Positions 1 through 64,000 of a DNA stretch of 64,000 nt are shown piece after piece. The DNA lies in the NCBI RefSeq assembly GCF_000150275.1, contig NW_002060961.1, forward strand, positions 787,128 to 851,127, given 5' to 3'. The notes beneath the pieces are model-generated. The model saw nothing but the letters and a program-made list of their open reading frames with translations, did not search any database and had not been told where the DNA came from. This stretch comes from Trichoplax adhaerens. Taxonomy: Eukaryota > Animalia > Placozoa. Numbering within the stretch: the stretch's first letter is position 1; the number at the start of each line of letters is the position of its first letter. A program made the position numbers and the translations under genes.

Positions 1-127
1 CCAGTAAGGTGTAATGCAGAGCTAAAACACCTATCGGTTCTAATCTAATACATCTTAATTCTATTCATGTTACCATATCCGATTAATTTAAATTAATCTT
101 TCCTTTCTGCTTTGCTACACCCTAAAG

Positions 128-238
128 GACCTCCAACGGATCATCAATTTTGGTTATATAGGCAATCCTATTGTGCCGCTAGTTCAGACGACGACCGTCT
201 GTGCCTGCAGCGACAAAACGTCATTGCCGCTTGATTAA
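128..238 (+). CDS. Possible terminal exon of a gene entering from the left edge (DLQRIINFGYIGNPIVPLVQTTTVCACSDKTSLPLD*)
   Basis: Donor-like gtaagg at 4, pyrimidine tract ending in AG at 126-127, then a 37-codon GC-richer open frame. No family recognised. Confidence 0.25.
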   Translation, partial: DLQRIINFGYIGNPIVPLVQTTTVCACSDKTSLPLD

Positions 239-962
239 ACTATTTTGATGACTAATAGTATATTTTTAACAAACTATAGATAAGATATCTGTGATTTTAC
301 TATAGTAAATAACGCAATTTCAAGTTACTCAATGGAGTAACCAAAATTAAATTAAAAATGTGCAGGATACCACTATCAAAAAGAAAATTAACTATGTTTT
401 GGTGTGTTAATATTTAGAAAATGATAATGTGCTCACTCGTATTATAATTTGTACTCTTTCATGTACAAAATGTATCACATAATATTAAAAATTTGAAGTA
501 AATTAGAATGATATCCACGTTGTAATATTCGTTAAAGGTAATGCTTACTCTCGAAGGCTATAGCTAAAGTATTTCATACTGAGGACAGCTTAATCTATAT
601 GATTGTAATTTGTAGTAATTAACGGTAAATAGAATTGAATACTTTAAAATTTTTTTCTGATTAGTCATTGGTAATGTATTACTTTATAGGCAATCATGAT
701 TATTTTCAGGTAAGTTCGTAAGTGAATATACCCTGATCGGTGCATAGCAGTGGTTTATGTCCATAAAATACTGAAACTGGTCTCTAATGTTGGCAATGTT
801 CAAATAAAAAATTAAATTGTTCTGATTAGCTTAAAATATTAGCCGGATGATAATATTGAGGAATTACTAGGTCGTCAAGCAGTCACAGTTTATTGAATTT
901 CTTTGACAGATTTATGAAAATTTTTATACAGTTACATAAATGCAAAAGATAATGTACATACA

Positions 963-995
963 GTATATATGTATATATATATATATCTATATATT
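963..995. repeat. Imperfect (TA)n microsatellite
   Basis: gtatatatgtatatatatatatatctatatatt. Confidence 0.8.
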
Positions 996-3120
996 AAAAG
1001 TTAATCTATATTTATATTTACGAATACAAGCATAAAGAATTCCTTATCTAGTCTGTATTTTTACGCGATAGTGAAGTATAGAATCTCAATTTTATAGTAG
1101 TATTTGGTGTACACATACATTTTTACGAATGTAGTAATTTCTTATCGAATCGACATCTTCAAATAAAGAGTATATTAGAACCGTATATGAATATTTCTAT
1201 ATGTATGTATTGTGTTTTACGAATTCATATCATAAGAAATTAGCTAGAATTATTGTCTAAATATTATCAAATATTGTAGCAATTTCGATAGTAATATATC
1301 ATTTACTATATTTCAATTACTGCCTAAGAACAGTTAACATGAATAAATCCAAATACCATTAAACTATCTTATATATCAAGTGTTTTACATGAAGATAGTT
1401 TCCATAACTTTATCTTATTTAGTGGAAGGGGATAAAGTTATGTAAGGGATAAAAAATGTCACATATGTATCTTATTACTTTTAAGATCCATGCACGCTAT
1501 TGCTACAGTATCAGTGTGTTTATAGTACATACGAATTTCTGCATGATATGTCATAGGTAGAAGTAATTTTATTTCGAAGAACTTATTAATTATCTCAATA
1601 AAAAAGAAGTTTAGTTATGTTTTGTTAAGAAAATAAGTGTAGCTAGTCTATCTAGGATTTATGTGTAGTAGGTTTCTACCTTAATGCGCAAAAAGTCTCC
1701 AAACTTTAGAAAATAAGTTGTCATTAATTGTCGGTTTAAGCATCATGTATCTTATATGAACTTACTTTGTGCCTTAATGAACATCTTGAGGTACAAGAGC
1801 GGATTTACTTTCAGAAAGTAAGAGAATTACCCGCCATTTTGAAAGTAATTAGGAATTATTCGTGTATATTGAATTGGTCTGCATTATATGCAAATAAATC
1901 CAAGTCTTTATATTGCATGTTTTTCGTGAGACTTGCGTCATTCGTACGTATATGTTTGAGGAAGGCCGAGGATAATAAGTTTTGAAGGAATTAAATTGTA
2001 ACAGACTTGAATTTAGTTCATTATCTACGACACTCGCTACATGCAGTTGTGGATAGATATTAACTTTGGCGATAGCGTATGGATTCTTCTAACACTTTTA
2101 AACTATCCAGTTGAAAAAAGTAGCGCAAAATATTTTAAAATTCTATAATAATGACGGCATAGAATATTGATCGATTACCTACTTAATTTACCGCATATTT
2201 AATAAAGTCGAATGCATAATGGATAGTTTTAAAGCCTATTTGTAAGAAATTGTTGGAACATAATCATAAAGCTATTTAATCCGTGTTAACTTATGGCATT
2301 ATCGTATTTGATCGAGAACATCGTATTAAAATGTGTGTATCCATTAAGCTAAAATGTATAAAGTCAATATTATTTTGATGGGTTGATCAAGTGCTAGTAA
2401 GGTGAAGGTCAGCTGTCACGATTTGCTGTAAATCTTTTACTCTTCCTATCAATCATTAGTCTTATAATATGATTGAATAATTATTTCTTTTTATTTTATT
2501 TGATTTGGATAGAGTCTAAAACAGTGAAAAGAGAAATAGAGAGAAGGAGGGAGGAGGATTAAAATTTACTGTTGTATAGGAATACATGATGATTGTAAAT
2601 GCAAGTAAATGGAGAGTTTGCTTTTAAGAACTATTCTTATGTTAATGATGTTGTTCATGAATAGATATGGTAATTATTCGCTAGTCAATTATTGTCCTTG
2701 ATCTTTATCGTAATGTTCCTACTGCTTTTTAGTTGTAAACCTTATTCTAGCGTTATTGCAATGCTATTAAACCACGTGAGCAACATTGTGCATGATGATT
2801 ATGCAGTTACCAACGACAGAAGGCAACAAGTATACCTACCACCTTTTTTTAACTGGTTTGTCCGCTTTTCATCATTTTACTTGAATCGATTCTTCTTGCG
2901 TCAGTGGCTCATCTGCGATCCTCCTTTTTTTGCCTACAGCATTTGGATCTTGAGCTTACAAAAACAAATTCAATTCAATTCATTGATTGGCCTTTGGTGA
3001 TTGCTATAAGAATCTTTATCTTGATTCTTATCCCACTACTTCACTTAAACAATCTTTGAATATTCTTTTTCAACATACCTTGGGCACGCTATCGTTGCCG
3101 ATGTGCATCATATAAGCGCC

Positions 3121-6100
3121 ATGATTTACAAGTATTGGATATTGGTGTTAACAGTGGCTTTTACTGTAATGGACTATCGTCACCAAGTTACTGCTGCTTG
3201 CTTGCCTGGTTGTACTTGCGGCACAAATCAATATGATTGTAAAAATGCTGATTTAACTTCAGTACCAACAGATATTCAATCCAGTATTGCCACATTGTGA
3301 GTACCTATTTGATATTTTTTTTTATTTTAACAGTGCTATTAGAATTGAAATATTGTAACCACAATTTTATTTCTTTTCAATTTATCGCTGATTTTTAACC
3401 ACAACGTTCTTACGATCTTCACTTATGTTCATTTTTAAATTAAAACTGAATCCTATTTGGGATTCGATACTATCGGGAAAGATCTTGATTGTAAGCCATA
3501 GTCGGTATCGCCATAAATTAAGAATCGTTTAAGAAGATATGTAAAAATGTTTACGGGAATCTTTTTTGAGAAGATTATTCCGTTACCCTGACTTTAATTT
3601 TTAGTTGAAAAGGAAAATAGAATAAAAGTAGATATCAAGCAACTATAGCACCTGAATGATATTTAATACTGGGTCAATAGTTTTACTTTCATCATCGTCT
3701 AGTTTAGATCGAAACTAATTTCCTCTTTTTAAACTCTAAGCCCTTCAAGAGAAAATAATTCAATTAAGATATACTTCTAACGTACAAGTCACACTTATAC
3801 ATCACTTTGAAAAAGCTTGTTCTAATTTTCCCGTCTCTTCTAGTTATCTATAACTTTATTAATTTTTTAAGATTACATAGACCGAATTCATTTTTCTAAT
3901 AATAAAGCACAACAAAAATAGGAGTGGGGTACATTCTACTTTTCGCATGAGGTGATGCAATCTATTTCAATCCTTCTATACTTGTCTTTACCTACAACGG
4001 TAAATTAAGGGATAAGTTCATGTTACTAGATATAACAAAGAAAGAAACAACTCAAGTAGTCCACGTTCACGTCACAATTATAAATTGATTTTTTTCCCCT
4101 TTCTCGTCTTGGTCCTTAAGGGATTTAAGCCATTTTTTTAACCTTACTTCTTATTTGTAGCTATATCGAATAAGCATACCTTCAAATGAATTCGAGTTTG
4201 TTACAGATAAATCAAGATAGAATTTATTTCTTTCCGAAGGAAATGGCATAAAAAAATTTCGATAGTAATAAATCTATCTATTATCTCCGACTTTTTACTC
4301 CTAGCTATAGTATATATATTGACATTCCATGAGGCTAATGAGTATAAAGAAGAACAAACATTTTCTATATGACGACCATTTAATTCGAAGAATTTTGCTC
4401 TTTATAACGTATTGACAGTAGAGGTACATTCGACCATCGATTAAATGGAAGTCATTGATAAGTACAATCACGATAGAGTAAATATCAAATTTTTGACACA
4501 GATTATCTAAGTTTTATTCCTTATCCACAATTTTTTGCGGGTTTCTTTAATTTTTGACCCCTATCATTTCATTCTAGGATCATATTTTTTCGTCATGATA
4601 GTGAGATGATACATATAACGGAAATGAGGACAAAAATACAACATTAATGATTCTATGACAATTATTATCTACATTATTAGTTATTAAAAATGGCCCAAGT
4701 TCTAGTAGAGTAGAATACAATGAAAAGTAACCTATTTTACTTCTCCACTATAACCGTGGGCAAAAAATGCATCAAGGGCAATTTGGCGATTGAACATGTT
4801 ATTAACATGAATAGCGGAGAAAATAATGACTAATTGATATAATTTAATAGGCATGACCTAATACATTAGCTACTTTCTTGGTAGTAAATTTATACATTAA
4901 TTTAATTTTCAATCTAATTGGATGATTCCTAATCTCTGATATGTCATCATTCAATTAAGATTGTCAAATTGAAAATCTTAACATAGGAATACTGTATAGT
5001 GCTTATTATGATTTACAAGATATATATCTATTTAATAGTTTAGTAATTTATTGATAACGATAGTAATAATTTAATCCTATCTACATTATGACATCGTCAT
5101 GGTTGAAAGTTAAAAGGCGATAGATATATCTTATCCTATTAAATAAGGCAACTGCATTGCTGCCTATGAATAGGTTATTATCGATATTGTTCATCTAATG
5201 AGAAAGAGTAGATATAGAGTAGAATCTTTTGCAAATAAAAATTCAAGAGAGTTTGTAAAAGGGGAAAGAGTATGAGGATATAAGTGTGATAGAGAAAAAG
5301 AATATACGATAAATTGTTCTCATTTTTTGGCTATTTTCTTTTTTTACACCATCATTTCAATAGGTGATCGTTATTGTACTACTTTTAATCGTAGTGTCCT
5401 AGCCATGGCAGCCTAAGGATAATAATAGACGGGGAATTATTGTTTGAGAGTAGATACTGTTAAGGTGCAAAAGGCTGACAACGCCATGTCGATTTTGTTA
5501 TTCCTTCCTTTTTTATACTATCATTTAATTCTATCCTATTGTAACAATATAAAAATATCGGAACCTTTATAGTTCAAAAGGGTATAAATGTCATCTTAGA
5601 GTGATGCTTAAGGCAATAAGATTGAAAATGTCATTGTCTACCATGATTAATCCATACTATCTTCAATGCAGTTAAGCCTTACTAGTAACGTTGGGATTGT
5701 ATACAGGATCGGCGATACTATAATAGAATGCTTTTATAGCCTATCGTGATCTACCTACGTGGCCATGGAATAGCACCTTATCATTTCAACTTCAGATACA
5801 CACGTTAAAGGAGTGAAATAGAAGTCGTCCATGATTCATGATTTGAAATATTCAGTTTTAATTTAGGGGGATTTCTTACCGACATCTAAGTTGATCAAGT
5901 CATGCATTGGCCTAAAAACATTCTTATAATTGTGAACAATGTTTCCGACTAGACTTTATTAAATAGCGGAAAAATTGTTCAATGGCTGTCTGGTTGTTTT
6001 AATTTTGTATCGTAAGCACGGCATCCTTAAGGAGACCAAGAATATCAGACTACTGTTCCACTGTCGCCAATAACTTATTCTTACTCTATCTTGGTTTCCT

Positions 6101-9100
6101 TCATATGAAAAACAAGTTAGACAGGTGATTCATCCTTATGTTCTATTCAACAAAAATATTATGCAAGTTATATTAGTCCCTACTGATTTGTTTCTGAGAG
6201 CTTTGTTGCACCTCGTTAACTAGGCACAGTATGATAGATTAAAAATAATATTGTACATTATCCATATTATTATCCAAGATGTAAATTTACTTGCCTATCC
6301 GTTCAAGAAGGACATTAATGTCTAGCTAAATTGCTTCTTTGTTCTTGTATAGACTATTGTTTGGTAGGGTAAACTAACAGTACTTGCTACATTCCAAAGT
6401 AATAGCCCACAATGTGGTCATCCAAGATAGAATTAGAGCTTGAATAGCCAGCCACAGACAAAACTAACCGCCTTATTTTTTCAATTCCATACAAGCATTA
6501 ATCGAACACTTTTTTCTGTCTGGCTCTTGACAGTGGGATATATCGTCCATTTAATATCAACGACTTGCCAAAATACACTTAAAAGTTGGGCTTCTGTACA
6601 GTTACCGCCATAACTGTGATCGCTTAATGTTACGCATTGTCGTAATGACAAATGCTAAGTGACAGAGTAAGAGCAATAAAGGACTACTATATATCATCAT
6701 TTTGGGACATGAATTTTTCGTTATTAGTTATTTGATACTGAAATGTTCCATTATTGACCGTTCCGATATTTTCCCAGTCATAAAAACAACGAATATCCAT
6801 AAAATGCAACTTTAAAACAAATGCTATCGTAACAAGAAACTATCGTAGTACGGTAAAAGGAACATGTCCTCATCGTCAAAGCATGGCGCAGTCCATCGTT
6901 TCTTATACTCTATTTTAGGTGATTGTGATTAAGTCATTAGTAATATGTTTAGGGCTTAATACTATGGCCAAGGATTAGAGTTAATCTTGAAATAAACGCA
7001 AACGGTACTGCTGATAAGAATAGATTTACGCGTATATAGTTTTGGATATCGTAACCTTGGCTACACATTCTGCATCCATTTCAAATCAATTTTGTTGATA
7101 ACTACCTTATCGATTTGAAGCAGCTTCGTTACAGATTGCTTGACTATGACTGTAAGTAAGTAAAATAATTTCGTTTATTGGATATCAAAATTATGCCAGT
7201 ATGTACCATGGTAAAAGTTAATGAATTGAAGGTTAGAAAGATTTCAAATTTAGACTTCGCCCTAATATGACCAAAGTAAATGCACTACGGACAATAGTTT
7301 AAAATAGTAAATAAAGAGGCAACGTAGGGGTCGCCAATGGCTATTATCTTCATTAATCTGCCTTTGAATGATGGGGTTTTCCACATGCTGAGCAATTAAT
7401 ACTTTTCTATTAAGGGTATAGAGGCAGAAGATACGGTAGAAAATACAGAGAGAAGAAAGAGCAGACTGTTTCTTTTGCTCTGATCAGCTCTCAATTGATA
7501 CACAATAATAGCTGGTTGTAGTTTACCGAGGTTATTGACGAGTATATTCTCGCCATTGCCTGGTGATTGTCGGTACTGGAATTATTCTGATTTATTATTT
7601 TAACTATGAATAAAGTAACAGATTGACTGCTTCTTTGTCGATGACATCTTTCACTTCCTTCTATTGATACTGTTATGATTAATATTGTAGGATCCAATAG
7701 TAGTCCATTATGATTATTATTAGTTTTGCAACAGCGATACATATTCTATATAGACGAGTGGATACTTTGTATTTTTTGGCGACTTTTGATCGCTACATAG
7801 GAGTAGTTAGTACCCAATTTATCCTTGACGATGCTTATCGGTATACGTATACAAATTTGGACGGTATAGCGCAATCTTAGCAGACCAGGCATTTACAAAA
7901 AACATGATTGTCATTGTAACCTTGAAAATTAATTCTTACTTTTAGCTTATTACACTTAGGAGTATTTTGTAAGGAAAGAAATACGCTCTTTTACCCCATT
8001 TCACGTGCCTTCTTTATCCACATACAAGTGTAAATCATCTATGACCAATACTTGCATACTATACTATTATATATGGCAATTATTATCTAGTATGCTGTAA
8101 GTTCTATTCTTGTCTACCGTAAATGGATATGATTCAATTTGGTCATTTTGCATCAAGCTGTATTACCACGGTAAAATTGAAATCCTAGATTGACATTTTT
8201 GGGGGAACCGTCAACTGGGACAAACTGGGAAGACTAAAAGAGTTTTCCATAGGCTCATTTTGACTATTGGATAAAATTGTAATCCATGGATGAAGAAGTG
8301 TTATCATGATTTAGCAGACTGGTCGTAAGCGAGCTTATTTAAGAATTATGCGACGACATAGTCGAAGAGTAATCTAGCCACCAGTCGATCTTACTAGACT
8401 GTAGTTAGCGGATATCGGTGTGCAGTAAGAGTTATTGATAAAGTAACTGCGAATCGGTAAAAGATAATCAGCGCTAGTGACTCGTATTCGTTTCTTGGAT
8501 CGTTTATTATCCTAGTCTTTTCTCGACTATTTCATAACAGTGGACAATGCTGTCGTTTAGTGATAGACTATTTCTCCACCATTTCGATGATGGTGTAGAG
8601 ACGCCATAGATCAACTTGTGTTGCATATAGTCAGTATCCATTCACAAATCGATGGCAATCCAATGAATTTTGATACTTTTGACATCTTGTCGCCGACGAG
8701 AGCTTATCGTAGACGACTACAAATTAGAATAAAAACTGTTGAAATCTCGATTGGGCTAATGGGAGTCCCATTTCAACTACCATCATGACTACTGTCGACA
8801 GCTTGCAATGCCTGTAGGAAACGGCAACTATTTCTTCAAGGCTTGACTGCCATTTTATATACTGTACTGTTCAGTTGAATTACCTTAGTGATTGACTCAA
8901 CCACTAGGCCGTAGCGTTGTAGAGTGATCGAGCAAAGCAAGACTGAAGTCAGTCTTGGACACGTACTATGGAGAGTCAATGTGGCCACTTCACCTCTCTA
9001 GGCGTCATCAACACTGTTGACTTTTGGCAACAAACGACCCAGTCGGCTGATTTACGCTGCAGGTGGTTCAAGGTCAGCGATAGACTGTACACTGTACAGT

Positions 9101-12100
9101 GTACAGTACTGTACGAGGAGAGAGTGAAGAAAAAACTGTTTTTTCTCAACTCCAAGTTTACTGTACAGTACACTACTACTGTCAGTAGGCACTAGGCAGT
9201 ACTGTATTAGACACTCCAGATCACTCTCGGATAGTAGTCTACAGTACAGTACTGTACTGTAGACTGTAGTGTACAGTAGTACTGTATAACCTTATTACGG
9301 ACGCAATCGTAGTGTACTGTATGTACTGTAGCGAGCCAGGCGCGCATTTCACACCGCTTCGGTTCCGATCCAGCACGGCCAACGATTGCAGGAGGATTGA
9401 CGGCTATGATTTTAGTATGGCGTTCCTACTGTAGGGAAGGAGCTACAGGAGAGGAAGGCCATCTTCCATCTTGGAGGCGAAGGGGATATCATGATGGTCT
9501 TATACAGTTAATTTTCCTTGATGTTCATGTCAAGTTGTCTACTTAAGCTGAAGTAGGCAAAAAAAAAAGCAAATAGGTTTTGAAGTGCAATCAATTGGAG
9601 AGAACGGCGTAACTACTTTTCTCAGTGGAAAATTGCATGACAGAAGAGATAAGATCCATTTGAACTACTGACTGGAAATATTTCCAGTCAGTGATTGTCA
9701 ACCGAAAGGGTTCATAAAGTAGAGAACCCATTCACTATATGCCGTTCTCTCTAGTCAATCAATCATTGATTCTTCAAAGCGTATAACAGTGAAAAATGAT
9801 TTTGACAAAATGGACATTGTATCGGTTTCGTGCTACGATCGCTAATCTCTGGTCTACAGTACACCATGTCCAGCGGTCAAATGGGTTGATTTTGAATTTT
9901 ACGCTTTTATCACCCTTCCTTCATACAAACGAAAGCAATTCAAAATTTAGGGCTTACATTGTAGCCAAAATCCCACATGTACGATGGAATTCAATTCGGT
10001 TACTTTTGTAGTCATGGATATTCAAAGTTAAATTGAAAAAGCGTTTTTCCGCCTCCAATAATGAATCAAACCGATGGATCACGTATGCGTACATTGACAG
10101 AGGATAAATGTTTTCGCACATGTGTAAGTCGTTTCAGTACAGTAGTAATTTAATACTGTAGTATAGTAAAAGCTGATTTCCTGCCAACAATAATGAATTG
10201 ATCAAGACAACTGATCGTTAGGGCACATAGGATCGTGGTTGAGCGTTTTAAGACGTTTCCAAATTTCAACCGTACTTCTTTTCTACTATATTCAAACCTT
10301 TCTACTTTTGTTGCACACAATAATCAAGTCAATCAAACACTGTTACACCTATTACTACCGAGATTGAAACTACTTGAAGTCAAGATTGATTGAACATTTG
10401 AAGTCGTTTTAGCTGCATTACGTAAAAGCTTTTTTTACCCCGTTTACAATATACTGCAATGATAGGCTATGCAGTATGCAGGTACAGTAAGTTGAATATC
10501 AATCAATCACGGCGTAATGATACAACAAAGCAAGAATAACTTTCTCGTGATGGTATTTATATTCCATGAGAAATGAGTTTGTACTGAATTAATGAATCAT
10601 AAAATCATTCGGTAAAATTGAACAGCGTCAATCTAAATTTACCAGCAGTCTTCTAGAAATAAATCGCTTAAACCTTAACCCTTAATTACCATACTTTATA
10701 CTACAAATTGATCGATTAACCACTACAGTAGCAGAAGCGCTTATAGAACACAATCTCTTTCCCATCTTAGCCTATACTAACTAGTACATGTCTATAAGTA
10801 CCATTTGATCGCAAAAGAACACATGTCTAGAATAATATTAAGCTGTATTTGATGGGATGCGATTGTCATCACTGCGGATATATGTATAAAGTTAAAAAAC
10901 ACAAATCAAATGTTCCGACTGTTTGACATTGACTTAGTTGATAGCCCCCCCATTAATTACGCATTCCGGAATAATAAAATTGTAATGCCTTGACCGTATA
11001 GCACCCAATGTGTACATTATACCGAGGTAACACAAATAGAACAAATAAATGATAAAATAATCAATAATGCTTCTCTATTTGCTGTTATTCTATATAATTA
11101 TAATTGAAAGAACAGGCAAATCTGGCTATGCATGATTAACGTCAACAGGCTACAGCAACACCTTGTAACCGTAATACAGTATTACCGCCTGCAGCAATAA
11201 ATATATTGCTAGCGTAGCTACTAATTAATTATACACATGGCCTACATTTAAACACGTACAACTGTCATTCCTTCTACCCAAGCAATAAAATAAAATTAAT
11301 TGTATTAGGCTTTCAACTAAAAGAGAATCAGTATTAGCGATATAAGTTATCGATAATGGCTACAGTTTCTACTGCAAAGTAGCTATATCTTAATCGGTAA
11401 CAGGTAAACTTTTATAATTTAATCCTAATAAACTGGCATTGACTTGTTCATAACATACGGCAATATAATCTGATCTTTCAAGACAACACCGCGTTATGAT
11501 AATATTAATGAGCATTACATGTACTTTACGGCGACATTGTTATTGATGCGATAGATTTAAATGATTTTGGATTTGGAAGCGATGTAAGTGATTTAATTAG
11601 ATTGATTTACGCTAGCATTTCTTCTTATTTACCGAATAAAATAATGCGAAAATAGACTACAATTTAAATTCTATCATCAACCAAAAGAGTCAAGAGAAGT
11701 ATTGTTTATTTACTTAAAGTGACCGCATAGTTTAGTGGAAAATGTTATGACTAATACATTAACTCAACTCGCTATTGGTTAACCTTCAACTTTTTAATCC
11801 TTTCTATCTTTTCATCATGTAACGCTATTGTCATTCCATTTGATAGTTGAACAACAAAGAGTGCAAGAATGTTGATTATTTTCTTAGCTATGATCACCTT
11901 CAATAGTATTGTTTATAATATAACATGATAAATTCATTAATTATTCATTAATAACATGTATGAAATAACTACCTAATTGTAAAAAAGGAAAAATGTGTCG
12001 ATAATATAAATTACCAACTATAGTATGCTATTACCTTACCTTTTCCTTCTGTATTAGTACCGTAGTTATAATTGGAGTGGAAATAGTGTAGGAGTACAAT

Positions 12101-15100
12101 AAATGCGTAAAGAAACTGTTAAGCAAATAATATTACTGCAAGTTAGAAAATTTTGCGTTAGAATCTGACTATTTAATACATCAACTTTATTTATAGGTCT
12201 TTATCCGGCAATAAGATCGCTGCCATTGGCGATAGTACATTTTACTATCTAACCAATTTGACAAGCTTGTAAGTAATATTCAAATAAATACTTTGTTAAT
12301 AGTTTACCGCTATTTCAGTATGATAGACTGTTAAATTGAAAAACATACCGTTATTTATATTTAAATTGCTAAAAAGATTAAAATACCGAATAAATAAGGC
12401 TAGTCAATTATATAATTACAGTAAATTTGTGATAATGATATTTCGTACTTAGATTGGCAATAATGAAAATCAGATCAATATAACTGTATAGTAATATCAA
12501 ATATCTTATCTAATTATATAGCGCCTTGCATGTTACTAATTACATTATCTCTCTTCTCAATCGAATTAAAATTTCAATTATAGGGATCTGTCCGACAACA
12601 TTATCAATTATATCTCGCCTAGAGCTTTTAACAGATTGAAAAAGCTGAGATACTTGTAAGTCTGATCGAGACTGAATGTAATTTTTAGAAGTATAGCGCA
12701 ATAATTTGCTAAGATTGAACTATAGTGAATTTAAGTAATCCCTATTTGATAAGTGAAAAATTTGGTACAACAGTAATATTGCTAGATCCGTAAGTTGTTC
12801 AATTATATCAACCAAATGATACTATTTATACTCACAGATATTTGGAAAAAAACAAATTATCAAATCTTAATGTCAACTTATTCCAAGAGTTACCTGATTT
12901 AAGAAGAATGTAAGTAATATAATTTTGATAAATATTAACAGACTAGAGAATACGTAAATTTGGTCCGTTTTAATATATAATTTTTACGTTATGATTTATA
13001 GAACTATCAACGATAATCAAATATCTAATTTACCTGCTCAGATATTTGCTAAAAACCCCTTATTGGAAACATTGTAAGTTTATTAATATAGATTATACGA
13101 TGCATTTAGCTATTAGTCAAAACTATAAACCTTGAAGTATTTTTCTTTAATTAAAAACGCAAATATCATTTTATTAATAAATAGAAACTTCAAGTCCAAC
13201 ACGTTGACAAACTTGCCCGGAAATGTCTTTAAAAATCTGAAGTCACTAAGTACTTTGTAAGCAATCTTAGTACTTCTTGAACTAGTAAAGATGTGTATTT
13301 CTAGTTGATCTAGATCGTATATTTAGATTAAGCTTAGTCTAATCAAAATAATATGGTATTTCCGACTTAAAATATATTCATCACGATTTAAGTCTATATT
13401 ATTCACATTATCCCTATTTGAATACTTGCTAGAACTCTCAGCAACAATCCACTGAAGAAATTAGAATCAACCTTATTTAGGGATCTGACGGGATTATTAG
13501 TTTTGTAAGTAACCTTAAAGGATAAAAGTTAACTACATAAAAAGCAAGCCTATTATTTTCAGCCACGGTTGATAGTTACAACTGATATAAACATTTATAC
13601 ATGACAACATTTTTAATATAAAAAGTAAATAAAGAATGAATAATTATTCTTAGCCAGTAGTAACTATTGCTTATCAGTAGGAAATATAATTTGAAATTAT
13701 TAATAGCTAATGATGACATCGTTAAATAACTAGCTACTTTATTCTTACGTCCAAATCTATAGTCGTAATAATAAAACTGCTGTATACAAGCATTAATTAT
13801 ATTTTTTGTTTTTATTAACGTTAGAAAACTATCTAACTCCAACATAACTGGTAAACTACCAGCTGATTTATTTAAAAATCTGATCAGTTTATTTCAGCTG
13901 TAAGTATCGCCTGTAATCGCCTACAGTTCAATTCTTGGAACACCGTATAAGATATAAAATGAATTAGTACTAAAAATTCGAAATATTAAAATATGTATTT
14001 CTTTAGTGATATCTTCAGCAATGAAATTAGCGAATTGCCTTATGGAATCTTTAGCAATTTATCCAGAGTCAGCTCTCTGTAAGTTAATTTTTGACTCCAT
14101 AATATTTTTGTTTATCTCTTGTGTAGTTTAGGTTTTAGAGTCATTTAGTTTAATTATATAATTATCATGAAAACGTAACGTTAATGGACATTGTAAATTT
14201 CTGTGAATTTTGGATAGGGACTTTTCGCATAATAAAATTGGATCACTCAAAGATAATATTTTTAGCAATATGACGAGTTTGAACTTTCTGTAAGTATAAG
14301 AGTTATGAATCAAATTAAAATAGATATTGAACTGCACTCTTACCGAGAGATTAGCTCCGAAATAGATAAGAGACAAAATTTGGTTAATTTTAATCATCCA
14401 TTACTAATATTTCTTTACCAGGAAAATTAACAATAATCCCTTCTATTGTGATTGCAATTTAATTTGGTTGAAAATATGGCTAGCTTCTGCGTCACAAAGA
14501 AACATTGCTGTCTATCATCAGAAGCAAATCCAGTGTACGAGACCAAGCTTGTTGGCTGGTCGAAGCTTACTAGGAATTGCATCGAATAATATGATTTGTG
14601 GTATGTTAAAGTGAACTCGAGCACTATATCCATCAAGCTTATTAATTCAGTCATTGAAGAGCATAAATACATTATTGCCATGAGAATTATTTCAATTTTA
14701 CTGATGTTAACTACGAATAGTAACAATATTTGCGTATTCCTGGAAGCACATGTCTGCCTCCTAAATACATAACTTGTTCAAAATTTGACTGCATCCTATG
14801 ATATTTTGACTTGTCTATTTATCATCGAAATTGTAACTAAGTTTGAAGTAAAATTATCAATTAAAATTTTAGAACAATCTACAACCACTCCACCGATGCC
14901 AATAACATCGACACAGCCTCCGACAACTAGAGTAACAACAGCCTCGACGACACCTAACGGTCAGATATCGTCTTCTGCAACTCCCCCAGCAGCAAGTTCA
15001 GCTGCTCCGTCTACTGCCGGCAATAAAATTACATCTAGACCACCAGTTGAAACAAGATCAACGCCTGCAGCTACAAGGGCAACACAAACTAGCAGAGCAA

Positions 15101-16788
15101 CTACTCTACCATCAAGGACAGGAAGTATGACACCTGGAAGACAGCAAGGTAGAGTATAAGAGTTAAACAGATCGAATGAAAGTAAGAGAATGAGATTAGT
15201 AAAGCCAATGCATCAATTTACGTTATTATTTCTTTCTAATAGACGATCTTCCCAAAATCGCCGCTGGATCGGCAGCTGGAGGAGTTATACTGATATGTTT
15301 GGTTTGCATAATCATCTACTACATATATAAGAGGTAATTGGGTAACAGATTTATTAAACAATCATCAATAATGCCACCTTAGAAGCACGTGCTTCTGTTA
15401 TTCCTATGATACGTGTGTTACTGTAATTTGAACTGTTAAAAGAAAAAATATTAATGAAGAATATTACTATTTGATGATGAATATTATAATATTAAAGAAA
15501 GTGATTATTTTACTGATCGAATTTAAAATATAATAGGAGGAATCTTCAAAAAAGACAAGAGACTCGCAATCCGGAAGAAGGCCACGTTAGTAGCGATACT
15601 GAGCTAGGAGGTGGTGGGCATTTAACTGTTTCGACCGGTTCATCGGCTGGACTAACTCATAATGCTAACAAGAAACCATTGCATGACAGTATAGATTCAG
15701 GGTTCACCACGACATCTGTCGATGGTAGCATTTCATCTCGCAGTAATGTCAGATTGATGAACGGCAATCATAATTATCACCACGGCGACAAGGCTGCAAG
15801 GTCACAAAACGCACACAACCATAAGAATGGGTCAAACAGTAATAGTGAGCCTAAGGGAAATGCCGATAGAAAAAAAGGAAACCGCAATCTAACCGTAGAC
15901 GTTGAAAACTACACTTTGAGAAGGGGAAAGTATAATCCAACATCCGATGATGAAAATGATCGTGTTAGTGAAGCAAGGCCGTCTAGTAGCGGTAATGGCC
16001 ATGCTGAGACTCAAAACGGTATGCGTAATGCAGATATTAATAGCGGTTATAATGAGAGAACGAAAGGAAAGCGCAGTCCTACATCAGACGATAAAAGTAA
16101 GCATATTGGAAGACCTGCGAGAGGAGAGCGTCGCTATATTGCAGATGATAGTAACCCGCGTAACAATCGAAGTAAAGGAAGGCACAATCGTAACTTGGAT
16201 GATGACTACGATTATGACGATAATCGACGAGGAAATGGCAAGTTTTTATCGGATGATGAAGGTAATCGCATCAATAGAGCAAGAGGAAAGTATAATCCCA
16301 ACTTGGATTATGGGCATATGAGTATGGATAGGATAAGGGGAAAACGTGATTCCGTTTCAGATGATGACGGTAGTTATGTTGCCAGAACAAGAGGAAACTA
16401 TAAGGAGGTATCGGACGATGACGATAGTCGTTATATTGATAGAAAAAATTGTAAACATAATCCTCCATCAACCCAAACCCATGATCGTTTAATCAGAGCG
16501 AGAGCAAAGAAGAATGCAACATTTGCCGATGATGATAATGATAGTCATGAAGCAATTCCAAATTACTCACATTTGGCATCACAAGGTCGTCATAATATGA
16601 ATACAAGTAGGACAAGCCTAACCGCTAGCCATGACAGACTAAGTCAAACATCAAATGATACTGAAATGAAAAAATTAACTCTTCTACGAGTAGATAAGCA
16701 TAATCGCCAGCATAACCATTCAAGGAGTAAAACAAATTTAACAGCTAGTCGTGACAGGTTAAGTGAAAATTCAGATACTGTGGTCTAA
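3121..16788 (+). CDS. Leucine-rich-repeat type I membrane protein, about 874 aa: signal peptide, LRRNT, about 9 LRRs, LRRCT, Ser/Thr/Pro stalk, TM helix, long cytoplasmic tail ending SDTVV
   Basis: 14 phase-consistent GT-AG exons: 3121-3296 (signal plus CLPGCTC...YDC), 12197-12268, 12584-12655, 12838-12909, 13002-13073, 13185-13256, 13433-13504, 13825-13899, 14007-14078, 14218-14289 (72 nt each, one 75 nt, all phase 2, LxxNxIxxLPxxxFxxL pattern), 14422-14600 (NNPFYCDCNLIWL...C...C, LRRCT), 14873-15148 (mucin-like), 15243-15333 (IAAGSAAGGVILICLVCIIIYYIY-KR), 15537-16788. Total 2625 nt, open to the stop. Confidence 0.92.
9667..9692. repeat. Perfect 26-bp palindrome in LRR gene intron 1
   Basis: actgactggaaat|atttccagtcagt. 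Confidence 0.9.
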
Positions 16789-16877
16789 AATGCCATTATA
16801 ATATAATTCTGTGAATTATACCCATTTATAATTATAGAAGCAATCAATAAATAATTCTAATATTACTAATGAACATC

Positions 16878-16955
16878 ATTATTAATAATAATAATAAATA
16901 ATAATAATAATAATAATTATAATAAGAATATTAATAATATTATTATAATAATATT
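16878..16955. repeat. Imperfect (AAT)n microsatellite in the LRR gene 3' region
   Basis: Run of taataataat units just after the stop codon. Confidence 0.85.
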
Positions 16956-19900
16956 GCAACTAATTGTAAATGGTCGATAAGGAAGTAAAAGTAGTAACGC
17001 TACTACATCGCTAAATCTTTACATATTCTAACGCGAATAGTAACACGGTTAACACGCGTTCAGTGTATATTAGATATAATTTGCAGTTGATATGGTTTTT
17101 TCAAATAATACACTAGAAAAAGGATTATTGTTACTCACCTAGTGCCGGTCATTTTATGGTAGATTGGATATTTCTTGAAAAAAAGGATTACCAGTAAAAA
17201 CATTTATGTAGACGTAGATTGATAATGTTAATGATGATAATGATTAGTATTTATCAAGATGCGTTGAACCAACTTCTTGCTACTATTTCATGATATCCAA
17301 ATGATTACTTCAAAGGAAAACTTAATCATCGTACCAATTGACCGCCTACAATTAAATTTAATAATTGATTAACTACGCCAACTTTATTAATCGCTATGTA
17401 AAATAATTTTGGATATGTTATAAATTTTAAAACAATAATTACTAGTCACTGATAACGTCTAGATTTTTTTACTTGCTGTAATCCGTTGCGTTACTATTGC
17501 TCATTTATTACTTAATTCTATCCATTCAGTCATTAATAATATTTTCCAAAGATAAAATCTACCATTTCATATTTTTACTTATTTTTTTATTCTTTCGATT
17601 TATATCTACTGGTTAATTTTTTATGCTTTTCTCTGTACTATATATCAAAATACGCTTTTATTGGGGTTTTAAATTAATCAATTTTAATTGAAGTTGGTAT
17701 TCGGATTCATAAACTGCTGGCTCTGAAATTACCTTATAAATTCTATTATAGTATAATTAACTATATTTGCATTTCATCGATATTGTATTCATCGATGTAT
17801 TGAAAAGCGTAGTTGTTATCATGTAACAAGCAGTACGACTGGTATTTGAGGCAATGCCAAGGAATGTTTGTCACTGTCATGACGGCTAGCTGGTTGCTGA
17901 ACTTGAATTATAATTGGAAATTTAAATTGGGCGAATTAACAAAGAAAAAAATTATCAATCTTACCTTCAACAGCATACATAATTGCAAGCTTTCATAAGA
18001 TTATTACGATTCAAGAAGAGTACCGCAAGAACCAGATGATATCGTGTTTAAGAGTACTTTTAGATGGTCTCATTAAATGCTTAATTGACTAATTGCTAAT
18101 AATTAGCATTCGTCAAATTTGTCTTTGAAAGTGTGTTGATAACCAAAGAGCAAGAGTGAAAAAACGGCGATTATACTATTATATGAATTCACTGGTCTCC
18201 AACTGAAGCCTTACATTGCAACTTCAGCAAATCCAGTAACCGAAAATGCTGTGATCATTACAATTGTCGATGAATAGCAATTCCTTGATTTTAAACCTTT
18301 CGAACGTAATTGATTTTTCTACGATTAATGCTCATATGGAATCAACGGTTGATCAATATAAGGTATATGTAAACATAATGATAAAAAAAACAAACTGTCC
18401 TACAGCTAAATAAATAGCGTTTATTTGAGTACTATTAGCAATCCTTATAATAAAGATACGACCATTTAATTGAATGGTTCTGTCAGTTTCAATTACTGTA
18501 ATGTATATATCTATACATATTTTTAACTATACGTATGTGCCAGATAATAAACCAGGGCTGTAATTATTTTATATCGTTATCAATATTCAATAAATATTTA
18601 ACATTTAATTAGATTTGGTGTCATTAACTTGACGAAAAGAAATATTTTTACAGTAACAAGTCTTCAGACTTAACAGTGATATTACCGTAATATTTCTATA
18701 TCAATAATGAAAGTTATTAACAATAGTAATATTAATTAATGAATAAAACTCTAACTTGTAATTGAAATATTACTCAACCCATCATTGCTACTGTTTCTAT
18801 ATACTGTTACAGCTACTACTATAACTATGCTAAGATTGCAAGATAATGAAATTGTGACTTGTTGTATAATTTCTTCAACAGAAGAACTGGATTTGTATAT
18901 TCATGTTCAGATAAAATACAACAAATAATTTTTTTCATAAAAGTATGATAATATCTAGGTATATATACAGTAGGCTAATCAATAAATAACTGCTTACGAA
19001 ACTAAGAGTAAAATTTGATGTGGGTGGAAACTTCTCATTTAATTGCAAACGCAAATGCAAAGGGTTGATTTCGATCAATCGTCTATCTTTCTTCTTATGT
19101 GTATATAAATATATATATACTCGCATGTAATATCAATCTATCATCTATGAATGACATTGATTTCAATCTAATATTAATTTTAGTATCTTTTTCAACATAC
19201 TTGCCATTCTTTGTTACCACTGTTGTTACTAACTTTCTCACCAATACATTCAATGTTCAATATATTATTGTATGGTTTGCTTTACGATCAAAATGTCATG
19301 ATGGGGTTTTTACAATTACTTATTGAAACTCTTCATGTCTACTTTTGATACCAATAGATATCATCGCTGTTATTATCACTTTCATATTTAAGAATGATTT
19401 TCCTTTTCTTAATTTGCATAACATTTTCATGGTCAAATTAATTCTATAATTGTTCTCTTTAAGTAGCATTTACTCGTATACATGCAATGAGTTGATATTA
19501 AATCTAATAAAAATCATAATGACTGTTGTAAATGTAGCCTTTGATGAATCTATGTGTATGTAACTTGACTTCGAGGTACTCTGATGAAGACTCAGCGATG
19601 GAGTAATACTTGTGTAATCTTTACAAATTGCGTTTATTAACTTCTATCCAAATAGAATTAGAATTACTCTTAGCAATGTAAGAGGTTATATACCACTGAT
19701 GTTCTCCACAATCGATATCTTAAGAACTTAGCTACTTAGAGAGTATCTCTTGACACTAGCATCCTTGAATGACTGATTGCACGATATACACACTTATAAG
19801 TATGATGTCTTTCGGCTACTGATTGGTTACAGATAAGTCAGATAACCTGACCGGATATAGTTCTCATATGATAACAAGTACCAATGCAGTTATCCTATCT

Positions 19901-22900
19901 TATGTTGTACAGCAGGATGATATCCTTGCATGTTCGTAAAGGTACTAAGTTAGAGTATACAAACTATACTATAAATAATGCCAAATTACAACAATGATAC
20001 AAAGATTATACTGCTATTTCGCGTAGGAAATTAGCTTATTGGTTGAATACAATTCTTTTATTATACTTATCATATAGAATTTCACGATTTAGTAGCGACG
20101 AAGTATGATAGAGCGAGCATAGAACTACGCTATGGTATATACAGTATCATCTAGCTTCAAAATTAGAGTACTTTTAATTTACTTTTTTGCTTGTTTTAAA
20201 TAATTGAAATCGATTGCAAGCTTCGAATAAGATTATTCATCAGAGGGCTACTATAAATAAATCGAGAATAATTATTACTGTCCTATGTATAGTGCTACCT
20301 TTTTTAATTTGGCTCTTAGAAATAACGTAAAATAATCATACTATTCCTCGCTATGCATAATTAATTTAATACAATTTCTAATTTTTAGTTAAAGTAAATA
20401 AAAATTGCGATATTTGGAAGGATCTTAAGTTCTGCTAACGTGGGGATCGGCTTTCTTTCGAGTCAAAGAAGTGCGAGTTATCGTTATATGATAGCATAAC
20501 GAAGCTAAGACATGCCGTAGATCCGTTCAATTAATTATCTTATAATCATTTCATTCTTTTTTATTAAAGGAATAGAATACAATAGGGCAAGCATTCAACT
20601 TTACTTTCTGTTAGGAAAGACGTAGCTTGCGGCGGATTCAATGAATCAGCCTTTATTTGCGAACGCAGCATTAATTTTTTTACTTATCAGCGGGCTAATT
20701 ATTCACATGTTGTTTCTTTTCATATACACAGGATATGACGTCTTTATCAGTTTAAGGGAAGCTTTTGCACCTCCTTAGCGACGCTAATTGCTGATGGCTT
20801 GCTGTTAATTTTCAAAGACGACTGCTTTTTAAGTAAACAAGTTTCTATCTTGGCGGTCGGGTTTATCCACTAGTGATCAAATAGCAACGGTGCTAAACTA
20901 TGAATAAGAGAAGAGCACTTGGAGTAAACGGATACGCCTTTAAAATATAAATGTTGTGAAATAAGATTTGATTAATTATTAATAATTAAAGCTATAAACC
21001 TAGAGGAGTATAACAAATTTTATATTCTATTTTGCGATTACTGAATTAGTCTATTACTGTATATTCAGGAGTTTAAGTGATAGAGAAAAATTGAGGAAAT
21101 AAAGCTCTTTGGTGGTAAAACATTATAAAGTCGAAGGAATTCTGTTATTTTTCCATATGCCTCGTAATAGTTTACCAGATTCCTGACTATCATAAACTTC
21201 CTTTATTACTTCATTGTGGGCTATATGTAACTTAAAATGCTTTTAACATTGAAAAATTGATCCAAATGCTAGAGGTACGATGTATGTAATATAAAAATGA
21301 AGCAGTAAATTATGAAGATAGACTAGTAGTCACTTTAAGTGCTAAAGGTAGTTTACAATTGCAACCCGACTGGTTTCCTTATTATGCATGCTGTAAAAAA
21401 GTTGACAATATTTTTGGCTGATCCCACCCACCCGCATTGGAGATTCATGGAAAATGTAGGCAGCAAAACACTTGATGTCGAAAACAACGAAGAAACACTG
21501 CTCAGCTTGGAATAAAGGGAAAACCTGGCGTAACTCCACCTTTAAAATACTTGAAATACATCTTCCGATATGAATATGGTCATGTCAAAAATTTTCAGTG
21601 AAGTGCCGTGATACTTCATACAGTATCATGCCTATGCGTTATCCAAGACTATCAGTTGTAATTAAATCAAAATTATAATTGCTACCAGAGTAGTGATGAA
21701 TTCTGTCGTATACGAGTATATTACAGTCTTATTATTACCATGAGCCAGATCCGTTAGGGTAAGGAGTATTTTTGCTAGTGCGTCTAAAACTCCTTCGTAG
21801 TTTAATGTTCTGAAACCAACGCACGGTGTGATTTATGTATAAAGTTACTTGCATCAGTACTACTTTGGGCTTCTTACGAGTTTAAGATTAGCTTTTAAAA
21901 ATGTCGTATAATGAATGGTATGGTCCTACTTTGCGAATGAACATTGGAGCTAATTTACAAATTTTATACTAGCATGCTGTTGAAAATGATATATCCTCGA
22001 TTAACAAGGGAATCGAAGTAATATCTTGAGGCAATAAAGGATTTAGTAAGATATTATTGATGGAATGGAAAAGAGCCGGAAGGAGAGAAAAGGGCTAAAA
22101 TAAGATTCTTATATGAATGCTTTTGGAAAGTTCATGTATTTATGACGATAAACTGACATAGTATTCAATATATATAGTAAATAGAAAGACTATACATAAT
22201 GATAAGAGCATACAATAGAACTTGTTATTCATATCATCTCCTCAATAAACTATGCTTGCTATCTTGCTAACTCGATGAAATTTATCCATGGTAAAATAGT
22301 AGTGATAGCGCCTTTAAGCGTAATAGATAGACGTGCTACAATTTTATAAGTAACGTTTGTAGACTGCATCACTGCAGCCTGGCAAATGTCTAGTTTTTGT
22401 TTTTTGTCGCGAATATTTTCATCCAGATTGCAGCCATATGTTGATGCAAATGTCGTAAGAAGCATTTTCAGATAATTATGTCTTAGCATGCTATCGTCAA
22501 CTTTGTGCAGTATAAATCGAACTTTACAAGCTTCTGAGGAGGAATGTTTCTAGACATTAGGTGAAATGATAGATGCTTAGAAAATAATCTATCATTTGAC
22601 TGAATTCTCTATATTGGAATAGGTTAGTTTCCTTATAGAGAATGTCTCCGAAGTTAGTCGGAGATTAAGTCGAATGGATAGACTAGTTTAAGTCCGATCA
22701 CCAAAGATATATTGTGATGGGGCGTTATTTGCTATTATTGCACTGCTTGTGTTTTTCTAGTTATTAGTTCAATGCCTTAACTGTAGAATCCAGCAAAATT
22801 CTAGAAAATAGTCGATAGATATGTGTTATGTGTGATCGTACTACTGTGTATAATAGTAATGAATATACATATATATAGGGTGAGTTAGGTTACTAATAAA

Positions 22901-23827
22901 ATTTAAAATTATAAAACTATTCATTATAGGGAGAAGGGCAAGTGAACTGATTAGGGACTTAACTGTAAGAGAGCAGGAAGGTCAGATCGTGATTCTATTG
23001 TAATTAGCCTTATGTTACATGCTTTAAAGTATGAAGTTGTAACTCTTTGGATCTAAGATTATACAAATACTGACACAGCTGTTTAATGTTCAATTGCAAG
23101 TATGCACTCTGGTAGTTGGCCGCGACTAAAGTGAAAGATAGATAAGCTGGTAACTTTTCACAATTAAGAGAGTTTTGGAGAAGACTCCCGTGTCGGTCTT
23201 TTACTGATGTTGCACTGTTTGTTACTCAAGTTGAAGTAGCAGTACAGTTTGCCTTTGTTGCATTGCAAGTTCTATAGTCTATAGATATTACGTTTCTAAC
23301 TTCATAGCAACAGGAAAATATTAACGCTAAGTAGATATGATTATGTCGAGTGCGATATACAAGGCTAAAAATGAAATGGAATAGGTTGATTGAAGATTTC
23401 TTTTGATTCGCTGTATGCTTCCAATGCAATATCTAGTAAAGAATATGAGCTATTTGAAATATCTTAGCTAGATAGTAGATTTTGCTACTAGCACATGAAT
23501 GCCATATCTTGTTATACTGTTGACATGTTCATATCCTTAAAAATATCTGTAGATATTGTTGAGTACATTGGTGTTGAATAGTTTTGGAAAGTAGTCATAA
23601 GCGATTTTAACAAAACTAAAAAATTTTTATTACCGTCAACATTTTACGGTGCTAGAATACAAGCAGAGAGACAAGTAGAAAAGACAAGCAGACAGAACTA
23701 CGTAATAAAAAGTATAACAACTTGTTTCTAAGATTTGCTCATAAGCCAATCATTGCTTTAGTAGACAAATAATCGGGAAAGGTTCTTTTTCACTGGTTAC
23801 AGGTCCACGCAATGACAGTTTCCAAAG

Positions 23828-25589
23828 TTATAATTTAAGAAAGCCATTTAAATTCTCGCCTTCAGCGGCCTCCATAAATTCTGTATAGCCCTAAGAAAAG
23901 TAACAATGATGCAATGAGTACGAATCACTCTAAACTGAAGTTATATTATCATGAATTCTATCAGTAAGATTGATCTAAACTAATTAAACGAGCGATATTT
24001 TAGTAGTATGCTTCTCCTTCGCACATTATAGTCTGTTACTCTAAACTACTGCAGAGATAAAAGGCCCACTCAATTATAGTTATACCATTTGTAAAATAGA
24101 GTATCATTCTACTTGGACATCATCACTATTTTTATAGTGTAGAGATACTCGTACAATTGAGATGAGCATTTATTTAATTCTAGTTCACTTTCTTACCCCA
24201 CAGTAGGCGCTATCATTGAAAAGTTGAGGGGGTAGCGCTTTAGGGTCGCCGCTCAGGTCTCGCATTTTTTTCTTCATCTCTTCACTGGTTGCAACATCAA
24301 CTCTTTCATACTGGATCTTTTTAGAATCTAGTATCATTTCAATTTGCTGCTGTGCCTTTTTGACCTAATAGGGTTAGATATTGTTGCATAAAGATCAGAT
24401 TTTTGAGCAATTCAGCCTTCCAAATTCAAGGAGAAAAAGGATAGAAAGTCTCAAATTTCAATACTTGTTTATTACCATCAATGATGATCAATTCTTCTCG
24501 TATACAGTATTAACACTAACTTGTCCAGTAAACTAGGACTCGATCACAACTGCCCAATCATAGCGAATGCTATAAAGATACCGTTTAATCCAAGTGTAAA
24601 AACTAAATACTTAACACGAGAGTTCTGCATGCATTATGCATCTAGTCGGTATACAGTATGAGGATTATGCATCCAGGGCATTTAACTCGATTATGGTTAG
24701 CCAATAATTAGTCAGTATCCATTTCGCTCGTTGAAAGTAATTGACACTACCGTGCTCTGTCCTATAACTTCAAAAGATTGTTATTTGGCAGCAAGCATTG
24801 TCGATATTCTTCTAGGAATACGTACTGTATGCTTATACTGTCCTTTCATCTTGAATACTATGGTCCTAAGTTGTACTTCGTTGTGAGATTGTAATATCAA
24901 TTCAGATTTGTCGACAAATAGACAGTGATGTTAGACTGCTAGACTGAAAGGTGAGTCAAATCTGTTGTGGTTAGTCCGATGCACTATCGAAAGTGAACCA
25001 TAGGCCATGGAAAAGAAATGCTGTCCACTCGTTTAATGTAACAAGTTTTTGGGGGGGACTATTCTTCTTACCGATAGCATAAGGGAAGTGAGATCCACTA
25101 TCAGACTCTTTCAAATACAGCTAGCGTATACGCCATTGTAGAGAAAGTTTATTGATGAGCTTAGTAGTTCATCCCAAAATAGTCCTGTCGTTGGACTATC
25201 TGATAGTTCATTATCAAAATGATCTAAATTAAGGGCAATCAGCCGATCTCGTTGTACACCAACAACAAATGATATTATTGCATTTGCAGTTCTCTTCAAC
25301 TGATTGATGCTAACACTATCGTAGCAAGTAAGTGATCTATATCATTCCTAATTCTAATTGTCATCGGGTGAAAAAGAAAAGAGATGGAGTGGAGACCAGG
25401 CCCCATTTTAGAAGCTGGACATGGAAAAGGGCTTATCCATCGATCATTGATGAATTAGAATCTAGCCCAATGGATAGATTATGACCATACACTCAATCAA
25501 CATATACAATCAGCTAGCTAAAGCTGGTAATAGCTCATCCTTACCTGCAAATTACCGGAAACAGATGACCAGTAGTAAGTAACCGTCAT
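23828..25589 (-). CDS. SH3BGRL: SH3-domain-binding glutamic acid-rich-like protein (thioredoxin/glutaredoxin fold), 91 aa
   Basis: Exons 25589-25545 (MTVTYYWSSVSGNLQ), 24364-24197 (VKKAQQQIEMILDSKKIQYERVDVATSEEMKKKMRDLSGDPKALPPQLFNDSAYCG), 23890-23828 (GYTEFMEAAEGENLNGFLKL*). All phase 0, GT-AG. LPPQLFN..YCG and terminal FLKL are SH3BGR family signatures. Confidence 0.93.
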
Positions 25590-25959
25590 TTTGGATCTTC
25601 TATGCCGCAGTTTACCTCTTGGAGAATCAACACCAAATAAACTTTACCGGCTGCCCAACTGCATATCTAGTAGGGCAATAGTTTGCTTTTTCCTGGCCCA
25701 AGTTGCAGAGGATAAACAATCCATTTTGCATAGTGAATGACTAGCCGAAATGATACGTATCAGCAACACCCTTTCAACTTGAAGCTGTATTTGCTTTACT
25801 GTCCGAAACACCACTGTGACTAGACTCACCAACGGGACTACGCCCTTGGTCTTGTGACTCCAGCTCCCCAGGGACTGAATTGCGGACATGCGCTGTGCGT
25901 CCGGACCTTGATCATGTCTTGCGCGATCATTCTCCAATCGATTTTCCTTTATCAACAAC

Positions 25960-26128
25960 GGACCTCCAAATGATTCCTAGACTGGAGTTTTTAGTCAATC
26001 AATATGCATAATCTTTCTGAATAAGTATGCAGGTGTTAAGAGATTAAGGGACCTCCAAATGGTTCCTAGACTGGAGTTTTTAGTCAATCAATATGCACAA
26101 TCTTTCTGACTAAGCATGCAGGTGTTAG
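25960..26128. repeat. Two-copy 89-bp direct repeat upstream of SH3BGRL
   Basis: ggacctccaaatgattcctagactggagtttttagtcaatcaatatgca... at 25960 and again at 26049 with a few substitutions. Confidence 0.9.
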
Positions 26129-27839
26129 CCAGTACTGTACTTTTTCGTACTTGATTTAATATGCTTAATGGGATGACTGATTTGTGTCATGTATAGGATT
26201 GTTTGTAAACCACCATACACTCTCCTATTTTCACTTAAAAATAAACTGCAATCTTTAAGATTAGGATTTAGATAACACAATCACAAGAACACCTTTCTAT
26301 TTTAGGATGGACGTCAGAAATTAGCTGTCTATTTGATGGATGTGATACAATGCCCGTTATAGAACGTTATTTTCATTGTTCTCTGCTTATAACGGTAATA
26401 ATATGGATAATAAAGTTTAGTTTAGTACACAAGCTCTGCTAAACTCTTCCTACTGTGTGTTATACTAAATCTTAAATAAAAGAAATCGTAACAGCAAGTA
26501 AATGTAAAAGCAGTCACTACAGGGACCTCAGAACTCTTTCTTTTAGCAGGAACTGCTGAAAAGAAAGAGAGATGGATTGTCCATGATTTTCATTGAAATA
26601 CGCAGGTTGACTATTTTGCAGATCATTTCGCTATATCGCAAGACTGGAAGCGTACATCGAATTAGTGTTGATATACTGCAGGCCGATTGAACGTCCCCGC
26701 TTTCTTTTTATAATTTGGGAAATCAGTTCAATTTAACTAAGGGAGGTTAAGGAAGGACAGGGTGCCGTATGAAACTGTCAGTCACAGTTATGATTTACTG
26801 TAGTAGGCCCCATGGGCGGTAGTCTCATTCTTTTAGTACTGTAACTGTGTACTTTAGTAGTCTCTGGTAAAATTTATTTTTAAACCATACATGTATATGA
26901 GGATTTGCAGAGTCGAAGATTGATATGGATTGTGAATTAATAATTAATTACAATATTATTTAAGGGATTATAGATTGCATTCTTGACTGAAGTATGTTTA
27001 CTGAACTGCACTCTAAATAGTGATTGCTTGCGCGCTGGAGTTCTGCGATAGTAATAATATGATTCCATATAGTTTAAACGTATCAATTGGAATTACATAG
27101 TCGCGCAGAGCCATCCTTCCAATAGTAGCCAACACCAATTCAAACATCTGCTACCTCTATGTCCTCATCTGACCAACTTTCTTGCAAGAATAGTTAGGTG
27201 CGCAGCATTTTAGCTCCTCTTTAAACAACTCCGCAGAATAAAGATAGCCTTCATTGATGAGGAGTATACCAAAGAAATACAATACTTGTAAAAATGGATG
27301 ACTAATTGCAATCTCTTGTATAAAGTGATGCTCAATTTTTTTATCCATATCACTAATATACTCGTATATCAATTGGTGCGAAAAAGAGATCTCAATAACC
27401 GTTTTGAACCATTTTAATTATCGTATACAATGATGCTTGTTGACGTTTATTGTTGCGTCGGTAATAATTTTAAAAAATGTTGCATTCTACGGACTGTCAA
27501 CAATATACATATTACCAAACTGATGAATGCAGCCATTGAAGATACCGCAATAAAAATAAAAAGAATAAAGGAAAGATATTAACAATTACGGCAAATTATC
27601 GCTGTCAACGTTCTATTGCAAAAAGTCAGTCTAGAACTAGAAAAGTAATCTCATAAGAAGTCATATAATGCATTTTACTCGATAGTGCAATAGTAGAATA
27701 TTAACTAAGAGTTCTCATTGATCATTCTACTAATAACGTAGTAAAATGACTGCTTGCGAAATGCAAACTTTACACTTGAACATTCAACATCCTTAGGCAT
27801 GATAAAAATTTGATAGATATAAAAAATGCAGAACAACGT

Positions 27840-30641
27840 TTATATTTGCAGAAGTAGTTCAATCGGGCAGTGATCGCTGCCTTCAATTTCTGAACGGATG
27901 ATGCTATCTGCTACATTTGGTATTAAATTTTTGGAAGTAACAAAATAATCCAGTCTCCTATACGTACAAAATATTCAAACGGATAACAAGTTCAATATTA
28001 CAAATACCGATCGTTTTTCGGCATAGAAGTTACGGCAAAATAGTTCAAATTTCTTACCATCCAATATTTTTAGATCTCGCATTGGACATATAGCTCCAAA
28101 AGGAATAAGCACTAGTTTTGTTTGGGTAAAAGTGACGAAAAGTATCAATAAATCCGCAATCCAATAATTTCCCAAATCCTTCCCTTTCTTCTTTAGTGAA
28201 TCCGGCAGTTTTTGTATTTGTTTTCGGATTAGCCAGATCTAAAATCAATTTACAATTCGCTTCAGTTATCTAGTAATAGTAGAAATGAACATCAGGCATT
28301 GAAGAGTAGCTATGACAAGGACATGACATAACAGTACTATACCAATTTCCAAGTGAGATACATTTAAATCCCCGCAAAGTATGATAGGCTTAACTTCTAT
28401 CAAGTCCTTGCAAGTATTTACGAAAATCAGCATCCCACTCTTGTCTATAATCCAGTCTAATAGAAATGATTATTATAATAAATTTTTACGGAACGTCGTA
28501 AATAGTATCATAATTACGTAAGCTGCCGATGCTTATTACCTGACTAACTTTCTACCTGAGTTTGGAATATCTATTACAAGCAACGAAGACACGCATACCG
28601 TTATAACAAATTGAACCACAATTTTCTAGCCATGACAATTGGTCTAATAGTTGGCAAACATTATGCAATAATCTGCCACTTACAAGCTCCAACGAGGAAA
28701 AATTTATCATATTCTGCCGTAATGACACGCCCTTCTTTATCGTGCTTTTCAATATCTGTACGAAATTTTATATGCAATATAATATTTGCTATGATTTAAT
28801 TAAAAATTATAATAAATAAAAGATGTACCGACGGAATAATAAGAATTTTCAATCATTTTCTGTCTACTGAAGGCGTTCTATTCGCACAGACAATATAGCT
28901 GATATTTTGTGTATGCGATAGTCAAAACTTACTGATTCCGAAAGTAACCTTTAGGGGCTTCACCTTTGATAGCAACCTGAATGAATATCAGGAGTCGTTT
29001 AATAAAAAGTTTATTCATACTACCAACTTATCTAGGTCTACGATATATTAGAAATCTAAACTATTGCACAGAACAGCAGCTACTAGTGTCATCAATAAAA
29101 TTGAGTTTGATCGTAATGATGGGTTAACAGTAGCGTTTTTTAATGGCGTCGTGTGATCGATAACCGATTGGCTAAGAAATACATATATCCTTACCCTGTG
29201 CTACTGTAGCCTTTTTGCTCTGCAGAATAAAAATAGGTATGGTAGCCATCTAGTTTAATTTCATTTGGTATCTCTGATTCGGCACATTTCGTTTCTTGCA
29301 GACAGATGATATCTATGTTACTGTCAGTCAGGTAGGAATGTCCATTTTTCTATGCCAAAATAAATAGCAAACACTAGAGCCTCATGTCGTCATCAGCTAA
29401 CATTGAAAATAGCAGGCAGGGTATTCTAGCTAGGTTGAAATAGACTCAACACTACACAGTGATATTATGATAATGGTAGAAGATACCAAATGATGATAAT
29501 TTGATCCTTTCAATGTTTGCACAGTATATCTAGCTTGTAGATTGGGTACAAGTATGACTGTGCTTCGTAATTAATAATAAGATAAATAAGAATCTTGCAA
29601 TTAGGATGTGCATTTACCTTGAACCATGCTTTTATACCGTTAACATTCCAAGAAGTAATTTTTGTATTCCAGTTTGAGCTACATATTTAGAATTAAAATA
29701 AGAATATTAATGTCTAGAGATAGGTTGCTTCAAAAGCAATTTTGCTTTATCATTTACTGTATGTCATCTACAGCAATTTACTTTTGAGAAAGAACGACAA
29801 TTTTAAGAACGGATCAAACTTGGTCCGCTTGAGCTATTCCATGAAAAGTGGCAGACATAGTCCCTGCTAGAACATTATCATAATTACCTCGATTTACCAT
29901 GAGATTGATTTTCTTTCTCTACAGACGATTGGTCATGTTTTATTTCCACAGTTGGCTCCTTATCCACCTAGATGTTAAATGATCTCATTAACAACGATTG
30001 TATCTCAGCACCATGTTTGTTACAGGCTTACATCTATCAGCCCAGCAGAAAACGGGTGATTCTTTAAAAGTAAAATCATACAAGTCTACGTCGGATCATG
30101 AATAAAGATCCATTTTGACACGATCCAGTATGTTCTTATAGAGATTTGAGAAAAAATACAGTATCTACTCGTATATTTTACAGTACTATACGAATATCTC
30201 CATGAATCTTGCAGTATCTTACAGTAAGTTTTTTTATTGGATTTTCATCCTACGCGAATATATTGCGATTTTCGAATGCAATGCTAATGTTATCAATTAA
30301 TTACTTCATTAATACTATGCTGAATTACAGCAATTTCACATTTGCTGCACCGTATTTAATATACTGCATATTACCGCAGAAGACTTGCCACCTTTAGCTT
30401 TGCTGCTATCCGCCGCTTTTTTAGCTTGCTTCTTTGCTTTCCCTACTGCAGTTACACTGGCCTATTGCATACAAACAAACACGTGGGAGATGATTCGGTG
30501 AATTCTGCAATGATTCTGCAAGCATTTGTAGTTGTAGCCTTATTTGAACATAATAATTGCATCAAGCTCGTATTTGCTTGCACACTGTGCAGAGTGGAGC
30601 TGGATCAACTAGCATGAGCAGCTTACCTTTCTCTTAGGCAT
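27840..30641 (-). CDS. APEX1: DNA-(apurinic/apyrimidinic site) endonuclease APE1, ExoIII family. 318 aa if one extra base in exon 9 is removed
   Basis: 11 exons: 30641-30627 (MPKRK), 30461-30375, 29967-29888, 29678-29618 ([13 protein letters not shown]), 29349-29195 ([10 protein letters not shown]...KGYSSTG), 28976-28933, 28755-28684 ([12 protein letters not shown]), 28570-28540 (YIPNSG), 28456-28343 (LDYRQEWD.../[13 protein letters not shown]), 28238-28058 (AGFT.EER, FWSYM.NAR.KNIGW), 27957-27840 (RLDYF...GSDHCPI). Exon 9 is 114 nt where its phases require 113. Confidence 0.95.
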
Positions 30642-31949
30642 ATTTACTAAGAATTGCAGGCACGTTTGTGTTTTACCGATGGGATAGTGCGGGTTAATAG
30701 TACGATTTCTACTAATAAGGACAGATCGTCGAATTAAGGTTAGCATGCAAATGATGTTGAGTAATGCCAATGATGCAATTGCACAGTCGAGCAGGGGACC
30801 AAAAAGTAGTCGAGGTCTGAGCGACCTGTGACCTGTACGATGAGCTCTACTACCGGTACAGTACAGTAGAAGAATGCCTGGACTGGCCACTCTTTTGGAC
30901 AGACAGACACCTGGCCAACTTTGGTCATCCAACACGTCATTAGGACAGTCCTTTAGGTATGTCGACAGTCGATTCCGAAGGAACTGATTTTTTCTAAATG
31001 AAGTAATATTATATTGTATAGTATTGCCTGTTACTAAGTTCTGCTTGGAAGCAGTCGCTTTAGATCGTCCATGTTCTTCAAGTTAGCACCAATGATTTCG
31101 AAAACAGACATGGAAGATCCATACTGAGTAGATATTTTCGGCAGTATACTGTAGGGTATGAAAAGTCTGTCCATCCGAGAAGAGGGTCCAGTCCAGGTAC
31201 AGTACTGTATTTCCAGCGGTCTGTACTGTACTGTACTATAGGCAGTACTGAACTACGGATAGTCTGATTCCGTCTGTCTGTGTCCATTGTTACCACAGCC
31301 AACAAGTCATGGGCGACCAGATGATGATAGATCGGTATAGCACGGTAGTAAGCGGAAATATGAACATTCTTGCTCAAAACTGCCGCACCAATGGCATTTG
31401 AGGTGCCTAAATAATTGCCAATCGCGCTTAAAGAATGACTAAGCGATAATTAAGGAACTTCTAAAGAGGAACTTCAAAAGCAATCGCGGCAACTAGGACA
31501 ACAATCAAGTCCTGCACAGTGTACAGTACTGAGTATACAGTATAAGGTACTGTAGTCAGTGTACTGTACACTGTGCAGCGGGTCTCATAATGACAATATT
31601 TCTCGACGTTTGAAAATACAGTAGATCCAAATTCCAATCGTTTATTTTACTATACGCATTTGGGTATCTATCTATTGGAAATAGAATGCTTTTTGCGACT
31701 GTATAATTTATATTACTAAAAAGTCTGCCCATTTGCTAATATTAGCAATTCAAGTTGACCGTATTTGTACAGTACAGTATGACTCTTACGCTTTTGGACC
31801 AACATAGTACCAAGTACTGTGTTTTGTAGTACCAAGTACTGTATATTACAGTACTGCATACTCTACGGTACTGTACAGGAATACTTGTACGACAAGCTGG
31901 CATCGACAGTTTGGTACTTGTGGGCCCAACTAGGCCCAACTGCTTCAAC
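30642..31949. promoter_or_regulatory. Putative divergent promoter region between APEX1 and GET1
   Basis: Head-to-head ATGs 1.3 kb apart, locally higher GC, dense CAGTACTG/CTGTACAG motifs. Confidence 0.6.
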
Positions 31950-34900
31950 ATGGCTTCCATCCACCTATCTTCCAGCGCTCTCAATCTCATCTCCATATTT
32001 CTTTATATCTTTTTTGTACGCTTTGCTTATCTTGTCATTCATAAACTCTTATTAACGGTGAGTTTTATTCTTTGCTCTTTTCCATATCATGCATTTCTAT
32101 CCTAGTGCATTTCTTAGTCCAAAGTCTTAAACGAGCTAGCCAGGTTGTCAATGTTGAATCAATCAATTGATGGTGAAGGAAACATTGTTGTAGACAATCC
32201 AACGCTGTAGTAATCAATCATAGCAGTAGAACACCTGTACTGTTAGCTCAATTTTCTTTCTATCCTTTAATTCAAGATAGTATGATAAAATATTGCATGG
32301 TAAAGTAATAACTCAATTCTATACGACCGAGTGGTATACGGTATTGTCTGCGTTCACTCTCATCCTATGGCACCGACATTAACTTACGAGTAGGAATGGA
32401 AATAAATGTCATGAAATAGTGCTTTACAATGGTCATTTTGCCTTTAGACACTTTGTAAGAAACATCAAGAAGAAGAATTAAATCAACAAATCCAAGTTTT
32501 ACGCCAAGAAATGCGAAATATTAGTATGGTGGTAAGTATCCAACTTCATTAATCGTACCCATGACAGAAATTTAAAAGAAAAAAAAAACCTCCCATTAGA
32601 TATCTCCAAAGTGGAATTACACTTTATAGTTTTCAAACCAAAGAAAGATCAATAGTCTTATTGAGCATGATATCCTTCGTTAGTGGAACAGTGTGTATTC
32701 TCCTTGCTCTACTTGTGTTAGTTGTTTAGCTCTAGTTGTAGCAAGGATGGCATGGGACGCGATGAAACATCGCCTTACGTATTAATTGAAAATTTCCTTG
32801 TGAAGGCTTTGTGTATTTTATTAACAATTCAACACTGTACCATGAGAAACAGTCAAAAATTGGGTCACTTAACTAGTGAAATACGTTCATGATGAATCAA
32901 TTCATCATTTTCGTATCTGAGACATGCATTACTTGCAGGCCATAATGACTCGTCAATTTGCTACTTTATTCAATAATTGCTTTAAATAATACTTTGTGAT
33001 TTATTTCATGGATTACAGGACAACTTTGCTCCTTACTCAAAGTTAAATAGAAAAGTGGCTAAATTGTCATCCGATTACGAAAATCTAAGTAAGTGACGTA
33101 TTTAATGCAAATAAAATTCAACTCAGAGGATAGAGCTCAGCGACTGGACAAAAATTTCTACTGTTAAGATTGTTGCATAGCTTGGGTCAAACTTTGCCAA
33201 AGCGAAATGATGATTAGTTTTAATTACACATTGATCAAGTGATTCAATATCTATCGAAAAGCCTTTGTTGTAAGTTTTTGCTGTTATTGTCCATTTAGTT
33301 GACTGAAATGTGTCACCATTGAATTCATAACTTAATCACAGTTTTCAATTGACATTTTACCGCACGAGAGAATGATGATTAAAACTAGATAGATGCAGTT
33401 ATTATTCCATAGAAATAATCCGATCAATGATGAGAAATTTCATCGGAGAATGGAAAGTATCCTAGCAAGATAGTTATATCTTTAAATTCAAAAGAGAGCC
33501 TACTTGCATTGAATGTACAGTAATTGGTGTTTTATCTAGATAAATTAATCATAACTGAAATAGAAAGGACTTCCAATTTGCAATACTGTATTGGGTAGCC
33601 TGTTTAAACTAGATGTTGACCCAAATGTAGGAAATTGTATTAGATTGAAGCAGCTGAAAACATACCCTAAGGCCTAGTAAATACTGTCAATGGACGCTCC
33701 ATTGTGGGTGGGTTTAACTTTACAAATATATAGCAAAAAAAATTTGGCATTCGTGGTACTGTATATTGGTAGAATTGTTATTAGAGTAAATCAAAATTGC
33801 TTCACTTAGCCTACTGATTAGAGTGCTGATGATTAAGTCATCATCGAGACGTGTCTTAGTCAAGGCATTGTAAAAAATTGTTATATGAATTGAGGATCTA
33901 ACCTGACAACAGATTTGCCACAACATAATATCTATTGCAAATAGACTGTGATAGCAATTGAATAGTGTTTGAAAAATATTTGCAGTATTTCATTCTCTTC
34001 GGCGCAGTGTCAATAATGACTCTAACAACAATTGACCACAATTTTATTTCAATGAGTTCTTCCCATACAATACGATAGAATGCAGATTTACCATATAGTA
34101 GCCAATCTGTATCAAATGTTATTACGATTATACTGTACTTACTTAATTATACAGTACAGTATATTGCAATGACCAACAATCCGCAATTGCAAATGTATTT
34201 CTTAACAATATTTACATATGAAGAAAGTGCGTCATCGGTACACTCTTTTACCACGTGATGTCAATTTGTTGGCCACGCAAGATCATACTTCTATGAGTAT
34301 TCATTTAAATTTTATAATTACAAAATTGAATAAAATTGAAACGTTTTCCTAAATAAAATTATCATCCAATTGATGATGTGATATCTCGTCTATACGCTTC
34401 CTGATGCCATGTTGTATTTGCTCTACATGAAAGTCCTAGTTTTAAATTATTAAAAGATATTTTACCTTTTTTAGGTACTAAAAGAAAGAAGATGGAATTT
34501 AAAATTAATGCGGCATGTTTCCTTGTTTATGCTGTTATCACTGTAAGTGTTACATTGGCACTATACTATACTCTTAACTATAAATATTATTATTTAAATG
34601 CACTTTGTATAGGTACTTTATGCGACTGGTTTACTTGTTAATGAGTTTTACATGATGGTGGAGTTAGTAATACTGTGTTTATTGATCAAATGCATTAGAA
34701 AACAGCTACACACTATTAATTGATATGAAATTGATGTTAGATTGGCGTTCATGCTCGCCTAACATTTATTTGGTACAAGCATCCCTTGTTGCTTATGCCT
34801 GGCGATTGGATGGTGCCTATAAATATATTAATATCTGTTCCAACTGGTAAAGCAGGTACATAGGCAAAAAATGATACTATGAATGTGAACAGTTTTATAG

Positions 34901-35108
34901 TTTCAAAAATCAAATATAGAACTCTGAGTGTATTCGATATTTTAAAGATCAATTGGATGTTGATAGCTGTTAAGAAAAAATGATACTAAAGATAATAACT
35001 TGAATTTGTTTTAATATATTCAATCTTGCAGGAGCTATTGGAATTTGTTCATGGTTAGCAATCTGTCAATCAGTTGTCTATCATTTTCCATTCAAATTAA
35101 TTTTGTAA
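31950..35108 (+). CDS. GET1: Guided entry of tail-anchored proteins factor 1 (WRB/CHD5 family), 173 aa
   Basis: Exons 31950-32057, 32448-32531, 33019-33088, 34475-34542, 34741-34855, 35032-35108 (522 nt). N-terminal TM, coiled coil LRQEMRNISMVDNFAPYSKLNRK (human STVNMMDEFARYARLERK), P..W..P...L.S.PTG.AGAIGI.SW..IC C-terminus. Confidence 0.92.
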
Positions 35109-37496
35109 TGGCGAAATGAAGAACATAGTTAAGCAAAGATTTATGACTGTACACGTGATAATTTATCATTTCGAATACACCAAAATTTTAAAGGACTCAT
35201 AATTGTGTAATTAATAAAATTAAGTTATAAATTTTCTAATTACTTTTATCGACAGTATATACCCACTATGTTACCTAGATAGTAAACTTGTTGTTATCTT
35301 ATTTATGCGTCAAAAATATTGAAATGTAACTGTTATGATAAGCATACCTAATGTATTAAAGTATCATAGTGTAAAGGTCTATAGCCGTAAACATTTTTGA
35401 AAATAACATAAAATAGAAATTTGGATGCCGATAAATAATTTTATAGTAAGTAGAAAATAAACTTAGATGCTTACTATAAAATTATATCATTAGTAGCATC
35501 AAATATTGCAAAATTTTGATTGAACTCGGATTAGCAAATAATGAAATGTTAGTTTCTATATCTATGCCTTGAAATTATTTATAATAGTTTCTCGTCATAT
35601 AATTCAACTATCGAAGGAATATATATTAATTTAAATATGAATCGCACTGTAAAAGTTTTATAGTAAAACTGTATGTATTCACCTTTACGTAAACAACTGT
35701 ATCGAAAATGATCTGAAGAAAAGATTAAAGATTTTTATTTACTGTAATATCAAATGCTCTTATAAAAGATAAGAAAATCTAGATAATAAATCGTCCCTTT
35801 ATTTCACTGATCATACGTCTTTAATGTTTAAAACTGCAGTATCTTAGATTATTAGCGCTAATAATGCTTCGATTCAATTCTCAACACTTCGCAGAATTAT
35901 TATTACAGAAACAGAAAAATTTAGATATATTTTTGTAATATGATTTGTGCTATGCCCTGCTTTGGATATGAACATGATCCCAATGATAGATTGATTTTTA
36001 ACATTAGAGTGATAATAGATTAGCGTTCAATGTTGTAGTAATAAAAATGAGACGTTGTATGACATAAAAAATCAAATATCATGAATACACTTGTTAATAT
36101 ACGATGTGAACGAGAATTAGACCGATGCAAGCATTGATGGTTATTATATGGTGCTTCAATACTATCAGATGCTTTGAAGCTAATAAATATTACAATAAAC
36201 AGATCATAAGTGTAAAATGCTTCTATCATCCATGCCTCAAATTTACACCCTTAAAATTGAGCTTTGAAATTGTTTTGCAAATAATGTGATTATACTTCTA
36301 GAGCGGATTTGAGACATGGCTTACAATTCCTTTCTTTCATATACACAGATCATAAGTAGTCCTTTCGTATCCTGTCTAGCTTTGTTGCCTCCATTAAATT
36401 TTTTAAACGATGCATGAAAATATAAGTAAAATTATAAGCTACATACCTACAGTTGTTACAAAATGAAGTAATAATTGCTATTCATTATATAAATATTTAT
36501 GGTATAGGACAAGTGTTACTCGTATTTCTACGATCCATGCTTGTAATTAATTTCCGTTTTATATGTAAGGACTTACGTAGAATTTATTATAGCTTAATAA
36601 GAGTGTTGCCAATAACTAAGAATGAATTGTCTAAATTACTACTTGAAAATAAACGGCAGAAAGCCGTTAGAAAATAAAGCAATAGACTCGCGGTGTTTAT
36701 TCAGAGATGGTGTATGCTTCAAAATTATTCCTAAATTAAGGTCTATGAATATCAGTAGTAGTACAAGCTATTACGTAAACTATCATGTGATTGTATGTAA
36801 GATATTGGTACCCATATGCATTGACAGAATTGGTAAAATAAATCAATAGGAAACGAGATTAATACAATTCATGCGCTTCTTTCTTAGGCTACATATTCTC
36901 GTCAATGGTAGACACAGATGGTGCTAAACATATGAATGTTTGTATATATCGAATCTATGCCAGAGGATACGTTTATACTGCTGATATATGCATTTTTTTT
37001 ACTGATGGATTGTCAAATTAATTATTACAAGCCAATCTTAGGAAATAGAAGTGACCGAATGAAAAAGTAGAGGTGAGAAACTACGATTGTTAGGTATAGG
37101 CGTAACCAGTCATGGTCTATAGGTGTTACATGATAGTCATATAAAAGCATAATTATTATTGATATTAGCTGAATTCGCACATCATGTCCTTCGAATAAGA
37201 GTTCTGATTATATCGATTAATGCTATACTCAGTCTGTCAGTAGAATATTCCAACTCATTATCTTTTTGCTTGAAACTTTTAATATAGTATTTCCCGTATA
37301 CTTCAGTCTACCGCAGTGTTATATTTCTATAGAAATAAGTTAACAACTGTGATGGACTTCATCAGTCTTTAACTCAGTGAAAATTTGTCAACACAAACAT
37401 TTTATGTATTGCATAACTGTACATAATTAACAGTCACTAATAGTTGATTTATTCTATTTTTTTTACATATATTTCAAAGTAATAGATATGATTCCC

Positions 37497-38315
37497 AAAA
37501 TAAAAATCAATCTACGGCAAAATAATGAGGAAAAATTTCGGCTGTTATATGTGATCCCCTGTAGTCATATCAAGAGTACGGATAGCACGGTAAAGCTTAG
37601 CGACTCTAAAGCCTAATTACGATTAATATTCAAATAGATATATACATATAGTATACTGTATGTTTTGCTGATAAGTTGAGTTTGACCTAACATTGTATCT
37701 AATGGATGAGAATATATAGTAACGCCAATATATTTTTTTATAGGCATCTTATTTCAAATTAACTCAATTATCGTAAACCAAATTACGGAAGAACAGTGAT
37801 AAACTGCTGTTAGCAAATGCAACAAAGGGCTCTGTATTTCTATTATGTTGTAACAATGGCTTGATAATAGGAGTAAATCTTATCAATAATAAAAATTTAA
37901 TTTCTAAATCAAAATAAATTTATGGCAAAATGATAAAGAAAAACTTCGGCTGTTAGATGCAATACGTGATCACTCATAGTCATATCGAGAATAAGGATAG
38001 CAAGTAAAGCTTGACACCATTAAAGCATAATTTAATGTTAATTAATATTCATACATAGGTATATATATAATGTATATATATATATATGGCATATGTATTA
38101 CAGTTAAGTCAAATTTAACTTAACATTTTATTTAGTAGATGAGGATGTATAGATGAGCCAATATACTTTTTGTAGATATCTTATTTCAATTTACCTTTAT
38201 TACCGTAAACTAGACCTCAGAAAAACAGTGATAAACTACTGTTAGTAGACATTTAAGGATTTTGTATTTGTGGCGATGACTTGATAATGGAAGTAAATCT
38301 TATTAACAGTAAAAA
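37497..38315. repeat. Diverged two-copy tandem duplication, about 410-bp unit
   Basis: Collinear blocks (ttcggctgtta, tagtcatatc, ggatagca, tcttatttcaa, cagtgataaact, cttgataat, gtaaatcttat) in about 37497-37900 and 37911-38315. Confidence 0.8.
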
Positions 38316-39504
38316 CTTCAGTATTATGGAGATTAATATAAGAATATGCATATGTAGCTTTAATGGATATAATTTTTCTTATAGATCATCTCTATCGAAT
38401 TTACTCAATGACTATAAGCTACATCCTTGAAAAGTTGTTCTAAATGAAATTGATAGATAAATTATTGTCATTAAACTGCGATTATTAGATGTTATACGAG
38501 ATCGCCTAAGGCTAATTAATTATTCGAACAGTCATTGTATAGTTTATAAATTAAAATTCTTTATCCTCTACAAGATAATTTCGCACGAAATGATGCGACT
38601 ATACACATACAGCAATATTGCTTATTTGTACCACGAATATTATATAACGTATCTTACTTCAAAATAATTCGATTATCGTAAGCTATGTCTTAAAGAAATT
38701 AATGCCAATCTATCGAAAAATGACAAGAAAAGTATAGATATCAAACGCAACAAGTGATACGACCATGACAACAGGAAGTAATGACAGCATGAATACTTTA
38801 CAAACAATCATGTACAATTTCCATCATCGTAGCAATAATGATATCTAAAGTGAACAATAAGTTCTCAAACAATAGCGAAACAATAGGATATAATTTACAT
38901 TCACTAAGAAAACAAATTATCTATAAGTGTTCAGCAGGTGATGATTGAAAAGAAGTGATTGGAGAAGTATCGTAGATATAGATACACATAGAAGTTAGAC
39001 GTATTAGCATATTTCATCCGAAATAGCTTTAATATAAAATAGCGAACTAATTAGAGCAGTTACTATTTTTAATTATCACGAATATGTTAATAAGCGCCAT
39101 AGCGATAGATGGTAAAGAAACAAGTTAATCTTGAAAGTTGCCTAGGTGAGAAGAGTAAGTAAATTAAACTTCAGAGATGACTAGATCTTATAAAGTAGTT
39201 ACCATTGATTTCACTTCTAGATTTTAGCAGATTGAAGCTAGAAGAAAGATTTAAATCTTTATTTTCTAAAGTTAGGAAAGAGTAATTGATTGGTTAACAT
39301 TGTATTTATTTTAAATCTTTAGAGATCAAATAGTGGATTAAGTGGACCTTGAGGAATACTTTGGCTAAACTTTTATCGATAGTAATCTGTATCCAAGAGA
39401 AACGATATCGATAAGTCATCAACTGTTATCTTAAATACTGGAAAAGTGAATTAGAATCGAGATATTACTTTTGTGAAACGTTTTATAACTACTTCACATC
39501 ATCA

Positions 39505-40624
39505 ATGGGTAGTCGTCCTAGTAAATCAAGCGTGCCTGAAGCAGTTAAATCTCTCCGCCAGAAAGGCCATAATTATTTTAATGCTAGAAATTACAATCAA
39601 GCACGAAAATGTTACGAACAAGCGTTAGATAAAATTGAGGCAATCACATATGCTAGTATCGAGCAAGATCAGTTTCGATGTGATGTCTATGTTGATATTT
39701 GTGATACATATCGAGGACAAGGTAAAAACTCAAAAGCGGATAAATTTAATCAGATAGCCAGAAAAATTGCACTTGAACTCGATGACGGCATTCGAATTGC
39801 TAAATGCTTAGATAGACAAGGCGCTATCAAAAGTTTGAAAAATGATTTTACTGGCGCATTGGAGTATTTGAAAGGCTCGCTGGAATTAAAATTGAAAATA
39901 TTAGGCGATCATAATTTAGATGTTGCTGCCTCCTATTATAACTTAGGCAATATTTATCAAAGGCAAAAGATTTATGATAAAGCTGTCTCCATGCACCAGA
40001 AAGCCTTAGATATTCGTTTGACTCTAAGAGGACGTAATCATACTGATGTTGCTAATTCATACGATCTTATAGGAAATGCTTACCGCCGTCAAAATAAACA
40101 CATCGATGCTTTGTTAATGTATCAGAATGCTCTAACTATAAGACAGGAATTACTTGGAGAGTATCATGCTGATGTCGCCGATTCATACAACAATATGGGA
40201 AACGCCTATAAGAATCAATCTATGTACGATAATGCCCTGTCTACTTATCAGAAAGCTTTGGAAATTTATATGAAAATAAGTGGAGAAAACATACCAGAAG
40301 TGGCTTTATTATATCGTAACATGGCCAATGTCTACGAGAAACAGGATAATACTAATGATGCTGCAGCAATGCACAAAAAATTGACTGCTGTAAAGGAGAA
40401 ATTAAAATCTGAAGCAGAGAATAGAAAGAATGTTCGAAACTCGAAAAAACAAGAAGGTATATTCACTATTGACTTCTATTTACTCTTAACTTATTGACTG
40501 CTGAGTTGTTTTTCTATCAATGCGGCATTCTACTTGGTTGATCATAACAAAACTGATTTATTTGGAAATAGGATTAATTGAAGAGGAGACGGAAGTTATG
40601 ACTGACGATGAAACTTTCGACTGA
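39505..40624 (+). CDS. Tetratricopeptide-repeat protein (42-aa kinesin light chain/NPHP3-type TPRs) with N-myristoylation motif
   Basis: Exon 39505-40456 carries repeated H.DVA.SY.N.GN.Y..Q..Y..AL..YQKAL.I units. Phase-1 donor G|gtatat joins exon 40572-40624 (GLIEEETEVMTDDETFD*). The 3' end of the model is less certain. Confidence 0.85.
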
Positions 40625-43600
40625 AGGTATTTATTTTTTTTATTATTTCCATACTTAAAAAATAAATTGCCGAAATCAATTTCTATAACGATTCAATGGC
40701 TTTTTGACAGTTCTAGCTCATTTAAAAATCAGATTCGTATTTTTGAATCTAATCAAGCACTTACTAATATTTCATCAATTACAGTCTACTGCTGCGAAGT
40801 TATTTGATACTCGTCAGCTCGTTTATGTTAGATACTTCACGATTAAAGATTGTGACGGACAATTATGCGGTTATTTAGTAGCTGAGAGCTAGCAGTTTAG
40901 TAGTTTAATTTAAAGTCTAGAGTAAAATTTTAGATTAATTTCCAGAAATTCTGCTTAAACTTGTATGACAGCATTATTAAATTTTTGTAATATAACATCT
41001 CAACTTAGTATTTTTACCTAAGCCATGCTTCATTAAAAATTATAATGGTGTTTTTTAAAGGCATATAGCGAATAAATTTTTTCATTTTCTCCTATATTAC
41101 ATATTAAGATATAAGGTAGTCTTCAAATAGAAAAATTATTTAGGAATAGTATCTGTATGAATTGGAATATGGTATTGCTACAGTTTCGATAAATAATAAT
41201 TCATTCTCTAATTATGCTTACTTTGCAATCATAATTATATCCTAGACTTTGAAAATGACTTTAAGCACGGACTTACAGTATTTACTACTGAGCTTGGATC
41301 AAAATGTGATATCTAAAAAGCCTAAGCGCAAAAAAGCAAATCTGAAAAGCTCAAAAACAGTAAGGTTCTCTTAACTTATGTATCAAGTGCAGAGTGCAAT
41401 TTTATTTTCTAGCACTATAAAATAAGACGCGGCTTTAGGAATTTTTCTTTGTCAAATGAATAAAATTTGACTCTACTACAAAATTGCATAACACCATATT
41501 TATAATCAAGTAAACTATCGTAACTACATGTTAACAAATATTTCTATTTCAATTTTCATTCTAAGTACAATTCAAATGATAAAATTGAACATCGCATTAA
41601 CCTTTTCATAATATTTTAATGGTTAAAATACAACAGTTAAAGTGATAATCATCTAACTCAGTAAAATAAAATCATTAGTATTCATTACATTAGTTGGATA
41701 CGTCTAGGCTATAGTTCTAAATAGAATCTATAAATAGCTGATGCAGCCGAAATAATGATAAAATTAGATCTGATTATCATATCAAGCTTTATTAGTACTG
41801 TAATTTCATGTTATAATACTTATATTCCCGATTTAAATGCCGTCATATTTCATTTTCTATTTGTGGTACTGATCCGTTAGAACGGTAAAGGCACATTGAT
41901 TGTCAGAAATTTTATTTAATGATCATAACTATCCATATTGTAATAAATATATTCTGACTTAAAAGAATTAAAATCTGCTGAAAATTTTGTATTGATCTAT
42001 TTGGATTGTCATGCTATATACTATATAACAATAAAATAGGCTAGTAGACAGTATCTTTCTGCATGATTTCTACTGCATGGTAAATTAAAAAAATTTGAAG
42101 CTAGACACCCGGGTATTACGCGTAATGGCCAATATTACCGGGCAATACGCGTATTGGCCAACTTCGGGTTTTGACCGTAACTTATATACAAGTACTGATA
42201 ATTTTTTGTATTAAACATGATTCTCTGATTATTTTGATTCTTGATAAATTTAATCCTTGCCGGCATAGTTCTACACTCTTCGAAATGGGTATAAACACTG
42301 GGTACTACATTTAACGCCTGTTGCTAATGTGGTCGTTGTTAGCAACCTAATTTTTTCAACTTTTAATAAAATTTGATGTATTTAATCTCTAGTATATTTT
42401 CGCTAGAAAGCCTTACAGAGACGTATAATGCACCAGTTTTTACAGAAAATTAGAACATTTACGGGTGTTTAGATATATCTTTATCACATTAGAGCTTATT
42501 AAGCAAACAAATCTTGAGATTTACGTACTTACGTGAAGACAATATAATTTCGAAATGTCTTTCCTGTCGCAATTTACTGTAAACACATCGAAATAGCATT
42601 TCAATTTATTCTCTTATTAAAAATAGAAATAACGCGTTCAGTAACAGTTACCAGAGAATTATTTGTTACTACTATGTTATTATTTGAATATTACGTTCTT
42701 TCGGAAGCGTTTATTTAATTATACTGATAGCACAATTGTATTTATGAGCCAATTTGCCATTTCTTTTAATTTTAGTTGTGGAATTTTTAATTTAAACTTA
42801 GTACAAATTTTTGCTTACTACATACCATATTACTTGAAGTTTTAATCGAGTTCAAAGGCAATAAAATCAAATTTTTTCTAGTCTTGTTTTTTTGGGCAAT
42901 AATTACATCTAGTCTATCTATGATTCTACAGAATTTTAACTCTAGTTTTTGGATTGGAATTTAACTTCCGGTTAGCATCAACTTCTATCTCTATTGTAGT
43001 ATTTAGTTTTATGTACATCACCATAATCACAGTGCTTAATTTCAGTGTTTATTTACGGTAATATATTCTTAATAACGTAAAAGACCTAATCTAGACGGAT
43101 GAATACAGCATGTAATTGAAGTAAAGTAGGTTTAGTTTGTTGAAATAAAATCTCAAAGGGTAAAATAAAGGGATAATCCAAAATCTTTAATCCTGCTTTC
43201 AGCTACTATAATAGAGCCGCTGTCTACACTGATTTCGTTTTATTAGTTATAAATATATATTATGCGGATTAATGATGAACATTAATTTAGATATTTCCAT
43301 TGTTATCTACGCACATGACCATAATGACAACATCATTTATTTGCTGTAACACGATTCGAAGGATCCTATCTATACTAAGTACTGGATTATATTACTCGAT
43401 GCCACATTTAGGGTTTTATAAGCTATTTACCTGATACTAAATAAATTGTAGTTGATAATTGGTCACTGCATTAAAATTATACTTAATGATGCAAGACCGT
43501 AAAATGGCGAAGAACATTACAAAGAATCGTTTTAAGGCTGAATGGTTGATAATAATGGCAATATTGTAATTAACAGATATAAATAGAAGTAGGGTACTTT

Positions 43601-44080
43601 CCGAGAGTAATTTTCATATTAGAGATAGTTTTTATATTTGTAATAGTATTAAGCTTAATAAACTACATTATATTGAAAACTAAATTATCCTTGATGATGA
43701 CTCCAAAGCTGTTTAACCCTTTAACAGAGTAAGTACAAGGTAATGATGACTTATAATTGCCTGCGGTCTAAGCGGAAGTAAAGAAAATACTATCAGCTTA
43801 CTAATATAACCACAGCATATTCTATCTGCAATATAAATATATCTTAAAATTACTGTTAGTTGGCAGAACACGGAATTATGAAATTGTATCTTGTGTAGCT
43901 CATATTAAATGGGGAGAAGAACTAACTAGCACTTCAATTTGAATAGCTTATCTAATAATTATTAAATAGTAGTCATGAATACTCATTCAATTTTAAAATA
44001 TTATCCGTCCGTTATGCAAAAATAGCCCAAAATGTTCATTGGTTATTGCTTATGATATCATGAAATTAAGCGATGTTGAC

Positions 44081-44901
44081 ATGGACGATCTAGTAACGAA
44101 ATTAATTGTCCCACAAGAGGCAAAAGGTGTTCAACGATAAAGGTAATGAAGATTATAATTGGAGGAATTATTCTTTGGCACGGTTTTATTGTAAACAGGC
44201 CTTGAAAAAAGTTCAAATTCTCTATACGAATGCTGTTTGCGATCAGTTAACATGTCATTTTTAACTTCTAATTTCTGATACGTACCGAAGAGAAAATTAA
44301 TGGAAAAATGCATGAAAATATTTACGGAAAGCAGAAAACTAGGCTAATAAACTTGATGACAAAGTACAGATTGCTATTTGCCTGGATATTCGAGGGATGG
44401 TAAATCTTTCAAAAGAATACTATTGTAAAGGATAGCAATATTTAAATCGTTCACTTCGATTAAAATTACAAGCACTAGGACAAAAAAACATTAATATTAC
44501 TGACTCGTACTATTACATTGGAATCACCAGTTTTCATCAATGTTATTATGACCATGCACTAGCTATGTTTTGGCAAGCCCTCACTATTTTGCAAAGGATG
44601 CCTGATCATAAATCTAAAATTGCTGGATTAAGAAATAATATGGAAGTTATTTATCATCATCGATCAAGGTATCAGGATGCTCTGGAACAGTATCAACAGG
44701 CGCTACGTCTTCGATTACGACTATCAGAGGATATCTATTCGATGTTATCGGACCCTACAAAAATATTGGACTAGTTTATGAGAATCAAGGCCAATACGAT
44801 TATGCATTAAATATGTATAAAATGGCTTTAGATATGGAGTCGAAACATGCCCGTGCAAATTATTCAGCTACAAATGCGGGATTTGCTACTTTAAAAGAAT
44901 A
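44081..44901 (+). pseudogene. Degenerate paralog of the upstream TPR gene
   Basis: Translation KGNEDYNWRNYSLARFYCKQALKK...DQLTCHF*LLISDTYR...*...LDDKVQIAICLDIRG...*QYLNRSLRLKLQALG..N.NITDSYY.IG is collinear with the 39505 protein but has at least 5 in-frame stops plus frameshifts. Confidence 0.85.
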
Positions 44902-45664
44902 AAGAGTTCAAAGCTTTACAGATTCTTTCTAGTATCTTGCTAGGCGCATAACTTAAATATGGACAATCTTCTACCGTCAGTAAATCGTGCTTAAGGTATA
45001 TTTCTAATCCAATTAGACTAATAGTTAATTCATAAATTGCATTTGTATATTTTTCGCAATTTCTTGCAGGTAATTTGTTTTATAAAAACGGTTGTTGGCG
45101 AGTATGGTCATTAGACAGTTTTATCTGGCTTTATTGGTGGTTTGTTTTTGACTATTTTAAGCTAACTTGAAGCAAACTCTTTTGCTCAATTGAGCCGAAT
45201 TTTATCTAGTATGCTTAGAAATTTTTCAATGGGAGGTTCTCGAATGAGATTAATGCTAACTACTCGTGTAATTATTTTATTACTTTAAGTATAATTATTG
45301 ATATATAATTGCCGGGTATTGTTACAAATCTCATCGGAGAATAGGGTTCTAAGTCTTTAACTAATTACTGTAGTGTATTTTTTAGTGCAACCAATTCATA
45401 TAAAATCATAACAAGTATATTTTACGCACTTTTTACAGATCATTTGTTTCATAACAACAGTTGTTGGCAATAATCATCATTAGAATATTCTATCTAACTC
45501 TATTAGTCATTTGCTTCATGATTGCTTTAAACCAACTTATGATGACTGTGTTGTAGATTTGTAATACCGTGCATGATTATATTAGAAAAGGCGGATCGAT
45601 AATTTACTATAGATAATCATATTTTGTAAAGTAAACTATAGCTAGAATAGTTAGTAATTAAATG

Positions 45665-45936
45665 TATGAGTTAAATGCTACAACCCACAAGGCGAAAAAT
45701 GTAAGCTGAAATATCTATAAATACCCGGCATTTTTAATAATATAGCTTTAGTCGCAAATCTCCCTGGCAAAGTAGAACTCACTGCGTAATAGCAGAGCAT
45801 TCGATATATGAGTTAAATGCTACGACCCACAAGGCAAAAGGTGTAAGCTGAAATATCTATAAATACCCGGCATTTTTAATAATAAAGCTTTAGTCGCAAA
45901 TCTTCCTGGCAAAGTAGAACTCACTGCTTAATAGCA
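45665..45936. repeat. Near-identical two-copy direct repeat, about 142-bp period
   Basis: tatgagttaaatgctac...gtagaactcactgc.taatagca at 45665 and 45807. Confidence 0.92.
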
Positions 45937-46419
45937 TAACATAACATACTTTAGTTATGTCATCTTCATTATGGGTTGAAATAAATATTAAAAATGTTAC
46001 AATTGCTTATCATAGGGAATAGAACTCCATCGATTCCGAGATTTTAGAATAGTTTTGCACTAGCAGGAAATGCATGTGGTTGAATCCAATAGCTGATAAA
46101 ATACTGTCATGATTTCAGCTAATTGCAGTAGTTCTGCGCTATACTACAGATATTTTACTATTGCCAAAGATTGGAGTACTGGCACTATCGTTAGCCTACT
46201 TTTTGCAGTAAAATCTTCGGTCATACCTTGAATAAAATAGAGGTATAGTGTGTGACTAATAATACGTGTAGAATAGCTTGCTTATTATCCTTAGTGTCTA
46301 GAGAAAAAGTTATTGCAGTAAATTACTATCGTATTTCCTTTGATGCCTTGCTACTAGTAGGATGAAATTGAAATTCAGTACGTTAAGCACCAAGGAAAAA
46401 TGATTCATAAAATGGTGGT

Positions 46420-46598
46420 AATGAGTTTTTAGCACGAATGAAAGAATTCTTTTTTAATCTCTAGTCGGTACTAGTAAGATGGAATTCAAACTCGGTTCGT
46501 TAAGCTATATAATTGTGGCAATGAGTTTAGGGGCTAATGAAAGAATTCTTTTTTAATCTCCAGCACAGTACTAGTAAAATGGAATTGAAATTTGGTTA
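46420..46598. repeat. Two-copy direct repeat, about 100-bp period
   Basis: aatgagttt...aatgaaagaattcttttttaatctc...gtactagtaa.atggaatt occurs twice. Confidence 0.85.
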
Positions 46599-47341
46599 TT
46601 TTCTCCTTCAGTTAATCTCAAATCTTCAAGAATAACCTTTCAAAGTTTCAATCATTGACAACACATGTTTAGCCTGAAGCAATCGATTTATTGATTGCCA
46701 CTGATAGACATCAGCAGCAATAGAACTTGTTATTATATAATCTACATTGATCGAGTACCAAATTCTTCTTTTCCATGCTTTGACAATTCAATCTGTACTA
46801 CGCCCTGTACATTAGAGTTATAGAATAAATTGAAATTTGAAAAATGATCTAGTTAATTTAGGCGAAATAGCGTAGATATGTGTGTTATATTATTATCTCT
46901 TTATATTGATATGGATTATCGATGAATTGCTTGAACTAGGGATAAACTTGTTAAAGTAGACTCTTCTACTGATCGTAAAATGAATGAAATCGAGATTTAA
47001 CATTTTAATTAATAACTATTTTCATAGTAGAGAACGCAATGATTTCTATAAGTACATTATTCAATTAGCTCTAGCTATTTCAATGACGAAATAGGACAGC
47101 CAATTTAATTTTACACAATTCATTTTTAGAAGTTATATTCAATTTTTCCAAATCAACGATTAATTATTAATACATTAATGGAAATTTTCATCATCAACAA
47201 ATGGTATAGAATTGGAAAACACTGCTTTAATTAAATAAGAATTTCCATAAATTGGATATGAATAGACATCAACCATCGATTGATTTGCTACATCGATGTA
47301 AAAAGCTATAAATGATAGCAAACGGATTGCAATATCTTATT

Positions 47342-50300
47342 TTATAAGTTAATCTCTTCTAAATCATCATCGAATCCGAAATCTTCTATAGCTGTTTTAT
47401 TGCTTTTGGCAATGATATTATCGTTTTTAGCTCGAGGTCTACCTAATGTTACTCGGTCTCCATTGGATTCTTTTTTACCCCAGGGATATGATTTAGATTG
47501 ATTTTCAGATAGATCAAAAGGACCATCGTCGTCATTTTTATCGTCTATGGATTGGATTGCGGTCGTTGTTTTAGAGCTTTTATTGGGCTTAGTATGGAAA
47601 AAATCATCGTCATTATCGCCAAAAACCGAGGATGATTTACTCTTGTTGTGATCGTTTCTTGATCCGCCTTGTGGGGAATCAAAGAGACCATCGCGATTTC
47701 GACTTTTTCCTCTTGAGGTAGGATTACTCCTATTTGCTGGTATTTGAAATGGATTCTCATCGAGATCATCATCATCATCGTCATCATCATCATCTAATAA
47801 GATTGTATCCTTTTTGCTCGTTGTATACGATTTCTTTGGTTTTGTATCGAGTAGGAAATCTTCACCATCGTCTCCACCACCGAAAACATCGATTGGGTCA
47901 TGATTACTTGGTGTCTTGTTAGTATTGCCATAAGCTCGACGTCCATGAATTGGTTTTTGTGGAACTCTAGGGGATAAATCTTCATCCATGGCTGAATTCG
48001 GTTTACTACCTTGCTTGCTGTCATTGGAATTGAGTGTAGTCGATTTGGAGCTTTTACTATTTTTAGTGCCATAGTAATCGTCGTCTGTTGATAAGGCTGG
48101 ACGTCCTTGGTGGAGGTTTTCTGTTTTAAAATTGGCTTTATGGCCACTTTTAATTGCATGATCATTGCCAGTGCCTCGGCCAGAATCGTCATCAATTTGC
48201 TCTGGTGGCGATGATAGAGTAATTTTATCTCTTACTGTATCATTTTTATAGGTTTCGCTTGCTCGTAAACGTGCCAAGAGTTCATCTTTTTTGCGGCGTT
48301 CTTCAGCCGCTTTTTCTGCAGCTAAGCGCTCTTCTTCTTGGCGCATTCTTTCTTCCTCTACTTGTCGACGTTGTGCATCTTCTTCGCGTTGTCGTCGCTC
48401 TCGTTCTTCTCGTTGTCTTTTTTCTTCTTCATCTATTTGACGTCTCTCGTCTTCCAATCGGCGCCTTCTTCTTTCTTCTTCTTGCCTTTCAGCTTCTAAT
48501 TTTGCTCGTCTTTCTTCTTCATCACGTCGTAACTGCTCATCATGGCGATGTCGTCGTTCCTGTTCTAATTTTCTCTGTTCATCTAATTCTTTCTGCCGCC
48601 TCTTCTCTTCCTCCTCCTTCCTTCTTAATTCTTCTTGGCGTAACTTTTCTTCCTCTTTTTGTTTCTCCTTCTCCTTGGCTAAACGTTTTTCAATCTCTTC
48701 ACGTTCTTTCTGGATATTATGACTGCCATGTTTTAACGAAGTACTTAATATCGAATCAATCGTGTCTTTCTCGCTACGATCTGTTAATAATTTACCATTG
48801 CCCTTAGATTGCCTAACGCTGTAAATATTGAGTAGGTCTAATTCTCGTTCTTTTTCCTGTCGGAGAAAAATCAAATAAGCAATGGTTACATTTCATGATG
48901 ATGTTGAAGAATAGCGGAAGAAGTAACATATCTTGAGTTGATCCTATACTGTAATTTTATACTACGCGTAAGTTGCCTTGATAATTATTTTGATTCTCAG
49001 GGCTAGTTTATGACAGCTTATTCCATGCTACGGTATCACTCTGCAGCTTATTTAGATAGAATGCATTTGCAAAGTGTTTGTTGTAGAGGCAGCTAATATT
49101 ACAAGTGTTGCATAATCGTGTAAGGGCTAGTGGAAAGGAATGAAGATTTAGTAGGAACTGATGAAGGTTTGTAGCAAGTGCAATAGATTGGATATCCTTC
49201 TAAGCAGGGTTCTATTCTACTTCATTCTTGGTTCAGGAGCAATTTATAGCCGCTGTATCTTCATTTAAACTTCGACCTTCTCATCAATTCAATAGAATCA
49301 CGAATTATATTTCTATTCCATGTTGGAAAATTATCGAGTGGGGCTGTATAACTACAACTTTTAAAACAGTAAGAAAGACTTTAATAAATGGATCACTTGG
49401 TCTTAATTGATTGCACAAGGTTATCGTAATACTGCTCATGGATTGACTGAGGCATTTTACCTACTCCTATAGCATGCCTGATCAAGAAATGAATTTACTA
49501 ATAAAGTAGTGCTATATCTTTGACTTACTTTTAATGCATGTTGTAGTTGCCTGTTCTCTTGAAGGGCGGAATCAAGTGTTTGTTGAGTATGTTTAAATCG
49601 CTTGCCTTGTTCTTTCATATCTCGGTTTTTAAAATTAATTTCAAGTTCTTTCGATTTTTCTAGATCCTGTATTAGATTAAGGGATATGATTCAATTAAAT
49701 TGCAGTAACTTATACCAGGCTATATTTTAATATAAAATGCTAATGTCTAGAATCATTTTACAGCAAGGCATTGATCGCATATTTCACTGCGACTGTTAGC
49801 ATTCACAATCTCGATCTATCAAACATGAAATTGCGATAGACTTTGCCATTAAATTAAGAAGGTTTGTCTTTTAATATGCGAAGCTAATATTATGCCACTG
49901 CTGCAGCTCTTAATTTTATCCTGTAATTAATCTGTGGTTTAGAATTGAAACGCGATCGATCGTGAACTAGAGAGGCTATCTGGACTTTGCATTTAAATCC
50001 AGAAATGAATATTGATTGTGTTTAAATATTGGATGATCTGATTCGCTATGGTACCGCAAATTATCGTTAATATGAATAATTCAATGGGTGAATAAAAAAC
50101 GATTACCGATGGAATAATCATGTTCCTACTAATAGTCTAATACGAGTATTGCATTAGCGTAGAATAGCGTAATTAAAAAGAAAAATCAAGTTACACTTAT
50201 GATGTTGATTAGACTAACCATGATTTTCTTGTCTCTGTCTGCTAATTTCTGTTTAAGTTCATCTACTTCCGTGGATAATTTTTCTCTCTCAGCCAAATTG

Positions 50301-51921
50301 TTATCCTCTACTAATACCTTTAATTTTTTATTCTTGTCTTCTAGCTTCCATAATCGATCGTCTTTTTCCTTCATTTGTTGCTGAGAAGTCTGTAGATTCT
50401 CTTGGGTTTTTCTTAATCGTTCCCGTAAATTATTGACTTCCCTCATATGATTTTGAATTAAGCTTGGTAGCTCGGCATCTTGACCTTCGTATTTAGTCAA
50501 GGCTTTAGACTGTCGTTGCTGGACATTTTTAAGGATTTTATTTTCTTCTTTTAGGTCTTTAATTTGTCTTTTCATGTCGGCCAATTTATCTTGTAATTCG
50601 GTAATAACACTACGATTGGCATTAAGTAATTGTTGAGCGACAAAATCTTTCGGTTTACTTGTGTAATTATTGGTAGCACTTCCAGCATAGTGACGTTGAA
50701 GTCCGGCTACTTTTTTGGCATTTTTGGATTTATTTTTTCCTTCTAATCCAATGACAATAATAAAAAAAGTCATAATTAGAATTTTTAAAATGGATCTATC
50801 GTGATAGTATGGCTATTTCTGCCTTAATGACTTTGCAATTTCCCTCAAAATAGGTTGTGGTTATATTTAATTTTGTATCCATCCAGTGATATTAATAAAC
50901 ATTAAAATAAAGGTAAATCTATATTAATGATTGCCTAGGATAACGTAGGAACGGGATAACTTGGACAGAAACGAATGATGCTATTAAATATAATTATAGA
51001 AGACAAATTTTGTATTAGTTGACGAAACTACTAGTGTAATGTATCTATCAATTTTTCCTATATGTAGAAATGGAATAAAAATTTCTTTTCGTTCCATCGG
51101 TGGCTGTATCAATGCACTAATCGGACGCATTTCTTAATTTGCAATGTCTGTGATGATACTCAAACATTGAACAAAACTAAAAAAGAGCACAATACTAATT
51201 AGCCATTTTTTTTTTGTCTAAGATTGAGTTTGGCCTATACAGTAGGTATTAATTTAATGACAACAAGTTCAGATTGGCAAGTTAAAGCTGTCAACGTCAG
51301 TACTAAAACGTGTTGTAGGTTAGGGATTTACCAGATTATTCAAACTGAAAAAATTTCCATATTTCTAGCGATTGCATATGTACTCTTGCTGTGAGTTCAT
51401 CATCTTGCTATCATTTTGTAATTAGTAAGCAAAAAATAGGACTATTATCATACTGCTGGTTCATCATGAAAGCAGATCATCAAAATGAGTCAGTTTACGT
51501 CTATTTAAACCCAAACAGTCCTAGAAGAATTTATCTTTAATTTATGTTACAGTCTATTCTGTTGTAAATCATCATGTAAAAAAGTTTTTTATCACTTTAA
51601 CACTTGATGACTACCCGTTCTTGGTATTTCTAACGCCATGATTTGATTATACCAATCATTTTAGCAAAGCAGGATTGACCTACTTACAGAGATACATGAC
51701 TTACTTGCTCTATTGGTTGAAAGCTTGCTGGTAGATCCTTTAAGGCCTTTTCGAGGCGATTTTGCTCGCTCAGGTGTTCTTGATCTTGATCGACTACGTA
51801 AGCTATTACCATCTTCAAAGTCATCGTCATAAGTAGAATAGTCATCTTCACTGTAACTTTTCGATGATTGCCGTGAATCGTAAGATGCCATTCCAACAGG
51901 AGTTATCTGCTTCTCTTTCAT
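47342..51921 (-). CDS. LCA5: Lebercilin (LCA5/LCA5L family ciliary coiled-coil protein), about 787-797 aa
   Basis: Exons 51921 (or ATG 51891)-51705, 50742-50219, 49666-49529, 48856-47342, phase-consistent. Lebercilin domain ITELQ...ENKILKNVQQRQSKALTKYE...LRERLRKTQE, EKERELDLLNIYS (human KEKERELDIKNIYS) and acidic C-terminus DDDLEEINL. Confidence 0.9.
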
Positions 51922-52701
51922 CAATTGGAGTACAGTTTTTTGATAAATAAAATAGTTACAGTATACGATGACTAGTTTAATGTGTGGGTAATATTTTGGA
52001 TAGATTTGATTGAAGGATGAAATAGTTCAAAATCAAAGGAATAAAGAATAAAATGAGCAAAACGCTGCCTGATGACTGATGAGATTAATTGTGTGTTGAT
52101 ACTATTAAGTTGATACTAGACTATTTACTAATAATCTTATATCTTGTATTCAAGATGGTTCGGTCGTTCTTTTCTTGAGATAAATCGATTATTTTTATCC
52201 AGTACTCTGTTCTGAAGAGGTTGCTTAATTAAATTGGATAATGGCAGCAAATTCCAGATACTTTATGATGATTTTTCAAATTCAACTTTTTTGAAGGTCG
52301 TAGCTTCGTCTTTTAAGGTGTAATGTTTTAAGTAGAAGAGGGATTTAATGTTGTTCACTCAAGACTGGCTTGATCTATTTTGGATACTGTATGATTGATG
52401 AATAAAATGGTTAATAATTTCAATACCTAATCAATTCGGTTTTTCTAGTAGGATAAAGTAAAGGCTGGAGGCGAATAAGTTAGACGTCCATCGTGGATTT
52501 AACCAGTTGCGATTTGCTAACTTTCCAACTAATTTCAACTGTATTTGTATGTTTCTACGTCACTACTAATAGACGATTTGATATTAAAGCTTTAGGTAAA
52601 GTGATATTTCTATTTTAAGCCCGATCATATAATATTATATATGGGTAAAGTTGAATATGCTACTCGAAATTAGCAACCCGATCATAAAGGAGTGTTATGG
52701 C

Positions 52702-52715
52702 GTTTCTATGGTAAC
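52702..52715. promoter_or_regulatory. RFX X-box upstream of LCA5
   Basis: GTTTCTATGGTAAC fits the X-box consensus GTHNYY-AT-RRNAAC and lies about 0.8 kb 5' of a ciliary gene. Confidence 0.65.
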
Positions 52716-52913
52716 CTACGCAACAAGCCCATTGTCAACATGGATGACTAATTTGCATTCTGCTCCTGTCTTTACTATCTCGCTGGCAGCTTGTTTTACG
52801 ACAGTGAATTCTCCTACTAGGTCATGAACGAATTGAAATAACTGTAGTCCAAGTGTAGATTTAAAATTGCATTGTTTGTACTCATTTTTGGCATTGTAGT
52901 ATAAAGATTAGTA

Positions 52914-53036
52914 GGTCAGGCCAGGGACTTTCGATAAAAAACGATTCCTCAAAAATGGAAGAAAGACTTCCATTTTTATAGATTATATTTTTCATTTTTT
53001 AGGAATCATTTCTATCGAGAAGTCGCTGGCCAGACC
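52914..53036. mobile_element. Foldback/MITE-like element with about 45-bp imperfect inverted arms
   Basis: ggtcaggccagggactttcgata...gattcctcaaaaatg pairs with catttttt-aggaatc...tatcgagaagtcgctggccagacc. No clear target-site duplication. Confidence 0.5.
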
Positions 53037-53220
53037 ATGGTCTGGTATAGCCAGCTATGCATTGCAAAAAAAATAATATTTGTTTATGCTTGCTCGATAT
53101 AACAGTATTTTTTACTGATATCTAACCGTAATTTGCTCGTCAACCTCGATGCATTTATTCAAGTGGTGAGGGCATATTTATATATATATATACGCGTACT
53201 ATATCTATACGTAATTTACT

Positions 53221-54040
53221 CCTTGATGCAGGCTGTTGGTCGTCTGGCCGATTTTGTAGTTAGTTTTCAAAGCTTTGGGGATATGTCTTATCATGAGAGT
53301 TGGATTTTAAGCAATTTCTTCACAAAGTATTGCACCTACTCATCAATGCTTGCTAGTTAGCTGTGCGTTATAAAATAGTACTTTGCGATAGATTATATAC
53401 GCGTATATGCACGCGCTAGATATAGTGTTAACAAAAGATAATTTATTTATCAACGCTGGCTACTTGTCTGAATTATTTTGTAGTCATTTATCAAAGTCTT
53501 GAGGATATATTTTATTATAAAAGTTGGGTTTTAAAATTACTTTTACGTAAAAATTTACCTATTTATCAACGCTGGTAACTCATTGCCTATGCTATTTTGT
53601 AGTCAATTTTGTTAAGTATTGAGGACAGATTTTATCATGAGAGTTGAATTTTAAGTAATTTTAATATAAAGTTCTTTGCCTACTCATCAATACTTGCTAA
53701 AAGTATTGAGGATGAATTGTATCTTCAGCTTTGAGTTGGAAGCAATTTTTATATGAACTTTGCCCACTCATTAATGCTTGTTAAAAGTATTGAGGCCATG
53801 TTTTATTATCAGATTTGAGTTGGAAGCAATTTTTATATAAACCCTTACGTACTTATGAATGCTTGCTAAAAGTATTGAGGACATAATTGATCATCAGATT
53901 TGAGTTGGAAGCAATTTTTATATAAACTCTTGCGTACTCATGAATGCTTGCTAAAAGTATTGAGGACATGATTGATCATCAGATTTGAGTTAGAAGCAAT
54001 TTAATATAAAACTTTACCTACTCATCAATGCCGGCTAACA
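53221..54040. repeat. Tandem repeat: three units of about 120 bp followed by four related 84-85-bp units
   Basis: aagtattgagg anchors at 53701, 53785, 53870, 53955; related diverged units from 53221. Confidence 0.88.
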
Positions 54041-54687
54041 GTTATCTGAAGTACAGTATTTGCAGATATGCATTAAAGTTTTGAGGGTCAATTTTATCAT
54101 GCTTCGTTTCTATAAGTGATGAGCCACTAGTTGATAATATTTTATAATAAACTACAGCAGTCATTTTGGAATGGGTTGATACGATGCTAACAGAATATTT
54201 CCCGTTTATCAATGTTACGATATCATCGTAGCTCTTATATCATGCGATGTATCCGTACCTACATAATGATACCGCATTTATGGTAGTGATGCTTTAACTT
54301 TAATTTAATATACTAGCAAATACAGGGTGAATGATCATGAAACACTATTATTAATCCAATGAACATAGTTATTCTATAAGAGATGCTGTATGGCATTTAT
54401 ACTGAGATTTTGATGTAATGCTTGCCTACTATGAAATCTGTTATTTTGGGAAAAATTTTTTAGATTTCACTGCATTCATAAAATGTCTTGCGTCGTAGCA
54501 GCAAAACGAAATATTATTTGGGTAGTAAGAGCAGGAATAGCATAAACTGAATGGACCATTATCCTGTTAGTACAACAGTAACGCTCAATATTATAGTAAT
54601 ATAAAATTGGCCAAGTTAAAACTGGAAATATTTCTTTTCATTGTAGCAAGTAATTGGAATTGATAGCATCTTCTTAAAGAGCAATTT

Positions 54688-56751
54688 TTAGTATCCTTTG
54701 CTACCACGGAATCGAGTTCGATTATCCAACTAAAACAGTAAATAGATAGAAGAAAAGTTAAATATCAAGTAAACCTGGGTGTTATTTTTTATACAGTAGA
54801 TCGTCTTATTTTACAGCTATGTAGCACTTAATAAATTACACTGTCAAGCATCGAGCTGGCTGCATGCATTTCAATGGTCATTTATGCTAGTAGCCTATGA
54901 ACTACAGTACTGTATAACGACCGGTATATCAGTTCAATCAATTGGCATTTATCGAATAGAACTAGGTCTTTTCATGAGTTATAATTGAAATCAGCTTGCT
55001 GTGATCAATGTTACAGTAATTTATCACGATGACACATGATACTATAACGAATAGTAGCACCCCCTTATCGAGCAAAAGGATAGACTTTTAAGGATTTCAT
55101 TGGTTGAACAGGAAAAGTACATCCAATTATTTGAGGTGGAAAAGTATATCCTAACAAATCTAGCCTTGAGTACTCGTAACAATTGAAAGGGCAACATTGG
55201 GACATGATCATTCGCGTCTAGCGAGCGCTGTCTAAGGTATTTCTAGCATGCACTAATCGAACCTAGTCATCGACTGTAATAGACTATCATGGTTTAATTA
55301 TATGAGATGGGAAAGTATCTCCATGGTAAATCTAAAGGGGGCAGGGGTAACTCATTGCCTTGGTACATGATACTGTACATATAGCCAACTCTGTCTCTAC
55401 GAAATGGAACATGTAAGGGTTGAATTATTTGAAATGGAAAAGAGTATCGATGATAAATCGAGCCTTACACCAGTACTCGTAACCATCTGAAGAGCAACAA
55501 CAACTGATAGCGTTGATATGTCGTTCGCATAACGTATTATGTCTTTACCCAATGTAACAGCAGCCAGCAATGGAACATGTAAGGGTTGAATAATGTGAAT
55601 GGAAAAATTATATCCATGCCAAATCTAGCCTTAGGCAAGCACTCGTAACAATCTAAAGAGCAACAACATCTCACGGCCTTGATAGATGATACTGTATGTA
55701 CTCGTATAACCAACTCTGTCTCTGCGAAATGGAACAGCAGGGCAGTTATGAAATATACTCGTAGAAGGGTTCAATTATTTGAAATGGAAAGGAGTATACG
55801 AATATCGATGGCAACTGTAGCCTTACGCAAGGTCTGGCAACAATCTGAAGAGCGATAGTAACTCATCGGCATATGCTATTGTACGTATAACCAACTCTGT
55901 CTTGACCAAATCCAATAGTAGGCAATGATTAAACAGGTAAGGGTTAAATGCTATGTAATAGAAATGTACATCGATGGCAAATGTAGTCTTACGCAAGTAC
56001 TGGCAACCATCTGAAGAGTAACAACAACTCATATTGCATTGATATAGGATATTGTATGGACGTATAACCCATTCTGTTTTTGTGAGATTGAACCGTAGGC
56101 AGTTATGAAAGATAAATGTATGCTTTAAGGGTTGTCTACGTTGAAATGGACCAGTTGACGAAGGACAAATGTAGTTGCCAAGCATGATATGTACAATTGT
56201 ACATAGGGTAGTATCCCTAGTACTACTAGCTTGTAGTGAAAGCATGAGTTTAATAGCATATCCTAGCAACTTACCAGCGATCGTTTACACTCGAAAAATG
56301 AATTTTGCAGTGTTCTACATTCATAAGGGACACCTTGATTTTCTTTCTTAAGGCATTCCTTAGGGGTCCTACCGTGCTAGAATAAAAGATGATCCATCAT
56401 TGGCAAGTTGTAGTGGATGATTCAATGTACTTTGATACAGCTTTAGACTATTTGTAGGAGTGGTAACCTACAAAGCAAAGAGTAAAGAGCTAGTTCGCTC
56501 TCTCATTGCTGACTACCTTACCTATTGCCAGTCCATCAGTCTACAGTAGGTGATTTAGTTATTAGAGTAAACTCAACACAAGTGAAAGAGATCGTTTGTA
56601 TCCTAGCACTAGAGATGAAGAAGATCAAGTTTACCTTTTGCACACAATCACTAGCCAATAAACAATCGATTAACTCTTGTCTTAATCCAGCACAAGCTTT
56701 CCTGCCATATTTGCTAGGGGTTTCATCAGCAGCTTGAGGTTGGTCCGCCAT
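54688..56751 (-). CDS. COA5: Cytochrome c oxidase assembly factor 5 (PET191 family), 86 aa
   Basis: Exons 56751-56635 (MADQ...ACAGLRQELIDCLLASDCVQK), 56376-56275 (HGRTPKECLK...FFECKRSL), 54729-54688 (LDNRTRFRGSKGY*). Matches human ACAGLKEDL.ACLLQSDCV...FFECKRSVLDNRARFRGRKGY. Confidence 0.95.
55100..56135. repeat. Degenerate tandem repeat (about 170-220 bp, about 6 copies) in COA5 intron 2
   Basis: Recurring aagggttgaa...tggaaa...tagcctta...actcgtaac.atctgaagagc...ccaactctgtct. Confidence 0.75.
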
Positions 56752-57101
56752 GAATGCAATTGAAATTGATTGGGTCGAATTCAACTCAGCGTTAAATGGA
56801 ATATCGATGCAATAACACTCTTAATGGAATAAAAATAGCTTTGCCATGCAGATTAGCCTTCAATAACATCTATATCATGGCAATGGAAGGAGAAATGGAG
56901 CTTTCTTAACGTAGCTAACAATGCTGCAAGCGATCAATTTGGGTGCAACCCTTTCAACTGGATTGGCAACCTTGCGTCTGCCTACTGATGACGATAGTGA
57001 CGATAGGGTGGGTGCTAGAACGAGAGCTGGTGCTGAGTCTATTGAATGGATCCGATAGGGCTTATGGGGCGTAGTTTACCTTGCGGTAAATGGCTTAATA
57101 T

Positions 57102-58625
57102 GCTATATTAGACTTTATTCATGGATCTCCTAGCAAGAGTCTGTAGACCGATTGTTTTGCCATCTCATTTTATGAGCGTCGTAGGATACTTTTGGTGGCT
57201 TGCTTGATGCCTATATCCTGAGTGCTCACACCAAAATCGATGGACTATCCAATACTATATAGTGGTAGGCAAAGATGGAGCAAGCATGTCGGGCTGAATC
57301 TCACTTACAGCAGCTATACTAGACTTTATTCATGGATCTCCTAGCAAGAGTCTGTAGACCGATTGGTTTGCTATCTCATATTATGAGCGTCTTAGGATAC
57401 TTTGCTAGCTTGCTTGATGCCCATATCCTAAGTGCTCACACCAAAGTCGATGGACTATCCAATACTATATAGTGGTAGGCAAAGATGGAGCAAGCATGTC
57501 GGGCTGAATCTCACTTACAGCAGCTATACTAGACTTTATTCATGGATCTCCTAGCAAGAGTCTGTAGACCGATTGGTTTGCTATCTCATATTATGAGCGT
57601 CTTAGGATACTTTGCTGGCTTGCTTGATGCCTATATCCTAAGTGCTCACACCAAAGTCGATGGACTATCCAATACTATATAGTGGTAGGCAAAGATGGAG
57701 CAAGCATGTCGGGCTGAATCTCACTTACAGCAGCTATACTAGACTTTATTCATGGATCTCCTAGCAAGAGTCTGTAGACCGATTGGTTTGCTATCTCATA
57801 TTATGAGCGTCTTAGGATACTTTGCTGGCTTGCTTGATGCCTATATCCTAAGTGCTCACACCAAAGTCGATGGACTATCCAATACTATATAGTGGTAGGC
57901 AAAGATGGAGCAAGCATGTCGAGCTGAATCTCACTTACAGCAGCTATACTAGACTTTATTCATGGATCTCCTAGCAAGAGTCTGTAGACCGATTGGTTTG
58001 CTATCTCATATTATGAGCGTCTTAGGATACTTTGCTGGCTTGTTTGATGCCTATATCCTAAGTGCTCACACCAAAGTCGATGGACTATCCAATACTATAT
58101 AGTGGTAGGCAAAGATGGAGCAAGCATGTCGAGCTGAATCTCACTTACAGCAGCTATACTAGACTTTATTCATGGATCTCCTAGCAAGAGTCTGTAGACC
58201 GATTGGTTTGCTATCTCATATTATGAGCGTCTTAGGATACTTTGCTGGCTTGCTTGATGCCTATATCCTAAGTGCTCACACCAAAGTCGATGGACTATCC
58301 AATACTATATAGTGGTAGGCAAAGATGGAGCAAGCATGTCGAGCTGAATCTCACTTACAGCAGCTGCTACTGGATCGTATATATGTTATATATATAATAA
58401 TTAATATGCTATACTAGACTTTATTCATGGATCTCCTAGCAAGAGTCTGTAGAGCGATTGGTTTGCTATCTCATTTTATGTGCGTCGTAGGATACTTTGG
58501 TGGCTTGCTTGATACCTATATCCTAAGTGCTCACACCAAAGTCGATGGACTATCTAATACTATATAGTGGTAGGCAAAGATGGAGCAAGCATGTCGAGCT
58601 GATTCTCACTTACAGCAGCTGCTAC
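57102..58625. repeat. 210-bp satellite, 7 copies, the last offset by a short AT-rich insert
   Basis: agactttattcatggatctcc at 57110, 57321, 57531, 57741, 57951, 58161 and about 58416; central copies nearly identical. Confidence 0.97.
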
Positions 58626-58837
58626 TTGGTCGTTTGTTCCAGTACTGTATTGCAGAAGGCTTTGCATATCTCTATGCATTGGATGTGATTGCGAGCTGCT
58701 GCACAGCTGGAACTCAGGCTTAGCATGAAGCAGCTGCAGAGTTGCCGTTGTTGTGATATTGGACGCTGCTGTGCTATCCTTCGATGATCTGTATTAGTCT
58801 GTATACATCGATGTTGAACGCCAAAAGAAGAAAATTA

Positions 58838-60565
58838 GCTTGCAAACATGGCCAACTGTACTCCTGTAGAATGGCTGTCTCCACAGTGGTGCGACTTAGT
58901 ATGTACCTTACAACAAGCAAAATTTTGGTACTAGGGATGAGCGAAATTCAGACAGTTGCATACATGATGCAGCATTAGGTTTATTTCTGGGCTTGCAAAC
59001 ATGGCCGATTGTACTACTGTACTAATATGGCTGGCTGTACTACTATAGTATGACTGCAATCACAGTAGTGCGAAGAAATGAAACTTACAACAGTTGCATC
59101 CATGATGCTGCATTAGACCTCTATCTGACGTGGAATGAGGGCTTGCAAAACATGGCTGATTGTACTACTGTACTAGTAGGATTGCAACTGCAGCAATGTG
59201 ACTTAGCATACTGTCTCTACATTCGAAGTACTGTACCTTACAACGAACAAACTTTGCACAAGTGATGAGCGAAGAAATAAAATTCACAACAGTTGCATGC
59301 ATGATGCTGCATTGGACTTCTATCTGGCGTGGAATGGGTGGGCTTGCAAACATGGCTGACTGTACTACTTATAATAAATCCGTCTCACAATAACTATCTT
59401 CGTCAAATGGTATTTTCTAAAAGGCTTTATTACAAGGTTTTAGGAATAGTAGAGCAATAACTAATTACTACAAGAATCGAGTCTAAAATCCAAAGTATTC
59501 CGAGCTCAAAGCGAAGTGAAGTCTCTTCTCTCCTGCCAGCTCATCTTTGCAGTTCTTATAAACATTTCGTTCAATTCATCGATGACAACTTGATTCATCT
59601 ACAATCAGACATGAGTCATCAAACAAAATACTTTTCTCTAATAACACATCATTATTTTCTACCATTTAAATCATTGCACTTGAGATGTTCCTACTCTTCT
59701 ATGAACGTCTAGCTGCTTTCTCCGAAGGGCATCTTAACAACGACAGTGTTTCTAGCTACCTAAATCTTGTACCATAATGAGTCAACTGGCTACGATTAGT
59801 CATCAACAATTTGTAACATAGTAGTTAGCAATCATTTAATATTAGCTTCATGATCATATCTATTCAAAGTAACCTAACTATATCAAATATGGTTATCCGT
59901 ATAATCCAATATGGATGCATGACTACATGTACTAGTATGGTTGCAATCACAGTAGAGCGAAGAAATGCAACTGACGACAGTTGCATGCATGATGCTGCAT
60001 TGGACTTATTTCTGAAGTGAAATGAGTGGGCTTGCAAACATGGCTGATTGTACTAGTATGACCGCAACCGTAGCAGTGTGACTTAGTATACAGTATACCT
60101 TAAAACAAACAGACTTTTGCACAAGTGATGAGCGAAGAAATGAAACTGACGACAGTTGCATGCATGATGCTGCATTAGACTTCTTTCTGACGTGGAATGG
60201 GTGGGCTTGCAAATATGGCTGACTGTACTAGTATGATTGCAACCACAGCAGTGTGACTTAGCATACTGTCTCCACCTTAAAAGTACTGTACCTTACAGCA
60301 AACAAACTTTGCACAAGTGATGAGCGAAGAAATTAGTTGCATGGATGATGCTGCATTGGACTTATTTCTGACGTGAGATGAGTGAACTTGCAAACATGGC
60401 TGATTGTACTACTATACTAGTATGATTGCAACCACAGCAGTGTGACTTAGCATACTGTCTACCTTAGAAGTACTGTGCCTGACAACAAACAAAACTTTGC
60501 ACAAATGATGAGCGAAGAAATGAGTTGCATCCATCATGCTGCATTGGACTTTATTTGTGGACGTG
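58838..60565. repeat. Diverged tandem repeat of about 150-200 bp (about 7 copies), interrupted by about 550 bp of unrelated sequence (about 59372-59925)
   Basis: Recurring gcttgcaaacatggctga.tgtacta, gagcgaagaaat, agttgcat.catgatgctgcatt.gactt. Confidence 0.88.
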
Positions 60566-60910
60566 GGGTCAGTAGCCTCTATCGTCTAGCTACGATTACC
60601 TGAGTACTATTGCGCTTAAGCTCGAGGTAAAGGAGCCCAATGACCACTCATGACCTTTCTTAGGTCTACATTGGATGCAATCGTTGTTATGCTACACATT
60701 GCTACAGTACAGTTGCTAGTTGCAAAGCATGCCCTGCACCACTTTGCACAAGATTGCCTTGAATAGTATCATCGGATAGCGTGATCATGATTGATGGATT
60801 TCAAGCCATACAAAACATTGGAGGCAGTATAGTACCGATAGTCAAGAATGCAACAGAAACAACCTTCCTGAAGAATGCATTGAGCTGTATGAAAGGAGAA
60901 AATGCCCCAC

Positions 60911-61535
60911 GCAAGACTGGAGCTCATCTCCATGACCACCGTTTGCAGCAGAGGCAAAGGCTGCAATCAACTCTGTCCAACTCCATACTAGAGGAGAAGG
61001 AATGGAGTAGAGTATGAAAGACTGGAGCTCATCTCCATGACCACCGTTTCCAACTCTATACTACAGGAGAAGGAATAGAGTAGAGTATGCAAGACTGGAG
61101 CTCATCTCCATGACCACCGACCGTTTACAGGAGAGGCAAAGGCTGCAATCGACTCTGTCCAACTGCATACTACAGTAGAAGGAATAGAGTAGAGTATGCA
61201 AGACTGGAGCTCATCTCCATGACCACCGACCGTTTGCAGGAGACGCAAAGGCTGCAATCAAGTCTGTCCAACTCCATAGCTAAAGGAGAAGGAATAGAGT
61301 AGAGTATGCAAGACTGGAGCTCATCTCCATGACCACCGACCGTTTGCAGGAGACGCAAAGGCTGCAATCGAGTCTGTCCAACTCCATAGCTAAAAGAAAG
61401 GGAATAGAGTAGAGTATGCAAGACTGGAGCTCATCTCCATGACCACCGTTTGCAGGAGAGGCAAAGGCTGCAATCGACTCTATCCAACTCCATACTAGAG
61501 GATATACCTGCAGGAGAAGGAATAGAGAAGAGTAT
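60911..61535. repeat. About 110-bp tandem repeat, 6 copies (one internally deleted)
   Basis: gcaagactggagctcatctccatgaccacc at about 60912, 61017, 61089, 61198, 61308, 61418. Confidence 0.93.
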
Positions 61536-62164
61536 TTGCCTATTTTTGGACCACTGATCCACTATACAATCCTGTTTGTCGCTTGATTTCCATACAAATA
61601 GCACTTACACTCTGCTGTGTTTCAGCCACACCATGACGTGGCCAGGCCAAAGCCAAGCTGGCGCGTCCGTCCTCTTTCCTTCTGTCTGTCAAGATCATAC
61701 AAGCTATCTACCAGCGCTAACATGGGATGAAAGTGGATAGAAATCCTGTACAAGGGATCCTATTGAGGGTTGGTCGTGGATAGCACTCCAATCATCCTAT
61801 AGGCTAGTATACAATCAAGAACATCCTCTTACAAATCACTCTTATCGCCACTACTGTTTGAGTTCAAGTGCAACAGCGCTACCTCTAGTATCCAACAGCT
61901 CGCCAGCGTTGGCCATCCACGTCCGTTGGCCGTCGTCGTCCAAAAGGCAAAATTGGCCAGCAAGGAAGGCCAAAATCGACTTTTAATTGCTTTTCCTTTT
62001 GCTTTAATCCATTGCAAATCAGCCATCAGCATCCTATTGGACTTGATTGCATCGTCGATACCTTTTTCTGTGCTGTTGGAACCTGTGAAATTACTTTTTG
62101 GAGCGGCAACGCAGTTGTCATTGCTACATTGGGTAGGTGTCTTTTTCTTCTTCTTTTCCCCTCT

Positions 62165-62767
62165 CTTGTCCATCCATGTTGCTTTGCATTTCTTCCTTCC
62201 TTTTCTAATGGCGGAAAGATTGGCCTACCACTTTGACTTACAGCGATGGATTCCACTTTTACGGCTATTTTCGATCCTTGTTGCTTCCATTACTTTCTTC
62301 ATGTTGAACTGGATCGACATCGATCGCAGTGTTGGCTACTGCTAATAGATAGGTTGCCATGGGGGGGGGGGGCTGCTGATATTTTCCAACTTTTTCCTCT
62401 ATCTTGCCCATCCTTGTTGCTTTGATTTCTTCCTTCTCCAATGGCGGAAAGATTGGCCTACCACTTGGACCTACAAGGGATGGATTCAGCTTTTACGGCT
62501 ATGGGTTGATTACTTTCTTCATGTTGAACTGGATCGATATAATAGGATAGCGATGACAGTGTTGCCTACTGCTAGTAGATAGGTTGCCATTGGGGGGCTG
62601 ATATTGTCCATCTTTTTCCTCGATCTTGTCCATCCTTGTTGCTTTGATTTCTTCCTTCTCCAATAGCGGAAAGATTGGCCTACCACTTGGACCTACAAGT
62701 TATATATTTAGCTTTTACGGCTATGGGTTGATTACTTTCTTCATGTTGAACTGGATCGATATCGATC
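62165..62767. repeat. About 230-bp tandem repeat, 3 copies running into the gap
   Basis: cttg.ccatcc.tgttgcttt...gcggaaagattggcctaccactt...ttactttcttcatgttgaactggatcga at about 62165, 62403, 62625. Confidence 0.88.
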
Positions 62768-62817
62768 NNNNNNNNNNNNNNNNNNNNNNNNNNNNNNNNN
62801 NNNNNNNNNNNNNNNNN
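62768..62817. other. Assembly gap (50 N)
   Basis: Run of N. Confidence 1.
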
Positions 62818-62850
62818 TCTAGCACTAGAGATGAAGAAGATCAAGTTTAC

Positions 62851-62967
62851 CTTTTGCACACAATCACTAGCCAATAAACAATCGATTAACTCTTGTCTTA
62901 ATCCAGCACAAGCTTTCCTGCCATATTTGCTAGGGGTTTCATCAGCAGCTTGAGGTTGGTCCGCCAT
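62851..62967 (-). CDS. COA5: Second copy of COA5 exon 1, partial; downstream exons not visible because of the gap
   Basis: Same sequence as 56635-56751 at offset 6216. Confidence 0.8.
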
Positions 62968-63317
62968 GAATGCAATTGAAATTGATTGGGTCGAATTCAA
63001 CTCAGCGTTAAATGGAATATCGATGCAATAACACTCTTAATGGAATAACGATAGCTTTGCCATGCAGATTAGCCTTCAATAACATCTATATCATGGCAAT
63101 GGAAGGAGAAATGGAGCTTTCTTAACGTAGCTAACAATGCTGCAAGCGATCAATTTGGGTGCAACCCTTTCAACTGGATTGGCAACCTTGCGTCTGCCTA
63201 CTGATGACGATAGTGACGATAGGGTGGGTGCTAGAACGAGAGCTGGTGCTGAGTCTATTGAATGGATCCGATAGGGCTTATGGGGCGTAGTTTACCTTGC
63301 GGTAAATGGCTTAATAT

Positions 63318-64000
63318 GCTATATTAGACTTTATTCATGGATCTCCTAGCAAGAGTCTGTAGACCGATTGGTTTGCCATCTCATTTTATGAGCGTCGTAG
63401 GATACTTTTGGTGGCTTGCTTGATGCCCATATCCTAAGTGCTCACACCAAAATCGATGGACTATCCAATACTATATAGTGGTAGGCAAAGATGGAGCAAG
63501 CATGTCGGGCTGAATCTCACTTACAGCAGCTATACTAGACTTTATTCATGGATCTCCTAGCAAGAGTCTGTAGACCGATTGGTTTGCTATCTCATATTAT
63601 GAGCGTCTTAGGATACTTTGCTGGCTTGCTTGATGCCTATATCCTAAGTGCTCACACCAAAGTCGATGGACTATCCAATACTATATAGTGGTAGGCAAAG
63701 ATGGAGCAAGCATGTCGGGCTGAATCTCACTTACAGCAGCTATACTAGACTTTATTCATGGATCTCCTAGCAAGAGTCTGTAGACCGATTGGTTTGCTAT
63801 CTCATATTATGAGCGTCTTAGGATACTTTGCTGGCTTGCTTGATGCCTATATCCTAAGTGCTCACACCAAAGTCGATGGACTATCCAATACTATATAGTG
63901 GTAGGCAAAGATGGAGCAAGCATGTCGAGCTGAATCTCACTTACAGCAGCTATACTAGACTTTATTCATGGATCTCCTAGCAAGAGTCTGTAGACCGATG
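63318..64000. repeat. Second array of the 210-bp satellite, running off the window
   Basis: Same unit as 57102-58625. Confidence 0.95.

What the first reader, a model, noticed from the sequence alone, without database searches (positions are those of the whole stretch)
23828..51921. Ancient microsynteny: SH3BGR-like, GET1 and lebercilin within 28 kb, as in human 21q22 and 6q14
Seen: SH3BGRL(-), GET1(+) and LCA5(-) lie together, separated only by APEX1 and a TPR gene/pseudogene pair. Known: human 21q22.2 has GET1(WRB)-LCA5L-SH3BGR as neighbours, with an annotated GET1-SH3BGR readthrough, and 6q14.1 has LCA5 next to SH3BGRL2. GET1 and LCA5 converge here as human GET1 and LCA5L do, while SH3BGR has moved to the other side. 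Inference: if the host is a placozoan, the linkage predates bilaterians and may reflect shared regulation or function, such as membrane-protein delivery to cilia.
Basis: partly seen in the sequence, partly recalled or inferred. Interest (0 to 1): 0.85.

Follow-up and report, generated by a model that had tools for sequence, protein, structure and literature searches.

The report
Old SH3BGR-APEX1-GET1-lebercilin gene neighbourhood
In this placozoan genome the single-copy SH3BGR, APEX1, GET1 and lebercilin genes lie within 28 kb. This is a real leftover of a gene neighbourhood already catalogued in bilaterian animals, so it is older than was recorded, but it is an ordinary kind of finding.

Summary
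SH3BGR (24.2 kb, -), GET1 (31.7-35.3 kb, +) and lebercilin (47.3-51.9 kb, -) are each the only match to their family in the 105.6-Mb assembly, which fits Trichoplax adhaerens. RNA contigs give six GET1 exons (173 codons).

The reading is partly right.
- The linkage is inherited, not chance. Amphioxus has lebercilin(+) GET1(-) APEX1(+), the mirror image of the window. Four unidentified animal contigs show the same. Sea stars and a scallop have lebercilin head-to-head with SH3BGR, as I recall for human 21q22.
- It is not new as a block. Robert et al. 2022 list SH3BGR-LCA5-WRB (Lingula) and APEX1/Rrp1-WRB (sea star) as block 5970, dated "Bilateria novel". The window moves that date to before the placozoan-bilaterian split.
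- APEX1 is a member of the block, not a spacer. It sits head-to-head with GET1, with 5' exons at most about 720 bp apart.
- The block is often broken. I found no partners within 10 kb in a coral (Acropora) or a sponge (Dysidea), and no GET1 next to scallop lebercilin.
- The idea of membrane-protein delivery to cilia is untested.

The scan holds 28 other microsynteny notes on this genome; none shown covers this block. Interest is modest.

The parts
23828..24364 (-). SH3BGR-family gene. The verified core exon is 24188-24364.
   Evidence: PF04908 at 59.3 bits, above the cut-off of 21. Only locus in the genome. Closest solved chains are SH3BGRL3, E 3.5e-13. 68% identical to the SH3BGR exon of L005.
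28057..30966 (-). APEX1 (AP endonuclease 1) gene. Coding pieces are 28057-28269, about 28269-28469 and 29194-29349. RNA-supported exons are 29606-29678, 29888-29965, 30373-30460 and the 5' exon 30626-30966. The 3' end below 28057 was not mapped.
   Evidence: PDB APE1/APEX1 chains at E 1e-22 to 1e-28. Exo_endo_phos match. Introns read CT..AC on + (that is, GT..AG on -) in three runs.
30967..31684 (.). Interval between the outermost RNA-supported 5' exons of APEX1(-) and GET1(+). Putative shared bidirectional promoter. It carries a cluster of GTACAGTAC/GTACTGTAC palindromes.
   Evidence: Contig pieces end at 30966 (APEX1 side) and begin at 31685 (GET1 side) (table 8). Contigs cannot fix true transcription start sites.
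31685..35300 (+). GET1 (WRB/CHD5) gene with six exons: e1 up to 32056 (ATG at 31950), e2 32447-32530, e3 33018-33088, e4 34475-34542, e5 34741-34851, e6 35028 onwards (stop at 35106-35108). Total 173 codons.
   Evidence: Five GT..AG joints seen in 2-4 runs. The exon frames agree by arithmetic with the open frames listed. CHD5 matches on e3 (27.8 bits) and e5 (16.2 bits). Only CHD5 locus in the genome. e5 matches the annotated amphioxus CHD5 gene.
39505..40497 (+). Single-exon TPR_12 repeat gene (330 aa) inserted between GET1 and lebercilin. Not part of the conserved block.
   Evidence: TPR_12 at E 3.4e-47. No counterpart between GET1 and lebercilin in L004, L005, L006, L007 or L010.
44106..44899 (+). 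Second, diverged TPR-like locus with a broken frame (pseudogene or intron-containing paralogue).
   Evidence: TPR_12 at E 9.5e-8. 34% identity to the TPR gene with a frame change near 44720. Stops in frame.
47345..51921 (-). Lebercilin (LCA5/LCA5L) gene. Pieces are an N-terminal exon near 51664-51921, the Lebercilin-domain exon 50189-50812, an exon around 49460-49690, and a 516-codon C-terminal exon 47345-48892.
   Evidence: PF15619 at 126.6 bits, above the cut-off of 34.3. Only locus in the genome. 458 relatives at E<=0.001 in the representative library. The C-terminal exon is collinear with the L005 lebercilin.

Best explanation
This is a retained ancestral microsyntenic block of four unrelated single-copy genes: SH3BGR, lebercilin, GET1 and APEX1. 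It was inherited from at least the last common ancestor of placozoans and bilaterians.

The conserved core is lebercilin tail-to-tail with GET1, and GET1 head-to-head with APEX1. In bilaterians SH3BGR sits head-to-head with lebercilin. In Trichoplax it has been moved to the far side of APEX1, and two TPR loci have been inserted between GET1 and lebercilin.

Shown here: the gene identities, single-copy status, order, strands, splicing, and the same order and strands in amphioxus and four other animal contigs.

Inferred: the block persists mainly because the APEX1-GET1 pair shares a short bidirectional promoter region, and because the intervals are too short to offer many harmless breakpoints in slowly rearranging genomes. 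A common job of the four proteins is not needed to explain it.
For: Each family has one locus in the genome, and the Pfam and PDB identities agree.

Amphioxus L004 carries Lebercilin(+) 10001-28455, CHD5(-) 30634-32964 and Exo_endo_phos(+) from 33375. That is the mirror image of the window's APEX1(-) GET1(+) lebercilin(-). The GET1-APEX1 gap there is about 410 bp.

Unidentified animal contigs show the same pattern:
- L005: SH3BGR(+) 9164-9340, lebercilin(+) from 10001, GET1(-) 17256-17776, APEX1(+) from 19794.
- L006 and L007: lebercilin(+), GET1(-), APEX1(+).
- L010: lebercilin(+) then GET1(-) 13997-14392.

Two sea-star (Asterias) assemblies have Lebercilin(-) next to SH3BGR(+) SH3BGR(+). Pecten has an SH3BGR-like exon(-) 5864-6106 in the gene beside lebercilin(+).

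In the literature, block 5970 lists Lingula SH3BGR-LCA5-WRB as consecutive genes, and Acanthaster Rrp1(APEX1)-WRB-BRWD3. Human WRB, LCA5L and SH3BGR share a TAD and an eQTL.

In Trichoplax the APEX1 and GET1 5' exons are at most about 720 bp apart.
Against: The block is not universal.
- Acropora digitifera has no GET1, APEX1 or SH3BGR within 10 kb of lebercilin, although 5.4 kb of that locus is N.
- The Dysidea avara SH3BGRL3-like gene has other neighbours.
- Pecten has no GET1 within 10 kb downstream of lebercilin.
- Amphioxus has no SH3BGR within 10 kb upstream of lebercilin.

Trichoplax itself tolerates 12 kb and two inserted loci between GET1 and lebercilin, plus a relocated SH3BGR. This argues against strong constraint on those joints.

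Contigs cannot fix transcription start sites, so the bidirectional promoter is inferred. I recall human APEX1 on another chromosome; that was not checked here, but if so the head-to-head pair can be broken.

The organisms behind L005-L007 and L010 are unknown, so they say nothing about the age of the block.
Confidence: 0.8

Rival explanations
1. A purely neutral leftover. The genes are still neighbours only because placozoan, amphioxus and some other genomes rearrange slowly, and no selection holds any of the joints.
For: The block is broken or not detectable within 10 kb in coral, sponge and, for GET1, scallop. Trichoplax carries insertions and a relocated SH3BGR. The scan holds 28 microsynteny notes on this genome, so such leftovers are common here.
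Against: Order and both relative orientations of lebercilin-GET1-APEX1 are identical in Trichoplax, amphioxus and three to four other animal contigs. The lebercilin/SH3BGR head-to-head pair recurs in sea stars and a scallop and, as I recall, in human. The GET1-APEX1 gaps are very short: 410 bp in amphioxus and at most about 720 bp here. Head-to-head pairs with short gaps are the class Irimia et al. 2012 found enriched among conserved pairs.
Confidence: 0.3
2. A functional module. The genes stay together because they are co-regulated for a common task, such as inserting tail-anchored membrane proteins (GET1) for cilia (lebercilin).
For: In human one SNP raises expression of WRB, LCA5L and SH3BGR together, and the three share a TAD (PMC6088800). 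A GET1-SH3BGR readthrough name is in use.
Against: The tightest conserved partner of GET1 is APEX1, a DNA-repair enzyme with no tie to cilia. GET1 and APEX1 are housekeeping genes by established knowledge. The linkage is lost in several ciliated animals.
Confidence: 0.1
3. Chance or convergent proximity within one ancestral linkage group, not inheritance of the local arrangement.
For: Coral and sponge lack the arrangement within 10 kb.
Against: My estimate for four given genes within 28 kb is about 1e-10 genome-wide, or about 1e-7 within a 10-Mb group. The same order and strands recur in amphioxus and other animals. Robert et al. report no blocks in any shuffled genome at the metazoan-ancestor node.
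Confidence: 0.02

Closest known systems
Microsyntenic block no. 5970, 'Bilateria novel', in Robert et al. 2022, BMC Genomics 23:143 (PMC8851819, Additional file 4)
   Same: It holds the same gene families. In Lingula anatina, SH3BGR, LCA5 and the WRB orthogroup are consecutive genes. In Acanthaster planci, Rrp1 (AP endonuclease) and WRB are in the block.
   Different: The authors dated the block to the bilaterian ancestor, although Trichoplax adhaerens was among their 49 genomes. The window shows all four families within 28 kb in that genome, so the block is older. The copy of the file held here is cut, so further species rows could not be read.
Human 21q22.2 GET1(WRB)-LCA5L-SH3BGR and 6q14.1 LCA5-SH3BGRL2
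   Same: The same three families are neighbours and share a TAD and an eQTL. GET1 and lebercilin converge; the human orientation is from my own knowledge.
   Different: As I recall, human APEX1 lies on another chromosome and SH3BGR lies beside LCA5L rather than beyond APEX1. The human intervals span tens of kb. Vertebrates have two to four paralogues of lebercilin and SH3BGR, against one each here.
Conserved ancestral microsyntenic pairs (CAMPs) of Irimia et al. 2012 (PMC3514665), for example HSPE1-HSPD1 with a bidirectional promoter
   Same: The APEX1-GET1 pair is head-to-head, keeps its orientation and has a very short intergenic distance. This is the signature that paper ties to shared promoters.
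   Different: The main text of that paper does not name these genes, and its supplements are not held. Promoter sharing is inferred here, not measured.
General conservation of local gene order between Trichoplax and human (Srivastava et al. 2008, as cited)
   Same: It is the same kind of observation in the same genome.
   Different: That paper could not be read here. Whether this particular block is listed there is unknown.

Membership tests
Conserved microsyntenic block (definition of Simakov/Robert et al.) | At least three orthologous genes, each separated by at most five intervening genes; collinearity not required | tested here: met
   Four families (SH3BGR, APEX1, GET1, lebercilin) with two intervening TPR loci in 28 kb. 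The definition is quoted.
Conserved microsyntenic block (definition of Simakov/Robert et al.) | The same gene set is linked in other, distant lineages | tested here: met
   Amphioxus, Lingula and Acanthaster, Asterias, Pecten for SH3BGR-lebercilin, and four unidentified animal contigs.
Conserved microsyntenic block (definition of Simakov/Robert et al.) | Members are one-to-one orthologues (same orthogroups) | tested here: inconclusive
   Each family is single-copy in the genome. The lebercilin domain tree puts the window with a second placozoan-like sequence, outside the vertebrate LCA5/LCA5L split. No orthogroup analysis or trees were made for GET1, APEX1 or SH3BGR.
Pre-metazoan or pan-metazoan block | Present in sponges, ctenophores or cnidarians as well | tested here: not met
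   Acropora digitifera has no partners within 10 kb of lebercilin. Dysidea avara has no partners within 10 kb of SH3BGRL3. The flanks were limited to 10 kb.
Bidirectional-promoter gene pair | Head-to-head genes whose transcription start sites lie within about 1 kb | tested here: inconclusive
   RNA-run contigs reach 30966 for APEX1(-) and start at 31685 for GET1(+), a gap of at most about 720 bp. In amphioxus the annotated gene ends are 410 bp apart. Contigs cannot show true start sites.
GET1/WRB (Pfam CHD5, PF04420) | Match to the family profile above the curated cut-off, and a protein of about 170-180 residues | tested here: inconclusive
   Single exons score 27.8 and 16.2 bits, against a cut-off of 29.3 for a whole protein. 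The six RNA-supported exons add up to 173 codons in one consistent frame. Exon 5 matches the annotated amphioxus CHD5 gene at E 6e-5. The joined protein was not searched, by rule.
Lebercilin (PF15619) | Match above the curated cut-off | tested here: met
   126.6 bits against a cut-off of 34.3.
SH3BGR (PF04908) | Match above the curated cut-off | tested here: met
   59.3 bits against a cut-off of 21. SH3BGRL3 is the closest solved chain.
APEX1 / exonuclease III-type AP endonuclease | Close match to APE1 rather than to other Exo_endo_phos enzymes | tested here: met
   The exon 28057-28269 matches zebrafish and human APE1 chains at E 2e-25 to 5e-22. APEX2 was not compared separately.

The most novel reading that the evidence does not exclude
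The four genes form a regulatory unit older than Bilateria. On this reading APEX1 and GET1 have been driven from one bidirectional promoter since before the placozoan-bilaterian split. Lebercilin, SH3BGR and GET1 would share cis-regulatory input that couples membrane-protein insertion to cilium maintenance, so that breaking the block costs fitness in most lineages.
Probability: 0.1. Interest if true: 0.55.

Novelty: new member of a known kind. Interest (0 to 1): 0.3.

Why it matters
It corrects the age of one published microsyntenic block from "bilaterian novelty" to at least the placozoan-bilaterian ancestor. It also shows that APEX1 belongs to that block, and it supplies an RNA-supported GET1 gene model (173 codons) for this genome.

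The case suggests that block-dating studies can miss blocks in early-branching genomes, though why this one was missed was not tested. The conserved head-to-head APEX1-GET1 pair is a simple candidate for testing whether shared promoters preserve gene order over more than 600 million years.

It does not open a new kind of biology.

Tried and rejected
1. A word-index protein search with the amphioxus lebercilin domain gave only four hits and no non-bilaterians.
2. Acanthaster lebercilin isoform X2 and Acropora millepora isoform X2 are not on record as gene products, so no context could be fetched.
3. Supplements of Irimia 2012 and Simakov 2013 are not held. Supplements of Zimmermann 2023 and Schmidbaur 2022 do not mention these genes.
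4. The organisms behind contigs L005-L007 and L010 (ENA metagenome assemblies ERZ19489113, ERZ21784910, ERZ25073868, ERZ25072854) could not be identified. In the FastTree domain tree arthropods also fall outside the main bilaterian clade. I therefore do not claim these contigs are non-bilaterian.
5. Other members of block 5970 or of human 21q22 were looked for nearby. DHDDS (PF01255) and PSMG1 (PF16094) both lie on another scaffold, C1410.
6. A paper search for an APEX1-WRB bidirectional pair found nothing.
7. Only exon-wise searches and frame arithmetic were used.
Full report
**What is in the window**

The window is G000:C1396:787128-851127 of an assembly of 105,631,681 bases in 1414 contigs. 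Eitel et al. 2018 state that 70.3 Mb is 66.5% of the Trichoplax adhaerens assembly, which gives about 105.7 Mb (PMC6067683). The genome is therefore very probably T. adhaerens. An earlier follow-up note of this scan names it so as well (not independent).

Six-frame scans of the whole assembly find exactly one locus for each of the three families:
- SH3BGR at window 24197-24367(-).
- CHD5/GET1 at 33016-33171(+).
- Lebercilin at 50222-50641(-).

Exon-wise Pfam scans agree. SH3BGR scores 59.3 bits and Lebercilin 126.6 bits. CHD5 scores 27.8 and 16.2 bits on two small exons. An Exo_endo_phos exon lies at 29194-29349(-), a strong TPR_12 gene at 39415-40494(+), and a weak TPR locus at 44436-44771(+). 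The exon 28057-28269(-) matches solved APE1/APEX1 chains at E 1e-22 to 1e-28.

Ten of the longest remaining open frames between the genes have no Pfam match.

**Gene models from RNA**

Contigs of three RNA-seq runs and one further run were laid on 29400-35300.

GET1(+) has five GT..AG introns: 32057-32446, 32531-33017, 33089-34474, 34543-34740 and 34852-35027. The exon frames fit the open frames seen. With the ATG at 31950 and the stop at 35106-35108 they add up to 173 codons. I recall human GET1 as 174 residues.

I did this by arithmetic only. The exons were not joined for any search or fold.

APEX1(-) has introns 29679-29887, 29966-30372 and 30461-30625. Its 5' exon runs 30626-30966.

The outermost RNA-supported pieces of the two divergent genes are therefore at most about 720 bp apart (30966 against 31685). 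Contigs cannot fix start sites, so 'bidirectional promoter' is an inference. This interval also carries the cluster of GTACAGTAC/GTACTGTAC palindromes flagged in another first-reader note.

The lebercilin gene spans about 47345-51921(-). Its 516-codon C-terminal exon is collinear with the lebercilin of contig L005.

The second TPR locus is a 34%-identical paralogue with a frame break. Whether it is a pseudogene or an intron-containing gene is open.

**Is the block already known?**

Yes, for bilaterians. Additional file 4 of Robert et al. 2022 (BMC Genomics 23:143, PMC8851819) lists block 5970, class 'Bilateria novel'.
- In Lingula anatina the genes g12645 (SH3BGR), g12646 (LCA5) and g12647 (the WRB orthogroup) are consecutive.
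- In Acanthaster planci the block holds BRWD3, DHDDS, Rrp1 (an AP endonuclease, the APEX1 counterpart), WRB and TSPAN33.

Their blocks need at least three orthologues with at most five intervening genes. T. adhaerens was among their 49 genomes. The stored file is cut, so I could not read all rows, but the class label means they found no outgroup copy.

The window meets their definition with four families and two intervening loci. The block is therefore older than they recorded. I could not test why it was missed; records of this genome are withheld from the look-up tools.

**Other genomes examined here**

A full HMMER search with the Lebercilin exon gave 458 relatives. Context look-ups then gave the following.

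| Genome or contig | Arrangement found |
|---|---|
| Amphioxus (L004) | Lebercilin(+) 10001-28455, CHD5(-) 30634-32964, Exo_endo_phos(+) from 33375. This is the exact mirror image of the window, with 2.2 kb and 0.4 kb gaps. |
| L005 (ENA, unidentified animal) | SH3BGR(+), lebercilin(+), GET1(-), APEX1(+) within 11 kb |
| L006, L007 (ENA, unidentified animals) | lebercilin(+), GET1(-), APEX1(+) |
| L010 (ENA, unidentified animal) | lebercilin(+) then GET1(-) |
| Two Asterias assemblies | Lebercilin(-) next to two tandem SH3BGR(+) genes |
| Pecten maximus | An SH3BGR-like exon(-) in the gene next to lebercilin(+); no GET1 within 10 kb |
| Acropora digitifera | No partner within 10 kb of lebercilin (5.4 kb of the locus is N). 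Lebercilin clade C was identified as coral. |
| Dysidea avara (sponge) | SH3BGRL3-like gene flanked by a kinase, an unknown gene and a cullin |

I could not name the animals behind L005-L007 and L010. The domain tree is too weak to place them. They show that the arrangement is widespread, but say nothing about its age.

**Inferred history**

The commonest order is SH3BGR - lebercilin - GET1 - APEX1. Lebercilin and GET1 are tail-to-tail, and GET1 and APEX1 are head-to-head. In sea stars, scallop and (by my recollection) human, SH3BGR and lebercilin are head-to-head.

Read in reverse, Trichoplax has lebercilin(+), two TPR loci, GET1(-), APEX1(+), SH3BGR(+). The core is intact. SH3BGR has moved to the other end, and 12 kb with two lineage-specific TPR loci has been inserted in the tail-to-tail gap.

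I recall that vertebrates kept GET1-LCA5L-SH3BGR and LCA5-SH3BGRL2 after genome duplication and moved APEX1 elsewhere. The papers read here support the human neighbourhoods, a shared TAD, a shared eQTL and the readthrough name.

The Trichoplax SH3BGR exon is closest to SH3BGRL3 among solved chains. Because the gene is single-copy, it is best seen as pro-orthologue of the whole vertebrate family. I also recall that each human SH3BGR paralogue lies near an HMGN paralogue, which fits an origin by genome duplication. This was not checked.

**Chance**

My estimate for four given genes falling within 28 kb of 105.6 Mb is about 1e-10, or about 1e-7 within one 10-Mb linkage group. With the same order and strands in other phyla, chance is not a serious rival.

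**Mechanism**

I commit to inheritance plus local cis constraint. The APEX1-GET1 joint has the hallmarks of a shared promoter: head-to-head genes, conserved orientation and gaps under 1 kb. Irimia et al. 2012 link exactly these features to conserved pairs.

The tail-to-tail and SH3BGR joints look weaker. They are broken or stretched in Trichoplax, scallop, amphioxus, coral and sponge. A purely neutral leftover remains plausible (about 0.3).

It is weakened because GET1's most faithful partner is a DNA-repair gene.

**Verdict**

The linkage is real, inherited and pre-bilaterian. It belongs to a known kind, and for bilaterians the block is already catalogued. What is new is its presence in Placozoa, the membership of APEX1, and the GET1 gene model.

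The scan holds 28 microsynteny notes on this genome, so such neighbourhoods are common here. Interest is modest.

Noticed in passing
window 30850-31870 and 9100-9330: Clusters of the palindromic words GTACAGTAC and GTACTGTAC. The first cluster coincides with the interval between the RNA-supported 5' exons of APEX1 and GET1. This fits the other first-reader note that such motifs mark promoters.
   Followed up: partly
window 56539-56820(-) and 62683-63036(-), gap 62768-62817: Two near-identical open frames encode a small cysteine-motif protein that looks like COA5/PET191 by eye (not tested). The second copy is interrupted by the only run of N in the window. This may be an assembly duplication around a gap.
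   Followed up: no
window 30600-31950: RNA-run contigs labelled organism B differ from the window at many positions and by small indels in the APEX1-GET1 5' region, yet keep the same splice joints. This is probably a related placozoan strain or species.
   Followed up: no
L013:10001-20212 and L014:10001-21395: Two sea-star (Asterias) assemblies each carry two tandem SH3BGR genes (91 and 92 aa) next to lebercilin.
   Followed up: no
L007:15700-17500: The introns of the APEX1 gene of this unidentified animal are filled with (CA)n/(TG)n microsatellites.
   Followed up: no
G000:C1410:4034712-4035958 and G000:C1410:6149920-6150075: DHDDS (a member of block 5970 in the sea star) and PSMG1 (a human 21q22.2 neighbour) both lie on scaffold C1410, about 2 Mb apart, not on the window's scaffold.
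   Followed up: no
P0001 (Logan contig, 6.3 kb): The closest relative of the window's Lebercilin exon is 80% identical and unnamed, presumably from another placozoan lineage.
   Followed up: no
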